Source: Candidatus Saccharimonadota bacterium (GTDB lineage Bacteria > Patescibacteriota > Saccharimonadia > UBA4664). Taken from it: a stretch of DNA of 64,000 nucleotides. The translations under genes were made by a program, and so were the position numbers. The stretch covers positions 19,120 to 83,119 of the forward strand of contig JACAFG010000002.1 of the NCBI GenBank assembly GCA_019352195.1. Reading direction: 5' to 3'. This document shows positions 1 to 64,000 of the stretch, one piece after another. Below the pieces are notes generated by a model, which worked only from the letters and a program-made list of their open reading frames with translations, did no database searches and was not told where the DNA came from. Position 1 is the stretch's first letter. Each line of letters starts with the position of its first letter.

Positions 1-15
1 AATCCCGATGGGGGC

Positions 16-987
16 ATGGCGCTGCAAACGAAAGCGTGGGGCGACTTTAAAGGTCGCTGGGGCTGGAAGCCGCACCGGTTCGTCTACGAATTAGCGGACG
101 GGCGCCGGGTAGCCGCGCAGTGGCTGGAGCGGCGCATTGGGGCTGGCCAAAGGATTTGGTACTGCCCCAAAGGACCTGGCGTAATCACGCCGGCCGATTA
201 CGCTGAAGTTGTTAGTCAGACTCGCGATCATTTGCCGGGCGTGTTCGCTCGGTTTGAGAGTGAAGTTTTAGCTGATAATGCTAAAGCCAGTGATCTGATC
301 GGGCTGGGTCTTGTTAAGGGCACGCGCGAGCCGGGGTCAAAATCGACCATATTCATGAACTTATCGCTCGGTGAAGCGGCGCTCCTGGCGAGTTTTAGCC
401 AGAGCGCGCGCCGTAATATCCGCAAAGCCGAGGCGGGCGGAGTAGTTGTATCACCGATGGAAGCGACGGCCGATAACCTCGATACGATGTTTGAGCTGAT
501 GAAAGCGACCGAGAAACGCGCCCATTACGGTTTGCGGCCCAAAGCTTACTTTTTGGACTATTGGCGAGCTCAAATTGAGGCCGGTCAGGGTCAACTGTTG
601 TTTGCGAGTGCCGGTCGGGAAATGCTGGCGGGGATTTTTGTGACATTTGTTGGCAAGCGAGCTTGGTATAAAGACGGCGGTTCCTTTGATAAGCGACGCG
701 AGCTGAATGCAACGTATTTGATGCAATGGGAAGTGATGCGCTGGCTGATGGCGCGCGGAATTACCAGCTATGATCTGGTAGGTGTGCCTAACCGCGATCA
801 AGTTGGCACGGGTGATTCTCGCGACGGCCTGTATGAATTTAAGGCTAAATTTAACCCTGAAATTACGGAATTTATTGGTACGTACGATCTGCCGGGCTCC
901 AATTTTGCTTATAAACTGTGGCTCAAAGGCGGAGAGCGCGTGGCTGGCAAATTAGCAAACAGCCGTCCCGAGCGCTTTCTATACTAA
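16..987 (+). CDS. FemAB-family peptidoglycan interpeptide-bridge aminoacyltransferase (FemX-like). Reading frame is open to position 1, so the true N-terminus may lie upstream of the window.
   Basis: 323-aa ORF. Motif pattern (KSTIFMNL, TATYLMQWE, YDLVGVP, FKAKF) matches the FemABX GNAT-like transferase fold. No in-frame stop between position 1 and the ATG at 16. Confidence 0.6.
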   Translation: MALQTKAWGDFKGRWGWKPHRFVYELADGRRVAAQWLERRIGAGQRIWYCPKGPGVITPADYAEVVSQTRDHLPGVFARFESEVLADNAKASDLIGLGLVKGTREPGSKSTIFMNLSLGEAALLASFSQSARRNIRKAEAGGVVVSPMEATADNLDTMFELMKATEKRAHYGLRPKAYFLDYWRAQIEAGQGQLLFASAGREMLAGIFVTFVGKRAWYKDGGSFDKRRELNATYLMQWEVMRWLMARGITSYDLVGVPNRDQVGTGDSRDGLYEFKAKFNPEITEFIGTYDLPGSNFAYKLWLKGGERVAGKLANSRPERFLY

Positions 988-1053
988 ATTGAGCCCAAAA
1001 TGAAGCGACCCCCGACTGGCTTGTCGGAGGTCGTTGCTTCAGGTGAAGCCTGG

Positions 1054-1596
1054 TCAGCTAGCCGGGGGCGTTGGCTGCTGAATGCGATCGTTCGCCTGTG
1101 GCAGGTGGTCGACCAGCCACGCGAAACCGCGCTTAGTGGGCTCGATGATGAGATCGTAATCGCAGGCGACTTCCTGGTGCTGTGGGGTGCCACTGAAGTC
1201 CAAGGACACTTCGACCAGATGATCACTCTGAAGCGCATAGATCAGTCGGTCGATGGCTCGAAGATCTTTACCGGTGAACTCGGCCAGATCCCACTTGGTT
1301 TGACCACGCAGGTTGCAGATTACCGTCATGACTATGAGCTTGATCTGGTCGTACTCGTAGTCTTCGGTCCGGTACGTGGACGGTGGTCGGTCTACTTGGT
1401 ACTGCGGGATGTAGACGGGAGTCCACGACAGACGGCTGAGCGTGTTGGTGATCAGGTCGAGAAGCTTGCGGCGACGGTCGAGCAGGTTTTGATGCTGGCC
1501 GACGGGGTAGACGATGGCGGCCCATAATACTCCGAGCGCTACGATGAATCCGGCGATGATGAGGCTCGTGAAAACGGGTGATAGATTGGCGAGCAT
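1054..1596 (-). CDS. hypothetical membrane-anchored protein (N-terminal TM helix; possible winged-helix-like C-terminal region)
   Basis: 180-aa ORF with a hydrophobic N-terminus (IIAGFIVALGVLWAAIV). Lies 24 bp downstream of the 1621..1941 ORF on the same strand. The antisense + ORF 1000..1527 looks like Arg-rich noise. Confidence 0.4.
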   Translation of the reverse strand: MLANLSPVFTSLIIAGFIVALGVLWAAIVYPVGQHQNLLDRRRKLLDLITNTLSRLSWTPVYIPQYQVDRPPSTYRTEDYEYDQIKLIVMTVICNLRGQTKWDLAEFTGKDLRAIDRLIYALQSDHLVEVSLDFSGTPQHQEVACDYDLIIEPTKRGFAWLVDHLPQANDRIQQPTPPAS

Positions 1597-1620
1597 GGCC
1601 GTCCTTTTCGAAGTGGGGAG

Positions 1621-1941
1621 CTACAGGATTGAGCCTATGGGGTGCTTGAGGGCGGAGATGCCGGCGTCGGTGATTGTCAGGACGAACGGGCCGTCGGCGT
1701 TGTTGTGATTGATCTGGCCCTGACTGATGAGGGCGTTGGTGGCGCGATTGAACCGGCGGCGAGGTCCGGCGAGACGGTCACGAGCAAACTGCTCGGTGCA
1801 CGTACCGTGGTGGTCATGGATTACGACCAGGATGGCACGCTGATCCATATTGCTGTGGTGCCGACCAACAACATAGGCGACGATTGAAGCTGCAACCACC
1901 AAACCAGCGGCCCACAACATGGCCGTGACGATGAGGGACAT
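1621..1941 (-). CDS. hypothetical small membrane-anchored protein
   Basis: 106 aa with an N-terminal TM segment (IVTAMLWAAGLVVAASIVAYVVG). Forms a two-gene minus-strand unit with 1054..1596. AT-rich divergent promoter region 1942..2075. Confidence 0.4.
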   Translation of the reverse strand: MSLIVTAMLWAAGLVVAASIVAYVVGRHHSNMDQRAILVVIHDHHGTCTEQFARDRLAGPRRRFNRATNALISQGQINHNNADGPFVLTITDAGISALKHPIGSIL

Positions 1942-2075
1942 AATTACCTGCTTTCAAGCTGCGGGGCGACGTTGCCGCCGATGATATCCAGGAATTTTCA
2001 CATAATACCATCAAATGTTATTTTAGGCAACCATTTAAGCGTGTGGCATACTAAATGTATTAACCGGATATCTTC

Positions 2076-3383
2076 ATGTTTCGCAAAGGTGTAAAACGAC
2101 TCATTCCCGCCCAACTATTTCGTACAATTGAGCCGTTTGGGCATTTGTTGGAAGCCATGATGTGGAACGTGGTGGAAGGCTTCCCGGCACGGGGACTGAA
2201 GGTGATTGGTGTGACTGGTACGGATGGTAAGACGACGACCGCTACCATGATATATACGCTTTTGAATGATGCCGGCATGAAGACTGGGCTCATGACAACG
2301 ATTGGCTATGGCGTGCCCGAGAACTGGCATGACAATAAAGTCCACATGACGACGATGGCAACGCGGCCGATGCTGAAGCGAATAAAAGAGCTGCGGGCTG
2401 AAGGGATTGAGTGGTTGGTGCTGGAAACTACTAGTCATGCGTTGGCGCAGTACCGCGTGTGGGGAATTCCCTACAGTCTGGCAGTGATGACCAACATTAC
2501 GCACGAGCATCTTGATTATCACGGTACCTTTGAGCGCTATCGTGACGCTAAACGCCGTTTGTTTAAGCTAGCCGCTGCCAACGTGCATGGTTTGCAGACG
2601 GGAGTGGTAAATGCCGATGATCCCAGTGCCCACTTGTTTTTGAAGGATGTGCCGCGCGAGGTGAGTTATGGCTCGGATCACGGCGCCGATCTCACGCCGC
2701 ACAACATTGTGAGCACTCCAGCAGGGAGTACTTACACGGTTAAGACGGATGCCGGTGAGCTACACGTTAAGGTGAATTTGCCAGGCACGTTTAATGTGAG
2801 CAATTCGCTGGCGGCCATAGGTGTCGGCTTAGTACTGGGACTGAAGGCCAAGCAACTGGAGCACGGTATTGCGGCCCTGAAAACGGTTGAAGGACGAATG
2901 AATAGTATTGATGAAGGTCAGGACTTTGGGGTGATTGTAGATTTTGCCCATACCCCAGATAGCTTTGACAAAATTCTGAGCAGTTTTAGAGCTCTGAGCA
3001 CGGGGCGACTTATTGTTGTCTTTGGGTCGGCTGGGCGACGTGATGAGGCTAAACGAGGTCAGCAAGGTGCCAGCGCTGGTAAATACGCTGATCTGGTAGT
3101 CGTAACCGAAGAAGATGACCGTGATGCTGACGGGCAAATAATTATGAATCAGATAGCCGCTGGGGCAAAGACGAGTGGCAAAGTGCGTGGCACCGATCTG
3201 ATTCTGATTGCGGATAGGACAGAGGCCATTAACCATGCCATAAATGAGGCCAAAGCTGGTGATACCGTGCTTTTACTTGGTAAAGGCCACGAAAAGACCA
3301 TTGAGCGAGCTGATGGCGAGCATCCGTGGGACGAAATTGGGACGGCGCGAGCGGCAGTTCGGGCTCGATTACGCAAAAAGTAA
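2076..3383 (+). CDS. murE: Mur ligase family protein, MurE-like (UDP-N-acetylmuramoyl-tripeptide synthetase) with a short N-terminal domain
   Basis: GVTGTDGKTTT P-loop, DFAHTPDS (MurE DYAHTPDAL-like), FGSAGRRDEAKRG (GCGGdRDkgKR-like). 435 aa. Confidence 0.6.
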   Translation: MFRKGVKRLIPAQLFRTIEPFGHLLEAMMWNVVEGFPARGLKVIGVTGTDGKTTTATMIYTLLNDAGMKTGLMTTIGYGVPENWHDNKVHMTTMATRPMLKRIKELRAEGIEWLVLETTSHALAQYRVWGIPYSLAVMTNITHEHLDYHGTFERYRDAKRRLFKLAAANVHGLQTGVVNADDPSAHLFLKDVPREVSYGSDHGADLTPHNIVSTPAGSTYTVKTDAGELHVKVNLPGTFNVSNSLAAIGVGLVLGLKAKQLEHGIAALKTVEGRMNSIDEGQDFGVIVDFAHTPDSFDKILSSFRALSTGRLIVVFGSAGRRDEAKRGQQGASAGKYADLVVVTEEDDRDADGQIIMNQIAAGAKTSGKVRGTDLILIADRTEAINHAINEAKAGDTVLLLGKGHEKTIERADGEHPWDEIGTARAAVRARLRKK

Positions 3384-3534
3384 GCGTAAGAACTTGGAGG
3401 GACGCACCCTAGCGACAGATAGACGGATGAGCTAGATCTATGCTATAAAACCTTAACTTTGAGCGTTGGATACGCTCAGGTGGTACTTTGGTTGCGTGAA
3501 AGTCACGCAGCGCCCGTCCGAAGGGGTGATTGGC

Positions 3535-4197
3535 ATGACGCAGACGTGGGAGCGGTTTGTTGTTACGATCGACGGCCCATCGGGCGTCGGGAAGCGGAGT
3601 TTGCGTAGAGGAATGGCGAATACCCTCGACATGCGCCAACTTGATACCGGTACGCTTTACCGGGCGGTAGCAATTATGTGCCGAAATAACGGAGTCGATA
3701 CGGCTGATCCGATTGCCACCGGTGCGCTGGTAGGTGAGGCGGTGTTTGAGCTGGATGATGGCGAAGTGGCTTACGCCAACGGTATCTATATCGCGTTTGA
3801 TATGCGTTCCGCGTACGCCGATAAGCACTCGGCAATTGTCTCGCAGCATCCATCCGTGCGAGCGGCCCTCATGGACTTTCAGGTCAACTTTGCACGAGGA
3901 GGCGGTATTCTCGATGGACGGGACACCGGTGTAAGTGTTTGGCCCGCTGCTCAGCTAAAGCTGTTTCTCACGGCCGATCCCGAAGAGCGGGCGAAGCGTC
4001 GGGCAGCAGACATTGGGACGAGTGATGTGGCCGGAGTAGCGGCCGAGCTTGCTCTACGTGACTACAGCGACGCCAACCGAGCCACGTCGCCAACAGCGGC
4101 AGCCCCCGATGCGCACTTCATTGACTCCACGAGCCTCTCAATTGACGAGGTGTTGGCTCTGGCGTTGACGATGTGGTACGAACGACGGTCGGCCTAA
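3535..4197 (+). CDS. cmk: cytidylate kinase
   Basis: VTIDGPSGVGKRS P-loop and RDYSDANR motif. Six-frame ORF starts at 3466, but the ATG at 3535 is preceded by aagggg and sits directly before the P-loop. Confidence 0.7.
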   Translation: MTQTWERFVVTIDGPSGVGKRSLRRGMANTLDMRQLDTGTLYRAVAIMCRNNGVDTADPIATGALVGEAVFELDDGEVAYANGIYIAFDMRSAYADKHSAIVSQHPSVRAALMDFQVNFARGGGILDGRDTGVSVWPAAQLKLFLTADPEERAKRRAADIGTSDVAGVAAELALRDYSDANRATSPTAAAPDAHFIDSTSLSIDEVLALALTMWYERRSA

Positions 4198-4212
4198 GCA
4201 GATCACAACGGT

Positions 4213-4250
4213 GCCCGGTAGGAACTCAAGTGGGTTCCTACCGGGCACGT
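4213..4250. terminator. bidirectional intrinsic terminator hairpin between convergent cmk and arginase-family genes
   Basis: gtgcccggtaggaac-N8-gttcctaccgggcac, a perfect 15-bp stem. Confidence 0.6.
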
Positions 4251-4368
4251 AGTCGTTTGAAGAAGGTTGTAAGTCGGTGGGCGGATGAGAAATTGCTGGT
4301 TTCTAGGGACTGAGTCGGTAGACTCAGGCAGAGGAGTACGCTGGTTAAGTCGTCGGACCGCACGCGCG

Positions 4369-5322
4369 CTAAAGCTGATTTTGATCCATATAGCCCGTGT
4401 ACCAGGAATAATTGTGGCCGAGGAATTTAGCGATTAACTCGATGCCGAGTTCGGCTGTCTTGCCGAGCTGGTCTTGCAGTGGATTGTACTCAACCACATC
4501 CACGCCAATGACGTTACAGTGATGGCCAATGTACTCGGCTACCGTGGCAATTTCGCGGTACGTCATACCCTTGGCGTTGGGCATGCCGGCGCCGGGAGCG
4601 TAAATTTGGTCGATACAGTCAAGATCGAGGCTAATCCAGATAGCGGGAACGCGGGAATTTAGCTCGTCGATAGCCGTAATAAGCCCGCCCAGACCTTGGG
4701 TTAAGAGATCAAACAGCGTGAAGGCGTGTAGGTTTTCGCGCTTGATGAGGTCGAGCTCGGCTTGATCCCAGTCACTGCCGCCCACATGAAGGAGCTGGTC
4801 GGTAGCAAGTTTCGTCTGCTCGCCGTGCACATGCGCGAGCTCAGGCGCACCGAAGCCCATGAGGCTGGCTAGGTGCATGCCATGGATGTTACCTGATAGG
4901 GTAGTGTCAGCCGTGTTCATGTCGCCATGGGCGTCGAAGTAGATGAGGCCAATATTGCCATTTTGGGAGGCGCTGGCGCCGGACATGGCGCCAAGATTAA
5001 CCGAGTGGTCGCCGCCAATGACAACAACTTTATGGCCGGACGTAATAGCGGCCTCGGTTTGGGCTGCAAGTTTGGTGTTGACGCGGACGATCTCGTCTAG
5101 ATAGCGTAAATTGGGCAGTCCCGGATCTAGCTCAGTGCGGTCGCCGACAGCAATATTGCCGCTATCGCTGAGACTTAGCCCGCTTTTACGCAGCTTGGTG
5201 ACGATATTTTGATGCCGAAATGCTTCGGGGCCAATGTTAACGCCTAAGTTTTTGGCGCCGAGGTCGAGAGGTACGCCAATGAGGGTAATTGGATGGTCGC
5301 TAGATTGATGGCTCATTGGCAT
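4369..5322 (-). CDS. arginase/agmatinase/formimidoylglutamase-family ureohydrolase
   Basis: GGDHS, DAHGD and SLDLDCID manganese-binding motifs. Six-frame ORF runs to 5400, but the likely start is M27 or M29 (5322 or 5316). A TATACT -10 box lies immediately upstream on the minus strand, which may indicate a leaderless mRNA. Confidence 0.65.
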   Translation of the reverse strand: MPMSHQSSDHPITLIGVPLDLGAKNLGVNIGPEAFRHQNIVTKLRKSGLSLSDSGNIAVGDRTELDPGLPNLRYLDEIVRVNTKLAAQTEAAITSGHKVVVIGGDHSVNLGAMSGASASQNGNIGLIYFDAHGDMNTADTTLSGNIHGMHLASLMGFGAPELAHVHGEQTKLATDQLLHVGGSDWDQAELDLIKRENLHAFTLFDLLTQGLGGLITAIDELNSRVPAIWISLDLDCIDQIYAPGAGMPNAKGMTYREIATVAEYIGHHCNVIGVDVVEYNPLQDQLGKTAELGIELIAKFLGHNYSWYTGYMDQNQL

Positions 5323-5374
5323 TAGTATACTCGACCCCTGGGGTCTGCGCTCAAAATCTTGTACCATAAGAGGC

Positions 5375-6721
5375 ATGAACATTGCACCGAATCTCTTCAA
5401 AGCTTACGATATTCGCGGTCTCGTGGGGTCAGAATTAACCTCACCAATTGCTGAAGCGGTTGGACGCGGCTTAGCAGACTGGCTGCCGAGTATGGGGCCC
5501 GTGGCAGTGGGCTACGATATGCGGCCGGATTCGCGCGAGCTAGCGGCAGCCGTTCGGCATGGCCTAACACTTCAGGGCCGAGACGTTATAGATATCGGTG
5601 AGGTGGCTTCGGACATGATTTATTACGCTGTGGGATCGTTGAAGGCGGCGGGCGGCGCAATGGTGACCGCTAGCCACAATCCAGGCCAATATAACGGCAT
5701 CAAGATGTGTGCTGAAGCGGCGCGTCCAATTAGTATCGAGACGGGCCTAGCGGATATTCGAGACGCTATCGAGGCGGATGATTACAAGGTGGTGGATCGC
5801 CGCGGCGAGATAACAAAACGCAATATTATGGATGCTTGGGTAACGCACGCTTTGTCTTTTGTCGAGCCAAAATCCTGGCCCGCGTATCATATTGCCGTGG
5901 ATACGGGGAATGGCATGGGCGGCGAGGTGATGCCTCATTTGGATGATAAAACGCCGCTCGTGATTGAACCGATGTTTTACAAGCTCGATGGGACCTTCCC
6001 AAACCACCCTGCAAATCCGTTAGTGGCCGCTAATTTGGTTGACGAGGTGGCCGAAATTAAGGCTGATCGCCTCGATTTTGGGATTGCCTTTGATGGTGAT
6101 GGCGATCGGGCCTTCTTGGTGGACGAAACGGGTCGGATTGTACCGGGCAATATCATGTCGGCGTTTTTGGCCAAACACTTTTTGAAGCAATTTCCGGGCT
6201 CTAATATTATCTATGACGCTCGTAACAGCCGCCTGGTGGTAGATGTCATTACCGAAAATGGCGGCATCCCGATAAAAAGTCGGGTGGGTCACTCGTTTAT
6301 TAAACAGGCGATGCGCGAAAACGATGCGCCGTTCGGCGGCGAATTCTCGGGTCACTTTTATTTTCGCGACAATTACTACGCTGATTCGGGTTTAATTGCG
6401 GCTCTCGTCGGTGTGCAAGTGGTGGCAGATTCGGGTAAGACGTTATCTGGTTTAGTAGATGAATACGCCAGTCGATATGCCCGTAGCCAGGAAAACAATT
6501 TTAAGGTAGCTGATAAAGCGGCGATGCTCGCGCGACTCGAGCGTACTTTTGCTGATGGCGAGGCCGATCATTTTGATGGGTTGACCGTGAACTATGCGGA
6601 TTGGTGGTTTAACGCCAGACCAAGCAATACCGAGCCATTTTTACGCTTGAACGTAGAAGCAACAACACCCCAAAGGCTCGACGAAAAGCTTGATCAACTC
6701 ACCCAAATCCTAAACGGCTAA
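5375..6721 (+). CDS. phosphomannomutase/phosphoglucomutase (alpha-D-phosphohexomutase)
   Basis: TASHNPGQYNGIK active-site serine loop and FDGDGDR metal-binding loop. 448 aa. Confidence 0.8.
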   Translation: MNIAPNLFKAYDIRGLVGSELTSPIAEAVGRGLADWLPSMGPVAVGYDMRPDSRELAAAVRHGLTLQGRDVIDIGEVASDMIYYAVGSLKAAGGAMVTASHNPGQYNGIKMCAEAARPISIETGLADIRDAIEADDYKVVDRRGEITKRNIMDAWVTHALSFVEPKSWPAYHIAVDTGNGMGGEVMPHLDDKTPLVIEPMFYKLDGTFPNHPANPLVAANLVDEVAEIKADRLDFGIAFDGDGDRAFLVDETGRIVPGNIMSAFLAKHFLKQFPGSNIIYDARNSRLVVDVITENGGIPIKSRVGHSFIKQAMRENDAPFGGEFSGHFYFRDNYYADSGLIAALVGVQVVADSGKTLSGLVDEYASRYARSQENNFKVADKAAMLARLERTFADGEADHFDGLTVNYADWWFNARPSNTEPFLRLNVEATTPQRLDEKLDQLTQILNG

Positions 6722-6749
6722 TCTGTAGATAGCCTATGGAGGCTTATAT

Positions 6750-6776
6750 TTGGCACTCACTAATTTAGAGTGCTAG
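6750..6776 (+). promoter_or_regulatory. CIRCE (HrcA operator) inverted repeat placed between the -35 (TTGGCA 6750..6755) and -10 (TAGAAT 6774..6779) of the groES promoter
   Basis: TTGGCACTC-actaattta-GAGTGCTAG versus consensus TTAGCACTC-N9-GAGTGCTAA (2 mismatches). Confidence 0.75.
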
Positions 6777-6829
6777 AATAAATGTAACGAGTCGCTTTCG
6801 AGCGGCTCCTTAAGTGGAAAAAGGAGTTT

Positions 6830-7111
6830 GTGATGAAGCTTATACCAGCTGATGACCGAATTATTGCTTTGCAGACTAAGCCGGAGACGAAGACAAATTC
6901 GGGATTGTTATTGTCGACGGGAGTAGAAATTAAGCCCCCAACCTGTACGGTGGTATCGGTGGGTAAGGACATTCATACTTACAAGCCAGGTGACATCATT
7001 ATGTTTGCTGAGCCCCACTCGAGCGACTCAACATTTCGCAAATTCGTGATTGATGATGAAGAGTACGTGTTTCTCAAGCAGGCTGATGTAATGGCTAAAG
7101 TAGAGGGTTAA
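6830..7111 (+). CDS. groES: co-chaperonin GroES
   Basis: 93 aa, KLIPADDRIIALQ...GLLL N-terminus. aaggag RBS 6 nt upstream. Confidence 0.9.
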   Translation: MMKLIPADDRIIALQTKPETKTNSGLLLSTGVEIKPPTCTVVSVGKDIHTYKPGDIIMFAEPHSSDSTFRKFVIDDEEYVFLKQADVMAKVEG

Positions 7112-7120
7112 GGAGGAAAT

Positions 7121-8791
7121 ATGGCAAAGAAGATTTTTTATGATGATGATGCTCGCGGCCGAGTGTTGGCTGGCGCCAAAGAACTCTATGACGCCGTTAA
7201 GGTAACAATGGGACCAAAGGGCCGTAACGTGGTGATTCAGCGCAGCTATGGCGGACCGGCCGTAACTCATGATGGCGTGACGGTTGCAAAAGCTGTCGAA
7301 ATCAACGAGTCAGTAAAAGACGATGCCTCATTGGGTAAGAGCGTGGGGGCAGAGCTAATTAAGAGTGCAGCTTCAAAGACGGCTGATAACGTTGGTGACG
7401 GTACAACCACTTCGACGGTACTGGCTTATCACATTTTGAATGAGGCTAATAAACTGGTTGCTGCCGGTCATAACCCGATGGACCTAAAAAAGGGCCTAGA
7501 TGAGGCGGCAGCGCTGGTTTTGGGCGCGGTTGGCAGTATGACCGAGCAAATTGCCGGTAAACGGGACAAAGTGGCTCAGGTAGCGACGGTATCGGCCGGA
7601 GACGCCGAAATTGGTGATTTAATTGCTGACGTGATTGAAGCTGTAGGTAACGATGGCAGTGTCACGGTTGAGCAGAGTCAAACTTTGGGTCTGGAGAAGG
7701 AAATTGTTGAAGGCTTCCAGATTGATCGCGGTTACATTAGTGCTTACATGTCGACTGATATGGTGCGAATGGAAGCCAGCTATGAAAAGCCGTTGATTTT
7801 GGTGACCGACAAGAAGATCGGTAATATTCAGGAAATCTTGCCGCTGCTCGAGAAGATCGCTCAGGGCGGTAAGAAAGAACTGGTGATTATTGCCGAAGAT
7901 GTTGAAGGCGACGCTTTGGCAACGCTTATTTTGAACCGGCTAAAGGGCGTTTTTAATACGCTAGCCATTAAGGCGCCTTCGTTTGGTGATCGCCGCAAAG
8001 CGACACTTGAAGATATTGCGATTCTTACGGGCGCAACCGTGATTAGCGAAGAAATGGGCTATTCATTTGAGAATGCCACGATCGAGATGCTGGGAACGGC
8101 CCGCAAAGTAATTTCGGATAAAGATTCGACCACAATTATTGAAGGCTCTGGTGATGCCAAAACCGTAGCCGAGCGTATGACCCAAATCAAAGCGCAGGCT
8201 GAAGATGCGACGAGCGAGTACGACAAGGAAAATCTTGAGAAGCGTTTGGCGGCTCTGGCTGGCAAAGTGGCGGTAATTAAGGTTGGCGGGGCTACCGAGA
8301 CCGAAATGAATGAGAAGAAAGACCGCGTTGATGATGCAGTGGCGGCTACGAAAGCAGCTGTGGCCGAGGGAATTGTTCCTGGCGGCGGGGTAACACTGGT
8401 CGATTTGAGTAAGAAGCTGGAAGTCGCGGCGACGACTGTTTCGAGCTCGGCACATGCAGGTCAATTGATTTTGAAAAACGCGCTAATGCAGCCGTTTAAG
8501 CAATTGATGCTAAACGCCGGTTTGAACGCCGAAGAGAAGCTGTCTAAGGTAATGGAATCGTCCGCCACCGGTATGGGTTTTGATGTGAACCAGGCAGATA
8601 AGTTGGTTAACCTTAAGGCGCAGGGAATTGTCGACCCGGCTAAAGTTACTCGTGAAGCGATTCAAAATGCCGTTTCGGTGGCCGGCACGGCTATGACTAT
8701 GGGCGCGCTGATCGTCGAGTTGCCAGAAGAAAAAGCGGCTCCATCGGCTGGTGGTGGCATGCCCGGCGGCATGGGCGGAATGGACTATTAA
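7121..8791 (+). CDS. groEL: chaperonin GroEL
   Basis: 556 aa. AKKIFYDDDAR...TMGPKGRNVV N-terminus, C-terminal GGM repeat (GGGMPGGMGGMDY). Confidence 0.95.
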   Translation: MAKKIFYDDDARGRVLAGAKELYDAVKVTMGPKGRNVVIQRSYGGPAVTHDGVTVAKAVEINESVKDDASLGKSVGAELIKSAASKTADNVGDGTTTSTVLAYHILNEANKLVAAGHNPMDLKKGLDEAAALVLGAVGSMTEQIAGKRDKVAQVATVSAGDAEIGDLIADVIEAVGNDGSVTVEQSQTLGLEKEIVEGFQIDRGYISAYMSTDMVRMEASYEKPLILVTDKKIGNIQEILPLLEKIAQGGKKELVIIAEDVEGDALATLILNRLKGVFNTLAIKAPSFGDRRKATLEDIAILTGATVISEEMGYSFENATIEMLGTARKVISDKDSTTIIEGSGDAKTVAERMTQIKAQAEDATSEYDKENLEKRLAALAGKVAVIKVGGATETEMNEKKDRVDDAVAATKAAVAEGIVPGGGVTLVDLSKKLEVAATTVSSSAHAGQLILKNALMQPFKQLMLNAGLNAEEKLSKVMESSATGMGFDVNQADKLVNLKAQGIVDPAKVTREAIQNAVSVAGTAMTMGALIVELPEEKAAPSAGGGMPGGMGGMDY

Positions 8792-8812
8792 CAAAGTCTA
8801 GCCTGATCTATA

Positions 8813-8842
8813 AAGAGGCTCCTGCGGGAGCCTCTTTCTTGT
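8813..8842 (+). terminator. intrinsic terminator of groESL
   Basis: aagaggctcc-tgcg-ggagcctctt followed by tctt. Confidence 0.75.
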
Positions 8843-8865
8843 TGGTTAAGCCACGACTGATGTAA

Positions 8866-8895
8866 TTGACGACAACTTTTGTGATGTGGTACTGT
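8866..8895 (+). promoter_or_regulatory. putative sigma70-type promoter P1 (TTGACG, 18-nt spacer, extended -10 TGgTACTGT) at the start of the GC-rich non-coding locus
   Basis: aaTTGACGacaacttttgtgatgTGgTACTGTctg. Near-identical architecture to P2 at 9938..9966. Confidence 0.4.
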
Positions 8896-9937
8896 CTGTT
8901 CCATCACGTGGCGTTTATAGCCATAAGAATTTTGACACTTCGGTTAGATTTCTGCCTCGATTGTTCGGCTGATAGCTTCGGTAGTACCGCGGTTGCCAGC
9001 CGAACAAACGAGTGCACCGTTTGTTTTGCCTTTGTCTGCGCGCGCTCGATTTTTGAACGAACGGCGGATAGAGTCCACGCCAGCAATTTCATAGTGAACC
9101 GGGCAACCGGGCCGCTTGAGTTAGTTGGCTGTGAGCTGAGTCGGTGGGCATGTCCATCGGCGTTCATTGACGGGCTGCCTGTAGCTCGCGAAGTCCTCGG
9201 AACAGATACCGAGGCAATCGAACAGCCCCGCACGTAAGTCTGCGCGGCAAAAGGCGCCGGCCGATCATCATATCGGCGGCAAACCGTTGTGCCTCAAGAA
9301 CGTCGGGCGTCATGAAGTAACGTCCCGAAACGGCTTGAGTTCATGTCCTGCGATGGTGTTAGGAGTGAACGGCTTGAACGCTCGTGACCCGACCTTGTAG
9401 TTTGTCCTGGCCCTTCGACCCTGTCCATGTCACTGCGAGGGGCGCTCAGCGCTCAACCAAACCTCCGGCCCGCCGCGGCCACCTGATCCCGTCGATCGCC
9501 GCGAACATGGGATCAATGCAACATTGATTCGCGGCAACTGCTATGTGGATGCGGCGTCGAAGCTGCCGTGTCCTCGGTTGGTGTTGGTTCTCGTTCACAC
9601 CAAGTGCTGTTCGCAGGGCGGACAACACATGATTTCAGCACTGTGCCGAGGCTCTGTCATGCGGCGTATCTTTGCGGCCTGGCCGCGTCTGTGGGACTCA
9701 GACGGGCGAGCCGAACAATTACGGATGGCGCCAAAGATCACGAACAGCGCACGAGAAGTGCTGATTGGCATTGTTGATTAAAGTTAGTACTACGGCCGCC
9801 AGGGCCGGCCCTGCGATAGGGCAAAATTTGGACCGCGCGGTTGGCGGACGGGGTTCGCAAGACCCTCGTCCGCCAACTGACCGCCATTGTGGGCGTTTGT
9901 ACAATTGTACGAGCGCCCTTTTGCTTAACAAAAGTTG

Positions 9938-9966
9938 TTGACAAAGTTAGACTAATATGCTACTGT
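9938..9966 (+). promoter_or_regulatory. putative promoter P2 (TTGACA, 17-nt spacer, extended -10 TGcTACTGT) internal to the non-coding locus
   Basis: gTTGACAaagttagactaataTGcTACTGTtttt, embedded in a local AT-rich patch inside roughly 60 % GC sequence. Confidence 0.4.
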
Positions 9967-10634
9967 TTTTCTCATCTGCCGCTATGGCAGCCCTTTGACA
10001 CCAATCAAGAAACGTTGTTGCCCGACTGCGAGCTACGCAACCTGCGTGGTTTACAGTCGGGCAACACGCAGGTTGCCGACATTGAGATCGCGGTTCGGGA
10101 AGGCCACTGACTGGCCTCAGCTGCGATCCACCACCACCACTTCCACATTCGCCGGCGACTCGACGGGCGTCCCCGTCTACCGGGACACCGGTAGACGGGT
10201 GGCCGGCAGCGCGGCCAGCGGGTTCATGCCCGCGGCCGGCTGATCGGTCTCGCGGCCCAAAAGAATTACGCCTCCTTGGCGTAGCGAGCAAGCAATTCGT
10301 CGGTACTCAGATAAGCAGACAACTGGCCGCTAGGCTGGTCTGATGAACTACTGAGATACGAACGGCGATTTGATCTCGCGTTGTTTGAGCGTCCCTCAGG
10401 TCGGCGGACCTTACTCGCGGCTTGGCACAGTCGACGGTTGCATGACCGTTCATTGCCGGCTGGCTGGAATATAACGGACTCCTCTGAGAGCCATATTCCG
10501 GCCAGTCCCAAACTTCCGCCTCCGGGCGATTCGAAACGCTCGTTGATGAACGCATGTGGCGCTGATCTGGTCCGACGCCTCGGCCGTGGAGGATCGGGCC
10601 GACTAGGCTGCCGTTTGTTTGATCTCAACGAGTG

Positions 10635-10677
10635 CCGGACCGGAGCACACTCCCTGTGATGGGGTGCTCCGGTCCGG
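10635..10677 (+). terminator. long perfect hairpin (14-bp stem): first of two tandem terminator-like structures at the 3' end of the non-coding locus
   Basis: ccggaccggagcac-N15-gtgctccggtccgg. Confidence 0.5.
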
Positions 10678-10718
10678 ACTAGCTTCTTGATTGGTACGTT
10701 TGTACCTCGTTCACCCTC

Positions 10719-10748
10719 GCGGGACCATCTGGTCCCGCTTTTGCGTGT
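10719..10748 (+). terminator. intrinsic terminator (8-bp GC stem plus U-tract)
   Basis: gcgggacc-atct-ggtcccgc followed by ttttgcgtgttttg. Confidence 0.65.
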
Positions 10749-10784
10749 TTTGCGGCAATTATTTTAAAATGCTAGGCTTAGAGT

Positions 10785-11570
10785 ATGGAAATGCCTTCAT
10801 TGTTGAATCAACGTGCCGAAGAGATCTTAACGTTTATTGAGTCCTACCGGGCAGAATATGGTTGGGCGCGGGTCGTTGAGTTGGCGCGTGAGAAGTTTGT
10901 TGAAAATGAAGCTCAGCCGGCGCAGCAAGCCTTGGGCGATTTGCTGCTGCAGGCACGGACCTTGGCGCTGGTTCAAGGGCAGCTCGACGATGATCGGCAC
11001 GCCTTGCACTCGGGCCGGCTGAATCATGAGCAAGACATCAGCATCGGGCATCATTACGAGATGCTGCGCCAGGAAGCGTGTACCTACAACCATCAGTTGC
11101 GCGGTTTTATTGAATCGCACCGCGACAGCGTTGATAGGTATGACCTCACGAGATGGTTGGCGACGGCGAGCGGTGGCCGTCACGCTTGGGCTGAAAGCGA
11201 AATTACCGGGGCGGTGAGTGAAATTGCGCTTCATGCAGCACTGATGGGGTTGCCTGAGCTGGTAGATTTGCGCTACGGCAGCTTGGGTGAAGATTTGCAC
11301 GGCTATGACTTTGTGGCCACATGGCAGGGACGGCTGTTAACGGTTGACGCCAAAACCGGTTATTTTCACCCTTTGACCGAGGAAAAGCATGGTCATGAGC
11401 ATCTGGAAATTCATGTGCCGAGGGATGTAGTGCAGGGCTTTCGGCTAACGAGGAGCGGTTTAGACGATTTACGCCGCGATGTTCGCGGGGCGTTGCGGTT
11501 TAAAGTTGGTGTCGAGCCCCATGCTTCGCACAAGCACTACGCCTTTAAACCGATTGTCGCAACGGCGTAA
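10785..11570 (+). CDS. hypothetical protein (261 aa), no recognisable domain
   Basis: Long ORF with protein-like composition, flanked by GC-rich non-genic sequence on both sides. Confidence 0.5.
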   Translation: MEMPSLLNQRAEEILTFIESYRAEYGWARVVELAREKFVENEAQPAQQALGDLLLQARTLALVQGQLDDDRHALHSGRLNHEQDISIGHHYEMLRQEACTYNHQLRGFIESHRDSVDRYDLTRWLATASGGRHAWAESEITGAVSEIALHAALMGLPELVDLRYGSLGEDLHGYDFVATWQGRLLTVDAKTGYFHPLTEEKHGHEHLEIHVPRDVVQGFRLTRSGLDDLRRDVRGALRFKVGVEPHASHKHYAFKPIVATA

Positions 11571-11581
11571 CTCTTGGGCGG

Positions 11582-11821
11582 GTGCGCGGTTCGGTGCCCG
11601 CGTCTGAGCTGGGTGACCGGCTCCTGGGCCTGGCCCGGCTCCTCCAAACAGAGGTGGGAGTGCGGTTACCGGAGGCATTCACTAGCCTCATGATCACGGC
11701 TTCGTCGGCGGCCTTTCCCGACATCAGCCTCGAGCTCGTTCGGCCGGCCATAAGTGCCATCCGTGACTACCTCGAGGTCGCCAAGGCCGCCGTGTCAGCG
11801 GCACCAACGGTGACTGTCTGA
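11582..11821 (+). CDS. possible small protein (79 aa, GTG start) in a 62 % GC spacer; may be non-coding
   Basis: Amphipathic sequence, but no RBS and a GTG start 12 nt after the preceding stop. Confidence 0.2.
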   Translation: MRGSVPASELGDRLLGLARLLQTEVGVRLPEAFTSLMITASSAAFPDISLELVRPAISAIRDYLEVAKAAVSAAPTVTV

Positions 11822-11932
11822 TCTGGACGCAATCCGCATTTGAAGACCGTTTGGCTCCTCACCAGAGCCACAGCGCCCTCGGCTAACGCAGGGGGCGTCT
11901 TCATGCCATAATGGTTGTAACATGGAGGTGAA

Positions 11933-12991
11933 ATGCTCGATTCTAGTGAATTTATTGCTAAATATGATCAACACGATGCGCTCGGAGTGATTGCTGGTCA
12001 GCCCGATCAGCTTCTGCAGGCTTATGGGGAGCTCGACTTGCCATCGGCTGATGGTCTGAGCTCAATCGTACTCACTGGCATGGGCGGATCAGCGCTGGAT
12101 GCGGAATTTGTCAAAAACTGGCTGGGTGATCGACTGAAACTGCCGTTTGAGATTATTCGAGGCTACGAATTGCCGGCATTTGTTGGCAAAGACACGCTCG
12201 TGATTGCCTCAAGCTATTCGGGAAATACCGAGGAAACAGTTTCGGCGCTGGCTGACGCCGAGGCGCGTGGGGCCCGTATTATCGTTATCGCTTCAGGCGG
12301 GAAGCTAATTGAGGCTGCCAAAACGCGCGGTCATGCTCATGTTAGAACTCTGCCTGAAGGCCACCCTCATTTTGATTTGCCAGCTGGCCTGCAGCCGCGT
12401 TTAGCGGTTCTCTACGGCGTCAAAGCTTTGGTAAGCCTAATTGAGCACTTGGGACTGCTAACGGGCCTCTCCGACGAGCTACAGGCCGCTAGCGCATGGG
12501 TGAAGACCAAGCAACCGGCCTGGCAAGCAGCTAGCCCCATGGCCGACAATCCAGCTAAGCGGATTGCGACCGCTTTGCACGGGCACCCAGTGGTGGTTTA
12601 CGGCGGCCCCACGCTTAGTTTGCCGACGATGAAGTGGAAGATCGATATTAACGAAAATTCAAAGCAGCTGGCGTTTTATAACAACTTCTCGGAACTTGAT
12701 CATAACGAGTTTAATGGCTGGTCGCATCCAGTACCCAACAATTTTCGAGTGGTTGAACTGCGTAGTGACCTGGACCATCCGCAAATTCAGAAGCGGTTTG
12801 ATGTTACCAATAAGCTACTGGCTGATCGGTTTGCGCCTATAGAAGTGGTAGCCGATGGTGAAACCAAGCTGCAGCAGATGTTATACACGCTGCTGCTCGG
12901 AGATTATGTGAGTGCCTATTTGGCCTTTTTAAATGAGATTGATCCGACCCCCGTGGATCTGATTGAGGAACTCAAGCGCGAGTTGGCCTAA
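11933..12991 (+). CDS. bifunctional phosphoglucose/phosphomannose isomerase (archaeal-type, SIS domain)
   Basis: SIVLTGMGGSALDAEF and IASSYSGNTEET SIS motifs. ggaggtgaa RBS. 352 aa. Confidence 0.7.
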   Translation: MLDSSEFIAKYDQHDALGVIAGQPDQLLQAYGELDLPSADGLSSIVLTGMGGSALDAEFVKNWLGDRLKLPFEIIRGYELPAFVGKDTLVIASSYSGNTEETVSALADAEARGARIIVIASGGKLIEAAKTRGHAHVRTLPEGHPHFDLPAGLQPRLAVLYGVKALVSLIEHLGLLTGLSDELQAASAWVKTKQPAWQAASPMADNPAKRIATALHGHPVVVYGGPTLSLPTMKWKIDINENSKQLAFYNNFSELDHNEFNGWSHPVPNNFRVVELRSDLDHPQIQKRFDVTNKLLADRFAPIEVVADGETKLQQMLYTLLLGDYVSAYLAFLNEIDPTPVDLIEELKRELA

Positions 12992-13033
12992 ACTTGTCTG
13001 AGCTCGAATCCCACCGTATACTGATTTGGTCGC

Positions 13034-13123
13034 GGAGGGGTCGCATAGTGGCCTAGTGCGCTCGCTTGGAAAGCGAGTAAGGGGGCAACTCCTTCGAGAG
13101 TTCGAATCTCTCCCTCTCCGCCA
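13034..13123 (+). tRNA. tRNA-Ser (anticodon GGA), class II with long variable arm, CCA encoded
   Basis: Hand-folded: acceptor GGAGGGG/CCUCUCC (one G.U), D-stem gca/tgc, anticodon stem ctcgc/gcgag with loop ttGGAaa, variable stem-loop, T-arm gagag-ttcgaat-ctctc, discriminator G plus CCA. Confidence 0.8.
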
Positions 13124-13169
13124 GCAATTATTGCCGAAAATGCTGATCAAGAAGGCGTAAACTAGCAGT

Positions 13170-13343
13170 ATGCATGTCGTCGCCTTGTTGGTGCTAGTCA
13201 TACTGCTCGTCATTGGTGTGACGATTGTGGTGTTTTTATGTTTTAACGCTCGCTATAGGATTGGCTATGTGGGAATGCCGCAAGTAACGATGGTAGCGGT
13301 GGTGGTGGCTGGCAAAACTGACATAACGCCACTGGCGCCATGA
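13170..13343 (+). CDS. possible small hydrophobic membrane protein (57 aa)
   Basis: ATG ORF MHVVALLVLVILLVIGVTIVVFLCF... in the tRNA-to-msrB spacer. Below the 60-aa ORF-track cutoff. No clear RBS. Confidence 0.25.
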   Translation: MHVVALLVLVILLVIGVTIVVFLCFNARYRIGYVGMPQVTMVAVVVAGKTDITPLAP

Positions 13344-13586
13344 GAAACACTAACTAAATAGATTCCGGTTGCTACCACTAGGGCAACAACGGCCGCCAAG
13401 ATTGGGAGCCTGATGCCACCTCTTTTTATGAGCTTGAGCTTTATGCTTTACCATTGCGTCCTATACCACTTATGCTTGAACTATAGAAGGCTTTGAGATC
13501 AAAGTCTAGCAACTAGGCCGAATATTCACTGTGCTTTTTGTTGTCTTGCCAGATACGGTAAACTTGAATAAGTAAGGAGACGAGTT

Positions 13587-14021
13587 ATGGCAGACAACGA
13601 GAACTTGAAAGCCAAGCCGGATGCGTTTTGGCGTGAGAAACTAACACCCGAGCAATATCGGGTGATGCGCGAGCGGGGAACCGAGCGTCCTTATACCGAA
13701 ACTTATGCCGACAACACGTCAGCCGGCGTCTACAAGTGTGCTGCTTGTGGCAACGACTTATTTTCAAGTGACACTAAGTTTGAGAGTACTGCTCCGGGGC
13801 TAGCCGGCTGGCCGGCCTTTAGCGCCGAACTGAGTCAAGGAAAAGTTGAGCTCGTCGAAGATCGTTCTTTGGGTATGAGCCGCACCGAAATAACGTGTGG
13901 TCGGTGTGGTGCTCATTTGGGGCACCTGTTCACAGACGATCCCGCCTCGACCAATGGCATGCATTACTGCGTAAATTCGGTGGCGCTGGCGTTTGATCCT
14001 AAGGAGACCGGTAAGGCGTGA
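13587..14021 (+). CDS. msrB: peptide-methionine (R)-S-oxide reductase MsrB
   Basis: SelR fold with two CxxC zinc motifs (CAACGND..., CGRCGAHLGHLF). aaggagacgagtt RBS. Confidence 0.85.
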   Translation: MADNENLKAKPDAFWREKLTPEQYRVMRERGTERPYTETYADNTSAGVYKCAACGNDLFSSDTKFESTAPGLAGWPAFSAELSQGKVELVEDRSLGMSRTEITCGRCGAHLGHLFTDDPASTNGMHYCVNSVALAFDPKETGKA

Positions 14022-14329
14022 TGTATTCGGAGCTGGTTGAGGAAGCTCAGGCGGCTTATCCGCACATTGAAGCCGGCGAGATGTTTAGCATGGCGTGTTT
14101 GAAACTGGACGACAAAGTGCTGGGCGGCGATTGGCACGGCGATTTTGTGGTCAAATTAAGTGAGGATGGGGCTAAAAAAGCACTGGAAATTACCGGAGCG
14201 GTGCAATTTTCGCCCGCAACAGGGCACGTAATGAAGCAATGGATTGTGGTCCCGGCGGCCGTGAGCGATCGCTGGTTTAAGTTGCTCGAGCAAGCTGTCG
14301 AGTATCGGATGTCGCATGAATACAAGTAA
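14018..14329 (+). CDS. hypothetical protein, TfoX N-terminal-domain-like
   Basis: 103 aa. ATGA overlap with msrB. EMFSMACLKLDDKVLGG...VVKL pattern resembles the TfoX_N fold. Confidence 0.4.
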   Translation: MMYSELVEEAQAAYPHIEAGEMFSMACLKLDDKVLGGDWHGDFVVKLSEDGAKKALEITGAVQFSPATGHVMKQWIVVPAAVSDRWFKLLEQAVEYRMSHEYK

Positions 14330-15086
14330 ACCTTGGGCTTTAATTACGGGAGCATCAGGCGGTATTGGGCTTGAGCTCACTCGGCTGGAGGCGGCTGATG
14401 GTTATAATCTGTTGTTGGTCGCGCGTGATGGGGCCGGTTTATCCAAAGTAGCAGCTGATTTAGCGGCCCATGACCGCCAAATTGATGTACTGGCGGTGGA
14501 TTTGGGTTTGCCGGGTGCCGCGGCCAAGGTAGCCGCGTGGGTGGGTGAGCGTCCGGTGGAGCTGTTGATTAATAATGCTGGTTTTGCCACTCACGGGGCC
14601 GTAGCCGAGATGGATCAAGCTGAGCTAGCGAGCGAAATTGGGGTCAATGTAACTACGCTCACTGAATTGTCACGCTTGATGCTGCCGGGGATGTAGCTCC
14701 GAAAGCGGGGTAAAATTCTCAATTTGGCATCAACGGCCGGTTTTCTGCCGGGTCCAGTGATGGCGGTTTACTATGCTACGAAAGCCTACGTGTTGTCATT
14801 TTCAGTGGCGTTGGCGGATGAGGTTAAACCAGATGGTGTTACGGTAACGGTGTTGTGTCCCGGGCCAACAAGAACCGGCTTTGCGGCGCGTGCCCAGGTG
14901 GAATCGTCACGCTTATTTAGGGGGCATGTGATGGAGGCATCGGTGGTTGCCAAAGCCGGCTACGACGGGTTAAAAAACGGCAAAGTAATAGTGGTGCCGG
15001 GTATCGGCAACAAACTTAATACCTGGGGCATCCGGTTAGTGCCACGAGTGCTAGCGGCCAAAGTGGCGCGACGAGAGCAATCATGA
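14316..15086 (+). pseudogene. short-chain dehydrogenase/reductase (SDR) interrupted by a single in-frame TAG at 14694..14696
   Basis: ORFs 14316..14696 and 14724..15086 are in the same frame. Reading through gives ...[38 protein letters not shown], a canonical SDR core (TGASGGIG glycine loop, YxxxK). Confidence 0.6.
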
Positions 15087-15502
15087 AGGCCTGGATTGGG
15101 GTCGTGGCACGTAGTCATGTCGAGCAGGGAATTCGAGAAAAGATTGCCCAACTGGGGCACGGTACACGAGCGCCATTGGCGCGCCTCAGCCCAGGAGACT
15201 GGCTGATCTACTATTCGTCGCAGTCCGAATATCCCGATGGTGAGCCGGTGCAAGCCTTTACGGCGATCGGACGAGTGCCCGATGATGAAATTTATGAGCA
15301 GGTAACCGAAAGTGGTTTTCACCCGTTTCGACGTCGGGTTGAGTATGTGGAGGCGAAAGAGGCGCCGATTAAACCGTTGTTACCCTATCTGTCGTTTAGT
15401 CGCAACACGTCCAATTGGGGCATGGTGATGCGGCGGGGATTGGTGGAGATTACCATAGAGGATGTGAAGCTGATTGCTGAAGCCATGGGCGCGACAGTTT
15501 AA
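15083..15502 (+). CDS. EVE/PUA-like domain protein (putative modified-base reader)
   Basis: 139 aa. GDWLIYYSS...AIGRV core and C-terminal RRRVEYVEAKEAPIKPLLPYLSF resemble the EVE (PF01878) pattern. Confidence 0.4.
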   Translation: MKAWIGVVARSHVEQGIREKIAQLGHGTRAPLARLSPGDWLIYYSSQSEYPDGEPVQAFTAIGRVPDDEIYEQVTESGFHPFRRRVEYVEAKEAPIKPLLPYLSFSRNTSNWGMVMRRGLVEITIEDVKLIAEAMGATV

Positions 15503-15519
15503 CAATCGGAAGGCCCAAA

Positions 15520-15546
15520 AAACGAGCCATTATGGCTCGTTTTTTA
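15520..15546. terminator. intrinsic terminator (A-tract, hairpin, T-tract; potentially bidirectional)
   Basis: aaaaaacgagccat-tat-ggctcgttttttag. Confidence 0.7.
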
Positions 15547-15810
15547 GTTACCTGAAGGCTCAAATAATTGAGCACTCGGGTAGTGGCCTCATCGAGTCGC
15601 CTGAAGGCGGCCCAGTGAGGCTATCATCACTTTTCCCGGTGATGAACTGTCGGGTGGTGGGCCGGACTACTCGCCCATGAGGGCTAGCTCGCGCGAGGTG
15701 AAGAGGCCGTACCGACTGAGGTCGGTGTTATCTTGTGGTAGTTCTGCGGGGATCCCGATCGGATCGGGGTCGGTCTCTCCCCGGGGAAGCTCGAAGGCGA
15801 GCTCGCTGGA

Positions 15811-15845
15811 TTGACGCATGTGCCTGCACCGCATACACTGTATGC
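15811..15845 (+). promoter_or_regulatory. promoter (TTGACG, 17-nt spacer, TACACT) with an overlapping perfect palindrome operator for the vapBC-like operon; the transcript is predicted leaderless
   Basis: The -10 box lies 6 nt before the ATG. GCATACA-C-TGTATGC palindrome at 15831..15845 straddles the -10 box. Confidence 0.5.
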
Positions 15846-16097
15846 ATGACAAATATTCAATACACCATTCGTAATATTCCCCCCGCGTTGGATCAGGTGA
15901 TCCGTAAGCGCGCGCAGCAATCGGGCAAGTCGTTTAATAAGACGGTTGTCGATTTGTTGGTGCAACAGGCCTTTGGAACGAAGGAGGTGCCGGTTGATGA
16001 TAATTTTGATTGGTTATTCGGGGTTAATACACTTGATCCGTCGTTTGATGAAGCGATTGCGGAACAATCGAAGCCCGATCCAAAGATGTGGGCGTGA
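15846..16097 (+). CDS. type II antitoxin, VapB/ribbon-helix-helix-like (84 aa)
   Basis: Small acidic protein MTNIQYTIRNIPPALDQVIRKRAQQSGKSFNK... Overlaps the downstream PIN-domain gene by 10 nt. Confidence 0.6.
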   Translation: MTNIQYTIRNIPPALDQVIRKRAQQSGKSFNKTVVDLLVQQAFGTKEVPVDDNFDWLFGVNTLDPSFDEAIAEQSKPDPKMWA

Positions 16098-16483
16098 AAT
16101 ACGTTCTCGACACGAGTGCTTTCTCGGCGTTTAATCGGGGCGATGTGCGCTTGGAGCGGTATCTTAGGAGTGAACATGAGATTTTGGTGCCGCTGGTGGT
16201 AATAGCCGAGCTGCGGGCCGGGTTTGCGCTGGGGAGTCGGCGGGCGGAAAATGACCGAATTTTGGAACGGTTATTGAATTCGTCCAATGTAACGGTGGTG
16301 AGCTTAAACGACGAAACGGCTAACGTCTATGCCGATGTTTTTTTACGCCAACGCGAGGTAGGCCGGCCGGTGGGGGCGAATGATATGTGGATTGCGGCTT
16401 CCGCGATTGAGCGTGATTTACCTGTGCTGACGCTTGACCATGATTTTGATGGAATTGTCGGCCTGAAAGTAGTGGAATTGTGA
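16088..16483 (+). CDS. vapC: PIN-domain toxin VapC
   Basis: VLDTSA...D motif and ...ND.WIAA. 131 aa. GTG start overlapping the antitoxin stop. Confidence 0.7.
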   Translation: MGVKYVLDTSAFSAFNRGDVRLERYLRSEHEILVPLVVIAELRAGFALGSRRAENDRILERLLNSSNVTVVSLNDETANVYADVFLRQREVGRPVGANDMWIAASAIERDLPVLTLDHDFDGIVGLKVVEL

Positions 16484-17184
16484 GCGTGACGGCGGTTCAA
16501 GATGAGCTACGTGAGCAAGGCTCACCTCAAAAGGCCCTTGGTTCGGGCGTGTTCTTTAAAACTGGGCCAGGCCAATATGGTGAGGGCGACGTGTTTTTGG
16601 GGGTGACGGTGCCGGAGCAGCGGATTATCGCAAAACGCCATCTGGATTTGAGTGTGAATCAGGTAGAAGAGCTGCTGCAATCCCCGGAGCACGAATTTCG
16701 GATGATGGCGCTGCTCATTTGGACATATCAGTTTGCTAGAGGCGACCTTAGCCAACGTAAAGCAATTTATGACGCTTATCTGGAAAATACGCGCTGGATT
16801 AATAATTGGGATCTGGTCGATGCCAGTGCCGAAATTGTCGGCCAATACATTGAGACCCATGAACGCACGATATTGGACAAGCTGGCCAGGTCGGGCGATA
16901 TCTGGGAGCGGCGGATTGCCATTGTGGCGCCATATTGGTTGATCAAGCAGGGTCAACCTGAGGATACGCTACGGATTGCGGCTCTATTACTGCACGATAA
17001 GCATGATCTTATCCACAAAGCCACCGGCTGGATGCTGCGCGAAGTGGGCAAACGTTGTTCGCAGGCGGTAGAGGAGGGATTTTTACGTGAGCATTACCAC
17101 ACTATGCCGCGGACGATGCTGCGCTACGCCATTGAACGATTTGAGCCGGAACTGAAGCGGGCCTACATGACAGGCGCCGTATGA
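16480..17184 (+). CDS. DNA alkylation repair protein (AlkD/AlkC-like HEAT-repeat glycosylase family)
   Basis: FFKTGPGQYGEGDVFLGVTVPEQR signature of PF08713. 234 aa. ATGA overlap with vapC. Confidence 0.65.
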   Translation: MSVTAVQDELREQGSPQKALGSGVFFKTGPGQYGEGDVFLGVTVPEQRIIAKRHLDLSVNQVEELLQSPEHEFRMMALLIWTYQFARGDLSQRKAIYDAYLENTRWINNWDLVDASAEIVGQYIETHERTILDKLARSGDIWERRIAIVAPYWLIKQGQPEDTLRIAALLLHDKHDLIHKATGWMLREVGKRCSQAVEEGFLREHYHTMPRTMLRYAIERFEPELKRAYMTGAV

Positions 17185-17576
17185 GCATGCGTCCAGCGGC
17201 GTTTGCCATTATTGTGCGGGGCCGAAAAATATTGATGGTACGGCTCGGGTACTACTCTCATTTCGCCGGCCGATGGAATTTTCCAGGCGGCTTTGTTGAT
17301 TGGAGCGAATCAATGGCGCGAACGGCTATTCGTGAAGTGCGAGAGGAAACGGGGCTTGAGCTGATAATAGAGCGGTCGTTTTGGCGCGGTCATGAATCAG
17401 CTAGTCAGCGATCAGTGGAGATGTTCGTGGGACAAGCAGTCGGCAATCTGAAGCTGCAGGCCTCAGAGATCGATGAGGCGGCGTGGTTTGAAATTGATGA
17501 TGCCATTGCGCTAGATCTAGCGTATCGGTGTAAGGACCGCTTGATGGAGCTCAAAGCCGAACGGGAGACAGCATGA
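17181..17576 (+). CDS. NUDIX hydrolase
   Basis: Nudix box GGFVDWSESMARTAIREVREETGL. Confidence 0.75.
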   Translation: MSMRPAAFAIIVRGRKILMVRLGYYSHFAGRWNFPGGFVDWSESMARTAIREVREETGLELIIERSFWRGHESASQRSVEMFVGQAVGNLKLQASEIDEAAWFEIDDAIALDLAYRCKDRLMELKAERETA

Positions 17577-17908
17577 TAAACGTCGCTGAATATTGCTTGG
17601 AAAAGCTGGGGGCTGAAGAAACCTATCCGTTTGATGCCACTACTACCGTTATGAAGGTGCACGGGAAGATGTTTGCTCTCATGGCGGCGGTCGAAAATCC
17701 GCCGAGTATCAATCTTAAATGCGATCCCACGCGATCGATATTGCTGCGGCAGGAGTATCCCGAGATTGCGGCGGGGTATCACATGAATAAGGTACATTGG
17801 AATACCCTAGATCTCACGGGTAACTTGCCCGATGCACTGGTTCGTGAACTTATTGATCATTCGTACGATCTCGTGGCCAAGACGAAACCAGCCAAAAATC
17901 CGGAATAA
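17573..17908 (+). CDS. MmcQ/YjbR-family DNA-binding protein
   Basis: KMFALM...INLKCDP...GYHMNKVHWNTL...SYDLV matches the PF04237 pattern. Confidence 0.65.
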   Translation: MINVAEYCLEKLGAEETYPFDATTTVMKVHGKMFALMAAVENPPSINLKCDPTRSILLRQEYPEIAAGYHMNKVHWNTLDLTGNLPDALVRELIDHSYDLVAKTKPAKNPE

Positions 17909-17998
17909 TTAGCTGTTATAAGCGAAAACCCCGCTGGCCGGTGAAGGCGAGCGGGGTGTCCGATGTGGCGGTCCATCGGAAGGGAGCGGCGGCGTTTG

Positions 17999-18433
17999 TT
18001 AGTTTGAAGCGGTTGAAGTCTGCGGTGGTACCGACACAGTAGTACTGCTGGTGGCTGGTGACTCGCCGGCGCTGCAGACCTTTGGAACCATTACTGTGGT
18101 CCCAATTGGCAGAATGGTAGCATCGTCACCGGCAAAGCCGTTGCGCAGACGAACCAATTGGGCCCAGCTGCTGGTACTGTCAGAACGACTCCAATCGAAG
18201 CCGGCTTCGCCAACTTCGGCTGGTTGCATGCCGGTCACGAAGTTGATCCAGCTGACCGGTTGGCCGTTGACTTTGATTGGGCCGTTGCAGGCGTACACTG
18301 CCTCCTGCTTTCCAACCGAACTGGTGTCAGGAGAGCAGGCCGACAATCCCAGGGTGAGACTGACGGCTGCGGCCGCTGCCAGGATGAAGCGGACGAAGGG
18401 ACGGTGGGCGGGTCGTGCGGGGGCGATTCTCAT
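17999..18433 (-). CDS. putative secreted lipoprotein
   Basis: Likely start at M48 of the 191-aa six-frame ORF: MRIAPARPAHRPFVRFILAAAAAVSLTLGLSAC with an LSAC lipobox. Confidence 0.45.
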   Translation of the reverse strand: MRIAPARPAHRPFVRFILAAAAAVSLTLGLSACSPDTSSVGKQEAVYACNGPIKVNGQPVSWINFVTGMQPAEVGEAGFDWSRSDSTSSWAQLVRLRNGFAGDDATILPIGTTVMVPKVCSAGESPATSSTTVSVPPQTSTASN

Positions 18434-18545
18434 CGCGGGGCTCCAAGTTGTGGGGTGCGGAATGTACCTTGCTGAGCCTGTGACGGGTGTCGCAGGCTCA
18501 GTGGGGTGCCGGAGATATCGCTCTCCGGCAGGCGTCGAACGCTTA

Positions 18546-18923
18546 CTAGCAAATGACCTCGATATGACCGTCATCGTAGGCTACCAGGAAGACCGGTGGC
18601 TCGATGCCATATTCGTCGGCCAAATCCAAGACAACATCGCGGAGTATCACATTGCCGAACTGCGTTCTCATCCAGGCGTCTTCGGACAAGACAACGGCGG
18701 CCATGGTGCGTTCAGTCCTGTCCAAGATGGACGTGGCCATAATTTGGGCTGTCTGGTCTTGCTTGTGTAGCGGGACGTCGGCGCAAGTCCATTGCTCAAT
18801 GGTCATTGATACTACGTATGTAATCACGACGTCATCTTCCTTGAGGAAGGTGACGAGCTGGGGTAGCTGGTCGGCGTTGATGCCAACTGCTATAAGTCGG
18901 ATGGACGTGGTGGTTGTCTTCAT
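18546..18923 (-). CDS. hypothetical protein (125 aa)
   Basis: Protein-like composition (MKTTTTSIRLIAVGINADQLPQLVTFL...). Upstream AT-rich divergent promoter region 18930..19090. Confidence 0.4.
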   Translation of the reverse strand: MKTTTTSIRLIAVGINADQLPQLVTFLKEDDVVITYVVSMTIEQWTCADVPLHKQDQTAQIMATSILDRTERTMAAVVLSEDAWMRTQFGNVILRDVVLDLADEYGIEPPVFLVAYDDGHIEVIC

Positions 18924-19091
18924 AACGGATCCTTAAGCTGCGTTCGTCGGGCGGCTCCCGATCGATTGCGACACATCATACTGCTTTTGCTCAATTATGT
19001 CAATATTAATATAGTTAATTTTGCAATTTGAATTCAATATTCTGTCACAATTTAACTTTACAAACATATTAAAACGTGCTAAATTTCAGTC

Positions 19092-19901
19092 ATGTCACCC
19101 GATTTACTCATCAAAATGGGGCTCACGCCTGCTCAGGCGCAAACGTATCTCGAACTTGTAAAAGCTGGCAGTTTGACGCCACCCAAGCTCGCGGTCGCCA
19201 TTAATGAGAGCCGGACGACGGCTTATATGGCGTTGGCTAGGTTGGAAGAAGTTGGCTTAGCCATTAAACAAAATGGTGCCAAAAAACAGACCTACGAACC
19301 GGCGAGCCCGTCGGCGCTAGAGAAGTTCTTATCTGATCGCCAACGCGATTTGGCCGAGACGGAGCGGGCCTATCGCGAGGCGCTGCCCAATTTGCTCAGC
19401 TATTACTACACCTATCGCGGTAAGCCCGGCGTACGATTTTTTGAGGGCGGTGATGGATTGGAAAAGCTGTATGAGGACATTTTGCGTACCCGAGCCGAGG
19501 TTGATATTGTTCGCACCCCGGCGGATGAGCTATATTTCGGTGATGGTCGTGATGGCAATACGATTCTCGGTAAATATCTCAACGCGCGGGCAGCATTAGG
19601 GATTGAGTCGCAACTCTTGGCGCCAGTGTTGCCGGGGCCAATGGTGTGGGCGAAGAGCAATGATGAACGGCTGAAGCGGGTGGTTACCTGGTATCCGCCA
19701 AAGGCCTATGAGTCGCCGGTTGAGGTCAATATTTATGGCAATAAAGTGTCGCTTATCTCATTTGGTGACGAGACGATTGGGACGATTATTGAAAGTCCCC
19801 AGATAGCGGCGGCGATGCGAGAGTTGTACGCTATGGCGCAGGTTGGGGCGCGGGCTTTGATGGCTGCGGCCGAATTGGATCAGAAAAGCTCGGATAAATA
19901 G
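19092..19901 (+). CDS. TrmB-family transcriptional regulator
   Basis: N-terminal wHTH (LGLTPAQAQTYLELVKAGSLTPPKLA) plus a C-terminal TrmB-like domain. 269 aa. Confidence 0.5.
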   Translation: MSPDLLIKMGLTPAQAQTYLELVKAGSLTPPKLAVAINESRTTAYMALARLEEVGLAIKQNGAKKQTYEPASPSALEKFLSDRQRDLAETERAYREALPNLLSYYYTYRGKPGVRFFEGGDGLEKLYEDILRTRAEVDIVRTPADELYFGDGRDGNTILGKYLNARAALGIESQLLAPVLPGPMVWAKSNDERLKRVVTWYPPKAYESPVEVNIYGNKVSLISFGDETIGTIIESPQIAAAMRELYAMAQVGARALMAAAELDQKSSDK

Positions 19902-19904
19902 CAA

Positions 19905-19950
19905 AAGGCCCACCGAATGTCCGCGCGGATGCGGAACAAATCGGTGGGCC
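19905..19950 (+). terminator. terminator-like hairpin after the TrmB-family gene
   Basis: ggcccaccga-N24-tcggtgggcc, a 10-bp stem. Confidence 0.45.
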
Positions 19951-19962
19951 CGTGAGAGCGAG

Positions 19963-20385
19963 GTGGTGTCGGCATGGCAGGGGCTGGGGTATAACCGACG
20001 TGGGTTGTGGCTCCATCGGGCGGCTGGGCAGATTGTAGGCCAGTTTGGTGGAGTGATACCGCGCGATCCGGCCGAACTCGTTACGTTACCGGGAATTGGG
20101 CCCAATACAGCTGGTTCGATCGCAGCATTTGCGTACAATTTGCCCGTAGTATTTATAGAAACCAATATTCGGCGCGTGTTTATCCACGAGTTTTTCCCGA
20201 ATGTCGATCATGCTCCGATGGGTCGTGTGGCGACGGTTACCCGCCCGATCTCGACTACACGGAATCTGCGGCGCGACCCAGAGCCCTCTTTGGTTGTATC
20301 CGGAGTCACGGGCGTACGCGACGATCAATTATTACCGTTAATTGAGGCTAGCTTAGACCCCGATGAGCCGAGACAGTGGTACTAG
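19963..20385 (+). pseudogene. remnant of an A/G-specific adenine glycosylase (MutY/HhH-GPD); only the central HhH segment is intact
   Basis: AWQGLGYNRRGLWLHRAAGQIVGQFGGVIPRDPAELVTLPGIGPNTAGSIAAFAY aligns to MutY WSGLGYYARARNLH...LPGVGRSTAGAI. No N-terminal roughly 45 aa. Downstream sequence loses similarity and the 4Fe-4S Cys loop is absent in all frames. Confidence 0.5.
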
Positions 20386-20391
20386 GCTCTC

Positions 20392-20643
20392 ATGGATTAC
20401 GGGAGCTGGCTGGCTTCCCAAGTGCCTAATCCCAACCGCCGTAGCCAGCATTACGCGGTGCAGAGCACGTTTGAAGGCTCGGCGAGGCAGGTACGAGGTG
20501 AACTGTTGCGTCGGGTACTGGTGGGGCCGATGACAACCGCTGAAATTGAGGCTATTGATACGAGAGCGCCGGCCTTGGCCGCCCAACTTGTGAAAGAGGG
20601 CTTTTTGATGGTAGCAGCCGGTTGCTTCCAGATGGTACGATGA
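20392..20643 (+). CDS. hypothetical small protein (83 aa)
   Basis: ORF with winged-helix-like segment LRRVLVGPMTTAEIEAID. Uncertain. Confidence 0.3.
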   Translation: MDYGSWLASQVPNPNRRSQHYAVQSTFEGSARQVRGELLRRVLVGPMTTAEIEAIDTRAPALAAQLVKEGFLMVAAGCFQMVR

Positions 20644-20647
20644 ATCA

Positions 20648-21052
20648 ATGGCTGGATACTCTACGCGCAGTTTGCGCGACAAATTGGGACTCAAAAGTGG
20701 CATGCGGGCAGCGCTTGTGCGGCTACCTGAGGCGGTAAAAACCGAACTTGGTGAACTGGATGATGTAAAACCACTAAAACAGGTGGGCGGCGTCCCGTTT
20801 GATTTTATTTTGACGTTTATTTCAAGCGTGGAGCAATTGGAAGCAGTCTTGCCCAATCTCAAACTGCATCTGAAATCTGATGGTCAGCTGTGGTTGGCCT
20901 GGGCTAAACGGACGTCACCGCTGCACTCTGGGATTGATGAAAACCTTATCCGTCGGCACGGTTTGGCGGTTGGCCTGGTGGACGTTAAAGTGGCGGCTCT
21001 TACTAGTGATTGGAGTGGATTGAAGTTTGTTTACCGGGTGAGCGACCGGTAA
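20648..21052 (+). CDS. DUF3052-family protein
   Basis: MAGYS...LGLKSGMRAALV...FDFILTFISS...LWLAWAKRTS...DENLIRRHGLAVGLVDVKVAALTSDWSGLKFVYR matches the DUF3052 signature. Confidence 0.65.
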   Translation: MAGYSTRSLRDKLGLKSGMRAALVRLPEAVKTELGELDDVKPLKQVGGVPFDFILTFISSVEQLEAVLPNLKLHLKSDGQLWLAWAKRTSPLHSGIDENLIRRHGLAVGLVDVKVAALTSDWSGLKFVYRVSDR

Positions 21053-21774
21053 TTAGACGACGGCAGCATGGCGAAATTGCCGATTGAGCAAGCAGACAGT
21101 GGCTATAAGGATCATGGCAAACATGAGGATGATAAACGGAGCTACGCCAGGAATGAGGCCAACGGCAACAAGGGCGCCACTAGCGTAGGTTAAGGCGCGA
21201 CCTGAATACGCTGGTCGGGTGGTAGTTTGACGTAAGCCTAGCAAGAGAGCGGCAACAGCCGCGCCCCCAAACAGCAGTGATGGCCCCGGGGCGGCGATAA
21301 CCGTGGCGGCGAGTCTTGTGAGGCCAAAGCTGGGTGAAAATGACACCAGGACGAGACCAACCGCCAGCCAGCCGATGACGGGGCTACTCGAGGGGGCTGC
21401 GGCGGCGTTGGAACTAGCCGGCGCAAGAGATGGAAAGCAAAAACTGGATACAGGCTACACTGAAGCCGGATAAGGCTCGTAATGAGGTCGTCTTGTGGTC
21501 GAATAACGTAACTTGCTAGCTCTCCGTGGAGTAAGCCGGTAATCAAAACTGAATAGAGCGCAAAATTAACGAGGATAAGTCCGGTATTACTTAGGTGGTA
21601 ACGGTGGCTCAAACTGTCGAGCAAGCGGAAATAACCGAGATACAGAAAGGCCAAAACGATGAAGCCGGGCACGGTATATAAGCCGTTGCTCGCACCGACC
21701 GTTACTTCACCGACCAAAATGAGTAATAATGCCGCACCGAGAAGGTTGTACTTGGAAAAGAGGCGCGCTAGCAT
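21053..21774 (-). pseudogene. polytopic membrane protein, apparently disrupted by a frameshift
   Basis: Two overlapping minus-strand ORFs (21238..21774 and 21053..21346) each carry hydrophobic helices in part of their length and compositional noise elsewhere. The junction lies near 21350..21460. Confidence 0.35.
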
Positions 21775-21839
21775 GCGGTTATTATAGCGTAGCGAGGCGG
21801 GTGATTGTTTGATCGACGGTAGACCGGTAAAATTCCCCC

Positions 21840-22844
21840 ATGTATGAAAGTCTCCACAACCACACGCTGATTTCCGACGGCTCGCAAACTCATTTGGAGG
21901 TATTGGCCAGCGCTCAGGCGGCTGGTTTCGGGGTGATCGCCTTTACTGATCATGACGTGTTTCCTGATACGGCGACGCAAAAACAGCTCCATGATTATGT
22001 CGGGCCAGTGAAGTGGCTCTTGGGGATTGAGTTGTCATGTGGATTGCCAACTGAGCTGGGCGGGAGCGATAAGGGTAATTTGCACGTGCTGGGGTACTTT
22101 TGTGATCCAGACGAGCCCACTTTGAAGGCTTATCTTAAGAATTTGAGCGAGAGCCGGTACGTGCGCATGCGGCGCCAACTTAAGCAAATTAATGAACTTG
22201 GTTTTGATTTAACCGAGAAACAGGTATTGGATGTAGCCGGAATCAGCGCCCCGGGGTCGTTCCATGTGGTGAAGGCATTACTGCAGCTGCCAACGAGCGC
22301 GGGCTTGATCGAACAGCTGCGCCAACAGATGGAGGTAGCGGCTGAGACTGATCCGGAAGTGGCCAAACGCTATAGCAAAATGATGGCCAGTGGGCCGGTT
22401 CAATATCCCTATACGCTGTTTATGCAGTCGAGCTCGTTTATTCCGATGCCACAGGATACGCAGGGTAACGCCATGGTGGATATGGACGCGGCAGTAAAAC
22501 TCATCCGAGGGGCGGGAGGCGTGGCAATGGTGGCCCACTGGTACTTTCAGGAGGATAAATTCTCGCGTTCATATCTGGAGCGGGCGTTGGCGGACGGTCG
22601 TTTGGACGGCGTGGAAACGGCGGTTTTTAACACTCAAAATGGTGACGCCGACTGTACTGACGCCATCAACTATCTGGTAACATTGGCCGAGACGAATAAT
22701 TACGCTCAGGTTATGGGGATCGATGGCCATTATGAGCGTGATTTTGAGATCTTTAAGGCCTCAGGCCAGGCCGAACGGTCAATTGGTCAAACTAAGGCCT
22801 TAATTAAGCGATTTTCACCTAATTTAACCGAAAGCAATTATTGA
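21840..22844 (+). CDS. PHP-domain phosphoesterase, TrpH/YciV (RNase AM)-like, paralog 1
   Basis: MYESLHNHTLISDGS...AFTDHD PHP motifs. 334 aa. Confidence 0.65.
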   Translation: MYESLHNHTLISDGSQTHLEVLASAQAAGFGVIAFTDHDVFPDTATQKQLHDYVGPVKWLLGIELSCGLPTELGGSDKGNLHVLGYFCDPDEPTLKAYLKNLSESRYVRMRRQLKQINELGFDLTEKQVLDVAGISAPGSFHVVKALLQLPTSAGLIEQLRQQMEVAAETDPEVAKRYSKMMASGPVQYPYTLFMQSSSFIPMPQDTQGNAMVDMDAAVKLIRGAGGVAMVAHWYFQEDKFSRSYLERALADGRLDGVETAVFNTQNGDADCTDAINYLVTLAETNNYAQVMGIDGHYERDFEIFKASGQAERSIGQTKALIKRFSPNLTESNY

Positions 22845-23854
22845 TGTACGAATCGCTTCACAATCACACTATTACGTCCGACGGCAGCCAAACTTATCTG
22901 GAGGTGCTGGAAACGGCGCACGAATTTGGCTTTAAGGTGGTAGCTTTTACCGACCACGACGCGTTACCGGACGAAGCGGGACTTAAAGCCTTGGCCTATT
23001 ACGATGGACCGGTAAAGTGGCTATTGGGGTGCGAAATCTCGAGTGGATTGCCTAAAGAACTGGGCGGTGGACCAACAGGATCGCTGCACGTGTTGGGTTT
23101 GTTTACGGATCCCGATAACGAAGCGCTGCGCGAACACTGCCGCCGGGCACAAGAAGCACGTACCGAACGTATGGAGCAAATGGTAGCTAACTTGCAGCGT
23201 GTCGGACTAACGATTAGTGTGAAGGATTGTTTGGCACAGTCGGGCGGTGAAAGTGTCGGTAGGCTTCATATTGCCACCGCCATTTTGGCCAACGAGGAAA
23301 ACGGTCCGGTAATCGACCAAATGGTGGCTGACATGGCAGAAGCCGCCAAGTCCGATCCAGCGGTCGCGATGCACTACATGCGCCTGATGGAACGTGATCG
23401 CACCGATTACCCGTTCCAGCTGTTTTTGTCGCAGGATTCATTTATCCAGGGCGTGTATGTTGATTATCTGTATAACGTCGATTTTGATGATTCGGTTAAG
23501 CTGATTCGTGATGCCGGCGGGGTGGCAGTCATTGCGCACTGGTTTACGATTGCGAACTCGATTGATTTGGCGATGCTTGAGGGCATGTTAAAAGACGGCC
23601 GTATCGACGGCATCGAAATTATGGGCAAGCCCAACAACGGCGATGCCCAAAAAGCTGCACCTAAGCTACGTGAGCTGGCCGCTAAAACTGGGTGCCTGGC
23701 CACGTACGGGGTAGACGGCCATAGTTTTGGGCAAATGCGAACCTTTAGCTCCGATCGTAATTTGTGCGATGAAACAATTGGTCAGACGCAGGACCTCATA
23801 AAACGCTTTAAGCCCGACTTGGGCTGGACCAACTTCGAAGACGGCCTGAAATAA
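22841..23854 (+). CDS. PHP-domain phosphoesterase, TrpH/YciV-like, paralog 2 (tandem duplicate)
   Basis: MMYESLHNHTITSDGS...AFTDHD; collinear with paralog 1. ATGA overlap. Confidence 0.65.
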   Translation: MMYESLHNHTITSDGSQTYLEVLETAHEFGFKVVAFTDHDALPDEAGLKALAYYDGPVKWLLGCEISSGLPKELGGGPTGSLHVLGLFTDPDNEALREHCRRAQEARTERMEQMVANLQRVGLTISVKDCLAQSGGESVGRLHIATAILANEENGPVIDQMVADMAEAAKSDPAVAMHYMRLMERDRTDYPFQLFLSQDSFIQGVYVDYLYNVDFDDSVKLIRDAGGVAVIAHWFTIANSIDLAMLEGMLKDGRIDGIEIMGKPNNGDAQKAAPKLRELAAKTGCLATYGVDGHSFGQMRTFSSDRNLCDETIGQTQDLIKRFKPDLGWTNFEDGLK

Positions 23855-23956
23855 TTCGCTAGTTTTAATCTAGTAATATTAAGTAACATATATGCTATAA
23901 TCGAGTCTACGGCTGGCCCATAGGGGGTTAGTCGACGTTCTTTGTGAGGAGGATAT

Positions 23957-24142
23957 ATGCTTGACGATTCCCTGCATGTGGCAACCGTCCTAGAGGCGAA
24001 AGCTGCTTACGACGAGGCCATGCGCCGCCACGACGGCGATTTTGGCCATGATGATGTGTTGGTAGCTGCGGCACAGCTGAGGCGCGCACGCGATGCTGCC
24101 AACTCGTCATCGGGCCAGCGGTCAGTAGATTGCCTGATGTAG
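23957..24142 (+). CDS. hypothetical small protein (61 aa)
   Basis: GAGGAGG RBS 4 nt upstream and a TATAAT -10 at 23896..23901. Alanine-rich helical peptide. Confidence 0.4.
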   Translation: MLDDSLHVATVLEAKAAYDEAMRRHDGDFGHDDVLVAAAQLRRARDAANSSSGQRSVDCLM

Positions 24143-24453
24143 CACCCCAAAGATTGCGGGCAATCCGGTCCGTAATTCGTTTTTCTCGTACATCACGAAG
24201 GATGTGACCGGAAGTGGCTCGCTCGCCCAAATGCTCCATGTGCGGTACCGTGCTTGATCAAGCATCACGGCAACGATTGAGGCCGCTGGTGTATTTAGCG
24301 GTCGACAATTCAATCGCCTCCACGGTCCGTGCTGGCATGAAGTGGACCAAATCAATTGCACGAAAACATGACCGGCAAAGCCCTCGCACTGTAATGGTGC
24401 GGGGGTTCGCCTTTTGTTCGCATATATCAGATGGAGAGTAGTATAATTAGGGT

Positions 24454-26238
24454 ATGGATGAGCGGACAGAAATAAAGGAACGGCTGTCGATTACCGAGGT
24501 GGTGTCAGCTTATTTGCCGCTCAAGCAAGCCGGACGCAGCCTGAAAGCGCCGTGCCCGTTTCATCAGGAAAAGTCAGCTAGCTTCATGGTTAATCCCGAG
24601 CGGGGAATTTATCACTGCTTCGGGTGCAATGAGGGCGGAGATATCTTTAGTTTTGTCATGAAGATGGAAGGGCTCAGTTTTCCTGAGGCGCTCGAAAAAT
24701 TGGCAAGACAGGCTGGAGTTGAGCTGAAAGCCAAGCGTCCGGAAGACACGGCGGCCTCGGCCAAGCGGGTGAGATTATATACCGCGCACGAGTTAGCGGT
24801 GCGGTACTTTCAGGCTTCGCTCGTCAAGAACCCTAAAGCCCTCGAATACATCATAAAAAAGCGCGGCCTGACACGTCAGACGGTGAAGGATTTTCAGATC
24901 GGTTATGCACCCGACTCGTGGAATGCACTAACTGATTTCTTGGCCAGTAAGGGTTATACATATTCTGAACTGTTGGAAGCGGGTTTGGCGGGTCAGAAAG
25001 AAGGACGTCAAACAGTTTACGACTTGTTTCGCGGGCGAATTATGTTTCCTATTACGGATCGCGACGGCCGCCCGATTGGCTTCACGGCGCGCGTACTCGA
25101 CGACAGTTTGCCGAAATATCTTAATACTCCCCAGACACCGCTGTATGATAAAAGTCGGGCTATTTTTGGACAGTTTTTGGCGCGAGATGCGATTCGGGCC
25201 AATGATGAAGTAGTGCTCGTAGAAGGCAATATGGACGTGGTGGCGAGCCATCAGGCCGATGTGAAGCAAGTGGTGGCGGCTAGCGGTACGGCGCTGACCT
25301 TGGACCAGCTGCGCACGCTTAGTAAACTGACCAAAAATATTAAGCTGGCCTTTGACACCGACCGCGCGGGTCTCGCCGCTACCGAACGCGCCATTGAGCT
25401 CGGGGGCCAGTTGGGTCTAACGCTGCGGATGGTGGTGATTGAGGGCGCTAAAGACGCCGATGAACTCATTAGTAAAGATGTGAGTGCTTGGTCGGCGGCC
25501 ATAGCTAATGCCAAGTATATTGTTGACTATTTATTTGACCGCTTTGCCACTGATTACGACCTTACTTCGGCGATTGGTAAGCGCCAGTACACCGATCGGC
25601 TAGCTATTACGTTGCGTCGCTTGGGCGATCCAGTGGAGCAAAACCATTATGTAAGGCGGCTGGCTGAAGCAACCGACACGAGCGAAGAAGCGATTCGCGC
25701 CAAAATGGAGCAAGCCCAGGAGCGGCCATCGTCGAGCCGCACACCAAAAACTGCGGTCACGTCAAACGCTGCTGGGTCGTTACCGGCAACGGGTGCTCCG
25801 GTACGTCTAACTAAGGCGCATAAAAATCGTAACCAGCGCGAAGACGAATTGTTGGCCATTTGTTTGTATGAGCCGCTGGCGCGGATTGCGCTGGAAGATC
25901 TCACTAGCGAGCATTTTAGCCGACCAGAGAGCCAAGAGCTGTACCTAATGCTGTCTGAGCACACGCACGATAATCCAGATCAAATAATTGGTGCGCTGGG
26001 TGACCCGGCCTATGGGTCGCAGTGCATTTTTTATGCGGAGCGCATGTTTGGCGGGTACGAACGGCGTGAATTGCCGGAGAAAGCTTTTAAATCAGCCGAC
26101 CGTTTGCAAGACGTGGTGGAAGAAGTCTGGCGCGAAGAAATTAACCGCGAGCTCGAAACAGCCGAGCGTGACGGTGACGAGGCGGCTTGGACCCGCCTGA
26201 TGACACGGTTAAACGCGATGAATCAGCGCAAAGCGTAG
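24454..26238 (+). CDS. dnaG: DNA primase
   Basis: CHC2 zinc finger (CPFHQEKSASF...HCFGCNEGGD), TOPRIM (VLVEGNMDV). 594 aa. Confidence 0.9.
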   Translation: MDERTEIKERLSITEVVSAYLPLKQAGRSLKAPCPFHQEKSASFMVNPERGIYHCFGCNEGGDIFSFVMKMEGLSFPEALEKLARQAGVELKAKRPEDTAASAKRVRLYTAHELAVRYFQASLVKNPKALEYIIKKRGLTRQTVKDFQIGYAPDSWNALTDFLASKGYTYSELLEAGLAGQKEGRQTVYDLFRGRIMFPITDRDGRPIGFTARVLDDSLPKYLNTPQTPLYDKSRAIFGQFLARDAIRANDEVVLVEGNMDVVASHQADVKQVVAASGTALTLDQLRTLSKLTKNIKLAFDTDRAGLAATERAIELGGQLGLTLRMVVIEGAKDADELISKDVSAWSAAIANAKYIVDYLFDRFATDYDLTSAIGKRQYTDRLAITLRRLGDPVEQNHYVRRLAEATDTSEEAIRAKMEQAQERPSSSRTPKTAVTSNAAGSLPATGAPVRLTKAHKNRNQREDELLAICLYEPLARIALEDLTSEHFSRPESQELYLMLSEHTHDNPDQIIGALGDPAYGSQCIFYAERMFGGYERRELPEKAFKSADRLQDVVEEVWREEINRELETAERDGDEAAWTRLMTRLNAMNQRKA

Positions 26239-26491
26239 ACATTTTTTGTCGGTGCTGGCCAAAGCTCCAACAGATTGACGAGCGGTAAATAATTAGGTAA
26301 GATAGGTTCATTGGGGCGGCATCGGCTGTGCTCCAGCAGACCACGGTTACGAGGCTTCGAACCGAATTGACGGCTGCAAACGTTACCCTCGCCCGAAATG
26401 TTAAATACATGTGCGACCCGATCCACACGAAGTCAGTCTAGCTGGCGGAGTGTTTTTGTGCGTAAATGTATGTAAATGCAGGAGAAGTATT

Positions 26492-27595
26492 TTGCCCAGA
26501 AAAGCTGTTGAAACCGAAGAAACTGCTGACCAAAGTAGCGTATCGCCCGAAGTTGCTCGCTTAATTGCCAAAGGCAAAGAGCAGGGTTACGTTACGCAGC
26601 AAGAAATTGCCTCTGTTTTGCCCGAAGCCGAAGAGAACCTCGAAGAGCTCGACGAGCTCTATGCGGCGTTGCTCGAGCAAGGTGTTGAAATCACCGACCA
26701 GAAAGATTCGCTCATCTGGGACAAAGAAGAAGAAGAAGCCGATACCGGCGATGACTATATAAAAGATATCGCCGACGACTCGGTACGATTGTACTTGCGC
26801 GAGATTGGTAAAATCCCGTTGCTTACTGGTGAACAGGAAGTGATGCTGGCCAAGCGCATTGAAGCGGGCGACAAGGGTGCCAAAGACGCCATGGCTGAGG
26901 CCAACATGCGTCTTGTGGTGTCGATTGCCAAAAAGTACATTGGCCGCGGCTTGGACTTGTTGGACTTAATCCAAGAAGGTAACACCGGCCTGCTCCGCGC
27001 TGTGGAGAAGTTTGACTATACCAAGGGCTACAAGTTCTCGACGTATGCCACCTGGTGGATTCGTCAGGCTATTACGCGCGCCATTGCCGACCAAGCTCGC
27101 ACCATCCGTATTCCCGTGCACATGGTTGAAACCATTAATAAGCTCATTCGTACCCAGCGCCGCTTGGTTCAGGAACTAGGCCGCGAACCGCTGCCGGAAG
27201 AAATTGCGGCCGAGATGGAAATGGATGTTGAGAAAGTTAATCACATCCTCAAGATCAAGCAGGACATCGTGTCGCTTGAGGCGCCGGTGGGCGAAGAGGA
27301 AGACTCTCAACTGGGCGACTTTATTGCCGACGAAGATAGTTTGACGCCGGAAGAAGCCGCCACGCACCAGTTGCTTAAAGAGCACGTCAATCAGGTGTTG
27401 GCTTTGCTGACGCCGCGCGAGCAAAAGATTTTGCGTATGCGATTTGGTCTCGAAGATGGCCGTAGTCACACGCTTGAAGAAGTTGGTCAGGAATTTGGCG
27501 TGACGCGCGAGCGCATTCGCCAGATTGAGGCTAAAGCTTTGGCGAAACTGCGTAAGCACCGCGAAAGCAAGAAACTCAAGGATTACCTGCGGTAA
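26492..27595 (+). CDS. rpoD: RNA polymerase sigma factor RpoD (sigma-70)
   Basis: Regions 1.2 to 4.2 ([55 protein letters not shown]). Six-frame ORF begins at 26411. TTG at 26492 follows a GGAGAAG RBS; start uncertain. Confidence 0.85.
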
Positions 27596-27603
27596 TCTGA
27601 GCG

Positions 27604-27649
27604 ATATAATATCAAAAAGAGCCCAGTGGGGCTCTTTTTGATATTATAT
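27604..27649. terminator. bidirectional intrinsic terminator (21-bp perfect palindrome with A- and T-tracts)
   Basis: atataatatcaaaaagagccc-agtg-gggctctttttgatattatat. Confidence 0.75.
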
Positions 27650-27668
27650 CTGTTAGGAGATCACGTAA

Positions 27669-28299
27669 GTGGGAAATGACGCATACAAATGGGTCCGTAA
27701 GAATGATGAGGAAATTATTCTCCGTTTTGCTGATCCAAGGATAATAAGGCCAGTTGAAAATCCAATTACTTTTTTATGGCTGGCTCGCCCGGCGCCGGTA
27801 AGACTGAATGGGCACGTTCATTGATCGTCAACCTCGCAAATGACAAAGAAGAACCGACAGAGTTTGTTCACATAGACCCTGACGAAATAAGAAAGCTATT
27901 TGATGGCTATAATGGCACAAATGTTTCGGAATTTACTCGAGCAACTAGTACTGCGGTAGGACGTATTCTTGATCGGACAAATCGTCTTGGACAAAACGTC
28001 ATTGTCGACGGGACCTTATCCAGGTATGATGCCGTGGCGAAAGACGTTGATTCTTATATAGGAAACATGGTCGGAGCACAGTAATTTTCTTTGTATACCA
28101 AAAGCCGGAATTAGCTTGGTATTTCACGAAGGCAAGGGCAGCTGACCCTGAAGACGGGCGCGTTGTTGATAAGCTGACATCGATTGCCGCATACGTGTAG
28201 TCTATCCAAAATGCCAACGCCTTAAAGCGTAAATACGGATCACATATACAACTTCATATCATTGAAAAAGATGCGTTGAATAGGGTAAAAAAGGTTTAA
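27669..28299 (+). pseudogene. zeta-toxin-like / AAA_33-type P-loop kinase gene, degraded by two frameshifts and one in-frame TAG
   Basis: GTG at 27669 after an aggaga RBS gives MGNDAYKWVRKNDEEIILRFADPRIIRPVENPITF. A T6 run at 27770..27775 shifts frame into MAGSPGAGKTEWARSLIV... (Walker A), continuing to 28084. Protein-like continuation lies in a third frame from 28087 (FFVYQKPELAWYFTKARAADPEDGRVVDKLTSIAAYV). An in-frame TAG at 28198 is followed by SIQNANALKRKYGSHIQLHIIEKDALNRVKKV, ending at 28299. Confidence 0.5.
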
Positions 28300-28316
28300 T
28301 TTTAATAAACACACTA

Positions 28317-28345
28317 TTGACAACTATGTTGAAAAAGTCTATAGT
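28317..28345 (+). promoter_or_regulatory. near-consensus sigma70 promoter (TTGACA, 17-nt spacer, TATAGT) for the small basic-protein gene
   Basis: TTGACAactatgttgaaaaagtcTATAGT. Confidence 0.6.
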
Positions 28346-28370
28346 ATTAATTAATTGGAGGAACTAATTA

Positions 28371-28544
28371 ATGTTTAATCTCTTGAAAAAAGATAAACCA
28401 AAAAAGAAGAACCTTCTGGAATTGCCAGCAGCTAAACAAAAGAAGAGTTACAAAGAAGCAGCCGATAGATCAATAGACATGCAAGTGGAGGTTGTGAACA
28501 AATATAAAAATGCGCTTGGCGAAAAAATCGAGCGTAATAGATAG
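28371..28544 (+). CDS. small lysine-rich basic protein (57 aa), unknown function
   Basis: Complete expression unit: promoter 28317..28345, GGAGG RBS (28357..28361), ATG, intrinsic terminator 28552..28573. MFNLLKKDKPKKKNLLELPAAKQKKSYKEAADRSIDMQVEVVNKYKNALGEKIERNR. Confidence 0.5.
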   Translation: MFNLLKKDKPKKKNLLELPAAKQKKSYKEAADRSIDMQVEVVNKYKNALGEKIERNR

Positions 28545-28551
28545 CTAAACT

Positions 28552-28573
28552 AGAGTCCTACGGGGCTCTTTTT
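28552..28573 (+). terminator. intrinsic terminator after the small basic-protein gene
   Basis: agagtcc-tacg-gggctct (one G.U) followed by ttttg. Confidence 0.6.
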
Positions 28574-28648
28574 GAATCAAAAACCAATCTGTTTCAGGTT
28601 GTGCTTCATGGCTACGCGATCTACGATAGAACCAACAAGAGAGTGCGA

Positions 28649-30043
28649 ATGGAACGTGAACTAACTGAGAAATGTGCCGTGTTTGGTGCGCTCACGACGA
28701 GCCGCTATGCTACGCGTCTGAGGTATTATGGACTGTTTGCACTGCAGCATCGCGGTCAGGAGAGCTCAGGAATTGCGAGCTCAATTGAAGGCGGCTTGAA
28801 GCGCCACGCCGGGGAAGGCCTGGTAGCGCATGTGTACCGCGCCGAAGATTTGGACGATCTGAAAAGCAGTTTAGCGATTGGTCATAATAGATATGCGACT
28901 TCTGGCGGTAATCCTGGTGACCAAGTACAGCCAATTGTGGACTCTACCCTTGGATTTGCGTTTGCCCACAACGGAAATTTGCCAGAAACCGTGAAGCTGG
29001 AGAAGTTTCTATCGGAGCACGGTATTCGTCATGATGATGTTAGTGATTCGCGCATGATGGCGCTAGCCATTGGATGTTACATGAGTGAGGGTAATAGCCT
29101 AACGGCAGCGATAGAACTGGCATGGCCCTTATTTACCGGCGCTTTTTTATGTGTCGCCATGACTGAAGATACGATAGCTGGGTTTAGGGACGCTTACGGC
29201 ATCCGGCCCTTGTCGTTAGGTAAGCTTGATGATGGATACGCCATTGCTTCGGAGACGTGCGCCTTTGATACCGTAGGGGCGGCGTTCTTGCGCGATATTA
29301 AGCCCGGCGAGCTCGTGACAGTGACGGCGCAAGGGGTGAAGTATAAGCAAGTGGTAGTCTCGCCGCGGACGGCGCTCGACGTGTTTGAATATGTTTATTT
29401 TGCTCGTCCTGACAGCATGATCATGGGCCGGCGCGTAAACGAGGTTCGTCGCAAACTGGGCGAAAATTTGGCGCGTGAATTCAAAATTGAAGCTGATGTG
29501 GTGGTGCCGGTGCCCGATTCAGCGATTCCGGCGGCCCTTGGCTACGCGGCGGCGACGGGGATACGGTTTGACCATGGCTTCATCAAAAATCGGTATATTC
29601 ACCGGACGTTTATTAAGCCAACCCAGGAAATGCGTGAGTGTGATGTTAAAACCAAGCTCAATCCGGTGCCTGAGGCGGTGATGGGTAAGCGGGTGATTGT
29701 GATCGATGACTCAATTGTGCGCGGTACGACCACGGCGCAGATCGTCGATATGCTTTATGGCGCGGGTGCTACCCAGGTGCACGTGCTCGTGAGCTCGCCG
29801 CCAGTTAAGTTTCCCGATTTTTACGGTATTAATACACCCGATCCGCGCGAACTTATTGCCTCATATATGACTGAGGACGAAATCCGCGATCAAATGGGGG
29901 CAGGTTCACTCGGGTATTTGTCGATGGATGGAATGATTTCAGCCACCGGCTGGCCCAAAAATAAGCTCAATACCAGTAGTTTTGACGGTGAATATCCGAT
30001 TGATATTGGTGACCGGGCTCGGGTCATTTTACGCTCCCGCTAG
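28649..30043 (+). CDS. purF: amidophosphoribosyltransferase
   Basis: Ntn Cys in (M)ERELTEKCAVFGAL and PRTase motif VIVIDDSIVRGTT. Six-frame ORF begins at 28601 (GTG). ATG 28649 gives a short propeptide before Cys. Confidence 0.85.
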   Translation: MERELTEKCAVFGALTTSRYATRLRYYGLFALQHRGQESSGIASSIEGGLKRHAGEGLVAHVYRAEDLDDLKSSLAIGHNRYATSGGNPGDQVQPIVDSTLGFAFAHNGNLPETVKLEKFLSEHGIRHDDVSDSRMMALAIGCYMSEGNSLTAAIELAWPLFTGAFLCVAMTEDTIAGFRDAYGIRPLSLGKLDDGYAIASETCAFDTVGAAFLRDIKPGELVTVTAQGVKYKQVVVSPRTALDVFEYVYFARPDSMIMGRRVNEVRRKLGENLAREFKIEADVVVPVPDSAIPAALGYAAATGIRFDHGFIKNRYIHRTFIKPTQEMRECDVKTKLNPVPEAVMGKRVIVIDDSIVRGTTTAQIVDMLYGAGATQVHVLVSSPPVKFPDFYGINTPDPRELIASYMTEDEIRDQMGAGSLGYLSMDGMISATGWPKNKLNTSSFDGEYPIDIGDRARVILRSR

Positions 30044-30126
30044 TGATTTTCTTTACTAATTTCTAACAAGCTATCATTCTTTCTTACAGCCGGCTTAGCG
30101 CCGGATGACCTCGAGATAGGACTAGC

Positions 30127-30978
30127 ATGATCGTGACTGATATCTCGCCTGCTCGGTGGGCGACGCTGATTGACGTTCTTGGCATGACCACCGCGCCGGA
30201 TCGTACGCGATTGGTTCAGATGCTTGAAGGAGACAAGCCTTTGGGCGTCATTGGGGCCGGCTCGGATAGCGGCCAACTGCTCCTCGTCCTCATGTCGATG
30301 CGCAAATACCGCGAACTCGTGCGTACCGCTGATGTCGACATTCCGCTGTTTGTGCCGGTATCACTGAGCGATCTGGCTCCCGAGGCGTTATCGCGGCTAG
30401 AAACGTTTGGCATGGTCGATGCCGACGGTAACCCGCGGTGCGATATTTCCACCGTAGAACTGGCCGGCTGGTTTCGTAACCGGACGTACGCCCGAGCGCG
30501 TAAGGACAACGACAATCTGGTCTTGCCGGAGAATTGTCCGGATACGTGGGCGCCGGCATCAGGGGTGTCGCGTGCTCATGTCGCAATGGCGGGTGATGTC
30601 GGGATGTGCCGTCACTCAACTCGCGATGTCCGTGCCATTGGCAACGTGTATAAGTGGTTCGACCTCGACCTCGTGCCGGTCGGGGGTTCGGTGTGGCGAC
30701 TGAGCCATAACCGCACGCTATGGCACTTCACCCGCTGCTCCCACGGTTGGTCGGTGCTGTGTGTGCCACATGCCTATTGGCCGGAGCCGCCTAGCAAGTG
30801 CAGCAATATTGGATCGCGTTGGTCTCGGAAGAATGGCACAGGCCGTTCTTCCGAGACCAATTGTCGTAATAAAGGTATAATTAAGATCTATGGCACAAGC
30901 AAAAGAGCGACTAGTACTAGTAGATGGGTCGGCGGTGTTTTACCGCGGCTATTACGCGATTCCGCATTTATCAAATAA
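30127..30978 (+). CDS. hypothetical protein in a GC-rich segment; the C-terminal part is probably not real because it overlaps the polA start by 89 nt
   Basis: The first roughly 140 aa are protein-like. The tail is Trp/Cys/Arg-rich and runs across the polA RBS and start. Confidence 0.3.
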   Translation: MIVTDISPARWATLIDVLGMTTAPDRTRLVQMLEGDKPLGVIGAGSDSGQLLLVLMSMRKYRELVRTADVDIPLFVPVSLSDLAPEALSRLETFGMVDADGNPRCDISTVELAGWFRNRTYARARKDNDNLVLPENCPDTWAPASGVSRAHVAMAGDVGMCRHSTRDVRAIGNVYKWFDLDLVPVGGSVWRLSHNRTLWHFTRCSHGWSVLCVPHAYWPEPPSKCSNIGSRWSRKNGTGRSSETNCRNKGIIKIYGTSKRATSTSRWVGGVLPRLLRDSAFIK

Positions 30979-33670
30979 AGACGGTTTGGCTACCAACGCG
31001 GTTTATGGGTTTACCACGATCTTTCTTAAAATGCTGCAAGATCTCAAGCCAAAGTACGTGATTGTAACGTGGGATAAGAGCGCAAAAACGTTTCGAAAAG
31101 ACATGTATGAGGGCTACAAAGCCACGCGTAAGCCGATGCCAGATGATTTACGAGAGCAGATCCCGCTGCTTAAGGAACTGGTTGAGGGGCTTAAACTGCC
31201 CTTTGTGGAGCTGGAAAACTTTGAAGCCGATGACATCATCGGAACGCTCGCGTATGAGGCTGAGAAGCGGGGCGATCTGGAGACAATCATTGTAACTGGC
31301 GACCTCGATGAGCTACAGCTCGTTGATGAGAACACGGTGGTGCGGATTGCCAAAACAGCGAGCGAGGCCATGAGCTACGACATTGCGGCCGTGAAGGATC
31401 GTTATAAGGTGACGCCGAAGCAGTTTATTGACGTCAAAGCTCTCAAAGGAGATGCCAGTGACAATATTCCGGGTGTGCCTGGAATTGGTGAAAAGGGCGC
31501 AGTCGATTTAATCGTTAAATACGGCTCGCTGGATGAAGTTTATCAGCACGTTGATGAGCAATCGAAAGGAGTGGCAAAGAAGCTCGCCGATGGCAAAGAA
31601 TTAGCTTACTTGAGCCAAAAACTCTCGACGATTGTGCTTGACGCGCCGGTAAAGTTAGATCTAGCGGCCGCCGAGATTGGCCAGTATGACAATGAGCATG
31701 TGGCCAAACTGTTTCACCGACTCGATTTTCGTAGTTTGCTGCCAAAATTGCCGCCGCAACTTGATCCGGCAACCGTGGAAGCGGCAGTTCAAAATCCGGC
31801 TGAGGGACCGCTAACGCTGTTTGGCGGTGATGCCCCCGTTAAGAGTCGTAAACATCTGGAAACGGCTAAATATGAGGCAATTACGACGACTGAACGGCTC
31901 GATTGGCTGGTCAAGCAATTAACCAACCTAGAGGTGTTCGCGTTTGATAGTGAAACGACCGGCGTTGATACCGAGACAGCCGAGCTGGTTGGATTATCAT
32001 TCGCCTGGAAGGAGACTGAGGCGTATTACGTCCCGGTAGCCCACAACGCGGGCGTGCAGCTTGGTTGCGAAGAGGTGATTGCTGCCTTAAAACCCGTATT
32101 TGAGGACGACAAAATTGGCAAAGTTGGCCACAATATCAAATTTGATATTAAGATGGTGGCTAAATACGGTGTTGACGTTGTTAATGTGGCGTTTGACACG
32201 ATGGTGGCCGCCTTCTTGCTGAACTCGCTGGGCCGATCGCAGTCGTTGGATGGTCTGGCCTATGACGAATTTGGTATTGAGATGATTCCGATTAGCGAAA
32301 TGATTGGATCCGGTAAAACCCAGACGACCTTTGACGCGGTTCTCATTGAGGACGCGACGACATACGCGGCGGAGGATGCCGACATCACGTGGCGATTATA
32401 TGAGGTCTTGAGTAAGCGCCTGTATTCTAAGGAGGCTCCCAATGACTATGGCTGGACGCTTGAGCGCCTAGCGCGAGAGATTGAATGGCCGGTAATTACG
32501 GTACTAGCCGATATGGAAAGAGCGGGTATCGAGCTAGATAGTGCAATGCTTGAGCGTTTTGGAAAGCGTCTGCGTGAACGTCTCAATGAGCTCAAAACGC
32601 AGATTTATGATGCTGCGGGTGAAGAGTTTAACTTGGGATCGCCAGCCCAGATGGCGCAAATATTGTATGGCCGGCTGGGATTGTCGACGGTGGGGCTGAA
32701 AAAAGGCAAAACGGGCTTTTCAACCGCGGCGGGCGAACTCGAAAAGCTTCGGGACGCCCACCCGATCGTGAATCTGATAATGGAAAACCGTGAGCTCGAT
32801 AAGTTGATGAGTACCTATGTGGAGGCGCTACCAGGTTTGGTGGCGGCCGATGGACGGATTCATACCAGCTTTAATCAGACTATCGCTCAAACGGGACGGC
32901 TCAGCTCAACGAACCCCAATTTGCAAAACATTCCGGTACGCACTCAACTTGGCCGAGAAATTCGCCAGGCGTTTGTGGCGCCGAAAGGCCGCGTGCTGGT
33001 GAGCGCCGATTACTCCCAGATTGAGCTCCGCGTAGCGGCGGCGCTGGCCAAAGATGAAGCTATGATCAAAACTTTTACCGATGGTATCGATTTGCACGCA
33101 CAAACGGCAGCCGAACTGTACCAGGTAGATTTGGAAGACGTCACCAAGGAGCAGCGATCAGCCAGTAAGACTATAAACTTTGGCGTGCTTTACGGTATGA
33201 GCGCGCATGGGCTGAGTGTAGCCACGGGGATGGACCGGGATCAGGCGCAGGCGTTCATTGATCGTTACTTTGAGGTACGGCCTAAGCTGGCGGCTTACAT
33301 TGAGGCTACCAAAAAATTTGCTTACGACAATCAATACACGGCAACAGTCTTTGGCCGTCGGCGGCCGTGTCCTGAAATTCGCAGCAGTGTGTATATGCTC
33401 AGGCAAGGCGCTGAACGTATGGCCGTAAACGTGCCTATCCAAGGTACGGCGGCTGATATCTATAAGCTAGCAATGATTCACTTAGCCGCCAAATTGGAAC
33501 CAGCCGATAAACTATTGCTGCAAATTCATGACGAACTGATTGTGGAGACCGATGAAGCGCGGGCCAATGATGTGGCCGAGCTCATGCGTATGGTGATGGA
33601 AAATGCGATTGATATTGGTGTGCCACTAGCGGTAGATACGGCAATTGGGACCAACTGGGGCGAGCTTTGA
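30890..33670 (+). CDS. polA: DNA polymerase I (5'-3' exonuclease, 3'-5' exonuclease and polymerase domains)
   Basis: LVLVDGSAVFYRGYYA, FAFDSETTG, KVGHNIKFD, motif A DYSQIELR, motif B and motif C (QIHDELIVE) all present. 926 aa. Confidence 0.95.
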   Translation: MAQAKERLVLVDGSAVFYRGYYAIPHLSNKDGLATNAVYGFTTIFLKMLQDLKPKYVIVTWDKSAKTFRKDMYEGYKATRKPMPDDLREQIPLLKELVEGLKLPFVELENFEADDIIGTLAYEAEKRGDLETIIVTGDLDELQLVDENTVVRIAKTASEAMSYDIAAVKDRYKVTPKQFIDVKALKGDASDNIPGVPGIGEKGAVDLIVKYGSLDEVYQHVDEQSKGVAKKLADGKELAYLSQKLSTIVLDAPVKLDLAAAEIGQYDNEHVAKLFHRLDFRSLLPKLPPQLDPATVEAAVQNPAEGPLTLFGGDAPVKSRKHLETAKYEAITTTERLDWLVKQLTNLEVFAFDSETTGVDTETAELVGLSFAWKETEAYYVPVAHNAGVQLGCEEVIAALKPVFEDDKIGKVGHNIKFDIKMVAKYGVDVVNVAFDTMVAAFLLNSLGRSQSLDGLAYDEFGIEMIPISEMIGSGKTQTTFDAVLIEDATTYAAEDADITWRLYEVLSKRLYSKEAPNDYGWTLERLAREIEWPVITVLADMERAGIELDSAMLERFGKRLRERLNELKTQIYDAAGEEFNLGSPAQMAQILYGRLGLSTVGLKKGKTGFSTAAGELEKLRDAHPIVNLIMENRELDKLMSTYVEALPGLVAADGRIHTSFNQTIAQTGRLSSTNPNLQNIPVRTQLGREIRQAFVAPKGRVLVSADYSQIELRVAAALAKDEAMIKTFTDGIDLHAQTAAELYQVDLEDVTKEQRSASKTINFGVLYGMSAHGLSVATGMDRDQAQAFIDRYFEVRPKLAAYIEATKKFAYDNQYTATVFGRRRPCPEIRSSVYMLRQGAERMAVNVPIQGTAADIYKLAMIHLAAKLEPADKLLLQIHDELIVETDEARANDVAELMRMVMENAIDIGVPLAVDTAIGTNWGEL

Positions 33671-34203
33671 TCGGCGTAGCGTTGGCCGATGGCGACTTGA
33701 AGCTGGTTGCTCCAAATGTTGAACGCGATGCGCTGCTGGGTGTGGGCTGGGTGAATGGCGAAGTAGGGCACGAAACCATGCGGCTCATGGGGAATAACCC
33801 AAAATCGATTACGGATACAACGCTCAAACAGCAGCAAAAACTGATCCAAAGCTTTATTGATGATCAACATGCGATTTATTGGATGCTTGAGTTAAATCAG
33901 AGGGTTGTCGGCGCAATTTGGATTCAACTAAACGATGAAGAGTATTTGCCTGGTCCGTCTGTTTCGATAATGATTGGCGATGTAATTGCGCGCGGACACG
34001 GTATTGGCAAACGCGCGATGATATTGGTACTTGGCTGGGCACGTCTGCACGTGACTAATCTAAAGCAGCCATTACGGGTTAGGGCACTGGCTGACAATGC
34101 CGCCAGTAATGCTTTGATTAAGAGTTTTAGTGCATTGCTCGATGGCAAACAGTATACCGATAGTGATGGTTTGGTTTGGCAGAATTATCAACTCAAGGGC
34201 TAA
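33667..34203 (+). CDS. GNAT-family N-acetyltransferase
   Basis: VVGAIWIQL...IGDVIARGHGIGKRAM acetyl-CoA-binding motif. TTGA overlap with polA. Confidence 0.6.
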   Translation: MIGVALADGDLKLVAPNVERDALLGVGWVNGEVGHETMRLMGNNPKSITDTTLKQQQKLIQSFIDDQHAIYWMLELNQRVVGAIWIQLNDEEYLPGPSVSIMIGDVIARGHGIGKRAMILVLGWARLHVTNLKQPLRVRALADNAASNALIKSFSALLDGKQYTDSDGLVWQNYQLKG

Positions 34204-35126
34204 TTGAGGGGCTTTTCGGATCGAATCATAATCGTGAGGCCGGTGTAGGTATTGGAAGCGAGGCCTGCGATTGTCGTTGATTCTTGCGCGGGTAGCAGCT
34301 CGACTGAGATGGTAGTTGGGCCTTTGTAAAAGCTAAATCCGGAAATGTACGCTGGCTTATATTGGGCGTTGGTAATGCCTTCGTAGGGCGAAGCGTTGGC
34401 GGAGTTGTAGCCCAGTGGTGCCAACTGGCTACTGATATCTGAATAAACGGCGGTAGCAGAAACTGATGGGCACGAATAGGTGATTTCGCGCCAATATGCC
34501 ACCGTATCAACGCCTTCGGAGTTATCGGTTTGGCTAGTAACCGTGCAATTCGCTGGTGCGTGCAAACTGGCAGCGGCAGCGAGCACCTTGGCTTTATAAG
34601 GTGCAATCGACTTGGTAACTCCTGATGAAAACGAGCCGAGAACGAAAATAGCTAATAGCGCGCTCAATATTCCAGCCGCACCGATGAGGGCAATGATGAT
34701 AAGGCCAATGGATTTCAGCTTGCTCTTGGGCTGTTCGATCGGTTTTTGAGGCATAGCTGACGGACTAGTCGGCTGGTCTGGCTGCTCGGCTGGCCGCGGG
34801 GCTGGTGCAGGCTCAATGGTAACGGCTTGGGTGGGTGGCATTGCCTCCGGCTGTTGAGCGCGGACAACGGGAGTGGCTTGGTCTGTTTGAGGCGCAGCTG
34901 CCAATGGATTGACGGATATTGGTGTTGCTACCTGTTCGTGCTCGGCGACGGGCGCAGGATTGGTTTGCGAATCTCTCGGCGCTACTTCAGTTGTGGAGGT
35001 CGGAATGGGTTCGGGCGCACGGTGGACCGAGCTTGAGGCTCCAGGAGTTAGGGGATACGACGCATGCTGCGGCGTGATCATTGGAACTGGATTACCGGAT
35101 TCATCGAAGTCATCTACTCGTGGCAT
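34200..35126 (-). CDS. single-pass membrane protein with a proline-rich cytoplasmic N-terminus and a Cys-containing extracytoplasmic domain (paralog A)
   Basis: MPRVDDFDESGNPVPM... Pro/Ala/Gln-rich 130 aa, TM (IGLIIIALIGAAGILSALLAIFVLG), C-terminal domain with ...CTVTSQ...YSCPS. Confidence 0.55.
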   Translation of the reverse strand: MPRVDDFDESGNPVPMITPQHASYPLTPGASSSVHRAPEPIPTSTTEVAPRDSQTNPAPVAEHEQVATPISVNPLAAAPQTDQATPVVRAQQPEAMPPTQAVTIEPAPAPRPAEQPDQPTSPSAMPQKPIEQPKSKLKSIGLIIIALIGAAGILSALLAIFVLGSFSSGVTKSIAPYKAKVLAAAASLHAPANCTVTSQTDNSEGVDTVAYWREITYSCPSVSATAVYSDISSQLAPLGYNSANASPYEGITNAQYKPAYISGFSFYKGPTTISVELLPAQESTTIAGLASNTYTGLTIMIRSEKPLN

Positions 35127-35136
35127 GGTTTTCTCG

Positions 35137-35799
35137 CTAGTTTACCGATACGGTTAGTCTGTAATGAGTAAAGCGGCGGGCTTGGGCCGTTGCCTTATCG
35201 GGTGCGTAATACGTTTTTCCGGGGGCGTCTTCGAGCAAGTACGTTAAATTGGTGAAAGAATGGTCCCGATAGTCAATTTGGTTCATATAGCCTTCGGCCC
35301 CAGAATTAAGGGTTACGCTCGTAGGCTGAGGGGCAGATTCTTGAGCGGCTTGGTACGGGGTTGGGACAAGTGAGGTGGCGATGGCAGCGAGGTAATTATC
35401 GGCTGTGGCGGGCGAACAGGTGTACTCGATAACCGACATTGCTTCAACGGTATCGATGCTGGCACTGCGCGAATTAAGCTGTGAGTCTTGCGTACAGCCC
35501 GGGAGGGTTTGAATGCCGGCGACGGCTGCTTTGAGGGCGTTGGCGTTTTTTAGGCTTGAGGCTTGAACACCAATGATAAGCGCTGCCGAAATACCTGCGA
35601 TGACTACGACTGGTAGGCCAATGAGGCACAATACAATGATAAACGGGGTACTCAGACCTCGTTTTTTGGATGTTTTAGCCCCAGGGGACGCATATTGAGG
35701 TGACACGGGTGGGGTAGTTGATGCTCCTATTGAGGCCGAAGCTGGAGATGTTACAGGTAGCGGCTTTCCGCTCGCATCGAGCACATCAGCGCGTGGCAT
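35137..35799 (-). CDS. single-pass membrane protein, paralog B of 34200..35126
   Basis: Start moved to M20 (MPRADVLDASGKPLPV, which parallels MPRVDDFDESGNPVPM). TM (FIIVLCLIGLPVVVIAGISAALIIG). C-terminal domain with ...GCTQDSQ...YTCSP. Confidence 0.55.
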   Translation of the reverse strand: MPRADVLDASGKPLPVTSPASASIGASTTPPVSPQYASPGAKTSKKRGLSTPFIIVLCLIGLPVVVIAGISAALIIGVQASSLKNANALKAAVAGIQTLPGCTQDSQLNSRSASIDTVEAMSVIEYTCSPATADNYLAAIATSLVPTPYQAAQESAPQPTSVTLNSGAEGYMNQIDYRDHSFTNLTYLLEDAPGKTYYAPDKATAQARRFTHYRLTVSVN

Positions 35800-35800
35800 G

Positions 35801-36145
35801 TTAGCCGGCGCAAACTGTCGAGCGGATAAACATGTAGGCGAGCAGTCCTTGGCCAATCAGTAGGGCAAAGATAGCCAAGTTGTAGGCGGAAATACCGACG
35901 TCCCAGCCTTTGCGTAAGCGTAACGCGCCGAGTAAGAACACCAGATACGCGGCCGCCGCGATGCCGAGCTCGAGCATGGCTACTTGGAGGCTGTCAGTTG
36001 CCTTAAGCGGCGGCAGGCCGCAAGGACGGTAGCCACTGACGGTGAGGCCGCCTTGCATGAGGGCTAAAAAGGCCACGAGTCCAGCGCTTGCAACCGTAAG
36101 AAAACGGTTAAAGGGAACCGGAGCTAAATTTCTAGTACGTGCCAT
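35801..36145 (-). CDS. small polytopic membrane protein (3 predicted TM)
   Basis: 114 aa. Stop abuts the start of paralog B. Confidence 0.45.
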   Translation of the reverse strand: MARTRNLAPVPFNRFLTVASAGLVAFLALMQGGLTVSGYRPCGLPPLKATDSLQVAMLELGIAAAAYLVFLLGALRLRKGWDVGISAYNLAIFALLIGQGLLAYMFIRSTVCAG

Positions 36146-36187
36146 AATATCTTGATTATACCAGCAAAATGCTTAGGCGAAAGAGGG

Positions 36188-36484
36188 TTATTCGCTGATT
36201 TCGACGCCGCGCCAGAAAGCCACGTAGCCAGCAAAATCTTGGCCAACTTTTTCGGCTGCGCCTTCTTTGGGGTGTTCGTAGGAAAAAGCGGCGTCTTTGA
36301 GCTCCTGCCCTTCGACCATCAGGGAGTAGTAGGTACAGACACCTTTCCAGGGGCAGGTGTAGGGCGTGTCGGACGGTACAAAAAACTCGCGGTGAACACT
36401 TGCCGGCGGAAAGTACTCGTTGCCTTCGATAGTGATAGTCTCGGGTGCTTCGGCAATTACTTCGCCGTTCCATACTGCTTTCAT
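36188..36484 (-). CDS. DUF427-domain protein
   Basis: MKAVWNGEVIAEA...IEGNEYFPPASV...CPWKGVCTYYSL...VAFW pattern of PF04248. Confidence 0.55.
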   Translation of the reverse strand: MKAVWNGEVIAEAPETITIEGNEYFPPASVHREFFVPSDTPYTCPWKGVCTYYSLMVEGQELKDAAFSYEHPKEGAAEKVGQDFAGYVAFWRGVEISE

Positions 36485-36578
36485 GATATGCCTTTTTAGT
36501 TGGTTCTATCTTACCTGAGAACAGATAATAATTCAGCCCGAGCAACGAATTGCTCGGGCTGAATGGACTGCGGACTGA

Positions 36579-37496
36579 CTAGAGCTGGTGGCGGTGGACT
36601 GCACGTGTCCAGAGTTCCTGGAGGTGCTGGTACGCATCCCAGGTGGGATTTATACCATATCTTACCGCCACAACGCCCCGCGGAAGACTAGGATCTAAGG
36701 CGGCGACTTGCGCGAACCACTGCTGAACTTGGCTAACGGACATCGGTTCGTGAATCGACAATACGGGTCGTCTGCTAACCGCGTGCCGGGCTATAACCTC
36801 GGCATCCATTTGTACGACCCGTCGGGCGGCCAGCGCCTGACCCATCTCCGAGAGCGGTCGATGTTTCGCCGCCCTTTTGTGCCGCTTGGTGCTACGGGAG
36901 TAGTGCATCCGAGCCGATCTTGGAGACCGGTGATGAGTGTCATTGGTCTCTTGCTGGCCAGTCATGATGAGACGGACCATGAAGTCGTAGATGGCCGTGA
37001 CGAGTATGAGGAGCATTGATCTCATCGCGTCCGACCGGTCAAGCCACATGTTTGATGCACGGGCCATGGCCGAATTGTCTTCATCCACGCGCGCGTGGCG
37101 TCCAGGTGCGGGCGGCCAAACGAGATGCTCGGGTTGGGGCAGACCTGGGAACGGACCGTCGAAGTAGTTGTGCTCGACGATAGCCGTCCGGATCAGCCTA
37201 GCCCGTCTCATCTGGCGGGGACTCGGCACATGGTCGAAGATTTGCCCTGCTCGGAAGATGGTGGTCCTGAAGATCACCCAACCTAGTGCTATCAGATCCA
37301 TGATGATGAAGATGGGGCTGAACCGGAACAGCGGAATAGCCTCGCCAACACCGCCAAAGATGTAGAATCCGGACAGAACTACGACCAGAATGGCGAAATT
37401 GCGCCGGGCTTCGTGGTAGTGGGTCAAGATGCTCTTGGCCCACAAGGCAGGGTAGTCGGCTTCGGTCGGGAGTTCATCCCGGTAGGAGATTTTCAT
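36579..37496 (-). CDS. hypothetical membrane protein (2 N-terminal TM helices plus a soluble C-terminal domain)
   Basis: Start taken at M16 (MKISYRDEL...). Hydrophobic segments ILVVVLSGFYIFGGV and IFIIMDLIALGWVIF. Confidence 0.45.
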   Translation of the reverse strand: MKISYRDELPTEADYPALWAKSILTHYHEARRNFAILVVVLSGFYIFGGVGEAIPLFRFSPIFIIMDLIALGWVIFRTTIFRAGQIFDHVPSPRQMRRARLIRTAIVEHNYFDGPFPGLPQPEHLVWPPAPGRHARVDEDNSAMARASNMWLDRSDAMRSMLLILVTAIYDFMVRLIMTGQQETNDTHHRSPRSARMHYSRSTKRHKRAAKHRPLSEMGQALAARRVVQMDAEVIARHAVSRRPVLSIHEPMSVSQVQQWFAQVAALDPSLPRGVVAVRYGINPTWDAYQHLQELWTRAVHRHQL

Positions 37497-37628
37497 ATTG
37501 GTCCTTTGGTCGCAGGTAGGTGCAGGAGAGCAGTAAAGCATTTATATCATGTATTGAGTAATAATACAATGTCTGGCTGCCGAACATGTCCTGTTTGAGC
37601 TATAATTACCAGATAGAAGGATGGCGTT

Positions 37629-38513
37629 ATGCCTGAAGGACCGGAGGTAGAAACAATTCGGCGTGGACTCGAGCTGGGGATTGTTGGGGAAACAATCGCC
37701 GGAGTTGAGGTGCTGTGGCAAAAAAGCTTTGATGTACCAATAGTGTTTACCGAGCAGTATGTGGTGGGCGCCCAGGTTACGCATTTGGCGCGTCGTGCCA
37801 AAGTGCTGATGATTGAGCTATCGAGTGGCTATACCATGCTGGTTCATCTTAAAATGACGGGGCAAATGGTGCTGGTCAAACGTGACGGCGAGCGGTTTGC
37901 CGGCGGTCACCCTAGTGAGAGTACGCGTTCGGAATTACCCGACCGATCAAGCAAAGTGGTGTTTGACTTTGCCTCGGGTGACAAGCTGTTTTTTAATGAC
38001 TTTCGCAAATTTGGCTGGATCAAGCTCGTTCTTACTAGCGAAGTTGAATTGGACCCGTTGGTGGCGCGGCTGGGGCCTGAGGCGCTGAGCCCAGAGTTTA
38101 CGCCCGAATATTTTCAATCTCAACTTGATCGTCATAAGCGGGCGCCAATAAAACCCGTGATTTTGGATCAGAGTACGGTGGGCGGAATTGGCAATATTTA
38201 TGCTGATGAAAGTTTGCATTTAGCCCGAATTCACCCTCAAAGACTCGCGGGTAGCCTCACTAAGACCGAATCAAGTCGGCTGCATGCTGCCATCCGCGAA
38301 ATTATTGCTTTAGGTATAGAGCACGGGGGCACGAGCTTTTCGCGCTATGTAAACGCTTTGGGCGGCAAGGGCGATTATTTGGAGCATGCCAGAGTTTTTC
38401 GGCGTGACGGCGAGACATGCCCGGTGCATCCAGAAATCGAGATCATTAAGTTTAAAGTTGCCGGTCGGGGGACTCACATCTGCCCGAAATGTCAGAAGCT
38501 GACGGCGATATGA
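37629..38513 (+). CDS. mutM: formamidopyrimidine-DNA glycosylase (Fpg/Nei family)
   Basis: N-terminal MPEGPEVET and C-terminal zinc finger CPVHPEIEIIKFKVAGRGTHICPKCQ. Confidence 0.85.
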   Translation: MPEGPEVETIRRGLELGIVGETIAGVEVLWQKSFDVPIVFTEQYVVGAQVTHLARRAKVLMIELSSGYTMLVHLKMTGQMVLVKRDGERFAGGHPSESTRSELPDRSSKVVFDFASGDKLFFNDFRKFGWIKLVLTSEVELDPLVARLGPEALSPEFTPEYFQSQLDRHKRAPIKPVILDQSTVGGIGNIYADESLHLARIHPQRLAGSLTKTESSRLHAAIREIIALGIEHGGTSFSRYVNALGGKGDYLEHARVFRRDGETCPVHPEIEIIKFKVAGRGTHICPKCQKLTAI

Positions 38514-39451
38514 CCTTCTTTTTTTATGGGTCAAACGTCTACGCGCTGCGCCAACAGCTTACCAAAATGATGGCCGAGTACCGCAAGCGTACGGGTAGCG
38601 ATTTTGGCCTTGAGCGGTTCGATGGTTCAACCATCAAGCCAAGGGAACTCACGGCTAGTCTGCAGGCCGCGCCGTTTTTGGCGACGAGCCGGCTCGTGAT
38701 TGTTGAAAACCTGGGCGCAAATAGAGCCAATTTCAAGATTGATGAGCTGTTTGGTTCGGTGCCAAACTCGACCGTCGCCATCTTTGTAGAGTCGCAGGTC
38801 GACCGGCGGACAAATTTATTCAAAGATTTGGGGGCGGCCGACCGAGTGGTGGAATTTAAGCCGCTCACCGGCTCCGCGCTTGCCAGCTGGATTGCGTCCG
38901 AGGCCAAACGGCTCGACGGGACCATTGACCGGGCGGCCACCCAGGAGTTAATTGAACTCGTCGGCGAGGATCAGTGGCGCTTGGCTGAAGAATTAAATAA
39001 ACTCGTCAATTACAAACCTGATATCAGCAAAGATACGGTGCGTCAGTTAGTGGTGGCAGGCGTGGAGCAATCTATTTTTGATTTAGTCGACGCTATGGCG
39101 AGTGGCCGGACGGCGGCGGCGCTGGCGGCGTATCGAAATCTCCTTGATCGGCGAGAGAATGAAATTTATATCTTAACGATGGTTCAGTGGCAGCTGCGTA
39201 ACCTGCTGTGGGGTGTTATGGCGCCGCCTGAGCTTACCCAAGGCGAACTAGCTAAGGCGGCAGGCCTGAGTCCGTTTGTGGCCGGAAAAGTGCTCGGAGC
39301 GCGAAATCGGCATCCTGGTGGCCGTATTGAGGCGGCCTACATTGCGGCCAGTGAGGCCGAGTTTGACGTTAAAACCGGTCGTACCAAGGCTGAAACGGCC
39401 GTTGAGCAGCTTATTTATCGGGTGTCTGAGTCAGTAGCCCAAAAGCGGTAA
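38510..39451 (+). CDS. holA: DNA polymerase III delta subunit
   Basis: Start MTFFFYGSNVYALRQ (ATGA overlap with fpg), delta N-terminal domain, 313 aa. Six-frame ORF starts at 38489. Confidence 0.6.
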   Translation: MTFFFYGSNVYALRQQLTKMMAEYRKRTGSDFGLERFDGSTIKPRELTASLQAAPFLATSRLVIVENLGANRANFKIDELFGSVPNSTVAIFVESQVDRRTNLFKDLGAADRVVEFKPLTGSALASWIASEAKRLDGTIDRAATQELIELVGEDQWRLAEELNKLVNYKPDISKDTVRQLVVAGVEQSIFDLVDAMASGRTAAALAAYRNLLDRRENEIYILTMVQWQLRNLLWGVMAPPELTQGELAKAAGLSPFVAGKVLGARNRHPGGRIEAAYIAASEAEFDVKTGRTKAETAVEQLIYRVSESVAQKR

Positions 39452-39478
39452 TAGTTACTTGCGACGCTGGCGGACGGT

Positions 39479-39694
39479 TTAGTAGCCATTTTCTTGGTCG
39501 GCTTCTTGGATTTCTTCGAGGAGCATTTCCAAATCACTGGCCTGTTGTGTCACCTGACGTAGTTCGCCTTTGGCCAGCCAGGCGTTGCCCGGCACGGTGG
39601 CGTGGTCGCGCAAACGACTGAGCCGGTTGCTCATATCTTCGAGCAAATCGACAAGTTTTGCGCGTAGAGGATCAATGGGAGGTGGTTTAGCCAT
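39479..39694 (-). CDS. hypothetical small protein (71 aa)
   Basis: Helical, acidic C-terminus. No RBS seen. Confidence 0.3.
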   Translation of the reverse strand: MAKPPPIDPLRAKLVDLLEDMSNRLSRLRDHATVPGNAWLAKGELRQVTQQASDLEMLLEEIQEADQENGY

Positions 39695-39738
39695 GGTTTA
39701 AGATTGCCACGTTGTGGAGCCCGGAGCAATGAGAACGG

Positions 39739-40350
39739 CTAAAGTTTGGTGGCGCTGGCGGCGGTGTAGGTACGATTTTGGCCGAGCTTATGATAATTAC
39801 CGAACCTTTGGGTGAGATGGCGTTTCATGTAGTCTTTGAGGCCCGCAATGGTGACGACAACCAGAGTGCCGCCTGGTTTTAGTTGGGCATCGGCGTCTTC
39901 GAGAAAGATCTGCAACTGTTCAGAGCCAATTTTGGCAGGAATATTAGACACAATAAGGTCGAATTTGAGATCGGACGCGACATTGCTAAATCCGTTTGAA
40001 AGGTAGGCCCTAGCATTGGGGAGGTGGTTGAGCTGGGCATTCTTGTTGGCATATTCAACCGCCACAAAATCCTTATCCACGAGGTGCGTTTGACCCTGTG
40101 GCGCTAATTTTGCGAGTAATAAGCCTAATGGGCCGTAGCCACAGCCGAGGTCGAGGCAATCATCGGTTGGTTTTACGTCCAGGTTATTGGCCAGCAAATA
40201 CGTACCTTCATCAACCCCGCGAGGGCTAAAAAGGCCCCAAGTACTCGTAAAGTTCAACAGTTGATCCTGTAACGTGGCATCAAAAACCAGATCGGCGCGG
40301 ATAGCACCGTCTGGTGTTTTGAGGGCTTGGCGTTTTGCGTTGGTAGCCAT
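39739..40350 (-). CDS. class I SAM-dependent methyltransferase, MTS (RsmC/RsmD-like rRNA N2-G methyltransferase) family
   Basis: FSPRGVDEGTYLL, LDLGCGYGPLG, VSNIP motifs. Confidence 0.55.
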   Translation of the reverse strand: MATNAKRQALKTPDGAIRADLVFDATLQDQLLNFTSTWGLFSPRGVDEGTYLLANNLDVKPTDDCLDLGCGYGPLGLLLAKLAPQGQTHLVDKDFVAVEYANKNAQLNHLPNARAYLSNGFSNVASDLKFDLIVSNIPAKIGSEQLQIFLEDADAQLKPGGTLVVVTIAGLKDYMKRHLTQRFGNYHKLGQNRTYTAASATKL

Positions 40351-40381
40351 ACAGCAAGAGAGGCTCTCGGCGAGCCTCTAG

Positions 40382-40801
40382 TTACTTCTTGTCGTCGGTC
40401 TTGGCAGCAGCTTTAGGAGCAGCTTTTTTGGCTGGGGCTTTTTTAGCTACTGGAGCCTTGGCGGCGGGGGCTTTCTTAGTCGTGGCCTTTTTGGCACCGG
40501 CACCAGCACCCTTGGTGGTTTTGGCTTCGACTACAGGAGCATCACCGGTAATCTTGGCAACAGCCGCGGCGAGCTGACTCTTACGCCTAGCAGCAGTATT
40601 TTTGTGCAAGGTGTGCTTTTTTACAGCACGATCGATCTCGGAGTAGGCAGCGGCTAACATTTCGTCGACGTGCTCACCGGTTTCGATAGCGTTGTGTACG
40701 GCCAGAACATCGGCCTTCACGGCGCGCTTGGTCTGAAGGTTGCGGCTGCGGCGTGTGAGCGACTGCTTAGCTCGCTTAATAGCTGATTTGATGATGGGCA
40801 T
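40382..40801 (-). CDS. rpsT: 30S ribosomal protein S20 with a roughly 55-aa Ala/Lys/Pro-rich C-terminal extension
   Basis: MPIIKSAIKRAKQSLTRRSRN... S20 core (about 85 aa) followed by KGAGAGAKKATTKKAPAAKAPVAKKAPAKKAAPKAAAKTDDKK. Confidence 0.85.
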   Translation of the reverse strand: MPIIKSAIKRAKQSLTRRSRNLQTKRAVKADVLAVHNAIETGEHVDEMLAAAYSEIDRAVKKHTLHKNTAARRKSQLAAAVAKITGDAPVVEAKTTKGAGAGAKKATTKKAPAAKAPVAKKAPAKKAAPKAAAKTDDKK

Positions 40802-41004
40802 AGAAAACCTTTAGGATTAGTTGCTATCTGGTAACTTAGATACAGATCGGCGCACCTGGCGCCAAATACCCTAGGACTATACCTGAAACTGAGCTTGGTG
40901 TAAAGCAAATATAAGAGATTATATCCTAAGCATAAGCGTAACTATTGACTTTTTAGGTTAAACAGTGTATATTCATACATTGATTAACTATTAAAGGGTA
41001 CTGC

Positions 41005-42168
41005 GTGGACCTAACTCCCAAACAACAGACGTCTGAGGCGATTCGCCAAGCCGAAACGATTCTTATCACTACTGGACAGCGCCCAAATGTTGACCAGGTA
41101 GCCGCGACGTTGTCGATGGCCGCTATTTTGCGTAAATTCGGCAAAAAGGTAAGTGTTATTATCTCCGATCAGCTGCCGGGCCCGGCTCAGTGGCTTGATA
41201 CCAAAGGTGTAGATTCGCGCCTCAGCGGCTTGCGAGATTTTATCCTAAAGGTAAATACTACTAAGGTTGAAGTCGATAGCCTCCGTTATGAGCCCGATGG
41301 CGATCATCTCAAAATTTACATAACGCCGTTTGCGGGTGGTTTTGCACCGAGCGACGTGACGTTTGATTATGGCGATTTCCATTACGATTTGGCGATTATT
41401 TTGGGTGTGCCGCAGCGCAACCGAATTGATAAGGTCTATACCGAGCACGCCGCTATTTTTGCGAGCATTCCGGTCGTTAACATCGATTTTCATCGTATCA
41501 ACGAGAGCTATGGAGCCATCAACTTAATTGAGCCAACGGCTTCGAGTATTTCGGAAATGCTGGTTGCAACGAGCGAAAGCTTACAAACTGGCCTGATTGA
41601 TGCTGACATTGCTACCATGATGCTTGGCGGAATTATGGCCGCGACTGATCGTTTTACGGCGCCCCACACGACGAGCAAAAGTCTAACAGTGGCGGCTCAG
41701 ATGATGGCCGCTGGTGCCGATCAGCAGGCAGTGGTTCGTGGTCTGTACGGCGGCCGTGCCGACGGCCCGCGGAGCAATGATTCTAATCGTCCAACGCGAC
41801 CCGACGGCGCGAGTGGTCCGTTTCCGGCCAAAACTCCGGCCGCAGCTCCCTCGGCTCCTGCTGCCCAAAGTCAGCCAGTAGTAGCCCCAGCACCGGCTCC
41901 AGCTTCAGTCCCGGCCCAAGCGCCTACCGAAGCTAAACCAAGCGACGAAGTACGTTTGCCACAGGATTATCAGCCGAGCGACGAATCGGCGCCGGTAGAA
42001 CCGTTGATTGAGCCCGATCATATTGAGCTGATGAGCGCGGCAATGGCCCACGACGAATCGGCGGACGTCGAGCTGCCAACCGCCGCTCCGGTACTGCCAA
42101 TGGCAGATTTCTCGGCGGCCGCTGAAATCTTGCGTAACCGAATTGAGCCCGAGCCAACTCAGGCCTAA
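41005..42168 (+). CDS. DHH/DHHA1-fold (NrnA-like) protein with degenerate catalytic motifs and a Pro/Ala-rich C-terminal tail
   Basis: Collinear with NrnA, but DHH motifs are altered (ILITTGQRPNVDQVAATLS for HxxPDgDalGS, IDFH for DHH, LGGI for GGGH). C-terminal roughly 130 aa low-complexity PAAAPSAPAAQ... Confidence 0.4.
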   Translation: MDLTPKQQTSEAIRQAETILITTGQRPNVDQVAATLSMAAILRKFGKKVSVIISDQLPGPAQWLDTKGVDSRLSGLRDFILKVNTTKVEVDSLRYEPDGDHLKIYITPFAGGFAPSDVTFDYGDFHYDLAIILGVPQRNRIDKVYTEHAAIFASIPVVNIDFHRINESYGAINLIEPTASSISEMLVATSESLQTGLIDADIATMMLGGIMAATDRFTAPHTTSKSLTVAAQMMAAGADQQAVVRGLYGGRADGPRSNDSNRPTRPDGASGPFPAKTPAAAPSAPAAQSQPVVAPAPAPASVPAQAPTEAKPSDEVRLPQDYQPSDESAPVEPLIEPDHIELMSAAMAHDESADVELPTAAPVLPMADFSAAAEILRNRIEPEPTQA

Positions 42169-42199
42169 CAATTTGCTAATCCGCGCTATACTGGAGGCC

Positions 42200-42868
42200 A
42201 TGAACGGCCTCCTTTTAGTTAATAAACCAATTGGCATAACCAGCTTTGATATCATCCGGACACTGCGCCGGGTTGGACCAGAGCAAAAAATTGGCCATGC
42301 CGGTACGCTCGATCCGTTAGCAAGCGGGCTGATGCTGTTGCTATTTGGTACGGCGTGTAAGCAGGCCCAGACTTTGAGCGGACTTGATAAGCGTTATGTG
42401 GCACAAATTACCTTGGGTGCTACGTCGACGACGGGCGACAATGAAGGCGAGAAAACTCCTGTTTCTAGTTTAGTTCCCGATCTGGCAGCGGTCCAAGAGG
42501 TGGTAGCCAAGCTACAAGGGGTACTGCGGCAGACGCCGTCTCAGTATTCGGCCATAAAAATTGATGGCAAAGAAGCTTATAAGTACGCTCGAGCTGGAAA
42601 AATTGTCGAAATGCCGAGCCGGGAAGTGACGATTTATGAGTCAATTATTGAAAAGTATAACTATCCAGTTATTGAACTAAATGCCAAAGTATCGAGCGGA
42701 ACCTATATTAGGAGCTTAGCGGAAGATATGGGGACTGAGCTCGCCTCCGGAGCCTATTTAAGCGGGTTGGTACGGGTTGAAGTGGGCAAGTACCATTTGG
42801 ACGAGGCCCTGACGCTCGATGAATTTGATGCGCCAGCGGTAATTGAGCAGCATTTGCTCGAGTTGTAA
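42200..42868 (+). CDS. truB: tRNA pseudouridine(55) synthase
   Basis: MNGLLLVNKPIGITSFD...GHAGTLDPLASG. Six-frame ORF starts at 42143 (TTG). ATG 42200 matches the canonical TruB N-terminus. Confidence 0.8.
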   Translation: MNGLLLVNKPIGITSFDIIRTLRRVGPEQKIGHAGTLDPLASGLMLLLFGTACKQAQTLSGLDKRYVAQITLGATSTTGDNEGEKTPVSSLVPDLAAVQEVVAKLQGVLRQTPSQYSAIKIDGKEAYKYARAGKIVEMPSREVTIYESIIEKYNYPVIELNAKVSSGTYIRSLAEDMGTELASGAYLSGLVRVEVGKYHLDEALTLDEFDAPAVIEQHLLEL

Positions 42869-43004
42869 ATTGACTTTTGAGCTTAAATCTTCTATTTTCA
42901 TCATTAACTCCAACTGCTGATTCAAAAATTCACCAGCGGGAGTTGCATAAAATTTGCCCGTGTTCACGCCTAGTGATCTCCGCCGATTGGTGGAAAGGCA
43001 ATTC

Positions 43005-43315
43005 ATGAGTGAAATATCGGAGCCTCCTGGGGCGAGCTCATCTCGCCGCCTAAGAGGCAGGTTTGGCGTTGGTACGTCGGGATAGCGCTGGTGCTAGCAG
43101 CAGCGGCGTTCATCGTCTTGATGCGAATGTATTCGGTCACGGCCGGGCGTTGGGCTACGGTGGTGGTGTTTGCACAGCTCACGTTGCTCGCCTGGCATTG
43201 GTTTGCCACCACATCTCGGCCCCATTACGGTCGCCTGGTGGCGTTTCTGAGCTTATTCATCATGAGCGCTGTGTTGGCGCTTATTGCAGGGTTCAGCTTG
43301 CTCGGGGTAATTTAG
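43005..43315 (+). CDS. possible small membrane protein; the start region may contain a frameshift
   Basis: The hydrophobic ORF 43091..43315 lacks an ATG. An upstream ATG at 43005 with a ggaaagg RBS is in another frame. Confidence 0.25.
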
Positions 43316-43470
43316 GCCGAGACGTTCGGGCAACAAATTGTCGTCGGCCGGAGTGAAAACTTCGGCCGACGGCCTCACATTTGTTCCATTATCTGATAAT
43401 GTGGCTGGTGCGAGGTTTTTTGACCTCCGAGTTCACTCATCGATCTTCGACAACCTAGATAGGACTAGCT

Positions 43471-43785
43471 GTGACCGACCCATTAGATGATTGGCGTTTT
43501 ATCCTTGCTAGCACCGAGCATGTCAGCGTCGTGCTTGGGACCGACCGTGTCACCCTGACCTATTCACCGGCCAGGAAAATATTGGTGGTGGCCATCGATT
43601 CGGACAGCCGTAATGCTGTGACGGTGAGGGTATACTCCACCTTTCCAAGCGCAAAAACCCCGACCGAGCCGATCGCGACCGGCGTGGTGGATAATCGCAT
43701 GACGCGATTGACGCTGCCCTCAGATTTCGGGCGACGTCATATCGAGCACCTGAAACTTGTGATAGGCGCAGACGAAATCGAGTAG
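43471..43785 (+). CDS. hypothetical protein (104 aa)
   Basis: Protein-like ORF. No motif recognised. Confidence 0.4.
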   Translation: MTDPLDDWRFILASTEHVSVVLGTDRVTLTYSPARKILVVAIDSDSRNAVTVRVYSTFPSAKTPTEPIATGVVDNRMTRLTLPSDFGRRHIEHLKLVIGADEIE

Positions 43786-43807
43786 TGTCCTCGCGCTTTC
43801 AGCGAGT

Positions 43808-44170
43808 TTGGCCTACCAATCAGATTGGAGTTACCAGATGGACAAAACAAGCTCCCAAGCGAGTCCTGCACCTGTCAAAGCCGAGAAAGCTCCCATTTGG
43901 TGGCCCAAAGAGCGCTCGCTGCGGGCGCGTAATGTGCTGATGGCCATGTGGCTGCTGCTTTGGCTGACGGCGTGTCTTGCTAGCCGGCAGACGCTCGTTG
44001 AGGCATGGCTCGTGGTAGCGCTGTTTGCCGGCGTTATTCCGCCATTTTTGCTTGAACGGCACAACCAAACGTTGGCATCTCAGCGGCGCGCGACCTTGTG
44101 GTACGTCTCGGTGTGCGGTCTCGTGGCCGTGGCGGGGAGCGTGCTGATTGTTGCGGTTTCGCATAGGTAA
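43808..44170 (+). CDS. hypothetical membrane protein (2 TM)
   Basis: LMAMWLLLWLTACLA and WLVVALFAGVIPPFLL helices. Followed by terminator hairpin ccgccgacc-N15-ggtcggcgg (44189..44221). Confidence 0.45.
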   Translation: MAYQSDWSYQMDKTSSQASPAPVKAEKAPIWWPKERSLRARNVLMAMWLLLWLTACLASRQTLVEAWLVVALFAGVIPPFLLERHNQTLASQRRATLWYVSVCGLVAVAGSVLIVAVSHR

Positions 44171-44309
44171 GAGCCGCTTGTTTTACCGCCGACCGAGGCT
44201 AAATACCTTGGTCGGCGGGCCCGACTTTCATTTCAAGCGTAAACGGTTTGAAGTAAGAGCAGGGTAGTGACTTGCATATGTTGCTCAAATCTGATAGTAT
44301 TCTGGAGTT

Positions 44310-44576
44310 ATGTTGAAACCAGAAGCCAAAACTAAGGTTATCAATGGGTTGCAGACCCACAAGCAGGACACCGGATCACCGGAAGTTCAGGTTGGTATTT
44401 TTACGGCCCAAATTAAGAGCCTCACTACGCACCTACAAGAGCACAAGAAAGACGAGCACTCTCGTCGCGGTTTGCTGAAGATGGTAAGTAAGCGTCGTCG
44501 TTTGCTCGACTACTTGGCTAAGAAAGATATCAACCGTTATCAGGAAGTGCTGAAGAAGCTCGAACTTCGCCGCTAA
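44310..44576 (+). CDS. rpsO: 30S ribosomal protein S15
   Basis: 88 aa. [21 protein letters not shown]...[18 protein letters not shown]. Confidence 0.9.
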
Positions 44577-44705
44577 TTTCTGCCAGAGGGTCGGCTGTAA
44601 GGTCGGCCCTTCTGCTTTTGCGCAATTACTTCACGCCTCGGATCCGGTAGGTTGATCCAAAGCGCGAGGCAATTGCCCCGCGTTCCTAGTGATTGGACCT
44701 TTGAG

Positions 44706-45007
44706 ATGACTGACGCCAGTGCGTTCGTAACCGTTACGCCGCTACAGCAATACCCCGGATTTATCGTGCTCAAGTCAGGTGTGAAGTAGTCCACGCTATT
44801 TGGAGCGGCGATACGGCGGACGCGGACTTTTCCAGAGGAATTGGGGGTATCAACTACAAGCTGCGGCTCGCAGCTAAGCGTGCCGGTGGTAATGCAGTTC
44901 TGGGCGTCAACTACAGCTTTACGATCGCCGCCTTTAGATTGCGAGTCGTGGGCTACGGCGCGGCCGTATGGCTGGATGAGATCACGCCGATCCCCAGTGC
45001 GACATAA
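44706..45007 (+). pseudogene. YbjQ/UPF0145-family gene with an in-frame TAG (44787) and a downstream frameshift
   Basis: MTDASAFVTVTPLQQYPGFIVLKSGVK* aligns to the YbjQ N-terminus. The remainder (…GIGGINYKLRLAAKRAGGNAVLGVNYSFTIAAF…VVGYGAAVWL) lies in another frame. Confidence 0.45.
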
Positions 45008-45052
45008 CCTTTCGTCAACCGATAACCCTTCGAACCCGAGACGGGGTAAAGG

Positions 45053-45337
45053 ATGAGTAACAGTGTGGTGATATTACCCGACGTCCGGGGTGTCGTGGTA
45101 ACCAAACTGCAACAACTGCCCGGTCGGGCGGTATTCGCGGTTTTTGACCCGCTGCTTATGGTGCATGTCCACAACTTCCACGATCCCGTAGCGGGGTTGA
45201 AGAAGATGATGGACGAGCTCAAACGCGAAGTTGTGCGCCTCGGCGGCAACGCGGTACTGGGCTTCACCCACGAAATCGTGGTACACCGCGGCAACATCGA
45301 CTATTTTGGTTCGGGCGTGGTGGTGACGCTTGACTGA
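45053..45337 (+). CDS. YbjQ/UPF0145-family protein (intact paralog)
   Basis: …ELKREVVRLGGNAVLGFTHEIVVHRGNIDYFGSGVVVTLD matches the YbjQ C-terminal half (GANAVVG…GTAV). Confidence 0.5.
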   Translation: MSNSVVILPDVRGVVVTKLQQLPGRAVFAVFDPLLMVHVHNFHDPVAGLKKMMDELKREVVRLGGNAVLGFTHEIVVHRGNIDYFGSGVVVTLD

Positions 45338-45572
45338 TCGTTCGTGATTTTCGTCCCATTCTGTCGCTGACGCCTCAGGATGGGACGCCCACCCAAGGCC
45401 GCAAGCTCGTGCTTATTGCCTTAGGTAGGTCGACAGTCTGTTATAATTACTGCGCAACACATCCAGGTAACTGGTGTGACCGAACTCGTGAGTGTTAGAG
45501 CGAGAGTAATCGATAAAAAATCGATTATTTTACCCTGGTACGAACTTTCGTCACATCATAGAAGGACAATTT

Positions 45573-47684
45573 ATGGAACATGAGATCATTAACCCCTTTG
45601 GGAACAAGATCCGCCAGTTTACGACGGAGTTTTGTGGCCGCGAACTAACTATTGAAACTGGCAAAATGGGCTTTTTGGCCGATGGCGCGGTAACCGTTCG
45701 CTACGGCGACACGGTGGTACTTGGTACGGCCGTGGTGAGCAATCAGCCTCGCGAAGGCATGGATTTCTTTCCACTGCTCGTCGATTATGAAGAGCGATTT
45801 TATGCGGGCGGCAAAATTAGCGGCAGTAGGTTTATTAAGCGTGAAGGCCGAGCGAGCGAGCACGGCACGCTGAGCGCGCGTCTTATTGACCGTCCGGTGC
45901 GTCCGCTGTTTCCTAAAGGCTATCGTCACGACGTGCAAACCGTCGCGATGGTGCTGAGTATTGATAACGAGCTGGCGCCAAACATTGTAGCCATGACGGC
46001 GGTTTCGACGGCCTTGATGCTAAGCGGCGCGCCATTTGACGGCCCGATTGCCGGTGTTCGCATTGGCCTGATTGACGGCGAACTCGTGGCCTTTCCCAGC
46101 GAAGAGCAAATGGCTCAGTCGAAGCTGGATCTGACGGTGGCTGGCACCAAAGACGCCATTATGATGGTGGAAGCTGGCGCGGATGAAGTCGATGAAGCTA
46201 CGATGGTTGAAGCCATCGAACTGGCGCACAAAAGCATCCAGCCGCTCATTGAGCTGCAACTTGAGGCGGTAAAGGCTCTCGGCGTAAAAGAGAAGCCCTA
46301 CGAGTTGTTCTTGGCTGATACCGATTTGATGAGCGCGATTACCGAATTTCTCACCGGCAAACTCGGGCCGGCTATCCGTCACCAAGATCACTACATTCGC
46401 CACGACGCCATAAAGAGCCTGGAACAAGAGGTGGTAGCGCAGTTTAGCGGCGACTACGAGCACGCTGACATTGAAGTGGCATACCGCAAAGTTATTGATT
46501 ATGAAATCCGCCGCGGCATTGTCGAAGACGGCGAACGGCCTGACGGCCGCAAGACCACCGAGGTGCGACCAATTTCGGCCCAGGTCGGTTTACTGCCGCG
46601 TACGCACGGCTCGGCGTTGTTTACCCGCGGGACTACGCAGGTATTGAACGTTACTACGGTGGCTTCTACCAGCTACGCGCAACTCATCGACACCATGGAA
46701 GAAAACACCACCAAGCGCTACATGCATCATTACAATGCACCTGGCTACAGTAGTGGTGAAGTTCGCCCTATGCGTACCCCGGGCCGGCGCGAAATTGGTC
46801 ATGGCGCGTTAGCGGAACGGGCTTTGCTGCCGGTAATTCCGAGCGTCGAAGATTTTCCGTACACCATTCGTACGGTCAGTGAAGTCTTAAGCCAAAACGG
46901 CTCGAGCTCCATGGCGTCGGTGTGCGGCTCTACTTTGAGCCTGATGGACGCGGGTGTCCCAATTGTAAAACCAGTCAGCGGTATTGCGATGGGCCTTATT
47001 ACCAATGTTGATAAGCCGCCGGTGATTCTCACCGACATTCAGGGTGCGGAAGATTTTGCGGGTGATATGGACTTTAAAGTAGCAGGTACTACCGACGGCA
47101 TTACCGCTCTTCAAATGGATATCAAGGTAAAAGGTATTACGCCCGGCATCATGAAGGACGCTTTGGCGCAGGCGAAAGTCGGTCGCGCGCATATTTTGAG
47201 CGAGATGATGAAAGTCTTGGATTCGCCTCGCGAAGAGATGAGTCCGTTTGCCCCGCGGATTTACAAAGTGATGATTAAGCCCGAGAAGATCGCCTTAGTA
47301 ATTGGTAAGGGTGGCGAGACTATCAACAAGATTATCGCTGAAACCGGAGTCGAGATTGATATTGAAGATAGCGGTTTGGTAATGATTAGTGCGACGGAGC
47401 CCGAGGGCGCGGAGCGTGCTATGGCGATGGTTCGCGGCCTCACCGAAGATCCTGAAGTAGGTGCGGTGTATAGCGGACGCGTCGTTAAGCTTATGGAGTT
47501 TGGCGCCTTCGTTAACATCATGCCGGGACGAGACGGCCTCGTGCATGTCTCACAAATGGCAGATCACCGCGTGGAAAAGGTGAGTGATATCGTTGAAGTC
47601 GGCGATATTGTGAAGGTGAAATTGACCGAGATTGATTCGGCGGGTAGACTGAATCTTAGTATGAAGGCGGTTGCACAAGACTAG
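45573..47684 (+). CDS. pnp: polyribonucleotide nucleotidyltransferase (PNPase)
   Basis: Two RNase PH domains, KH and S1 domains. 703 aa. Confidence 0.95.
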   Translation: MEHEIINPFGNKIRQFTTEFCGRELTIETGKMGFLADGAVTVRYGDTVVLGTAVVSNQPREGMDFFPLLVDYEERFYAGGKISGSRFIKREGRASEHGTLSARLIDRPVRPLFPKGYRHDVQTVAMVLSIDNELAPNIVAMTAVSTALMLSGAPFDGPIAGVRIGLIDGELVAFPSEEQMAQSKLDLTVAGTKDAIMMVEAGADEVDEATMVEAIELAHKSIQPLIELQLEAVKALGVKEKPYELFLADTDLMSAITEFLTGKLGPAIRHQDHYIRHDAIKSLEQEVVAQFSGDYEHADIEVAYRKVIDYEIRRGIVEDGERPDGRKTTEVRPISAQVGLLPRTHGSALFTRGTTQVLNVTTVASTSYAQLIDTMEENTTKRYMHHYNAPGYSSGEVRPMRTPGRREIGHGALAERALLPVIPSVEDFPYTIRTVSEVLSQNGSSSMASVCGSTLSLMDAGVPIVKPVSGIAMGLITNVDKPPVILTDIQGAEDFAGDMDFKVAGTTDGITALQMDIKVKGITPGIMKDALAQAKVGRAHILSEMMKVLDSPREEMSPFAPRIYKVMIKPEKIALVIGKGGETINKIIAETGVEIDIEDSGLVMISATEPEGAERAMAMVRGLTEDPEVGAVYSGRVVKLMEFGAFVNIMPGRDGLVHVSQMADHRVEKVSDIVEVGDIVKVKLTEIDSAGRLNLSMKAVAQD

Positions 47685-47892
47685 CTTTCGTGGGACTTTC
47701 GTCCCACTCAGCATGCGATTTCTCGTAGAAATGGTGTCCTGGGAACGGCGAAAACGTGCCTGTCTAACTTTGGTAACGAGTGAAGCAGATGACTTTATTT
47801 ATTCGAATAAAGCCCTCTTCCTTGCTCGGGACTTCTCTCGAACAAACTAATTTTAAGGCTCTCAATTTTTGAGCCACCGATAAAGGAAATAT

Positions 47893-50004
47893 ATGGAACC
47901 TAATCCATCAAACAAACCAAACGATCAGCCATCAGATCAACCGCGCCCCGCGACGCAGACTCAAAATAGCAACGCGCCGCAGGGCGAACGTCAGCAGGGA
48001 CAAAACCGCAATAATAACCAGCGCGGCCGCGGCAACGGTGGCGGTAATCGCAACCCGCAAAACAATGGTCCGCGACCAGCCGGTGCCGAGGGCCAAAACC
48101 CTCAGCAGCCGCGTCCGCCGCGTGAAAATGGGGTAAGCAACGCAGTTAGCCGCCAACGCCGCCGTATTGCGCAGCAAGGTCCCCAGCACACCGATTTGCT
48201 GCCGTCGCTTGATTTTATGCCGGTTAACAAGAGCCTGTTTAATGGTGCCGCCGGTACACAACAAGCCAAAAAAGGCGCGCAAAACCGTGGTCCGGCCAAC
48301 CAACTTAGTCGTGAGCCCAAGTTGCGCATAATCCCGTTGGGTGGACTCGGCGAAGTAGGCAAGAACATGATGGCAATAGAGTATGGCGACGACATCATTA
48401 CTGTCGACATGGGCTTTATGTTCCCTAACCCAACTAAGCAGCCGGGCGTCGATTACATGATTCCGGATGTAACTTACCTGATAAAAAACAAGCACAAGAT
48501 CCGTGGTCACATTCTCTCTCACGCTCACGAAGACCACATGGGTGGTATTCCGTTTATTTTGCCACAACTGCCAGCCCCAATTTTTACGGCTCGTTTTTCG
48601 GCCGGCATGGTTGAAAAGAAGCTCGTTGAGTATCACCTGCAAACGCAGCCACAAATTCGGGTGCTCGATCCCGATATTCATGAGCGCGTGCAACTGGGCG
48701 TCTTCAATATTGAGCTGGTGCGTGTGACGCACGCTATTCCTGATGCTTGCGCGGTGGTGATTTCAACTCCGGTTGGTAAGATCATCAACACCGGCGATTG
48801 GCGCTTTGATCCAACCCCCGTCGACAACAAAGTGGCCGATAAGCCGCGTCTCGAAGAACTCGGTCGGGAGGGTGTATTGCTCCTTATGGGCGACTCAACC
48901 TCATGCGAACTCCCGGGTCGCTCGATGTCCGAGATGGCGATTGCCGATAGTTTTGATGACGTCTTTGGACGTGCCGAAGGCCGCATTATTTTGGCCAGTT
49001 TCTCGAGTCAGATTAACCGTATCCAGCTTGTAATCGATTCAACCGCGCGAGCTGGTCGTAAGATCGCTTTTGTGGGCCGCTCGATGCTTGCTAACGTAGA
49101 GCTCGCGGTAAAACTGGGCTACCTCAAGGTACCTGCCGGTATCGTGATGAAGGTACAGGAAATTGTTAACCAGCCCGACAACAAAGTTGTGGTGATGTGT
49201 ACCGGTTCGCAGGGTGAAGAAAACTCGGCCCTCACACGCATGGGTAACGGTGAGCACCAGAACATCAAGATTAAGGCTGGCGACAGCATTATCTTCAGTT
49301 CATCGATTATTCCGGGTAACGACCGCTCTGTCACCAGTTCAATGGATGGCCTTATGCGTGAAGGTGCCCGCGTTTATCACCACATTTTCCGCGACCTCGA
49401 CCACGTAGGTCCCTTGCACGTTGGTGGTCACGGTCACCGCGAAGAGGTGATTGAGATGGTTCAGCTCGTGAAGCCGAAGTTCTTTGTGCCAATTCATGGT
49501 GAGTTCCATATGCTCGTTCGTAACGCTGAAGCGGCTATCGAAGCTGGTATTCCGCAGAGCAACGTGTTTGTGATGGACAACGGTGACGTGCTTGAACTGA
49601 CAGCTGACTCGGCCGCCAAAGCTCCACGTGTTCAGGCTGGGATCGTAATGATTGACGGTGCCGGCATTGGTGACGTCGAAGGCGTAGTATTGCGCGACCG
49701 CGTTGCCTTGGCGAGTGAAGGCGTCTTCATGATTATTGCGACGGTAAGCCGCAAAACCGGTAAACTTATCTCAAGCCCAGATATCATTTCGCGCGGGTTT
49801 ATTTACATGAAAGATAACGAAGATCTTATCAATAAAACGCGGGCCGAAGTACGCCGTGCGTTTGAGAAGAAATCCAATACTGGTCCGATGACCCGTGAAG
49901 ACTGGACGAAGTTCAAGCTTAATTTGCGTGATGATGTGGCCGACTATCTGTACTCGCAAACAAAGCGCAATCCAATGGTGTTGCCGGTAGTAAACGAAGT
50001 TTAA
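47893..50004 (+). CDS. rnj: ribonuclease J with a roughly 140-aa disordered Gln/Asn/Gly/Arg-rich N-terminal extension
   Basis: HAHEDHMGG metallo-beta-lactamase motif, beta-CASP and C-terminal domain. N-terminal MEPNPSNKPNDQPSDQPRPATQTQNSNAPQGERQQGQNRNNNQRGRGNGGGNRNPQNNGPRPAG... Confidence 0.9.
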   Translation: MEPNPSNKPNDQPSDQPRPATQTQNSNAPQGERQQGQNRNNNQRGRGNGGGNRNPQNNGPRPAGAEGQNPQQPRPPRENGVSNAVSRQRRRIAQQGPQHTDLLPSLDFMPVNKSLFNGAAGTQQAKKGAQNRGPANQLSREPKLRIIPLGGLGEVGKNMMAIEYGDDIITVDMGFMFPNPTKQPGVDYMIPDVTYLIKNKHKIRGHILSHAHEDHMGGIPFILPQLPAPIFTARFSAGMVEKKLVEYHLQTQPQIRVLDPDIHERVQLGVFNIELVRVTHAIPDACAVVISTPVGKIINTGDWRFDPTPVDNKVADKPRLEELGREGVLLLMGDSTSCELPGRSMSEMAIADSFDDVFGRAEGRIILASFSSQINRIQLVIDSTARAGRKIAFVGRSMLANVELAVKLGYLKVPAGIVMKVQEIVNQPDNKVVVMCTGSQGEENSALTRMGNGEHQNIKIKAGDSIIFSSSIIPGNDRSVTSSMDGLMREGARVYHHIFRDLDHVGPLHVGGHGHREEVIEMVQLVKPKFFVPIHGEFHMLVRNAEAAIEAGIPQSNVFVMDNGDVLELTADSAAKAPRVQAGIVMIDGAGIGDVEGVVLRDRVALASEGVFMIIATVSRKTGKLISSPDIISRGFIYMKDNEDLINKTRAEVRRAFEKKSNTGPMTREDWTKFKLNLRDDVADYLYSQTKRNPMVLPVVNEV

Positions 50005-50022
50005 GAATCTAGACTACTAAAA

Positions 50023-50057
50023 AACTGCCGCCCCCATGGGGGCGGCAGTTTTTGGTA
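50023..50057 (+). terminator. intrinsic terminator after rnj
   Basis: aaaaactgccgccccc-atg-ggggcggcagttttt. Confidence 0.8.
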
Positions 50058-50259
50058 GAGGAAGTTATCCAGTTTTATAGGTGTCCACGGTCATTTCTGA
50101 TATCTGTATGCCTCAAATTATCGAAGTAGTGCAACCGAAACAAATAATTGACAAATTACTAATTAATCAGTATACTAGTACTACTTTCACGATTGTGAGA
50201 ACCTTGATCTTTGAATCGGCCAAACGGCCGATTAACTATTTTTCGACCTGGAGGCTGAC

Positions 50260-50658
50260 ATGAAAGATATCAATGATGTTGACCACGACGACAGCTACCA
50301 TGCAGAGATCGCGGCTGATACCACGACCGGCCCGAAGCGCAAGTTCCGCTGGCGCCTCTGGCTCGTAGCTGCAATTGTTTTGCTCGTGCTGGTGGCGATG
50401 GCCATCGAGACGGCCAATCCGGCGACGCTAAAGGCTATCAATGGTGACCAGGCGAGCGGGTCGGCCGAGACGAGCATGACTTTTCTGCATGTACTGGGCT
50501 ACGCTTTCATTGCGCTATCGGCGCTTGCCATTGTGGGCGGAGCTTTGATCAGGGTGATTACCGGCATTCGGAGCCAGCGTAGCAAAGTGGTTCGCGCGAC
50601 ATATGGCGTGGCCGTAGTGGTTGTCTTGGCGTCGGGGATTCTACTCGTTTCGTCGTGA
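50260..50658 (+). CDS. hypothetical membrane protein (3 TM)
   Basis: 132 aa with hydrophobic helices. Confidence 0.45.
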   Translation: MKDINDVDHDDSYHAEIAADTTTGPKRKFRWRLWLVAAIVLLVLVAMAIETANPATLKAINGDQASGSAETSMTFLHVLGYAFIALSALAIVGGALIRVITGIRSQRSKVVRATYGVAVVVVLASGILLVSS

Positions 50659-50955
50659 GTTGGCACCAGATAAGAAACCGATTGCCAGCCTGTGGCAGGG
50701 CCGTTATGTAGCCTAGGCCATGATCACGCGAGTGGCCTTGTTAAGTCGACATGACTGGTTTGTGCATAATATGCGCTCCGCGTCAGAATGGGCTTGATTG
50801 ATCGCCGCTGGTGATCAATTTCCCGAGCTAGGGGGTAGTTGTTTTCGGTTCGCTGTTGCGGTCCTGCGGAGATTTTTTCCGCGGGGCCGCTTTTGCTTTT
50901 AAGCCGTATGGCTCACTTAGGGGTGAAATTGCTATCTTATCTGGAGCTTTAGCGT

Positions 50956-50970
50956 TATAATAGGTCCGAT
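50956..50970 (+). promoter_or_regulatory. -10 box TATAAT followed by AGGTCC, 9 nt before the ftsK ATG (near-leaderless); same motif upstream of the rodZ-like gene at 54087..54098
   Basis: gtTATAATAGGTCCgatATG versus ctTACAATAGGTCCATG. Confidence 0.35.
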
Positions 50971-53211
50971 ATGGCGACAAAACGCAAAACCAAACGAACT
51001 ACGAAGTCCCGAACTACTGCCTCGCGTGCGAAGTCGCGTTCACGCAAGAAAATGCCGTTGCTGTCGCCCGAAGCAAAAGGCGAAATTTTTGGCGTAGTGC
51101 TGGCGGTGCTCGCAGTACTCCTGATTTTTGCGGATTTTAATTTTGGTGGCACGCTCGTAATCGGCCTTTTCCACGACCTAAAAGTAGTCTTTGGTAATGC
51201 GGCTTTGGTGCTACCGATTATTTTTGCCGTTTTGGCTTGGCGGCTATTTCAGCCAGCCAAATACCAAGTCCGAGCTTGGCACTATTTGGCACTGGCCGTA
51301 TTCATGGCGGCCTTTTCGGGACTGTGGCAGCTCAGCGTAGATCCGGCTAATGGGATGGTGCTCGCGAAGGCGGGAGAGGGTGGGGGCATGCTGGGCTACA
51401 GTATCGCAAACATGATGCTGCCCGTGATTAATAAAGCTGCCTCAATAATTGTCTTATTAGCCCTAATGCTGATTTCGCTCATTGTGGCCTCGGGCATTAA
51501 GCTGTCCGAGCTTTTTGGCGGTTTGGGATCAATCTTTAAACGTGAACCCAAGGACGAAGTGTTAACGGTAAATGATGCGACAGCGATTGGCGTCGTACCG
51601 GAACTTAAGGTAAATGATAACTCTGGTGCACCTGTGCTGCCCATTCGCGGTACGATTGGTGGTGCGGCGGAGCCTATGCCCAAGCCGGTGATGAAAGAAG
51701 AGGCCAAGGAGGCCCTAACGACTGGCGTGGATGTGGACTGGAAGAAGCCGGAGATGACGCTGCTGAGCCAAGCCTCGAGCAAAGCTGACGCTGGCGATGT
51801 GAAGGCTAACGCTGCGATTATTAAGAGTACATTGGACAGCTTTAATATTGCGGTACAGATGGGCGAAGTTAACGTGGGTCCAACTGTTACTCAATATACC
51901 TTTACCCCGCCGAGCGGCGTAAAGTTGAACAAAATTACTACTCTAGATACCAACTTAGCGTTGAGTTTGGCGGCTCACCCTATTCGCATTGAGGCCCCTA
52001 TTCCGGGAAAATCTGCGGTGGGCGTCGAGATTCCGAACAAGAGTATTGCGACCGTTCGGCTGCGTAGTGTGCTTGAAACGCCCGAATGGAAAAAGGAAGA
52101 TGGCCCGCTGACGTTTGTTTTGGGTCGGGACGTAAGTGGTATTCCCATGTTTACCGATCTAGCTAAAATGCCGCACATGCTCATTGCCGGTGCGACCGGT
52201 TCGGGTAAATCAGCCATGATTAACTCGTTTCTCACGAGCTTGCTGTTTCGCAATTCGCCCAATGATTTGAAACTAATCTTGGTGGATCCGAAGCGCGTCG
52301 AACTTGGTTTGTATAACGGTATTCCGCATTTGCTGGCCGAAGTTATTAATGATCCCGAGAAGGCGATTTCAGCGCTCAAATGGGCAGTGGCGGAAATGGA
52401 GCGCCGGTATAAATTGTTGGCCGATGTTGGTAATCGCAACATTATTGAATACAACAAAGCTCATCCCGATGATCGCTTGCCCTACATTGTGGTGGTAATC
52501 GATGAGATGGCCGACCTTATGATTGTGGCGGCTAAAGACGTGGAAACCTTGATTGTGCGCTTGGCACAAATGGCGCGCGCCATTGGTATTCACTTGGTAC
52601 TCGCAACCCAGCGGCCGAGTGTGGACGTTATTACCGGTGTTATTAAGGCAAACGTACCGGCGCGCTTGGCGTTTAGTGTGGCGTCGCAGATTGACTCACG
52701 GACCATCTTGGATCAAATGGGCGCCGAAAAGCTTTTGGGTAAGGGCGATATGCTCTTTGCTAGCCCCGAAATGATGAAGCCGCGCCGTATTCAGGGCGCG
52801 TTCCTCGAAGAGAGCGAAGTAAAAGCGGTTACCGATTTCTTACGTGAACAAACGCCGACCGACTTTGCTTACAATGATGATGTCCTGGCTCAAAAAGTGA
52901 ATATTGGCGGCAGATCCAGTGGGGGAGGCGGTGGCGGTGACGGCGAAATTGATGATGATTTGTTTGCCGAAGCGGCCGATGCTGTGATTCGTGCCGGCAA
53001 GGCATCAACTTCAATGCTGCAGCGCCGGTTGCGAGTTGGTTACGCGCGGGCCGCGCGTCTGATTGACCTGCTTGAAGAACAAGGCGTTGTGGGTCCAGCA
53101 GACGGTGCCCGGCCGCGCGACGTGCTCGTTAGTAGTATCGACCAGGTGCGCGGTGCTGGCGGCCCCTCAAGCGTCGAAGAGATGCGCCCTGCCGAACCTT
53201 ACGATGACTAG
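50971..53211 (+). CDS. ftsK: DNA translocase FtsK
   Basis: N-terminal TM helices, motor domain with Walker A GATGSGKS, C-terminal gamma (wHTH) domain. 746 aa. Confidence 0.9.
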   Translation: MATKRKTKRTTKSRTTASRAKSRSRKKMPLLSPEAKGEIFGVVLAVLAVLLIFADFNFGGTLVIGLFHDLKVVFGNAALVLPIIFAVLAWRLFQPAKYQVRAWHYLALAVFMAAFSGLWQLSVDPANGMVLAKAGEGGGMLGYSIANMMLPVINKAASIIVLLALMLISLIVASGIKLSELFGGLGSIFKREPKDEVLTVNDATAIGVVPELKVNDNSGAPVLPIRGTIGGAAEPMPKPVMKEEAKEALTTGVDVDWKKPEMTLLSQASSKADAGDVKANAAIIKSTLDSFNIAVQMGEVNVGPTVTQYTFTPPSGVKLNKITTLDTNLALSLAAHPIRIEAPIPGKSAVGVEIPNKSIATVRLRSVLETPEWKKEDGPLTFVLGRDVSGIPMFTDLAKMPHMLIAGATGSGKSAMINSFLTSLLFRNSPNDLKLILVDPKRVELGLYNGIPHLLAEVINDPEKAISALKWAVAEMERRYKLLADVGNRNIIEYNKAHPDDRLPYIVVVIDEMADLMIVAAKDVETLIVRLAQMARAIGIHLVLATQRPSVDVITGVIKANVPARLAFSVASQIDSRTILDQMGAEKLLGKGDMLFASPEMMKPRRIQGAFLEESEVKAVTDFLREQTPTDFAYNDDVLAQKVNIGGRSSGGGGGGDGEIDDDLFAEAADAVIRAGKASTSMLQRRLRVGYARAARLIDLLEEQGVVGPADGARPRDVLVSSIDQVRGAGGPSSVEEMRPAEPYDD

Positions 53212-53269
53212 CCTTAGTTAATTGCGAGAGGACGGGATCCAAGCGGATCCCGGCCTTGTTGATCGCGGG

Positions 53270-54082
53270 CTAAATCTGATGCAAATCGGAAACGTTCATC
53301 CACCTGGGTTTGAGCAACGGATCAGATTTGTACAGCGTTGGATGGGTGGAATGCGCAGCGGGCGTAGGACGCGGATTGTTCACCATCACCAGTCGCCACA
53401 GCAACGGGACAATGTCCCAGACGGCGCTGTTAGTGCGCTGCCAACTCGGCCAGCGTTTGTAGACGGTATCAAGACCGGTAACCATGCCCGCGAGCTCCAT
53501 GGTTTGCAGACTGCCTCGACAGCTGACAAATGAGTATTCGGACCAGAAGGGCTGGGGCCACCGGTAACACCGAATAAGGAGGCTGAGGTGACCGACGCCG
53601 CCAGCAAATAACATACTGCTGCGCTTATTGAGTCGATCGCGCCACCATGGCTTAGGCGGAAAGCCGAGTGCTGGATCTAAGGCCGGAAACGTGGCCGGTT
53701 TGTCGTGCCAAGCCCGGTCGAAACACCCTGGCAACATTTCGGCTAGTTCCCAAACGGTGCCGCCGCGGCTCGAGCAGACATAGAGCGATGGACCCCGCAG
53801 CCTCACGCGCTCGATGAGCCCCCAGCGCGATAGACGTCCGAGAGCGGGCAGCAACGTGACGCGATCAAGACCAAGATCTCGAGCGAAAAACTCGGACTGG
53901 CCTAGCCTCACAATGGCGAGCAGCGCTGGCAAAACGTGATAGCTGCCAACGAGCGCCAAACTGGCTCGTTCGGCCAGGTAATGGGGAGTGTCCAGATCGT
54001 CAGGTATTAAGGGTTGAGGGTGCACTTGTACTCCTATCAGAGGGCAAACGGATAAAACAAGCTGGCACGTATTACAGCACAC
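53270..54082 (-). CDS. hypothetical Trp-rich protein (270 aa)
   Basis: Long ORF divergent from the rodZ-like gene. No motif recognised. Real start uncertain. Confidence 0.35.
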   Translation of the reverse strand: MCCNTCQLVLSVCPLIGVQVHPQPLIPDDLDTPHYLAERASLALVGSYHVLPALLAIVRLGQSEFFARDLGLDRVTLLPALGRLSRWGLIERVRLRGPSLYVCSSRGGTVWELAEMLPGCFDRAWHDKPATFPALDPALGFPPKPWWRDRLNKRSSMLFAGGVGHLSLLIRCYRWPQPFWSEYSFVSCRGSLQTMELAGMVTGLDTVYKRWPSWQRTNSAVWDIVPLLWRLVMVNNPRPTPAAHSTHPTLYKSDPLLKPRWMNVSDLHQI

Positions 54083-54098
54083 CCGCTACAATAGGTCC

Positions 54099-55061
54099 AT
54101 GTCTGATGAAGTTAAATTAGTTGGTAAGGTGGGACCGCAACTTAAAGCGAGGCGGCAGGCGCTGCGGTTGAGCTTGGCTCAAGTGGAACTTGATACCAAG
54201 ATTCGCGGTAAATTTCTCACAGCGCTCGAGAGCGGCAATTACGATAAGCTGCCCCACGACATATACTCGCGCGGATTTGTACAACAGTATGCGGGTTACT
54301 TAGGCCTAAATGGCTCTGAAGTAGCCACTGCCTATGTGGCTGAACGTGGTGGCCTCGAAGCGGGGGATACCAAACGCCCCACCCTGGAGCGTCAACGCAG
54401 ACTCGTCTTTACGGGGCCAATTTTGGCGGCCTTTGCGGCCATTGTGGTGGTTAGTGCGATTGCATCGTATTTGGTGTATCAATTTAGTGCCTTGGCAGCC
54501 CCGCCTCATTTGGTGGTTACGAGCCCGGCTGCCGACACCACGGTTACCGGATCGGTCATTGAGGTGGTAGGGCATACTACGCCTGGCGCCGACATAACCA
54601 TCAATAATTCGCCCATTTTGAGTGATACCGACGGCAGCTTTAGTGAAAAAGTGGCTTTAGGGGACGGGCTCAATACTATTCGGGTGAGTTCGAAGAGCAA
54701 GTTGGGCAAAAGCAGTACGGTAGTACGCAATGTTTTGGCGCATTTGCCTGAGGTTCAGGGAGCGACGGCGAGTGTACCGACGGCGCCGTTTAACGGCGTC
54801 GCGGCATCAATCAGTGTCAGCGCCACAACCTCCGTGGTCGTCGCGGTAGACGGCAAAGAGGCGTTTCGACAGACCGTTTTGCCGGGTTGGAGTCAGCTGT
54901 TCACGGGTGCCCAAAGCGTGGTTATAACTACTGGTAACGCTGGTGCGACCAACGTTGTTATCACCAACAGCGTGGTAGCGAACAAGAAATTTACTCCGCT
55001 TGGTGGGCAAGGAGAGATCCGACGCAATCAAGAGTTCGATAGTACTACGACTTTTCAATAA
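54099..55061 (+). CDS. RodZ-like cytoskeleton protein (XRE-type HTH, TM, C-terminal DUF4115-like domain)
   Basis: LGPQLKARRQALRLSLAQVELDTKIRGKFLTALESGNYDKLPHDIYSRGFVQQYAGYLGL is a RodZ N-terminal signature. TM ILAAFAAIVVVSAIASYLVY. Located next to ftsK. Confidence 0.55.
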   Translation: MSDEVKLVGKVGPQLKARRQALRLSLAQVELDTKIRGKFLTALESGNYDKLPHDIYSRGFVQQYAGYLGLNGSEVATAYVAERGGLEAGDTKRPTLERQRRLVFTGPILAAFAAIVVVSAIASYLVYQFSALAAPPHLVVTSPAADTTVTGSVIEVVGHTTPGADITINNSPILSDTDGSFSEKVALGDGLNTIRVSSKSKLGKSSTVVRNVLAHLPEVQGATASVPTAPFNGVAASISVSATTSVVVAVDGKEAFRQTVLPGWSQLFTGAQSVVITTGNAGATNVVITNSVVANKKFTPLGGQGEIRRNQEFDSTTTFQ

Positions 55062-55090
55062 TTTTGCTATACTAAGCCCGCAATGATCTG

Positions 55091-55495
55091 TTGAGTACCG
55101 AGACCGAGAGGCAAATGATGGTGATTAATTACTCGATTGATCCCAGTGACGCGGAGTATCGACAGCTGCGTTGGGGTATCTATGTGAACCACAAAGGCGG
55201 TCTGTATAACGTTGCCAAGGTAGTACGTGACATGACCAATGGACTCGACCAGGTGAAGGTCTATTACGACGCGGTCGTGCCAGATGTCTCCCAGCCCGGT
55301 CCGCACAGCTATGTACGAGAGTTTCGCGAGTTTTTGTTCGATTGGGTACATCGTGACGGCACTTTATGCGCGCGGATTGTCTCAATTAGCTACAATTGTC
55401 CTCATGATCATGCTGTCGCAGTACACCGATTTGCCTATGTTGGTCCGGTGTTTGTACCCAGCATGAAGCTGGTGGACCCTTGGGGCGGGCCGTAA
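55091..55495 (+). CDS. DUF1653-domain protein
   Basis: GIYVNHKGGLYNV...VKVYYDAV core resembles DUF1653 (YRHYKGGLY...VVY). Confidence 0.45.
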   Translation: MSTETERQMMVINYSIDPSDAEYRQLRWGIYVNHKGGLYNVAKVVRDMTNGLDQVKVYYDAVVPDVSQPGPHSYVREFREFLFDWVHRDGTLCARIVSISYNCPHDHAVAVHRFAYVGPVFVPSMKLVDPWGGP

Positions 55496-55593
55496 ATACG
55501 CCTCGCTCCTACCCCGGTTGGCGGCAGGTCTTCGGACTTGCTGCCAACTTTTGGATTATTAAGTGTTAAACTGAACTCGATAAGGAGGCTTTT

Positions 55594-56091
55594 ATGGCCA
55601 AAGATTTTTCATTCGATATTGTGAGTGATTTTGATCCAGCCGAAATGGCTAACGCGGTCGACCAGGCCCAGCGAGAACTGGGTACACGGTACGATTTTAA
55701 GGGCACGGCCGCTAAGCTTGAGTTTGGTGAGGGTAAGACCAGCGTCGAAATTGAAGGTGCGAGCCGTAACCAGCTGGACGCTATTTTGGACATGCTGCAA
55801 TCGAAGCTCATTAAGCGCGGTGTCTCGCTAAAGGTTCTCGACACGTCGAAAGATCCCGATCAGGGTGGTAAAGAAATGCGTTGGAGTGTTCCCTTTGTTA
55901 AGGGACTTGATCAAGATAAGGCCAAGCAAATTACTAAACTTATTCGCGACGAGTTTCCCAAGGCCAAAAGCCAAATTCAGGGCGACAGTGTGCGCGTAAG
56001 TTCGACCAGTAAAGATGATTTACAGGGCGTGATGAGTTTATTGCGCGCTAAGGATTTCGATTTCCCGGTGGAGTTTGAAAATTACCGCTAA
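55594..56091 (+). CDS. yajQ: YajQ-family (UPF0234) nucleotide/cyclic-di-GMP-binding protein
   Basis: MAKDFSFDIVSDFDPAEMANAVDQAQREL...RYDFKG signature. 165 aa. Confidence 0.7.
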   Translation: MAKDFSFDIVSDFDPAEMANAVDQAQRELGTRYDFKGTAAKLEFGEGKTSVEIEGASRNQLDAILDMLQSKLIKRGVSLKVLDTSKDPDQGGKEMRWSVPFVKGLDQDKAKQITKLIRDEFPKAKSQIQGDSVRVSSTSKDDLQGVMSLLRAKDFDFPVEFENYR

Positions 56092-56100
56092 GGAGGATTC

Positions 56101-56775
56101 TTGAAGTTACCCGATCTAATACTTGTTCGACATGGTGAAAGTCACGGGAATGTTATTAATGCGCGTTTACGGGGAGACGCATCGGAAGTGCCGCCGGCAG
56201 GTTTTCATGATACTCATAACAGTGCATGGGAGCTGACAGAGGCTGGTACACAGCAAGCAGTCCTAGCTGGTGAGTGGATCCGCTCCCACGCGAACGAGTC
56301 ACCTCATCTTGGCTTTGTTTCGGTATTTACTCGAACTTTGCAGACGGCCGAATGTTTGGCGCTCCCTGATACTCAGTGGCATCAGGAGCTGCTACTACGT
56401 GAACGTGAGGTATCAAACATCGCTCACCAGCCATCTGGTAAGCCCGACCCAGTAGGTGAACTCGATTATTTGTACCTGGCACCTTTAGGTGTCGATACTT
56501 TTGCTCAGCTGTCCGATCGGGTCCAGTTATTTATGACGAAACTCCGTTGCCTTCAGCTTGATCCGACCCGTCCGATCGTAATTGTGACCCACAGCAAAAC
56601 AATGTGGGCTTTCCGGTTCGTCTTGGAGAACATGACTCCGCAGCAATTTGTCGCGACGTTTCCGCCGCCTGATAAATCTCACGAGATCGGCTATGGCCAT
56701 ATTTTGCATTATTCTGGCAGTGACGAGCTTGGCTTGTCGTTTGAAAAGTTCGAACACGTTAGTGTCGGCCAATGA
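56101..56775 (+). CDS. histidine phosphatase family protein (phosphoglycerate-mutase-like)
   Basis: LILVRHGESHGN catalytic RHG motif. aggagg RBS. TTG start. Confidence 0.6.
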   Translation: MKLPDLILVRHGESHGNVINARLRGDASEVPPAGFHDTHNSAWELTEAGTQQAVLAGEWIRSHANESPHLGFVSVFTRTLQTAECLALPDTQWHQELLLREREVSNIAHQPSGKPDPVGELDYLYLAPLGVDTFAQLSDRVQLFMTKLRCLQLDPTRPIVIVTHSKTMWAFRFVLENMTPQQFVATFPPPDKSHEIGYGHILHYSGSDELGLSFEKFEHVSVGQ

Positions 56776-57377
56776 TTACGCTCGAAGAATCTAAACACAA
56801 TCAAGCCGAAATGCAGGCTCAGGGTCGGCGACTTATCAATACCACTCCTATCGTCAAGATATTCAGTCGATATGGGGATTACCGCCTAGGTGGTTCATAT
56901 CAACACGGAACTATGATTTTTGCCAAGCCTGATATTGACGGCTACATTGTGGTCGAAACAGTCGAGCTTGAAGCGGGAATGGCTTTGCTGGGCGAGCTCA
57001 TTCAGCAAGATAGCGTTCGACGTATCGCAATTGAGAAAGAGTCTCAGCGAGGAATTGGTCTGCAGGTGAAAGTTCCCTTTGAGGGTCGCATGTGGAATTT
57101 TGATGTTCACTTTGTTGTTCCGTCCGAACTAAAAGCTGTGGATTATCTAGGTCACGTGACATTTACGCAGTATCAAGCTGAAACGATGATGTTTCTGAAG
57201 GCGCAATTGTATGAACGGGGATTGTACCCGGGTTCCACAAAATTGCCCGGATCGTTTAGTTCATTTGATGTCTATAGCGCGGTTCTCGATGACAATGTCA
57301 CTTCGGTTGAAGAAATGATTGCGTGGGGTAAAGTTCGTGAGATGGCAGCTGATAAGTTCCGGCGGCAGAACTCTTAA
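56772..57377 (+). CDS. nucleotidyltransferase-fold (Pol-beta superfamily) protein, family unassigned
   Basis: GGSYQHGTMIFAKPDIDGYIV matches hG[GS]x9-13Dh[DE]h. ATGA overlap with the upstream gene. The stop abuts the helicase start. Confidence 0.45.
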   Translation: MITLEESKHNQAEMQAQGRRLINTTPIVKIFSRYGDYRLGGSYQHGTMIFAKPDIDGYIVVETVELEAGMALLGELIQQDSVRRIAIEKESQRGIGLQVKVPFEGRMWNFDVHFVVPSELKAVDYLGHVTFTQYQAETMMFLKAQLYERGLYPGSTKLPGSFSSFDVYSAVLDDNVTSVEEMIAWGKVREMAADKFRRQNS

Positions 57378-59231
57378 ATGGATCGCACCCAGCGACAACA
57401 TGAACTTGAACTCGCGCGTGAGCACTTAGCTGGAGTGGCCGAGCGAACACACGCGACGCTAAAACGGCGCGAGAGTGCACGGATGCGCGATCTGGAGGCA
57501 TATCAACTCATTGAGGGCGACACAGAGTATGAGGACCGCGAGCGGGCCAAGGTGGTGCGCCGATTGACGGAGCAAATTATTGATCAGCTGCAAAATCTCA
57601 CTGAGTCACCCTACTTTGCGCGCTGTGATTTGCGGTTCGACGATGAGCCGTTACGGCCGTACTACTTTGGCAAGTACGCCAATGCCGACGAAGCCATCTA
57701 TAGCTGGACATCGCCGCTGGCGACATTGCGGTTTGCCGAACCGGGCGACGTATCTTACCAAACTCCGCAGCTGGGGATCCGCGATGGCGTTTTGGAACGT
57801 AAGGATCAGTTTCTTATCGCCCAAAGCAAGCTGGTATTTATGGCCACCGAAGCGAGAGGGATGGAGCGACAGCTGATTCACCAGGAGCATCTAACCAACC
57901 GTAAAACCGGTTTTGTGCTGCCCGAAATTGTGGCGCAAATGGAGGCGGCGCAAGATAAGGTAATTCGTACGCATCATGTCGGGCCCTTGGTAATTAGCGG
58001 GCCGGCCGGATCGGGGAAAACCACCTTGGCATTGCACCGCATTGCGTACTTGTGCCAATCGACTGACCTTGCCCAAATTTTTAAACCAGCCAGTATTATC
58101 GTGTTTGTAAACGATTTCCTGACACAGGATTATTTCTCCCATTTGTTACCAGAACTCGGTATTAATGACGTCACCATTACGACCTTTCCGGTGTGGGCGA
58201 TTGCGCAGCTTGAACTGCGACAGTATTTTTACCGGTTACGTCCCGGTGCAACCGAGGCTGACCGCGACGAATATGAATGGGCTAAGCAGCGTGCTTTGGT
58301 TGAGGTTATGGCCGAATACGATGAGCGCCGGATACCAGAAATCCTCACGACAGCCTATGCGCCGTTTTTATCGCCGCGACAGCGCACACGGCTCGAGCAA
58401 GAACTTGATGACGGCGCGCTTGACCGTACTGATTTAACATTTTTGTTGAAGGCTAAGACATATCGTGATGACGGCCTAAAACGTAAATTAGAGCACCACA
58501 CTTTTTATCCCAAGGGCCGGGTTAAGACGCGCATTGAGTACAAACCGCTCACGTACTCGCTGATTTTGGTGGATGAATTTCAAAATTATTCCGCGGCGCA
58601 ACTTGAGCTGTTAGGCAGCACCGCTAGTCCGAGCACTGAAGCAGTTTTGTACGTGGGTGATATTGCTCAGCGTACCAACCTCGGAGCTATGACTGACTGG
58701 TCGGAAATTGGCGTAACTATGCCGCCCGAGCGTCTCATTCGGCTCGGTAAGGTGTATCGTAACCCCCGCCGGGTTTTGGAATATTTGCAGGAACTCGGAT
58801 ATGACGCTGCCATTCCCGATGGGGTAGAGCCGGGCGAGCGTGTAGGCGAGCACGATAATTTTGATACCAATCAAAACATCGCGTTTATTGCGGCGATGCC
58901 AAACATTGCGGGCACTATTGGCATCTTGGCGCGTGATGATGATGAACTTGAAGCGTACCGACAAGCCTTTGCTGGCCGTGATGAGATTAAGTGTCTCACC
59001 ATTCGCGAGGCACAGGGGGTGGAGTTTGATACGGTCTGCCTGGTAGGCCTGCGACCCTCAACATTTGCGCAAGCTGTCGGTGAGCCACATCTTATTGAGC
59101 AGCAGCGCCGGATTAATCGTGATTTGTTGTATGTGGCGTTAACGCGGCCGATTGTGGCTTTGCATATTTTTGCTCTTGGCATTGCGCGTGAGATCTTGCG
59201 CGCAGTAGTGGAGCGCGGCGCTACCGGGTAA
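57378..59231 (+). CDS. HelD-like UvrD-family helicase (helicase IV type) with an N-terminal coiled-coil/arm domain
   Basis: Walker [17 protein letters not shown], Walker B LILVDEFQN, motif VI VALTRPIVALHIF. The N-terminal roughly 200 aa precede the ATPase, with a HelD-like WTSPLATLRF element. Confidence 0.55.
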   Translation: MDRTQRQHELELAREHLAGVAERTHATLKRRESARMRDLEAYQLIEGDTEYEDRERAKVVRRLTEQIIDQLQNLTESPYFARCDLRFDDEPLRPYYFGKYANADEAIYSWTSPLATLRFAEPGDVSYQTPQLGIRDGVLERKDQFLIAQSKLVFMATEARGMERQLIHQEHLTNRKTGFVLPEIVAQMEAAQDKVIRTHHVGPLVISGPAGSGKTTLALHRIAYLCQSTDLAQIFKPASIIVFVNDFLTQDYFSHLLPELGINDVTITTFPVWAIAQLELRQYFYRLRPGATEADRDEYEWAKQRALVEVMAEYDERRIPEILTTAYAPFLSPRQRTRLEQELDDGALDRTDLTFLLKAKTYRDDGLKRKLEHHTFYPKGRVKTRIEYKPLTYSLILVDEFQNYSAAQLELLGSTASPSTEAVLYVGDIAQRTNLGAMTDWSEIGVTMPPERLIRLGKVYRNPRRVLEYLQELGYDAAIPDGVEPGERVGEHDNFDTNQNIAFIAAMPNIAGTIGILARDDDELEAYRQAFAGRDEIKCLTIREAQGVEFDTVCLVGLRPSTFAQAVGEPHLIEQQRRINRDLLYVALTRPIVALHIFALGIAREILRAVVERGATG

Positions 59232-59279
59232 TCTTTTAGTCAGCGCGATGTTGGCTCGATCGCAGTATAATAAGATGCA

Positions 59280-59480
59280 TTGGAGCAAGTGATGCTAGAA
59301 ATTCTACCAGTAGCAGTGGCGTTGATTGGTTTAATGTTTTGGGCGTGGATGCTGTGGGAGTTTGCCCACAGCGAAGCGGTGCCACCGAGCCAACGGTTTA
59401 TCTGGATCGTGGGATTTATTTTGTTTAGTGTCCCGGTAGCGCTTTATTACTACTTAACCATCTACCGAGAGCAGAACTAG
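59280..59480 (+). CDS. small membrane protein, PLDc_N-domain-like (66 aa)
   Basis: Two TM helices and a C-terminal ...YYYLTIYREQ motif typical of PF13396. Confidence 0.45.
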   Translation: MEQVMLEILPVAVALIGLMFWAWMLWEFAHSEAVPPSQRFIWIVGFILFSVPVALYYYLTIYREQN

Positions 59481-59606
59481 CAGTATCAAATCACCCTCCA
59501 GTTGACAGTACGGTTTTTGTTCACTAAGCTGTAAATATCGAACGTAAACCGAACAAATCGGTGACGGCCGACTCAGATTAGATGAATAAGATAGGGATCA
59601 GGTACA

Positions 59607-60686
59607 ATGGCTGTAGCAACAGTGGAGACAAACGTGGAAGACAAGACAGCGAAGCCGGCTAAAGCAGCCGCCGAAGATAAGAAAGTGCAATCTGAGCGAG
59701 CCGAGCGCCTTAAAGCGATCGATTTAGCGGTATCCCAGATCGAAAAGCAGTTTGGTAGCGGCTCAATTATGAAGTTGGGTGATAGCCATAAAATGGATGT
59801 CGCTACTATTCCAACCGGATCGCTTTCGCTCGATTTGGCACTCGGCGGCGGTATCCCTCAGGGTCGCATTGTCGAAATTTATGGGCCAGAGTCGAGCGGT
59901 AAAACTACGTTGGCGCTTCATGCCGTGGCCGAAGTCCAAAAGCGCGGTGGCGTGGCTGCTTTCGTAGACGCTGAGCACGCGCTGGATCCCGAATATGCCA
60001 AGCGAATCGGGGTAAGTCTCGATGACCTGTTGATTTCACAGCCTGATACAGGTGAGCAGGCGCTGGAAATCACCGAAACGCTCGTACGTTCAAGCGCGGT
60101 TGATATTGTGATCGTCGACTCGGTGGCCGCACTCGTGCCGCGTGCGGAAATTGATGGGGAAATGGGAGATTCACACATGGGTCTCCAGGCTCGCCTTATG
60201 AGTCAGGCACTGCGCAAACTAACGGGCGTGGTGTCAAAAAGCAACTGTACGGTCATCTTTATCAACCAGCTGCGGATGAAAATTGGTGTCATGTTTGGCA
60301 ACCCAGAAGTAACGGCTGGCGGCAACGCCCTCAAGTACTACGCGTCGGTTCGTATGGATATTCGTGGTACCGAGCAAATTAAAGATGGTGACGTCTCAAT
60401 TGGTAAGCACGTTAAAGTTAAGATTGTTAAAAACAAGATTGCGGCGCCGTTTAAGATTGCTGAGTTTGACCTCATGTTTAATGAAGGCATTTCTACTTCC
60501 GGTGACGTACTCGATTTGGCCGTAAAGTTTGCGCTCGTAGAAAAAGCGGGTGCATGGTACTCGTATAACGGCGATAAGATCGGTCAAGGTCGTGAGGCTG
60601 CCAAGCAGTATCTTAAAGATCACCAAGAGATTATTGCTACGCTTGATGCCAAAATTCGCGAACTGGCCAACCAAGAAGCTGCTTAA
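59607..60686 (+). CDS. recA: recombinase RecA with a roughly 28-aa Lys/Ala-rich N-terminal extension
   Basis: [12 protein letters not shown] Walker A, L2 loop. 359 aa. Confidence 0.95.
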
Positions 60687-60692
60687 GCTGCC

Positions 60693-61298
60693 ATGCCGGT
60701 AGTAACGACAATTACGCGGCAGAAAAAACGTGATACTCGCTATTCGATAAAGATTGATGGCGAGTATTCGTTCTCATTATCCGATCTCGATCTGAGTAAT
60801 AGTAGCCTGCGGGTCGGCACGCAACTTAGTGACGCAGAAGTGGTGGATTGGCAGCGCCGGTCGGGGGACAGTATGGCCTATGATCTGGCACTGCGATATA
60901 TCAGCATCAGGCGCCGGAGCACGGCTGAAATTGAGCGCTATCTGATACGCAAAGAATATGATGAGTCCGTCATTCGCGACATTATTTCGCGTCTCACTGA
61001 GATTGGATTGCTCGATGATGAGGACTTCGCGGCGGCTTGGATTAGAGACCGACAATTATTGCGTCCGCGCAGTGTGCAGGCGTTGAAATTTGAGCTAATG
61101 AGGTTGGGTTTGAGCCGTGACGTCATTGATTCCGCTCTGGCGAAAACTGGCGGTGATGAAATCGAAGTCGTCGCCAAACTTATTGAGCGTCGCCAGCGCC
61201 AATATCCCGAGCGAGAAAAACTCATGGCCTATCTAGCGCGACAGGGATTTCGCTACGACCAAATTAAATTGGCGTTCGAACGGATTAGTGAGCAGTAA
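60693..61298 (+). CDS. recX: RecA regulator RecX
   Basis: Three-helix repeat pattern (ALRYISIRRRSTAEIERYLIRKEY...). Located immediately after recA. Confidence 0.75.
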   Translation: MPVVTTITRQKKRDTRYSIKIDGEYSFSLSDLDLSNSSLRVGTQLSDAEVVDWQRRSGDSMAYDLALRYISIRRRSTAEIERYLIRKEYDESVIRDIISRLTEIGLLDDEDFAAAWIRDRQLLRPRSVQALKFELMRLGLSRDVIDSALAKTGGDEIEVVAKLIERRQRQYPEREKLMAYLARQGFRYDQIKLAFERISEQ

Positions 61299-61399
61299 CC
61301 AGGCGAAATGCCAAAATAAATGCTACGGCCCAAAGTAAAATTACAAACACAATACACCCTCTTATCTGTAGACAAGTGTAGCTTAAGTGGAATGCCAGA

Positions 61400-61924
61400 T
61401 CAACTAGATTCGTGGGCGCCGGCTTCAACAATGCTCGGAACTCCGAGGTAGGTATCGCTAACGATAATACGTGTTGGAGCAACATCGATGATTTGAGTTC
61501 GGTCAATAATGAGGCTTGAGCTGTACCAGGCGCGTAAGAACGGCGGCTTAACGTAGACTTTTTGAATGTCTTCGCTATCGAGATTGATGGTGTACTCTTC
61601 GACGGTTCCCAAATGATGACCTGATTCGGTTTGAACATGACTGCCGCTAGGATTGTAGGCCTCTTTGAGCAGTGGTTTAAACCGGACCACATCATCGGGC
61701 TCACTGAGCTCGTCGTCATCATTGACAATAATACAGTCGGTGGCTAGCTGCCTGACGCTCGTCATTACGAGTAGGGTACGGGGACTTCGTCCCGCGTCCA
61801 GCTGAAAACCCACCAAACGAAGCCGCCCAGAGTCAATAACAAGGCTCGAGACGGTAGCAATAGTTTCGCCGGTTTGCAGACTGATGACCGGCAAAGCGGT
61901 TAGATGACTGGCAAGAACAAACAT
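61400..61924 (-). CDS. PRC-barrel-like domain protein
   Basis: Start taken at M95 of the six-frame ORF (MFVLASHLTALPVISLQTGETIATVSSLVIDSGRLRLVGF...) so that it does not overlap the rpsF promoter. Confidence 0.4.
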   Translation of the reverse strand: MFVLASHLTALPVISLQTGETIATVSSLVIDSGRLRLVGFQLDAGRSPRTLLVMTSVRQLATDCIIVNDDDELSEPDDVVRFKPLLKEAYNPSGSHVQTESGHHLGTVEEYTINLDSEDIQKVYVKPPFLRAWYSSSLIIDRTQIIDVAPTRIIVSDTYLGVPSIVEAGAHESS

Positions 61925-61949
61925 AAGGCTATTGTAGCGCCTCACCTGA

Positions 61950-62072
61950 TTGACCAACAAGCCAAAATCACCTATAATTGGCAAGTTTACAACCATTAAC
62001 CTTTTTGCGCTGCGCCTTAGGCGCACCGTAACACCTCTGCCAAACACAGAGGGTTTCCATAGAAAGGAAGCG
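61950..62072 (+). promoter_or_regulatory. rpsF operon promoter (TTGACC, 17-nt spacer, TATAAT) plus a structured roughly 85-nt leader (candidate S6:S18 autoregulatory element)
   Basis: TTGACCaacaagccaaaatcaccTATAAT. Leader hairpins tgcgcc-ttag-gcgca and cctctg-ccaaaca-cagagg. aaggaag RBS. Confidence 0.5.
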
Positions 62073-62435
62073 ATGCAACCTACATACGAGCTCATGGTGC
62101 TCTTGCATCCCGATCTGGAGATTGACGTCGAAACGCCAATTAAGAAGATCGAGGGTCTGGTTGAAGCTGCTGGTGGCAAAATCACCAAACGCGACAACTG
62201 GGGCAAGAAACGCCTGGCCTATCGCATTAAACGGCAAGATTTTGCTGTGTACGTCTACTTCGAAGTGAAGATAGACCCGTCTAACGTCCGCGAACTTGAG
62301 AACACGGTTTTAATTACAGAGGAAGTGCTACGTCACATTCTGGTAGTTCATGAAGAGAATGAAAATCGTATCCCACGTCGCGACAGTGAAGACAAGAAAC
62401 CGTCCGAGACACCAGTTATCGAGGGGAGAAAGTAA
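62073..62435 (+). CDS. rpsF: 30S ribosomal protein S6
   Basis: MQPTYELMVLLHPDL... Six-frame ORF starts at 61950 within the leader. ATG 62073 follows the RBS. Confidence 0.85.
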   Translation: MQPTYELMVLLHPDLEIDVETPIKKIEGLVEAAGGKITKRDNWGKKRLAYRIKRQDFAVYVYFEVKIDPSNVRELENTVLITEEVLRHILVVHEENENRIPRRDSEDKKPSETPVIEGRK

Positions 62436-62437
62436 GA

Positions 62438-62902
62438 GTGGCAAAAAGCTTTAACCAAGCAATCATAATGGGTAATCTAACGCGTGATCCAGAACTGCGA
62501 TCGACGCCGGGCGGCCAGCAAGTAGCATCTTTTTCGGTGGCTACTAATAGGGTCTGGAATGATCCGAGCGGCGAACGTAAAGAAGCGGTTGAATATCACG
62601 AGATTGTAGCTTGGGGAAAGCTTGGTGAGCTGGCAGCTCAATACCTGGCCAAAGGCCGCAAGGTCATGGTTATTGGCCGGCTGCAGACCCGCCAATGGGA
62701 CGCGCAAGACGGCTCTAAACGTCAGCGAACTGAAATTGTTGCCACCGACGTTAACTTCTTAGATGCCCGAGGCGAAGCTGGCGCTCAGTCAGCTGCTCCG
62801 GCTCCTGCGCAGCGTTCAAATAACTCGCCGAAGAGTGATGATGTGGTAATTTCGGATCTTGATTCTGATTCCTCGATTAATCTCGACGACATCCCGTTTT
62901 AA
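62438..62902 (+). CDS. ssb: single-stranded DNA-binding protein
   Basis: OB-fold core plus acidic C-terminal tail ...DDIPF. Confidence 0.9.
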   Translation: MAKSFNQAIIMGNLTRDPELRSTPGGQQVASFSVATNRVWNDPSGERKEAVEYHEIVAWGKLGELAAQYLAKGRKVMVIGRLQTRQWDAQDGSKRQRTEIVATDVNFLDARGEAGAQSAAPAPAQRSNNSPKSDDVVISDLDSDSSINLDDIPF

Positions 62903-63100
62903 CGTAATTGTCTGAATGCTCGGGTTCACCTGAATCTGCGCTTCGCATACTACATACGTACCGTACGCCTTACTCCGATTCAATTCATCCTGCTAAAGCA
63001 TCGCTCAGCCAATCACTGAACCTTTGGACTTGAGATAATGTCCTGAACTCGTTAACAGCGGATAAAAATCCGTCACAATAAACTAAATGAGAGATTTAAA

Positions 63101-63319
63101 ATGGCTAATTTTTACTCAAAGAAAGTCTGCCGCTTTTGTGCAGAGAAGATCGATCACGTCGACTACAAAGATGTGAAGCTGTTGCAGCGTTTTCTTTCTA
63201 GCTACGGCAAGATTGAAACGCGCAAGCGCACTGGAAACTGCCTGCGCCATCAGCGCCGGGTTGCGATTGCCCTCAAGCGTGCCCGCCACATCGCTTTGCT
63301 GCCGTTCTTAGTACGCTAA
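63101..63319 (+). CDS. rpsR: 30S ribosomal protein S18
   Basis: [24 protein letters not shown]...[29 protein letters not shown]. Confidence 0.9.
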
Positions 63320-63521
63320 ACGGCGTAATGCGGCGATGGAGCTTATAATCCTTCTTCACGGCATGAATCTGTGCGGCTCATTCTCAGCTTAACCGCCACT
63401 TGGTATTGTAGGAGTGGAGCGTACTCAGCAATTACTTAAGGGTCAGTGAATGAGAGATGCCTCCGGCCGTAATTGGCCGTTTGGGCTATCCCATACCGCC
63501 TGATAATATAAGGAAAACCCC

Positions 63522-64000
63522 ATGATTCTCGGTCATACCGAAGTAAAAGTTGGCGTTCTCATCGAGCTCGATGGGGTGCCTTATCGCGTCACCGAATCCA
63601 CTCACAAAGCGTTGGGTCGGGGTGGCGCGGTCGTGCAGGCAAAAATTAAGAACCTTATAACCGGCAATGTGGTGGAAAAATCATTTCGTACGGCCGACAA
63701 AGTGAGCACCGCCGAAGTTAACCGTAGTAATATGCAGCTGCTGTACCGTGATGGCGCCAACTTGGTACTTATGAACACCGAGACCTATGATCAAGACACC
63801 GTTGCCGAGGACACTTTGGGTGATCAGGCTAAATATGTCGCCGATAGCGCCATTGTGCAGATAGTGGAGTTTAACGGCCGAGTCATAGGTATGGAGATGC
63901 CTAACGCCGTGGTGCTCAAGGTCGTTGCGACTGAGCCGGGCGTAAAAGGCGATACCGCTACGACGGCCCTTAAGCCGGCTACTCTCGAAACCGGCGTAAT
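63522..64000 (+). CDS. efp: elongation factor P (3' partial; continues beyond the window)
   Basis: MILGHTEVKVGVLIELDGVPYRVTESTHKALGRGGAVVQAKIKNLITGN... aaggaaaa RBS. Confidence 0.8.
   Translation, partial: MILGHTEVKVGVLIELDGVPYRVTESTHKALGRGGAVVQAKIKNLITGNVVEKSFRTADKVSTAEVNRSNMQLLYRDGANLVLMNTETYDQDTVAEDTLGDQAKYVADSAIVQIVEFNGRVIGMEMPNAVVLKVVATEPGVKGDTATTALKPATLETGV

Follow-up and report, generated by a model that had tools for sequence, protein, structure and literature searches.

Within the 64-kb window (the whole stretch of DNA analysed), groEL (7121–8791) and the next gene (10785–11570) are separated by a ~2-kb interval (8792–10784) without a gene. The longest stop-to-stop frame in the interval spans 129–165 amino acids, which by our own estimate is about the length found in random sequence of the same composition, and the sole gene call by the annotators of this Saccharimonadia (TM7/Patescibacteria) metagenome-assembled genome (MAG) between groEL and the next gene is a 40-amino acid open reading frame (ORF). 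The proposal in an earlier note on this DNA that ~1.9 kb lack a credible reading frame therefore held, with no ORF beyond chance length at 8792–10784. The same note put local GC content at about 60%; sub-windows do reach 0.60–0.62, compared with 0.51 in groEL and 0.525 in the whole window, but the interval overall has a lower value of 0.57. All of the long inverted repeats that had been listed are present (8961–8971/8997–9007, 9840–9877, 10018–10028/10054–10064, 10172–10199 and 10635–10677), and hairpins are indeed more frequent than usual: the interval makes up 3% of the window yet contains 6 of its 21 perfect stem–loops of at least 9 bp, a number above chance. Folding z-scores over 200 nt are as low as −7.5 in the interval and are stronger on the + strand than on the − strand, but the excess of structure is not uniform, as positions 9200–9700 fold no better than shuffled sequences. 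Logan's independent assembly of that sequencing run gave an identical interval, base for base.

Two tandem promoter-to-terminator units

The pattern TTGAC-N15-19-TACTGT occurs twice in the 64-kb window (0.08 matches expected), both times in the interval and on the + strand, consistent with the suggestion of two promoters of one design. These promoters mark two tandem + strand promoter-to-terminator units, U1 (8866–9922) and U2 (9938–10742). Their features are listed below; promoters, start sites and terminators were assigned by consensus match only.

8812–8837, + strand: groEL intrinsic terminator, an 11-bp perfect hairpin and then a T-rich tail; left boundary, outside the units
8866–8895, + strand: U1 promoter (consensus match), −35 TTGACG, TG extension at 8887–8888, −10 TACTGT
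8902–8905, + strand: U1 CATC, putative transcription start, placed after the −10 as in relatives
8908–8924, + strand: U1 P0, 5′-terminal hairpin GTGGC/GCCAT; stem covaries among members (alignments A2 and A7)
8930–8937, + strand: U1 conserved box TTTTGACA, near-invariant TTTGACA columns in alignments A2, A3 and A7
8956–9012, + strand: U1 P2, bipartite hairpin, outer stem 8961–8971/8997–9007 (RNAalifold and pair counts)
9013–9839, + strand: U1 body, lineage-specific, GC 0.59, codon-model score ~0, mean folding z = −0.7
9840–9877, + strand: U1 P3, 17-bp hairpin just 5′ of the terminator, in the same position as P3 of other members
9891–9922, + strand: U1 intrinsic terminator, 12-bp stem and TTTTGC
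9938–9966, + strand: U2 promoter (consensus match), −35 TTGACA, TG extension at 9958–9959, −10 TACTGT
9973–9990, + strand: U2 putative CATC start and P0 hairpin, CTGCC (9976–9980) and GGCAG (9986–9990); covarying
9993–10000, + strand: U2 conserved box CTTTGACA, near-invariant TTTGACA columns in the alignments
10000–10011, + strand: U2 P1 5′ strand ACCAATCAAGAA, 12-bp perfect complement of 10684–10695
10016–10066, + strand: U2 P2, bipartite hairpin, outer stem 10018–10028/10054–10064
10067–10634, + strand: U2 body, lineage-specific, GC 0.61, strongly structured, mean body z = −3.4
10635–10677, + strand: U2 P3, 14-bp perfect hairpin 6 nt 5′ of the P1 3′ strand; position kept in all members
10684–10695, + strand: U2 P1 3′ strand TTCTTGATTGGT, pairs with 10000–10011
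10719–10742, + strand: U2 intrinsic terminator, 8-bp GC stem and TTTTGC

Both promoters fit the strong-promoter consensus of the clade, TTGAC-N14-16-TGnTAnnnT. CATC lies 6–7 nt 3′ of the −10 in U1, U2 and units of four relatives (L085, L086, L087 and L095), and the transcription start was placed from it. On its 3′ side, P2 of U1 carries a conserved GCGGTTnnCAG; canonical P1 is absent from this unit. In U2, P1 is retained in both MFE and centroid folds (duplex z = −3.3 versus shuffles), the body includes a 12-bp perfect hairpin (10172–10199) and the whole unit folds with z = −9.3. The locus ends as had been described, with a 14-bp hairpin (10635–10677) followed by an intrinsic terminator (10719–10738 and TTTTGC). 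The idea of an RNA pair fits this organization, in which two + strand units, non-coding as they stand, run from promoter to terminator and have predicted transcripts.

Searches with Rfam 15 at gathering thresholds revealed tRNA-Ser (13034–13120) as the sole match in the whole window and none in the interval, in keeping with the claim that no RNA family is recognizable there. At E ≤ 10, the interval yielded only generic hairpin matches to miRNA and sRNA models, far below threshold. ARAGORN found only the tRNA-Ser outside the interval, and Rfam on relatives L085–L087 detected tRNA only. A frameshift-corrected protein homologue, which would have marked a decayed gene, was likewise absent from all of the comparisons made: Pfam searches of 10 ORFs and of all six frames of the interval with stops masked, tblastx of the interval against 80 + 4 related loci, and tblastn of island cargo proteins returned nothing. 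Codon-model scores on the + strand ranged from −5 to +1.5, versus 10–30 in real genes, with native and foreign models. The sole coding-like patch, on the minus strand at 9980–10280, holds TAG, TGA and TAA stops and had no match among 5.8 billion proteins. GC-periodicity plots were not relied on because they are noisy in this genome, where many real genes score low too. We also rejected a recoded gene with UGA or UAG as sense codons, as ORF scans under four stop schemes gave TGA-sense frames of 243–383 amino acids that are non-coding by score; the flanking genes translate normally with code 11. A small-protein mRNA was rejected as well, since the units share no ORF and two of them lack one altogether; no SD-ATG follows P2. 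In the literature, we did not find such RNAs or the groEL–PGI island described in Saccharibacteria.

A covarying frame around unrelated bodies

Units built to the same design occupy the groEL–PGI interval of related Saccharimonadia genomes. Their common frame consists, in order, of an extended −10 promoter, CATC, P0, the (C)TTTGACA box, P1, P2, a variable body, P3, the P1 3′ strand and an intrinsic terminator. P1 is a helix of 12–18 bp; it starts at the box's GACA, and its partner segment lies 10–22 nt 5′ of the terminator; P2 lies just inside P1, and the GC-rich P3 lies just 5′ of the P1 3′ strand. Conservation covers ~100 nt at the 5′ end, the helix P1 that closes the unit and the hairpins at the 3′ end.

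Computation shows that this frame is homologous across genomes and that its helices are upheld by compensatory changes in the + strand RNA. P0 and P2 were predicted independently by RNAalifold, with 28 pairs, 19 of which have double-sided changes; 91% of their cells are paired, compared with 74% in shuffles (0 of 500 reach 91%) and 24–49% when the partner is slid. Covariation in relatives, one of the checks proposed for the locus, was thus found for the helices of the frame, on evidence from 6–9 sequences. P1 is present in five of the eight units defined from the leader alone, with shuffle z-scores of −3.3 to −5.1 in four; that of L087U, the helix of which carries a bulge, is only −1.3. It is perfect in L017U (16 bp) and L029U (17 bp), and the P1 of U2 has a counterpart at the homologous position in seven other units (L086, L087, L095, L023, L017, L029 and L013). 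Over P0, P1 and P2 we counted 216 Watson–Crick pairs, 11 G·U and no A·C, a tally that is somewhat biased because helices were partly hand-defined and G·U was counted as a pair; with P3, L017U and L029U added, it holds ~15 G·U and still no A·C. The fact that every imperfection is a G·U, with no A·C among them, indicates that pairing is under selection in the + strand RNA.

The covariance model R1 scores the units at 66–89 bits on the + strand and at most 30 bits on the − strand, matching U1 at 8902–9011 (73.7 bits) and U2 at 9973–10068 (89.2 bits on the + strand versus 28.9 on the − strand). It also detects L023, which was outside the training set, and nothing else in 2 Mb. MAFFT lost the register of the covarying P1 3′ strand and of the three most divergent P2 hairpins, and alignment A9, made with Infernal, included hits on the reverse strand, so no second model was built and P1 and P3 pairs were counted by hand, from anchored alignments.

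The bodies inside the frame show no similarity between genomes by blastn, tblastx or nhmmer across 80 loci from GTDB, 80 from metagenomes and 8 contigs from closer relatives. Absence of conservation in relatives, which the earlier note had said would count against a functional RNA, was therefore found for the body but not for the homologous, covarying frame, and function may therefore reside in the frame alone rather than in the bodies. The U1 and U2 sequences had no match in plasmid or phage collections, exact-hairpin scans of JGI metagenomes and IMG/VR for hairpins of the gap gave no match, and each body occurs only once across the window and 2 Mb of loci. A 9-mer, AGTAGGGCA, is common to three units and was dismissed, as its frequency equals chance. 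Body length varies from 0.5 to 1.1 kb across units with homologous frames, and the bodies are GC-rich and, in most members, more structured than chance.

Framed cassettes in the groEL–PGI island

In relatives, the same frame surrounds orphan ORFs of 159–342 amino acids (in L005, L013, L087, which has two, L092 and L095), and in L086 a P2-like 5′-UTR hairpin precedes a 457-amino acid gene. So far, the family comprises nine units without an ORF, from eight genomes, and no fewer than six that are coding. The groEL–PGI slot is empty in L006 and L010, where ~170 bp separate groEL from orf261, holds one unit in L085 and L087, and holds two in the window and L086; all units lie in a single orientation and a single interval. 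Cargo GC exceeds genome GC, and the slot takes up foreign GC-rich genes. Within the same frames, ORF-less bodies fold with a mean z of −2.08 versus −1.14 for coding cargo (p = 0.028), a difference of modest significance.

We favour, with a probability of roughly 55%, the interpretation that U1 and U2 are autonomous non-coding RNA units of an undescribed family of framed cassettes confined to a Saccharimonadia subclade. Because the frame also surrounds orphan protein genes in relatives, the window units are better viewed as ORF-less cassette members than as GOLLD/ROOL/OLE-like RNAs, and the conserved element as a cassette or UTR-like frame rather than a large ribozyme-like fold. Transcripts of ~1.0 kb (U1) and ~0.77 kb (U2) are predicted from the groEL strand. 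A 5′ hairpin, 5′–3′ pairing and a terminator hairpin would clamp both RNA ends, which may yield a nuclease-resistant stable transcript or, alternatively, a double-stranded processing site like the flanks of rRNA precursors. The window units would then be the RNA-only, ORF-less form of a modular accessory cassette in a hypervariable island. Saccharibacteria genomes are very small and densely coding, making it unlikely that two non-coding units, together 2 kb and with predicted strong promoters, lie idle beside groEL. What had been an isolated oddity can now be defined as a family, by its covariance model and closing helix and by a membership of nine units lacking an ORF and six or more coding ones. 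If the frame stabilizes or processes its contents, it would be a natural modular RNA scaffold and would also offer a view of how epibionts acquire and express fast-evolving accessory functions. More speculatively, and with low probability, the frame may be a general display or stabilization scaffold from which lineage-specific GC-rich sequences are over-expressed as orphan proteins or pure RNA, with ORF-less bodies acting on foreign or host nucleic acids. Such bodies could have been captured from high-GC hosts or their phages and might take part in epibiont–host or phage conflict, for instance as antisense, decoy or immunity-like RNAs. Leader and P2 pattern scans of IMG/VR for a viral origin gave chance hits only, all of which failed R1.

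As the frame precedes real protein genes, the ORF-less units could instead be cassettes that have lost their ORF, the strongest of the competing explanations though an unlikely one. U1 and U2 would once have been protein-coding, like cassettes in L013, L087 or L086, and their ORFs would have eroded, with the frame left over or recently inherited. The orphan ORFs framed in five relatives, the P2-like hairpin before the L086 gene, the uptake of foreign GC-rich genes by the slot, the unrelatedness of the bodies between genomes and the lack of excess structure in the U1 core (9200–9700) are all consistent with decay. However, we detected no leftover + strand coding signal, no SD-ATG after P2, no ORF common to the units and no similarity to cargo proteins, Pfam or the 5.8-billion-protein set. 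Moreover, nine ORF-less units in eight genomes keep perfect or near-perfect 12–18-bp helices along with consensus promoters, features that would be lost under neutral decay, and bodies without an ORF show more structure than coding cargo does. Were the ORF-less units dead cassettes, the island would still show an unusual, highly structured UTR architecture common to orphan genes.

It is improbable that P1 represents the terminal inverted repeats of a mobile DNA element, MITE-like or cassette-type, that brings variable cargo to a fixed expression site. Such an element would account for the variation in presence and copy number at one slot, for cargo that is coding or non-coding with GC above that of the genome, and for 12–18-bp inverted repeats that start with a conserved GACA...TGTC. 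DNA repeats should, however, accumulate both kinds of imperfection equally, whereas P1 and the other helices have ~15 G·U on the + strand and no A·C, and covariation of P0, P2 and P3 is unexpected for transposon ends. Inspection of the flanks by eye showed no target-site duplication, neither a transposase nor an integrase was seen in the island, no second body copy occurs in the window or 2 Mb of loci, and the units keep one orientation and one interval.

The earlier proposal of a GOLLD/ROOL/OLE-class RNA, large, ornate and ribozyme-like, with architecture conserved over the whole 0.8–1.9 kb, is disfavoured and seems very unlikely. It would explain why the locus is large, enriched in GC, dense in hairpins and equipped with a promoter and terminator, and why the folding z of U2 is strongly negative, but Rfam gave no match even at E ≤ 10, only the ends are conserved, homologous frames hold bodies of 0.5–1.1 kb without detectable similarity, and mRNAs use the frame as well. 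An assembly artefact or intergenic DNA devoid of function, with hairpins and motifs arising by chance, is effectively refuted, as the MAG origin and a body without a homologue anywhere searched are outweighed by exact agreement of two assemblies, motif, hairpin and folding statistics far from chance, and a frame that is conserved and covarying in eight genomes.

Relation to known systems

Several known systems share part of this design. Integron gene cassettes have an attC site, a nearby IntI integrase and a common promoter; here, we noticed no integrase gene among those called near the island, and every unit carries a promoter of its own. In retron msr–msd RNAs, the a1/a2 inverted repeats close a variable msd. 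As in retrons, conserved terminal inverted repeats would pair the transcript ends while the interior varies between systems, but the units are 3–5 times longer, have no reverse transcriptase gene beside them and do not enclose one long hairpin as their interior. In rRNA precursors, long-range 5′–3′ helices flank 16S and 23S rRNA and are cut by RNase III. Similarly, a perfect or near-perfect helix of 12–18 bp runs from after the leader to before the terminator around the whole body (10000–10011/10684–10695 in U2); unlike in rRNA, the enclosed body is unconserved and sometimes an mRNA, P1 is shorter than typical RNase III substrates and cleavage is hypothetical here. GOLLD, ROOL and OLE have intricate structure conserved along the entire RNA (Rfam; PMC12286853). 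The units resemble them in being non-coding, several hundred nucleotides to >1 kb long, GC-rich relative to the genome and equipped with their own transcription signals, but differ in being conserved at the ends only and in matching no Rfam model.

Morons of temperate phages have a base composition unlike that of their surroundings. They are independent promoter–gene–terminator units spread by horizontal transfer (PMC3594210). The units described here differ in lying in a bacterial chromosome island beside groEL and PGI, with no prophage and no phage match, and those in the window are without any gene. To our knowledge, described morons have no counterpart of the P0/box/P1/P2/P3 RNA frame. Like morons, the units appear autonomous, each with its own σ70-type promoter and intrinsic terminator by consensus match, and they are placed between two conserved genes, deviate in composition, are present or absent among relatives and carry orphan cargo.

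A gene-free interval after groEL

The source genome is a Saccharimonadia (TM7, Patescibacteria) MAG. Its groEL is separated by a gene-free 1,993 bp from orf261, which PGI follows. The layout is:

6830-8791: groES-groEL, upstream of the gap
8812-8837: terminator after groEL
8866-9922, + strand: U1, the first promoter-to-terminator unit of the gap
9938-10742, + strand: U2, the second such unit
10785-11570: orf261, a 261-aa ORF without a Pfam domain, between the gap and PGI

The longest stop-to-stop frames in the gap (129–165 aa) approximate those of random 57% GC sequence by our own estimate, so the earlier note's description of the locus as ORF-free was borne out; its GC enrichment also held, although at 0.57 (groEL, 0.51; window, 0.525) rather than about 60%. 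All hairpins that it listed are present, and six of the 21 perfect stem-loops of at least 9 bp in the 64 kb fall in the gap (3% of the sequence). Over 200-nt segments, folding z-scores fall as low as -7.5, with the + strand stronger across 9700-10400, and 9200-9700 folds no differently from shuffled sequence. The two promoters of one design were likewise recovered: TTGAC-N15-19-TACTGT occurs twice in the window (0.08 expected), both times in the gap on the + strand, each followed by a stretch that closes with an intrinsic terminator and then TTTTGC. The feature is real and non-random.

In Rfam 15, no family matched the gap at gathering thresholds, and relaxing to E ≤ 10 added just generic hairpin matches, in keeping with the earlier note's failure to recognise an RNA family. 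Pfam found no domain in the gap ORFs or in six stop-masked frames, and no frameshift-corrected protein homolog was found. Whether trained on native genes or on foreign high-GC genes from relatives, codon models scored the gap near 0 in all frames, versus 10–30 for real genes, with one exception on the minus strand at 9980-10280. This 300-nt patch has native-like codon usage (11–15 per 60 codons) but contains 2–4 stops of all three kinds (TAG, TGA and TAA), and a search of 5.8 billion proteins gave no homolog of it. The patch, which overlaps hairpin P2 of U2 (below) and the hairpin at 10172-10199, would run antisense to the transcript of U2. A recoded gene was rejected: reading TGA, TAG or TAA as sense lengthened frames, but codon usage was still not coding-like. 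The gap DNA matched nothing in plasmid and phage collections and has no second copy within the window; scans of JGI metagenomes and IMG/VR found no exact copy of its most distinctive hairpins.

A conserved frame in a variable island

The groEL–orf261–PGI order is conserved among relatives, with a groEL–orf261 distance ranging from about 170 bp, an empty site (L006 and L010), to 5 kb. Fillings of this slot share no relationship with the window or among themselves; in L013 (11860-13090) and L022 (3986-5200) they are different, unrelated foreign protein genes of 67–69% GC (GC3 up to 0.93) in genomes of about 45–58% GC. The variable distance, unrelated fillings and foreign high-GC genes together mark the slot, in the genomes compared, as a hypervariable landing site. 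A protein search and contig look-ups gave the closest available relatives (L085, L086 and L087; orf261 69–79% identical), which have the window's layout directly after the groEL terminator: a strong extended -10 promoter, then 0.6–1.2 kb that is raised in GC and lacks coding periodicity, and finally an intrinsic terminator on the + strand. Two of these units occur in L086, as in the window.

Alignment of unit starts uncovered genuine homology invisible to BLAST, with these shared elements in order:

Promoter: TTGACR-N14/15-TGnTAnnnT
Start: CATC, 6-7 nt after the promoter
P0: hairpin of 4-8 bp, stem sequence varying by member with pairing kept
Box: (C)TTTGACA, near-invariant, following P0
P2: bipartite hairpin with covarying stems and conserved GCGGTTnnCAG

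RNAalifold independently predicted P0 and P2 (28 pairs, 19 with double-sided changes), and 91% of cells were paired, compared with 74% after column shuffling (none of 500 shuffles reached 91%) and 24–49% when the partner was slid. A further helix, P1, pairs a segment starting at the box GACA with one 10–22 nt before the terminator. It was detected in U2 and four units of relatives (L086U1, L087U, L095U and L023U), with z of -3.3 to -5.1 against shuffles in four of the five and only -1.3 in L087U, lowered by a G·U pair and a bulge; P1 is perfect over 16 and 17 bp in L017U and L029U, and its sequence differs in every helix. All members have a GC-rich hairpin, P3, 4–14 nt upstream of the P1 3′ strand. 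R1, a covariance model of the 5′ domain, scored members at 66–89 bits on the + strand and at most 30 on the minus strand, detected L023 from outside its training set and had no further match across 2 Mb of related loci and the remainder of the window. U2 has the complete frame; U1 has promoter, P0, box, P2, P3 and terminator, with no canonical P1. Conservation in relatives, on which the earlier note's proposal depended, therefore extends to the frame (alignment, covariation and R1) but not to the bodies between P2 and P3, which are unrelated between genomes.

Perfect alternative pairings compete with the apical part of U2 P2 (10037-10048 with 10065-10076, 12 nt) and with U1 P2 (8960-8970 with 9709-9719, 11 nt); neither was seen in homologs. 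U1 also has a second copy of the P2 3′ strand at 9706-9718. A 17-nt inverted repeat (15/17 matching) links the U1 promoter spacer (8866-8882) to sequence just upstream of the U2 -35 (9928-9944), and the U2 promoter has a tandem -35-like repeat (TTAACAAAAGT / TTGACAAAGT); these could reflect a shared operator or chance. In three of the more distant members, (C)GCAATTAT(T/C)C follows the P1 3′ strand, ahead of the terminator or next gene (approximately L017 14214-14232, L023 13577-13599 and L029 15984-16010), a motif absent from U1 and U2.

Coding and ORF-less cassettes

Of 106 strong promoters, a generic screen for a distant reverse complement to the leader picked out 18 (5 in the control). Eleven of these 18 hits begin at (T/A)GACA, 30–43 nt after the -10, and all 11 lie in the groEL–PGI interval. 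Several framed hits surround orphan ORFs of 159–342 aa (L005, L013, L087 (two), L092 and L095); in L013 a 16-bp perfect P1 encloses SD, ORF and 3′ hairpin, and in L086 the 5′ UTR preceding a 457-aa gene contains a P2-like hairpin. Coding cassettes are located at:

L087 10899-12693
L085 10901-12588
L005 17622-18509
L092 1348-2142
L095 6918-8283

Island cargo proteins match neither Pfam nor PHROG families and show no resemblance to the ORF-less units, which have no small ORF in common. The encoded proteins are fast-evolving orphans, several with Ala/Pro/Thr-rich N-termini and many with basic tails, including the strongly basic C-termini KNKNKNKNK, KEKKDKNDKK and RTRKNRKK.

As the same frame surrounds orphan ORFs and ORF-less bodies, it reads as the modular, UTR-like architecture of an accessory-cassette island, in which the window has two ORF-less members. 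Phage morons have a foreign base composition. The moron, an independent promoter–gene–terminator unit (PMC3594210), is the nearest concept, but the framed units are chromosomal, have no phage link and can lack a gene. They belong to no Rfam family, and we found no prior description of such units in the literature. On sequence grounds, the description that fits U1 and U2 best is a pair of ORF-less members in a new family of framed candidate expression cassettes that is restricted to the clade. The earlier note's suggestion of an RNA pair was right, in that there are two + strand promoter-to-terminator units, each predicted to be transcribed.

Readings of the ORF-less units

We favor U1 and U2 as RNA-only cassettes producing functional RNA, with a probability of roughly 0.55. 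Across eight genomes, nine ORF-less units retain terminators, promoters that fit the consensus and helices of 12–18 bp that are perfect or nearly so, with no trace of coding left. Their bodies are GC-enriched and, with frame elements excluded, fold better than coding cargo from the same frames (mean z -2.08 versus -1.14, one-sided p = 0.028); all nine means are negative. This retention and folding argue against decayed protein-coding cassettes, a less probable alternative that is favored by the unrelated bodies, the partly degenerate U1 and the occurrence of P2 outside ORF-less units. A TIR-type mobile element is unlikely: a strand-symmetric DNA repeat would give G·U and A·C equally, whereas + strand imperfections in P0, P1 and P2 number 11 G·U to 0 A·C (about 15 to 0 with P3 and two extra members; roughly (1/2)^9 for the nine internal G·U in P0/P1/P2), counts to be read with the caveat that G·U was allowed as a pair in defining the helices. 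Still more doubtful is a GOLLD-like ornate RNA, the class proposed in the earlier note; unlike GOLLD, ROOL and OLE (PMC12286853), framed units conserve only their ends, and the frame also encloses protein genes. Chance or artefact is scarcely credible; an independent Logan assembly has an identical gap.

Bacterial RNAs can be protected from end-dependent decay by a 5′ hairpin, end-to-end pairing and a terminator hairpin. In an RNA-only cassette, such protection could come from P0 at the 5′ terminus, from P1, which would join the two ends next to the P2/P3 clamps, and from the terminator hairpin. rRNA precursors present RNase III sites through a long-range helix around the body, and P1 might do likewise. 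The conserved GACA/UGUC at the P1 base, with the TTTGACA box, suggests a specific recognition step.

Elsewhere in the window, the ORF-poor stretches 27900-28550 (AT-rich, GC 0.39, unlike the gap), 42869-43765 and 62903-64000 match neither the promoter motif nor R1. The orf261–PGI spacer (11571-11932) is non-coding, with GC of 0.63–0.64, and lacks a promoter, a terminator and elements of the frame; relatives carry one or two coding cassettes there, so the spacer may represent a remnant. orf261 itself appears leaderless, judging from its -35 TTGCGG, TG extension, -10 TAGGCT (10773-10778) and ATG at 10785 (region 10750-10787); TGCTAGGCTTA followed by ATG 7–10 nt later also precedes its orthologs in L086 and L022, and an additional 281-aa gene of L085 shares 29% identity with orf261. 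The right edge of the variable island is marked by tRNA-Ser(GGA) (13034-13123), directly downstream of PGI as in L085–L087; integration at tRNA genes is common.

Follow-up and report, generated by a model that had tools for sequence, protein, structure and literature searches.

Two extended -10 promoters downstream of groEL in a Saccharimonadia genome probably head separate genes of a family of predicted non-coding RNAs

Two promoter sequences found between groEL and the next gene of the Saccharimonadia DNA analyzed here (64,000 nt, hereafter the window) are likely to be independent, strong sigma-70 promoters of the extended -10 type, each driving its own stable-RNA-like non-coding gene that belongs to a family of cassettes. 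The two predicted promoters, termed P1 and P2, are probably real and would each start an RNA of their own, of about 1025 nt and about 774 nt, respectively (units 1 and 2). Both units are probably members of a cassette family that is found near chaperonin genes in Saccharimonadia (CPR) and has no Rfam match. When referring to all of the results below, it should be considered that the starts, the ends and the expression of both units are predicted from sequence. P1 and P2 are ordinary promoters, and they matter because they would mark two genes of an RNA family with no match in Rfam 15.

P1 (8866-8895, forward strand) consists of the -35 element TTGACG (8866-8871), an 18-nt spacer, TG (8887-8888) and the -10 hexamer TACTGT (8890-8895). 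P2 (9938-9966, forward strand) consists of TTGACA (9938-9943), a 17-nt spacer, TG (9958-9959) and TACTGT (9961-9966). Both thus read exactly as had been described in an earlier, sequence-only reading of this DNA (TTGACN, 17-18 nt spacer, TGnTACTGT); the leading 'g' given there for P2 is position 9937. The extended -10 elements are TGgTACTGT in P1 and TGcTACTGT in P2. When both strands of the 64 kb were searched with the composite pattern TTGACN-N14-16-TGNTACTGT, two matches were obtained, as compared to none in 100 dinucleotide-preserving shuffles. By itself, the 9-mer TGNTACTGT is not significant, with 3 matches in the window against 1.1 expected and 3 reached by 10 of 100 shuffles, and its third copy (18172) falls where ORFs overlap (17999-18574 on the reverse and 18051-18770 on the forward strand) and, according to the composite-pattern search, lacks TTGAC at -35 spacing. 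Were P1 and P2 only chance promoter-like matches in a non-functional spacer, the behavior of the 9-mer would be accounted for, as would the fact that a generic sigma-70 scan of the window listed neither promoter. The scan missed them because TACTGT agrees with TATAAT at just three of six positions. Given the composite-pattern result, positions relative to terminators that fit promoters, and the conservation of promoter and leader in more than 10 related loci, such a chance origin is hardly credible.

The architecture had been considered unusual. This view did not hold, as TTGnnn-16-19-TGnTAnnnT is the general promoter style of the window and is found also at groES (6750), at the next gene (10750), at 44272 and at 63481. 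As in other extended -10 (TGn) sigma-70 promoters, TG is placed one base before the -10 hexamer, T1, A2 and T6 are kept and a TTGACA-type -35 is combined with a 17-18 nt spacer, while positions 3-5 of TACTGT depart from TATAAT. P1 and P2 are of the ordinary extended -10 type of this organism, here with a near-perfect -35, and represent no new architecture. Among promoters of this kind in the window, the strongest is the form in which TACTGT is combined with a perfect -35.

The groEL ORF (7121-8791, forward strand) has its stop at 8791 and the next gene starts at 10785. The claim that the interval is non-coding was borne out, as its longest ORF is 123 aa, translations are junk-like and the public gene calls across it comprise one 40-aa ORF and no other. 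A terminator scan placed the intrinsic terminator of groEL at 8812-8837 (forward strand; AAAGAGGCTCC-TGCG-GGAGCCTCTTT, followed by a T-rich tail), which would separate unit 1 from groESL transcription. Unit 1 (8902-9926, forward strand, 1025 nt) is predicted to run from promoter to terminator through a GC-rich structured body. Its leader contains CAUC (8902-8905), a hairpin (8908-8912 with 8920-8924) and UUUGACA (8931-8937), all on the forward strand, and its intrinsic terminator (9891-9926, forward strand; inverted repeat I7) has a 12-bp stem of GGGCGTTTGTAC and GTACGAGCGCCC, followed by TTTTGCTT. Unit 2 (9973-10746, forward strand, 774 nt) is likewise a predicted non-coding RNA, with an ornate GC-rich body, a tail and a terminator. 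In its forward-strand leader, CAUC (9973-9976) is followed by a hairpin of CUGCC (9976-9980) and GGCAG (9986-9990) and by UUUGACA (9994-10000). The two strands of a closing helix, ACCAAUCAAGAA (10000-10011, forward strand) and UUCUUGAUUGGU (10684-10695, forward strand; 51 nt before the unit end), are 12-nt perfect complements that lie 672 nt apart (inverted repeat I8). For unit 1, no family-type closing helix was found, the longest complementary run being 4 nt. The intrinsic terminator of unit 2 (10719-10746, forward strand) reads GCGGGACC-ATCT-GGTCCCGC, followed by TTTTGCGT. Both units accordingly end in a GC-rich hairpin with a T-run, as the hairpins at 9891-9918 and 10719-10738 are directly followed by TTTTGC and TTTTGCG, respectively. 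The automatic terminator finder, which allows at most one stem mismatch, skipped the unit 1 terminator because its stem contains mismatches.

Two options had been offered for this locus, namely tandem RNAs or one long RNA with an internal promoter. Of these, tandem RNAs fit better, because each promoter follows a terminator and heads a unit with a terminator of its own. A single RNA of about 1.85 kb from P1, with P2 as an internal or secondary promoter, would agree with the short distance between the units (46 nt, same strand), with the mismatched stem of the unit 1 terminator, which makes some read-through plausible, and with the weak complementarity (I13, 79%) that unit 1 shows, at its 5' end, to the 3' hairpin region of unit 2. 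Nonetheless, we regard it as quite improbable, since a 12-bp GC-rich hairpin with TTTTGC stands between the units, unit 2 starts with a complete leader and is the only unit enclosed by its closing helix, and two relatives (L082 and L083) carry single units of the unit 2 type with the same ends. The units should be considered autonomous because relatives have them either singly (L082, L083) or paired (L085, L013). The possibility that units 1 and 2 are recent duplicates was rejected, as they share no blastn similarity and a MAFFT alignment was uninformative past the promoter and leader.

The signature promoter-CATC-hairpin-TTGACA was found in loci L082, L083/L084, L085 (twice), L013, L019, L115/L137 and L025, and a covariance model added L009, L023, L021 and L200/L201. 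In at least eight related Saccharimonadia loci, the signature heads ORF-free units, usually beside a conserved nuclease-like gene. The common frame comprises a near-consensus -35, a 17-18 nt spacer, TGnTAnnnT, 6 nt, CAUC, a small 5' hairpin and YYGACA, which reads UUUGACA in units 1 and 2; in both units, CAUC, the hairpin and YYGACA lie within about 45 nt of the promoter. In most members, the bases after UUG then form a closing helix of 12-16 bp with a segment that lies about 30-55 nt upstream of the 3' end. The unit is completed by a C-rich tail and an intrinsic terminator. Members differ in this frame, as in three of ten (unit 1, L082 and L085B) no convincing closing helix was found, while it is present in the other seven. 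Within the window, CATC-N12-30-TTTGACAC occurs twice, against 0.12 expected. A second promoter at the downstream TTGACA was considered and rejected, as by eye the members checked have no -10 at a suitable distance from it.

In alignment A5, nine related units have promoters that line up with P1. The covariance model R1 scores P1 with unit 1 at 46.7 bits and P2 with unit 2 at 61.9 bits, values that are not independent because both units are rows of A5, the training alignment of R1. Unit 2 has a homologue in L082 (nhmmer, E 2e-5), where the orthologue of P2 reads TTGACA-17-TGcTAATAT. Indeed, homologous units elsewhere carry other -10 hexamers (TAATAT, TAGTAT, TAACAT, TAGCAT, TACGCT, TACGAT, TAAGAT and TACAAT), so that the identical TACTGT cannot serve, as had been suggested, as the mark of a regulator. 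Judged by these homologues, the shared TACTGT is a peculiarity of this genome and neither a family nor a regulatory signature. A common origin of P1 and P2 is upheld by the conserved transcribed leader and not, as argued previously, by the -10 hexamer. In nine of ten family members, the conserved CATC is found exactly 6 nt past the -10 and, in the window, it coincides with the predicted starts at about 8902 and 9973. This position is suggestive of a transcription start, and transcription probably begins at the conserved CAUC.

Pairing of the leader hairpin is maintained in 86.7% of cells, and four of its five pairs changed on both sides; none of 500 shuffles reached the same pairing, and slid controls gave 21-45%. 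In the closing helix, both sides changed in 13 of 17 pairs and 84% are paired, as compared to 32-41% when slid, although it should be noted that these values are partly circular, as several members were found by motif-built patterns and the 3' strands were picked by complementarity. Perfect Watson-Crick complementarity of 11-16 nt was found at the same anchored place in six units, and of 7+7 nt in a seventh, while control probes reached a maximum of 6-12 nt. This perfect-complement control replaced an energy-based one that was confounded by GC-rich body probes. The sequence of the closing helix is different in every genome, with pairing kept, and G-U pairs, which make up 7 of 39 paired cells in the leader hairpin and occur also in the closing helix, fit the forward strand. 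In the RNA, the 5' hairpin and the end-to-end helix would be expected to stabilize the molecule, and the closing helix may serve as a processing stem.

ORF translations, frame plots and statistics of the phase spread all spoke against hidden coding in the units, which was rejected. The codon-phase GC spread is 0.107 for unit 1 and 0.141 for unit 2, as compared to about 0.115 for shuffles and 0.22-0.28 for real genes. Both units are ORF-free and folded far better than shuffled copies, with a minimum free energy of -441 kcal/mol (z -7.7) for unit 1 and -386 kcal/mol (z -10.8 to -11.8) for unit 2. The coding exception within the family is L009, where a real 342-aa ORF, with the Shine-Dalgarno sequence GAGGAGG and a GC content by codon position of 0.68/0.51/0.85, is found inside the frame. 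This coding body also folds well (z -6.6), and the ORF has a homologue in L200. Hence, the family frame is not confined to non-coding RNA.

In light of this exception, the bodies without ORFs might in principle stem from genes that decayed long ago; horizontally acquired coding cassettes would have degenerated inside an intact expression frame, to leave functionless RNAs. In favor of such decay, the ORF inside the frame of L009 and L200 is an orphan with high GC3 and is already split in two in L200, and the bodies, of 0.5-1.2 kb, are not alignable between genomes and are richer in GC than the flanks (0.57-0.60 against 0.53 in the window; richer in most, not all, of the related loci). However, no trace of codon periodicity is left in nine of ten units, and a tblastn search of the L009 protein against the other units returned no match. 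Folding z scores of -6 to -13, found for eight of nine family units, are unexpected for decaying genes, with three ordinary genes of the window serving as controls (-1.7, -0.4 and -1.3). Moreover, promoter, leader, closing helix and terminator remain intact around ORF-free bodies in many species, and both body SNPs that distinguish L115 from L137 are C to U changes opposite G, which preserve pairing. We thus consider decay rather unlikely, and return to the reading of two independently promoted RNA genes.

A different view would place the selected feature at the DNA level, with the closing helix representing the terminal inverted repeats of a small mobile or recombined cassette and its numerous perfect inverted repeats serving as cruciform-type substrates of the resolvase-like neighbor. 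In this respect, genomes vary in the number of copies (one or two) and in their position on either side of the gene for a 261-aa protein, and in relatives groEL and the next gene are separated by anything between 170 nt and 5 kb. It is also at this locus that contigs of close relatives are interrupted; those of the closest, L193-L198, are short and stop immediately upstream of the neighboring gene, such that no orthologous RNA was obtained from them. The 261-aa neighbor has weak Hjc/RecU-like fold matches, and folding energy is better on the forward strand in the window units and as good or better on the reverse strand in five other members. Still, the inverted repeats differ in each unit, while transposon ends are conserved within a family, and no transposase or integrase is found beside the window units. 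The repeats are placed inside the promoter-to-terminator frame, at fixed distances from start and terminator, and the G-U pairs in hairpin and helix would correspond to A-C mismatches in the opposite strand. As a phage or plasmid origin was also rejected (no match in low-stringency blastn), a DNA-level element is a very improbable explanation, and transcription of each unit from its own promoter remains the preferred one.

Known RNA families do not account for the units. With all 4227 models of Rfam 15 at gathering thresholds, the whole window yielded one tRNA and no other match, and with E values of up to 10, no match above noise, and none to SSU or LSU, was found at 8700-10900. When 8790-10790 was compared to 80 groEL loci of GTDB species representatives (blastn, nhmmer), no homology of the bodies was detected, the sole match being the promoter of the next gene. 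A pattern scan of metagenomes returned about 100 matches, mostly unrelated, among which were one genuine additional member (L115/L137) and, in the L129 group, one authentic leader of an rRNA operon. Viral association was rejected, as the composite pattern gave eight viral matches, approximately the chance number by a rough size estimate, most of which we read as chance or coding matches; one viral group (L087, on the same contig as L110) is leader-like and has no closing helix. We found no description of such RNAs in the literature.

OLE, GOLLD, ROOL and raiA resemble the units in being several hundred nt long, ornate, multi-branched, lineage-restricted and transcribed from their own promoters. 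They possess, however, conserved cores of sequence and structure, whereas in the units the ends are conserved and the body cannot be aligned, and their Rfam models gave no match in the units. The arrangement also recalls type III toxin-antitoxin systems of the ToxIN kind, in which a structured RNA gene, a terminator and an adjacent gene for a nuclease-like protein occur together, as do the RNA unit and the protein gene here in nine of ten cases. Unlike in ToxIN, the protein gene has its own promoter and no PADLOC or Pfam match, and the RNA may lie on either side. Antitoxin RNAs of this kind are short tandem repeats, while the units contain two-copy repeats only, the closest 80 and 165 nt apart. 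No tandem array of short repeats was found, and the units are mutually dissimilar, such that this hallmark of the group is absent here. A protein-sponge role was also considered and rejected, as no repeated loop motif was found in the units.

The closest parallel in layout is provided by rRNA operon leaders. In E. coli rrnB P2, the transcription start site, the boxB hairpin, 2 nt and boxA (TGCTCTTTAACAA) follow in the same order and with the same spacing as in the units. The long-range RNase III processing stem of such operons resembles the end-to-end helix around unit 2, while unit 1 has no such stem. Moreover, rRNA operons enclose rRNA, whereas the family units enclose 0.5-1.2 kb of non-rRNA without sequence conservation, and in the boxA-like motif of the units, unlike in rRNA leaders, the last three bases (ACA) belong to the closing helix. 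The boxA consensus drifts between phyla. By eye, L083 (GCACTTTAACA) agrees at 10 of 11 positions with the gamma-proteobacterial consensus, unit 2 (GCCCTTTGACA) at 9 of 11 and unit 1 (GAATTTTGACA) at 7 of 11; that consensus is GYTCTTTAANA (PMC5725501). Other family members have CCCTGACA or CATCGACA at this motif, and conservation of the boxA-like U-tract does not extend to every member (CCCUGACA, CAUCGACA, CAUUGACA). TTTRACA alone occurs in the window at chance frequency (16 against 15.5). L129, the genuine 16S operon leader (SSU, 881 bits), matched the family-derived search pattern, carries CATC-hairpin-TTTGACA and scores 23.7 bits with the family model; it comes from a different bacterium, in the 16S of which the TM7 primer sites tried were not found. 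It is also of relevance that boxA precedes other long untranslated RNAs, namely CRISPR arrays (PMC7665894). Like the units, these arrays give a long, Rho-exposed, untranslated RNA with a boxA-like element near the promoter. They differ in having repeats, spacers and cas genes, while the units contain neither repeats nor spacers and no cas gene was seen in the ORFs examined. By analogy, hairpin-UUUGACA may possibly act like the boxB-boxA antitermination leader of rRNA operons, an idea we put forward tentatively, as the boxA reading of the leader is weak. Such a leader may protect a long untranslated RNA from Rho, so that it can fold while being transcribed. If confirmed, this would be another case of ribosomal antitermination being used for other long untranslated RNAs.

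Genomes of Saccharimonadia are tiny, at about 1 Mb, and 1.9 kb of non-coding DNA that is predicted to be strongly promoted is costly in genomes of this size. Should the RNAs prove real, CPR would gain large structured RNAs of 0.6-1.3 kb, a class that, to our knowledge, has hardly been looked for in this group. Their evolution would also be unusual, with ends that are conserved and covary and an interior that is beyond alignment yet highly folded. A more far-reaching proposal, which we consider unlikely, is that of a new class of large RNAs in Saccharimonadia (CPR), in which an rRNA-like expression frame, with a strong promoter, an antitermination leader of the boxB/boxA type and an end-to-end processing stem, surrounds fast-diverging, heavily branched bodies that act by shape rather than by sequence. 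Within such a class, one possibility is that the RNAs serve as decoy, inhibitor or substrate for the co-travelling protein, with its weak resemblance to structure-specific nucleases of the Hjc/RecU type, in which case the pair would form an RNA-protein module in a variable island beside groESL.

The recurrent pairing with an uncharacterized nuclease-like protein provides a concrete candidate partner for the RNAs, as a member of the 261-aa family is found within 1.5 kb of nine of ten units. The N-terminal part of the protein is helical, while the C-terminal part forms an alpha/beta domain in which D175, D188 and K190 are invariant, and no Pfam, PADLOC or NCBIfam match was obtained. The AlphaFold2 model of the protein (pLDDT 91) gave weak Foldseek matches to resolvases of the Hjc/RecU type (E 0.3-1.3). 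As the recurrent neighbor, the protein would be the best lead to a partner. In the window, the neighboring gene (10750-11570, forward strand) encodes this conserved 261-aa protein from a promoter of its own (TTGCGG-17-TGcTAGGCT, 10750-10778). As its ATG, at 10785, lies just past this promoter, the gene is probably leaderless.

The GroEL protein of the window is identical to that of a Saccharimonadia (TM7, Candidate Phyla Radiation) metagenome-assembled genome, GCA_017884045.1 (contig JABBYD010000045.1). Between the end of groES and groEL (8791) and the start of the next gene (10785) lies an interval of about 1.9 kb that contains two look-alike promoters, both on the + strand, each with a predicted RNA unit behind it. 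P1 consists of TTGACG (8866-8871), an 18-nt spacer, TG (8887-8888) and TACTGT (8890-8895), and P2 of TTGACA (9938-9943), a 17-nt spacer, TG (9958-9959) and TACTGT (9961-9966); both sites claimed in the sequence-only reading are thus present exactly as described, and their coordinates were confirmed. Two copies of the pattern TTGACN-N14-16-TGNTACTGT are present in the window; 100 dinucleotide-preserving shuffles gave none. The 9-mer on its own is unremarkable (three matches in the window vs 1.1 expected), and the third of these, at 18172, lies amid overlapping ORFs and lacks TTGAC at -35 spacing. The architecture had been called unusual, a description that should be abandoned: a window scan for TTGnnn and TGnTAnnnT with 16-19 nt of spacer also turned up this design at 6750 (TGcTAGAAT, ahead of groES), 10750 (TGcTAGGCT, ahead of the next gene), 44272 and 63481. 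The extended -10 promoter is the usual form in the window and, by reference to known promoters, P1 and P2 are of this ordinary type, being distinct solely by their near-perfect -35 and common TACTGT, a hexamer that retains the three most important -10 positions (T1, A2 and T6).

Each promoter lies just past one intrinsic terminator (that of groEL, at 8812-8837, in the case of P1) and heads a stretch closed by another, and the locus therefore consists of two promoter-to-terminator units. Unit 1 (8902-9926, 1025 nt) ends with a hairpin at 9891-9918 followed by TTTTGC, and unit 2 (9973-10746, 774 nt) with a hairpin at 10719-10738 followed by TTTTGCG. No credible ORF was found in either unit, the longest being 123 aa and the translations Arg/Ala/Cys-rich and junk-like. 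The codon-phase GC spread is 0.107 for unit 1 and 0.141 for unit 2, as compared with about 0.115 for shuffled copies and 0.22-0.28 for real genes (groEL, the next gene and pgi). When folding energies were compared with those of dinucleotide shuffles, z was -7.7 for unit 1 and -11.8 for unit 2 (-10.8 in another run), while three ordinary window genes, serving as controls, gave -1.7, -0.4 and -1.3. The predicted fold of unit 2 is ornate and multi-branched, with several perfect 12-15 bp stems, and a 12-bp helix pairs 10000-10011 with 10684-10695. Neither unit matched an Rfam family.

In both units, CATC lies 6 nt beyond the -10 and is followed by a small hairpin and TTTGACAC (8902-8938 in unit 1, 9973-10001 in unit 2), and the starts predicted earlier, 8902 and 9973, coincide with the conserved CATC. 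The combination CATC-N12-30-TTTGACAC is found twice in the window vs 0.12 expected. Among 80 groEL loci of species representatives, nearly all labelled Saccharimonadia or Saccharibacteria, no homologue of the locus body was detected beside groEL, the interval from groEL to the next gene ranging from 170 nt to 5 kb. Closer relatives were collected via homologues of a neighbouring 261-aa protein. Of their loci, L082 has a single unit, aligned to unit 2 by nhmmer (E 2e-5), L083 and L084 have one unit, and L085 has two in tandem in a 2.1-kb ORF-free gap. TTGAC(A/G), a 17-18 nt spacer, TGnTAnnnT, 5-6 nt and CATC are common to these units, and a hairpin and TTGACA or TTAACA follow, except that the second L085 unit is without the hairpin. 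A regular-expression scan and a closing-helix scan added the loci L013, L019 and L025, L115/L137 came from metagenome contigs scanned with a pattern, and R1, a covariance model of promoter and leader built from alignment A5 (rows including both window units), added L009, a second L013 leader, L023, L021, a further L025 site and L200/L201. The promoters matter for what they mark, namely a clade-restricted cassette family, lacking an Rfam match, whose cargo is mostly large and highly folded non-coding RNA. The z-score lies between -6 and -13 in eight of nine family units; blastn found no similarity among their bodies, tandem neighbours included.

As the related units use other -10 hexamers (TAATAT, TAGTAT, TAACAT, TAGCAT, TACGCT, TACGAT, TAAGAT and TACAAT), TACTGT is a peculiarity of this genome's two units, and the shared -10 is not a regulatory signature. 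From the earlier proposals, two tandem RNAs and their common origin are retained, the latter given a common leader that extends beyond the promoters, and the shared -10 as the mark of a regulator is dropped. A palindrome, ACAA-N3-TTGT, lies at both promoters, within the P1 spacer (8872-8882) and abutting the P2 -35 (9928-9938), there within an inverted repeat of 17 nt (88% complementary). The palindrome was not seen at promoters of other family members and may be either a genome-specific operator or chance.

The leader hairpin varies in sequence among members and keeps its pairing, with 86.7% of cells paired and 4/5 pairs changed on both sides; none of 500 column shuffles reached the observed values, and slid registers gave 21-45%. 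In six units, the 18 nt that follow UUG include 11-16 nt with perfect Watson-Crick complementarity to a segment no more than about 46-88 nt from the 3' end (the closing helix), and the L083 helix consists of 7+7 nt with a bulge between. Probes taken from these units as controls found at most 6-12 nt of complementarity, and minimum-energy folds reproduce the helix in six units. When anchored on ACA/UGU, 13 of 17 positions are changed on both sides and 84% are paired, vs 32-41% in slid registers, although it should be noted that the 3' strands in this count were chosen by complementarity. The G-U pairs of hairpin and closing helix agree with the + strand, and the near-identical L115 and L137 differ in the body by two substitutions, both C to U opposite G. 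These findings are evidence that the conserved ends form RNA structure. No convincing closing helix was found in window unit 1, L082 or L085B.

In unit 1, ATTGTTCGGCT (8960-8970) can pair, perfectly or nearly so, with either of two segments, the first at a distance of 30 nt (8997-9007) and the second at 750 nt (AGCCGAACAAT, 9709-9719), and this may be an alternative long-range pairing that replaces the missing closing helix; GCSAGCCGAACAA is present twice in the unit, at 8995 and 9706. The body of unit 2 starts (10016-10076) with two strong, mutually exclusive hairpins, 10016-10039 with 10043-10066 (24 nt, 83% complementary) and 10037-10048 with 10065-10076 (12 nt, perfect), an arrangement suggestive of a switch or of an intermediate in co-transcriptional folding. 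C-rich, apparently unpaired tails (e.g. CUCCCCUCCGC and CCAUCCUCCCAC) stand between closing helix and terminator in the window (10696-10718), L013, L019, L023 and L025. GCAAUUAU recurs in several members' tails, in the promoter spacer of the next gene (10755-10762) and just past a tRNA gene (13124-13131). A hairpin loop, GAAACUUUAAGUAG, closed by GCCC/GGGC, is conserved in otherwise unalignable bodies (L083:~4310-4335, L085:~4975-5000 and L194:~170-195), with a related AGUAGGGCA in L082, and its AGUAG is a possible pairing partner for CUACU in the leader hairpin.

The locus L009 (7860-9130) has the same frame, with leader hairpin, CCUGACA and a 16-bp closing helix; inside it are a Shine-Dalgarno sequence and a real ORF of 342 aa. 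GC by codon position in this ORF is 0.68/0.51/0.85 (phase spread 0.367), the third-position value of 85% being far above that of host genes, and folding is strong for this coding body too (z -6.6). Its protein has only one homologue among 5.8 billion proteins, in L200 (1963-3320), behind the same leader, split in two ORFs by a stop codon and adjoining an HTH_38 protein. The frame is thus an expression cassette able to carry mRNA, including foreign-looking coding cargo. That the other nine units have no ORF is a genuine difference and no artefact of the method.

As read from the sequence, both predicted units are autonomous: a strong promoter and a conserved 5' module lead into a highly folded body that is non-coding and closed by an intrinsic terminator, and unit 2 also has an end-to-end helix. 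The 5' hairpin and the end-joining helix would shield the RNA from exonucleases, and the closing helix may act as a processing stem. In addition, a Nus complex recruited to the leader could shield the long untranslated, highly structured RNA from Rho. We consider this Nus/boxA-type leader mechanism reasonable, if doubtful, because of the rRNA-leader order, the likeness to boxA, a 16S-leader match and the presence of boxA before CRISPR arrays. The family order of hairpin, YUUUGACA and long-range stem is that of rRNA operon leaders: in E. coli rrnB P2, the start site is followed by a boxB hairpin (GCCGC...GCGGC), 2 nt, boxA (TGCTCTTTAACAA) and the RNase III stem region. The boxA-like motifs of L083 (GCACTTTAACA) and unit 2 (GCCCTTTGACA) were compared with the gamma-proteobacterial consensus GYTCTTTAANA (PMC5725501). 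A family-derived pattern also retrieves a genuine 16S operon leader of a different bacterium (the L129 group), and boxA elements precede other long untranslated RNAs, e.g. CRISPR arrays (PMC7665894). Against boxA, the U-tract is not retained by every member and the 7-mer alone occurs at chance frequency in the window. Overall, the closest functional likeness of the units would be to stable-RNA genes that have a leader and a processing stem of the rRNA type. OLE, GOLLD and ROOL are alike in size and ornateness, but in the present family it is the ends that are conserved and not the body; type III toxin-antitoxin loci are similar in their layout of RNA, terminator and nuclease-like gene, but their hallmark repeat array is absent here. 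A leader look-alike (TTGACA-17-TGaTACAAT, 6 nt, CATC, a hairpin (CUACUAGUAG) and AUUGACA) is found on a viral-classified contig of 37.5 kb and 37% GC (L087/L110, IMG/VR UViG_3300021131_000021), with no closing helix detected downstream of it.

Nine of ten units have a gene of the 261-aa family no more than 1.5 kb away, on either side, including L115/L137, which were found by DNA pattern alone, but this count is biased, as the loci were largely collected through this gene or groEL. The protein has no sequence match in Pfam, PADLOC, NCBIfam or PDB. Its confident AlphaFold2 model (pLDDT 91) presents long N-terminal helices and a C-terminal alpha/beta domain that holds the invariant D175, D188 and K190, with only weak matches to resolvase-like (Hjc/RecU) folds. 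A role as RNA partner is a lead and not a result. The gene (10750-11570) and its homologues (P0001-P0092) form a conserved orphan family; its promoter, AAAATGCTAGGCTT, is kept in relatives, and the ATG, 6 nt past the -10, implies a probable leaderless mRNA. In L082, a clear paralogue stands directly upstream of the orthologue (hmmsearch E 2e-20), and the two similar-sized ORFs after it do not match the family profile. In the closest relatives, short-read contigs (L193:1-52, L195:1-38 and L196:1-28) stop 28-52 nt ahead of the neighbouring gene, at the very place where RNA units would begin, which suggests strain-level variability or assembly-breaking repeats.

Elsewhere in the window, a run of short same-strand ORFs, overlapping or a few nt apart (14018-16483), includes a short-chain dehydrogenase truncated at 126 aa and suggests frameshifts (pseudogenes or assembly errors). 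Two adjacent, mutually unrelated 703-aa ORFs (45573-50004) encode, by motifs read by eye, a putative PNPase with a C-terminal S1 domain and a putative RNase J-type metallo-beta-lactamase; if so, both are RNA decay enzymes and relevant to the protection of stable RNAs in this organism.

Follow-up and report, generated by a model that had tools for sequence, protein, structure and literature searches.

An SDR gene interrupted by a single amber codon, a probable recent pseudogene in a conserved Saccharibacteria gene cluster

The window, which is the whole 64-kb stretch of DNA that was analysed, carries on its forward strand what appears to be a pseudogene of a classical short-chain dehydrogenase/reductase (SDR, adh_short) at 14316..15086, consisting of 256 codons and a terminal TGA. 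Its start overlaps an upstream gene of 103 aa by 14 nt, and its terminal stop overlaps the ATG of a downstream EVE-domain gene, in the sequence ATGA at 15083..15086. When the interval is translated there is only one internal stop, the amber codon TAG at 14694..14696 on the same strand, which is codon 127, and no second lesion was found in the gene. The 126 codons before the stop (14316..14693, forward strand) encode the N-terminal, cofactor-binding half of a Rossmann fold and are all translatable from the native start, while the 129 C-terminal codons after it (14697..15086, forward strand) are predicted to be untranslated and are still conserved. The two ORFs visible here, 14316..14696 (126 aa) and 14724..15086 (120 aa), lie in one shared frame, and the first-pass annotation was right to join them into a single SDR gene with the TAG as its only lesion. 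With an X placed at the stop, residues 7-192 of the translation match positions 2-189 of the 195 in the Pfam profile adh_short, PF00106 (E = 9.3e-41; 139.9 bits, gathering cut-off 26.6). Since this single match crosses the stop, a chance juxtaposition of two ORFs is excluded, and the stretch is one gene and not two neighbours. The 126-aa fragment alone also matches PF00106, as well as PF08659 and PF13561.

The cofactor loop and the YxxxK motif, which had been described as intact, are indeed so. On the forward strand the cofactor motif TGASGGIG is present at codons 11-18 (14346..14369) and NNAG at codons 86-89 (14571..14582), and the catalytic residues Ser139 (14730..14732), Tyr152 (14769..14771) and Lys156 (14781..14783) are all in the part downstream of the stop. 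The residues T11, G12, S14, G16, G18, N86, N87, A88, G89, S139, Y152 and K156 are invariant in our alignment of homologues (A1). The local peptide that had been given for the stop site, '...LPGM-x-ERGSGKI...', is wrong; the actual one (16 protein letters, not shown) reads differently. In terms of the SDR fold, the TAG falls at the end of helix alpha4, right before strand beta5. The best solved structure for the protein is PDB 4bmv (E = 1.7e-27, residues 3-230), in which the residue equivalent to codon 127 is Val. This short-chain dehydrogenase and the actinorhodin ketoreductase 1x7g belong to the same fold family as the SDR of the window, but their sequence kinship with it is distant and gives no substrate for it. 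The best NCBIfam model, the mycolate reductase NF040690, scored 169.5 bits, below its cut-off of 380. A functional SDR has an uninterrupted frame of about 250 residues, and here the frame is broken at codon 127; judged from its sequence, the gene is a classical SDR by descent and not a functional member of the family.

Two intact orthologues from Saccharibacteria show the surroundings in which this gene normally occurs. The closest full-length relative, P0001 (locus L002, ENA ERZ26273096, a 1,090,472-bp contig), has 65% identity and 252 aa, and a more distant orthologue, P0003 (locus L090, JGI 3300056977, an 839,971-bp contig), has 55% identity over its full length and 253 aa. The neighbourhood of P0001 consists of genes for a SIS isomerase, MsrB, a small protein, an EVE-domain protein, the SDR, a NUDIX protein, YjbR, an HhH-GPD glycosylase, a PHP protein, DnaG, sigma-70, a PurF-like protein and PolA, and that of P0003 of SIS, MsrB, the SDR, YjbR, an unnamed gene and HhH-GPD, with DnaG further on. 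As the SDR is intact in both, it is a conserved member of a Saccharibacteria cluster. The window shares the SIS isomerase, MsrB, YjbR, HhH-GPD glycosylase and DnaG neighbours with these two loci, and its SDR has the same motifs, but near EVE and NUDIX its genes are arranged differently, and it carries extra, inserted genes (an RHH-PIN pair, a DNA alkylation repair gene and a TrmB-like block).

Some of these differences can be described more closely. In the interval 15083..17184 the window has the SDR followed by EVE, whereas the P0001 contig has EVE followed by the SDR, and between EVE and NUDIX the window carries an RHH antitoxin and PIN toxin pair (15846..16483) and a DNA-alkylation-repair gene (16480..17184), both absent from the P0001 contig. 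From the sequences compared, this points to a local rearrangement together with gene gain. Further along, two adjacent PHP-domain-like genes at 21840..23854 (334 and 337 aa) have 39% and 84% identity to the single PHP protein of the P0001 contig, and are by sequence comparison a tandem paralogue pair here as against one copy there. The PurF-like gene and PolA are separated by about 850 nt (30044..30889), as compared to about 50 nt in the P0001 contig, and a 283-aa ORF at 30127..30978 overlaps the start of PolA. In another part of the window, 9238..10784 (about 1.5 kb), public gene calls give only a 40-aa ORF. With a GC content of 57-58% and almost no GC skew, that interval stands apart from its flanks; its ORFs 9947..10291 and 10266..10628, both on the reverse strand, have no Pfam match, and a permissive Rfam scan of 8800..10800 gave one chance-level match.

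The codon that the TAG has replaced can be judged from the homologues. In P0001 the aligned codon is ATA (Ile), and P0003 has another sense codon at this position. Among 17 aligned homologues the column holds Leu in nine, Ile in seven and Val in one, and among 81 homologous metagenome loci it holds Leu in 43, Ile in 19, Val in 17, and Met and Gly in one each, so that Leu, Ile or Val occupies the site in 17 of 17 proteins and in 79 of 81 loci. None of the 81 loci has a stop at the aligned site or any other in-frame stop, and the best 120 protein matches to the SDR are all full length, 251-280 aa. The first-pass annotation had expected TGG, CAG, GAG or TAC as the orthologous codon; the comparison, when made, pointed elsewhere, to the aliphatic residues. 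TTG is the only aliphatic codon one step away from TAG. It is also the commonest Leu codon of the window, with 26% of the Leu codons, and accounts for 11 of the 31 within the SDR gene. The most parsimonious history would thus be a change of TTG (Leu) into TAG by one T-to-A transversion. The ancestral codon has been deduced from distant homologues, because no relative above 65% identity is present in the collections searched. The gene has what defines a nonsense pseudogene: its conserved domain is cut by a premature stop at a site where the orthologues have a sense codon.

It is conceivable that the gene has been split rather than broken: two proteins, one of 126 aa that begins at the ATG at 14316 and one of 108-120 aa that begins at the ATG at 14760 or the TTG at 14724, would then be made independently and come together as an active enzyme. 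Each half is an open frame, and gene callers do predict the two of them, the downstream one as a 108-aa ORF from 14760. By eye, no obvious Shine-Dalgarno sequence precedes either of these two candidate internal starts, and the break separates helix alpha4 from strand beta5 within one and the same Rossmann domain. Neither the homologous loci, all free of internal stops, nor the full-length protein matches offer a parallel, and the split would be unique to the genome of the window. A working two-part enzyme is therefore hardly believable.

A single-base substitution in a metagenome-assembled genome, which is the source of the SDR sequence, is the sort of difference that a consensus could hide. 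The window is identical to contig JABBYD010000045.1 (119,055 bp) of GCA_017884045.1 on the reverse strand, with window position x at contig position 99929 - x, and the amber codon is found there on the deposited strand as CTA at 85233..85235. In an independent Logan assembly of SRR11551193, one contig agrees with the window at every one of the 7,408 bases retrieved (100% identity), TAG included. Because this assembly is base-identical across the TAG, an assembler error is unlikely. At NCBI the neighbouring proteins carry the name Candidatus Saccharibacteria bacterium, and a second GenBank record (a 244,848-bp contig with proteins MBW40612xx and HJC99_ locus tags) has identical neighbouring proteins and no SDR protein. 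The 102-aa upstream protein is there HJC99_01485 (MBW4061224), the EVE protein is MBW4061225, and the RHH protein is HJC99_01500 (MBW4061226). Between HJC99_01485 and HJC99_01500 there are two locus tags (01490 and 01495) and one protein, and no RNA gene. The SDR would hence be represented by a locus tag to which no protein belongs, as in the records that the NCBI pipeline makes of pseudogenes, and the numbering implies that NCBI already treats the gene as one. The literature gave nothing on JABBYD, SRR11551193 or GCA_017884045.

If the stop came from a sequencing or consensus error, or were one allele, minor or major, in a mixed population, the organism, or most of its cells, would have an intact SDR with a sense codon at position 127. 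The two agreeing assemblies may derive from the same reads, in which case a systematic read error could be present in both. Against this, two different assemblers agree on an identical sequence over 7.4 kb, and the second GenBank record likewise lacks the SDR protein. Substitution errors in a short-read consensus are rare. Neither has an intact, near-identical allele turned up: a collection of about 15 billion proteins, which includes Logan assemblies, has 65% identity as its best match and contains both SDR fragments as singleton clusters, the only match in GTDB genomes is an unrelated SDR of Opitutaceae with 32% identity, and the 80 loci from JGI metagenomes are all at or below 54% identity, of use only for the count of residues at the site. 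We consider an error or a mixed population improbable, and the assembly artefact that had been put forward as one of three readings is disfavoured by the Logan contig and by the locus-tag numbering.

The SDR is not the only decayed gene in the window. At about 19948..20643 on the forward strand there is a remnant of an HhH-GPD (MutY-like) glycosylase gene with several lesions, which gene callers divide into a 140-aa 'HHH' protein and an 83-aa ORF. The ~70 codons with which both orthologues begin are missing, and a search of the whole window for this N-terminal part gave no significant match, relaxed thresholds included. At 20383..20385 a TAG has taken the place of a Tyr that is present in both orthologues (in WYYALMDYG; the codon is TAC in P0001's contig), and at 20209..20310 there is a 102-nt in-frame insertion that does not recur elsewhere in the window. 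Between YjbR and the glycosylase lies a block of about 2 kb, 17909..19960, that is absent from the P0001 contig; it contains the ORFs 17999..18433 and 18546..18923, both on the reverse strand, and a TrmB-like gene at 19092..19901. On its right side the block ends just where the glycosylase is truncated at its 5' end, which suggests an insertion or deletion event. A mutator signature from the loss of a MutY-like enzyme was considered, but the inferred changes are T>A, and C>G or T>G, and not the expected G:C>T:A.

The third decayed gene is a remnant of a Zeta-toxin/AAA_33 kinase gene at 27776..~28300, forward strand, with a frameshift near 28055-28085 and a TAG at 28198..28200. Its 102-aa ORF corresponds to positions 21-116 of the Pfam Zeta_toxin profile, and the match resumes in another frame (124-188) before it reaches the TAG; once the frame is conceptually repaired, the score goes up from 62 to 97 bits. 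The identical 102-aa ORF, flanked by the same genes, is present on the Logan contig. Three other same-frame ORF pairs, 36156..37541 and 1054..1941 on the reverse strand and 9185..9781 on the forward strand, gave no sign of one protein continuing when translated.

All three in-frame stops, in the SDR, the glycosylase and the Zeta-toxin gene, are TAG, and the sequence 3' of the SDR stop is perfectly conserved. Both observations could be expected if TAG were decoded, by readthrough, by an amber-suppressor tRNA or by reassignment, and a full-length SDR were still made. If mutation is taken to be uniform and the codon usage of the window is applied, 47% of the one-step nonsense changes should give TAG, so three out of three has p ~0.10; as two of the three genes also have other lethal lesions, the argument that stops which are all TAG signify recoding was rejected. 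Furthermore, TAG ends 18 of the 67 ORFs of at least 100 aa in the window (~27%), and in DnaG and the PurF-like gene it stands exactly at the orthologous C-termini, where the P0001 contig has TAA. Going by these sequences, TAG is a genuine terminator in the genome that carries the broken SDR.

The in-frame TAGs are confined to three accessory genes, of which the other two, with a 5' truncation and a frameshift, are truly dead. Among the housekeeping genes checked (GroEL, DnaG, sigma-70, PolA, PNPase, RNase J and FtsK) there is none, and their ORFs are uninterrupted; recoding would be expected to place TAGs in intact essential genes, and to replace the same residue each time. Instead the replaced residues differ, Leu/Ile/Val in the SDR and Tyr in the glycosylase, which does not agree with a single reassignment. 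Nor is the SDR stop conserved at its site in any orthologue or homologue. No tRNA with anticodon CUA was found in the 64-kb window, where the only tRNA, and the only Rfam hit, is tRNA-Ser(GGA). The RNA fold of the 106 nt around and after the SDR stop was no better than that of shuffled controls (z = -1.22), and this lack of significance leaves no readthrough- or PYLIS-like element. A weak termination context was also proposed, the stop being TAG-C, and was rejected: among the genuine TAG terminators of the window no context is commoner than TAG-C, and 8 of 14 are followed by C. Amber recoding systems, such as pyrrolysine, suppressor tRNAs and TAG-reassigned phages and bacteria, thus share with this gene only an in-frame TAG in a conserved enzyme. 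They differ from it in that the SDR TAG is not conserved in relatives, that TAG is used as a true stop, that the gene has neither a recoding RNA signal nor, in the 64-kb window, a recoding tRNA, and that the replaced residue is an ordinary Leu, Ile or Val.

Readthrough had been left as one of the three possible readings, and it found no support here; that the TAG is decoded to give a full-length SDR is very unlikely. Still less probable is a partial suppression of TAG in this Saccharibacteria lineage, by a suppressor tRNA or leaky termination, with the SDR made at a low level, even though it would explain both the three TAG-only in-frame stops and the perfectly conserved downstream half. No stop-codon reassignment is known in Saccharibacteria, and readthrough of the SDR TAG, if true, would be notable for that reason.

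The remaining reading of the three, a very recent nonsense mutation, is the one that stood. The part downstream of the SDR stop keeps all 31 of the columns that are invariant in the homologues, and when it is compared with 16 outgroups its mean identity is 60.6%, as against 57.1% for the intact P0001. One lesion, the 31 preserved columns and a divergence no higher than that of the intact orthologue give no sign of relaxed constraint, and imply that the mutation is recent. The gene is very probably an ordinary recent nonsense pseudogene of an accessory gene, a case of gene decay and not of recoding.

A likely course of events can be outlined. A T-to-A transversion would have turned codon 127 of the SDR in the cluster from TTG (Leu) into TAG, and since then only the residues up to 126, where helix alpha4 ends, would be translated from the native start. 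The truncated product would be the nucleotide-binding half of the Rossmann fold, without beta5, Ser139, Tyr152 and Lys156. With beta5 and the catalytic residues missing, it is to be expected that no active enzyme is made, and the sequence predicts a loss of function of the SDR. Translational coupling to the downstream EVE gene has probably been lost as well, because the ATG of that gene overlaps the normal stop of the SDR. Since two other genes in the same 64 kb have decayed, the event fits an ongoing gene decay in the lineage.

Pseudogenes are reported to make up ~5-10% of the genes in MAGs of CPR (Parcubacteria) (PMC11188291), and the three decayed genes among ~70 here are in line with that proportion. 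The broken SDR resembles the nonsense pseudogenes of reduced or symbiotic bacteria, those in CPR/Patescibacteria MAGs among them, with one premature stop in a conserved accessory gene and decayed genes nearby; the genome is also small (its relatives have ~0.84-1.09 Mb), and the pseudogene is apparently flagged by the NCBI annotation. Nothing essential sets it apart from other reduced-genome nonsense pseudogenes, except its very young age, as it has a single lesion and has not decayed downstream. It is an already known kind of feature. For the annotation, the finding means that the two ORFs should be given as one SDR pseudogene, and not as the two short 'SDR-like' proteins of automatic gene callers. 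Taken with the glycosylase and Zeta-toxin remnants, it shows an ongoing loss of genes at a conserved, stress- and repair-related locus of a Saccharibacteria genome. Such loss is expected in the reduced genomes of episymbionts, and the significance of this instance beyond annotation is small.

Follow-up and report, generated by a model that had tools for sequence, protein, structure and literature searches.

In-frame TAG codons in a Saccharimonadales genome segment very probably mark ordinary gene decay

Does the repeated appearance of in-frame TAG codons in one stretch of bacterial DNA mean that TAG can be read through, or simply that genes are being lost? The question arises in a stretch of 64,000 nucleotides (the window, at its full length) from a member of the Saccharimonadales (Saccharibacteria/TM7, Patescibacteria), in which a reading made from the sequence alone had described TAG codons inside three otherwise protein-like genes. 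The triplets are indeed present at all three positions, 14694-14696, 28198-28200 and 44787-44789, but the description of the genes fits only the first, a short-chain dehydrogenase (SDR). As argued below, it is very probable that the standard bacterial code applies here and that ordinary mutation is eroding at least four genes, each to a different degree.

The SDR gene is the simplest case.

14316..15086, + strand: SDR gene, with one in-frame TAG at 14694-14696 and no further lesion

The earlier claim that recognisable protein continues in the same frame after the TAG holds for this gene. Pfam adh_short matches residues 7-192 without a break across the TAG (E = 9.3e-41), and the read-through protein aligns along its entire length with 16 full-length SDRs. 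These have Leu or Ile in the TAG column, and 32 of the 32 columns that are invariant 3' of the TAG in that alignment are kept. A relative, L088, represented by a contig of 1.09 Mb, has the gene order PGI, MsrB, EVE, SDR, NUDIX, YjbR, HhH-GPD, PHP, DnaG, RpoD in common with the window. Its syntenic orthologues of the SDR and of the glycosylase described next are uninterrupted and have sense codons at both TAG positions; the SDR orthologue is an intact protein of 252 aa with ATA (Ile) at the relevant codon. The window's SDR would represent a very recent inactivation via a single nonsense substitution, plausibly TTG to TAG.

The lack of further decay after the TAG, in the SDR and likewise in the glycosylase remnant described next, fits very recent inactivation and also continued translation.

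A fourth in-frame TAG, at 20383 and absent from the sequence-only reading, lies in the glycosylase gene.

19957..20643, + strand: remnant of a mutY-like HhH-GPD DNA glycosylase gene, with an in-frame TAG at 20383-20385, about 70 N-terminal codons lost and a 34-codon insertion
17909..19956, no strand assigned: segment of about 2 kb absent from L088, in place of the 5' part of the mutY-like gene
19092-19901, + strand: TrmB-family regulator inside the segment of about 2 kb

One tblastn HSP against the L088 orthologue (266 aa, intact) crosses the TAG, opposite which the relative has TAC (Tyr). The NCBIfam mutY match to the remnant begins at profile position 69, the remnant no longer gives a match to the Pfam HhH-GPD domain, and the missing N-terminus was not found in a search of the whole window. 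The spacing between YjbR and the glycosylase is 22 nt in L088 versus about 2 kb in the window, where the intervening segment also holds two minus-strand ORFs. The 85 codons after the TAG show no further decay; for the SDR and the glycosylase, identity to the orthologue is 61-71% downstream of the TAG compared with 68-81% upstream. The mutY-like gene would have lost its 5' end beside the segment lacking in the relative and, in addition, have undergone a TAC to TAG substitution.

Next comes the zeta-toxin-like kinase gene.

27669..28352, + strand: zeta-toxin-like kinase pseudogene, carrying an in-frame TAG (28198-28200), two frameshifts and probably a third
27770-27775, + strand: T6 run at the first frameshift (1 nt, solid)
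near 28052-28072, + strand: second frameshift (1 nt, solid)
28287-28292, + strand: A6 run at the probable third frameshift, the C-terminal tail, read by eye, being in yet another frame

Each of six homologues yields three HSPs, at 27669-27791 (frame +3), 27773-28051/28096 (frame +2) and 28063-28302 (frame +1), and since the matches fall in three frames there must be at least two frameshifts. The reconstructed protein matches Pfam Zeta_toxin (E = 6.9e-29) and aligns with homologues of about 235 aa over 96-100% of the length. The TAG itself is locally in frame, as had been claimed, for the HSPs at 28063-28302 cross it, although a gene spread over three frames can hardly be called otherwise protein-like. 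Its column is variable among homologues, with Q, S, K, L, F, A and T all seen. This gene would have accumulated two to three 1-nt indels as well as the TAG.

The last of the four genes lies beside an intact copy.

44706..45007, + strand: YbjQ-like pseudogene, whose N-terminal frame ends at TAG 44787-44789 and whose C-terminal frame ends at TAA 45005-45007
45053..45337, + strand: intact YbjQ-like paralogue of 94 aa, with a weak match to Pfam YbjQ_2, called as a gene both in the NCBI assembly and in Logan

Here the claim of same-frame continuation fails: reading through the TAG in the same frame gives no Pfam match, and the recognisable C-terminal half of the broken copy (GGNAVLG...YGAAVWLD) lies in a different frame from the N-terminal part. 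Both halves resemble the adjoining paralogue, each in its own frame, and the C-terminal frame has no start codon upstream of 44939. Pfam YbjQ_2 matches the frame-2 segment (E = 4.2e-05) and, over residues 16-91, the protein repaired by 1 nt (E = 1.8e-05), which is weak support, at about 1e-5 and below the curated cutoff, supplemented by the resemblance to the paralogue. With the repaired protein as query, a word-index homologue search came back empty, and exhaustive HMMER searching of 1.84 billion representatives gave three weak matches only, each in 5-10 stretches and repeat-like in appearance. A junction scan against the paralogue gave about equal scores anywhere in 44758-44845, and the frameshift is placed no more exactly than that interval because the homologue searches gave no usable match. 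An AlphaFold2 model of the repaired protein had a mean pLDDT of 53.9, which is uninformative, and the model was not used. No YbjQ-like gene was seen in the rpsO-pnp spacers of 80 related genomes, the closest relative, L007, having an unrelated 128-aa ORF there; in the related loci examined, neither the zeta-like nor the YbjQ-like gene had an orthologue. A 1-nt frameshift would have disrupted a duplicated YbjQ-like gene, whose TAG is perhaps just the first stop that is out of frame.

The lesions are thus mixed, comprising TAGs, frameshifts and a 5' truncation, with an extra frameshift or truncation in three of the four affected genes. Homology to full-length proteins crosses the lesion in the SDR, zeta-like and mutY-like genes, the support being weak for the YbjQ-like gene. 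The products of the disrupted genes are presumably non-functional.

Might the lesions be faults of the data, with TAGs and indels that are consensus errors and genes that are intact in the organism? Two of the zeta-like frameshifts do lie at homopolymer runs (T6 and A6). However, intact genes of the window contain 25 runs of at least 6 and 140 of at least 5 without frameshifts, 69 genes are clean, the lesions being concentrated in a handful of accessory ones, and the mutY-like truncation is structural, involving about 2 kb. The window, the NCBI MAG contig JABBYD010000045.1 and the Logan contigs (SRR11551193) are identical base for base (100%) at all lesion sites, and the same fragment proteins recur in a further NCBI assembly (a 244,848-bp contig), although the assemblies may have been built from the same or related read sets and so are not fully independent of one another. 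An artefact of sequencing or assembly appears very unlikely. No literature on the assembly accessions was found.

Alternatively, the lesions, and chiefly the lone SDR TAG, could be the alleles of one strain, with intact alleles coexisting in the population. Closely related variants do exist, because a 101-nt indel (at 24258/24259) and one SNP separate the window from the NCBI MAG, and the SDR lesion appears to be very young. Nevertheless, the same TAG occurs in all available assemblies and no intact SDR allele of >65% identity is present in a collection of 5.8 billion proteins. We regard such variation as unlikely and the lesions as probably fixed mutations.

Whatever befell these four genes, TAG is a working terminator elsewhere in the window. 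None of its 69 intact called genes contains an internal stop; TAA ends 38 of them, TAG 18 (26%) and TGA 13. As the sequence-only reading stated, the stop codon of dnaG, purF, pnp and ftsK is TAG in each case.

26236..26238, + strand: TAG terminator of dnaG, to within 6 codons of which the L088 DnaG orthologue aligns
30041..30043, + strand: TAG terminator of purF, directly followed by TGA
47682..47684, + strand: TAG terminator of pnp; PNPase alignments from related genomes extend to query residue 697-703 (of 703)
53209..53211, + strand: TAG terminator of ftsK; another TAG lies one codon on, and the C-terminal FtsK_gamma domain is present

This leaves the recurrence of TAG as such, which had been offered as a signal. 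From the codon usage of the window, the expected TAG share of single-base nonsense changes is 0.47; TAG is the likeliest nonsense outcome because TAG-precursor codons are common here. The unambiguous internal nonsense codons are all TAG (three of three), no in-frame TAA or TGA having been found, and this is suggestive without being significant (p≈0.11). By chance, a TAG-only pattern arises with p = 0.106 for three of three and p = 0.050 for four of four. Since roughly 47% of nonsense mutations should yield TAG here, the TAG-specific recurrence is without signal and does not rise above chance. The exclusive occurrence of TAG among the nonsense codons is put down to coincidence, and the recurrence is the expectation for random nonsense mutation in this genome.

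Several other candidate split-gene sites were rejected: TAG 37284 is antisense to a plausible membrane-protein gene, TAG 1621-1623 lies between two tandem genes that both have a start and an N-terminal hydrophobic helix of their own, the sequence surrounding TAG 9398 is not protein-like, and same-frame ORF pairs separated by TAA are separate known genes. A codon-usage screen of coding potential was too insensitive for the detection of split genes, missing the known sites. The contig flanks outside the window contained no convincing split genes and no additional tRNAs.

Could TAG nevertheless be read through usefully, by virtue of a suppressor tRNA with a CUA anticodon or a weak RF1, such that TAG nonsense mutations are preferentially tolerated and the SDR, perhaps along with other TAG-bearing genes, still gives full-length protein? 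In a related form of the idea, termination at UAG would be leaky, or an amber suppressor active at a low level, so that amber mutations would be partly masked and build up preferentially, the otherwise pristine SDR (14316-15086) still being made at full length by read-through of UAG-C. Either would accord with the restriction of unambiguous internal stops to TAG, with the retention of every invariant SDR residue downstream of the TAG, and with the C that follows the SDR TAG, TAG then C being a weak termination context. Three of the four genes, however, also have frameshifts or a 5' truncation, which read-through cannot repair. Moreover, the replaced residues are not alike across sites (Leu/Ile in the SDR, Tyr in the glycosylase, variable in the zeta-like gene), intact genes ending on TAG include essential ones, and the TAG-only pattern fits chance. 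A tRNA scan of 78.7 kb of the contig found Ser-GGA as the sole tRNA and no CUA anticodon. A screen of >250,000 genomes, whose five new candidate codes include arginine-codon reassignments, listed no altered code for this group among those candidates (PMC8629427). Useful read-through by a suppressor or a weak RF1 seems to us extremely improbable, as does the masking of amber mutations by leaky termination. The sequence-only reading had preferred decay to amber reassignment, and this preference is borne out by the 18 TAG ends among the 69 genes, the extra lesions and the intact syntenic orthologues.

Comparison with known systems of stop-codon reinterpretation points the same way. Pyrrolysine decoding of UAG depends on pylTSBCD and is known from Methanosarcinaceae and some Firmicutes and Deltaproteobacteria, where TAG lies in methylamine methyltransferase genes. 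The SDR, alone of the four genes, resembles that situation in having an in-frame TAG within an otherwise intact gene, but the affected genes here are not methylamine methyltransferases, their TAG columns hold Leu/Ile or Tyr, and three of the four are broken in other ways; pyl-type families are absent from the gene calls of the window and its flanks. The phylum does offer precedent for an altered stop-codon meaning, in the form of code 25 (UGA as Gly) in the sister Patescibacteria lineages Gracilibacteria and Absconditabacteria, and TAG recoding occurs in some phages. Unlike in those cases, all three stops end intact genes here and TAG stands at conserved C-termini. Nonsense suppressor tRNAs such as supE and supF of Escherichia coli laboratory strains allow partial amber read-through while TAG still serves as terminator; no such tRNA is present in the 78.7 kb scanned here, and the pattern can be explained without one. 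The outcome is mainly a negative one, in that it takes away a candidate for amber recoding in Patescibacteria.

The closest parallels are bacterial pseudogenes that arise by nonsense mutation and frameshift as genomes shrink. Textbook examples are those of Mycobacterium leprae, Rickettsia and Sodalis, and Saccharibacteria are themselves reduced-genome episymbionts, on whose pseudogenes or stop codons a search for published reports found nothing relevant. As in the textbook examples, the genes in the window are recognisable, with premature stops, 1-nt indels (two of them at homopolymer runs) and truncation, and orthologues are intact in a syntenic relative. Accessory genes are again those hit, here the SDR oxidoreductase, the toxin-like kinase, one of two YbjQ-like copies and the glycosylase of DNA repair. 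The window can be read as a record of gene loss still under way in a Saccharibacteria genome, the mutY-like repair glycosylase included, and as such fits reductive evolution. We see no essential difference from the textbook examples, the density here being four of about 73 gene loci in a single window.

The TAG codons to which the sequence-only reading drew attention at 14694, 28198 and 44787 are all present, but that list was incomplete, lacking a fourth at 20383. These features of the sequence are real; on the sequences compared, they very probably belong to ordinary pseudogenes that have decayed to differing extents within a reduced-genome bacterium. The earlier preference for decay over amber reassignment is borne out by the mixture of lesions, the use of TAG as a terminator and the intact orthologues. 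The genes concerned are as follows.

14316-15086, plus strand: short-chain dehydrogenase (SDR) gene with a single in-frame TAG at 14694 (Pfam adh_short, homologues, syntenic orthologue)
19957-20643, plus strand: mutY-like HhH-GPD remnant, TAG at 20383-20385 (syntenic orthologue, NCBIfam mutY)
27669-28352, plus strand: zeta-toxin-like kinase pseudogene (tblastn HSPs in three frames)
44706-45007, plus strand: YbjQ-like broken gene (weak match to Pfam YbjQ_2, adjacent paralogue)
45053-45337, plus strand: intact YbjQ-like neighbour, carrying VVVTKLQQLPG

In the SDR gene, protein sequence does continue in frame beyond the TAG, as had been proposed: the read-through translation gives one uninterrupted adh_short match spanning the codon (residues 7-192, E = 9.3e-41). 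Sixteen full-length SDRs align with it end to end, the best at 65% identity, and opposite the TAG each of them carries Leu or Ile. Every one of the 32 columns invariant in this alignment 3' of the TAG is kept, the catalytic Ser, Tyr and Lys among them. The best match, intact at 252 aa, lies on a 1.09 Mb contig of a relative with conserved gene order (PGI, MsrB, EVE, SDR, NUDIX, YjbR, HhH-GPD, PHP, DnaG, RpoD); its codon at the TAG position is ATA (Ile), and identity is 68% upstream and 61% downstream. The retained invariant columns, the intact orthologue and these identities together argue that the lesion is a single nonsense mutation, evolutionarily very young, for which TTG to TAG would be the simplest route. 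Among the four genes it is for SDR alone that read-through is formally left as an interpretation. Nearby lies a FitA-like/PIN (VapBC-type) toxin-antitoxin pair (15846-16483), and a large serine recombinase is found some 4 kb past the window's 3' end (18315-19922 in the coordinates of comparison sequence L087); these are hints that the region may include mobile or accessory DNA.

Comparison with the same relative shows the called genes 19963-20385 (140 aa, with an HHH motif) and 20392-20643 (83 aa) to be one mutY-like gene split by TAG, a single HSP of 65% identity passing through the codon. In the orthologue this codon is TAC (Tyr), which makes the change a single C-to-G substitution. The first 70 or so codons are missing from this copy and were not found anywhere in the window; the NCBIfam mutY match begins at profile position 69, HhH-GPD is no longer found in the remnant by Pfam, and there is a 34-codon insertion. 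In the relative 22 nt separate YjbR from the glycosylase gene; in the window the separation is about 2 kb (17909-19956), containing a TrmB-family gene plus two ORFs on the minus strand, none of them present in the relative.

For the zeta-like kinase, the TAG at 28198 is crossed without a break by an HSP, but the gene is not otherwise protein-like as had been supposed, since homologues match in three frames. Each of six (about 235 aa, around 40% identical) yields three collinear tblastn HSPs, at 27669-27791 (+3), 27773-28051/28096 (+2) and 28063-28302 (+1), the last containing the TAG. One frameshift falls at a T6 run (27770-27775) and another around 28052-28072. By eye, with no statistical support, the tail at the C-terminus of the homologues seems to be encoded in a further frame after an A6 run (28287-28292), as RFNFNKHTIDNYVEKVYSIN. 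The TAG column itself varies among homologues (Q/S/K/L/F/A/T). The alignments thus indicate a pseudogene with several lesions, whose product TAG read-through would be unable to restore.

The TAG at 44787 was likewise correctly located, but the protein does not continue in its frame: sequence 3' of it in that frame has no Pfam match. The frame it closes covers only an N-terminal part, VTVTPLQQYPG, resembling the corresponding motif of the intact neighbour. The C-terminal part, KLRLAAKRAGGNAVLGVNYSF...VVGYGAAVWLD, sits in another frame, closing at TAA 45005-45007 and having no start codon before 44939. Against YbjQ_2 this segment scores 4.2e-05 and the protein repaired by 1 nt 1.8e-05 (residues 16-91), both below the curated cutoff. 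The frameshift junction can be placed anywhere in 44758-44845; no homologues of the repaired protein were found that fix it, and structure prediction of that protein was uninformative. Were the junction upstream of 44787, loss of one nucleotide would account for the whole pattern, and the TAG would never have been in frame. Read-through is unable to rescue three of the four genes, which carry frameshifts or a truncation as well.

Nor is TAG otherwise unusual here. The 69 intact called genes contain no internal stops and end on TAA (38), TAG (18) or TGA (13). As previously stated, dnaG, purF, pnp and ftsK end on TAG; those of pnp and dnaG match the ends of orthologues, purF has TGA immediately after and ftsK another TAG one codon downstream. 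The residues replaced differ (L/I, Y and a variable column). From codon usage, TAG makes up 47% of single-base nonsense substitutions whatever the transition/transversion ratio; against this share, TAG-only outcomes have p = 0.106 for three of three and p = 0.050 for four of four, and an amber-only pattern of this kind is consistent with chance. Other lesions, three to four 1-nt indels and one truncation, are as common or commoner. These indels are not general sequencing noise, since homopolymer runs within intact genes (25 of at least 6 nt, 140 of at least 5) show no frameshift. No tRNA other than tRNA-Ser(GGA) was found in the 78.7 kb covered, the window plus parts of the contig on either side. 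In a screen covering more than 250,000 genomes, candidate new codes are described for five clades, at least four of them reassigning arginine codons; Absconditabacteria are its sole mention within the Candidate Phyla Radiation, and they carry the known UGA=Gly as well (PMC8629427). TAG terminates 9 of 15 minus-strand and 9 of 54 plus-strand genes, a strand asymmetry (Fisher p = 0.0017) in a small sample; the minus-strand genes are mostly hypothetical, and the plus strand has a positive GC skew, which would suggest the opposite direction.

The stretches compared are 100% identical in MAG contig JABBYD010000045.1 (GCA_017884045.1, 119 kb) and in Logan contigs assembled from run SRR11551193, with two exceptions: at 24258/24259 there is a 101-nt indel, and at 47531 a single synonymous SNP (A in window and Logan, C in the MAG; pnp codon CGA/CGC, both Arg). 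A further NCBI assembly, 'Candidatus Saccharibacteria bacterium' (locus tags HJC99_*, 244,848-bp contig), contains the window's fragment proteins. By PNPase the nearest relatives are Saccharimonadales/Saccharibacteria MAGs (81%, 71%, 64% identity and below). The 101 nt, present in both MAG and Logan contigs (19944-20044 of comparison sequence L001) and missing from the window, cover the greater part of a 55-aa ORF upstream of dnaG (L001 19899-20066), rich in Cys and with CxxCxGxG motifs, whose frame is shifted by the loss; this reflects either variation between strains or a difference in assembly.

After groEL, about 2 kb (8791-10785) lack a credible ORF; for non-coding sequence in a Saccharibacteria genome this is unusually long. 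Its six frames have no Pfam matches and Rfam gives none at gathering score, only chance-level matches (E up to 1); it holds several strong hairpins, for example at 8956-9012, 10016-10066 and 10635-10677. Elsewhere, each of two tandem minus-strand ORFs, at 1621-1941 and 1054-1596, has a hydrophobic helix at its start and a globular part after it. The public gene calls favour ORF 1000-1527 on the plus strand, which looks less like protein than this pair, so the strand may be miscalled there.
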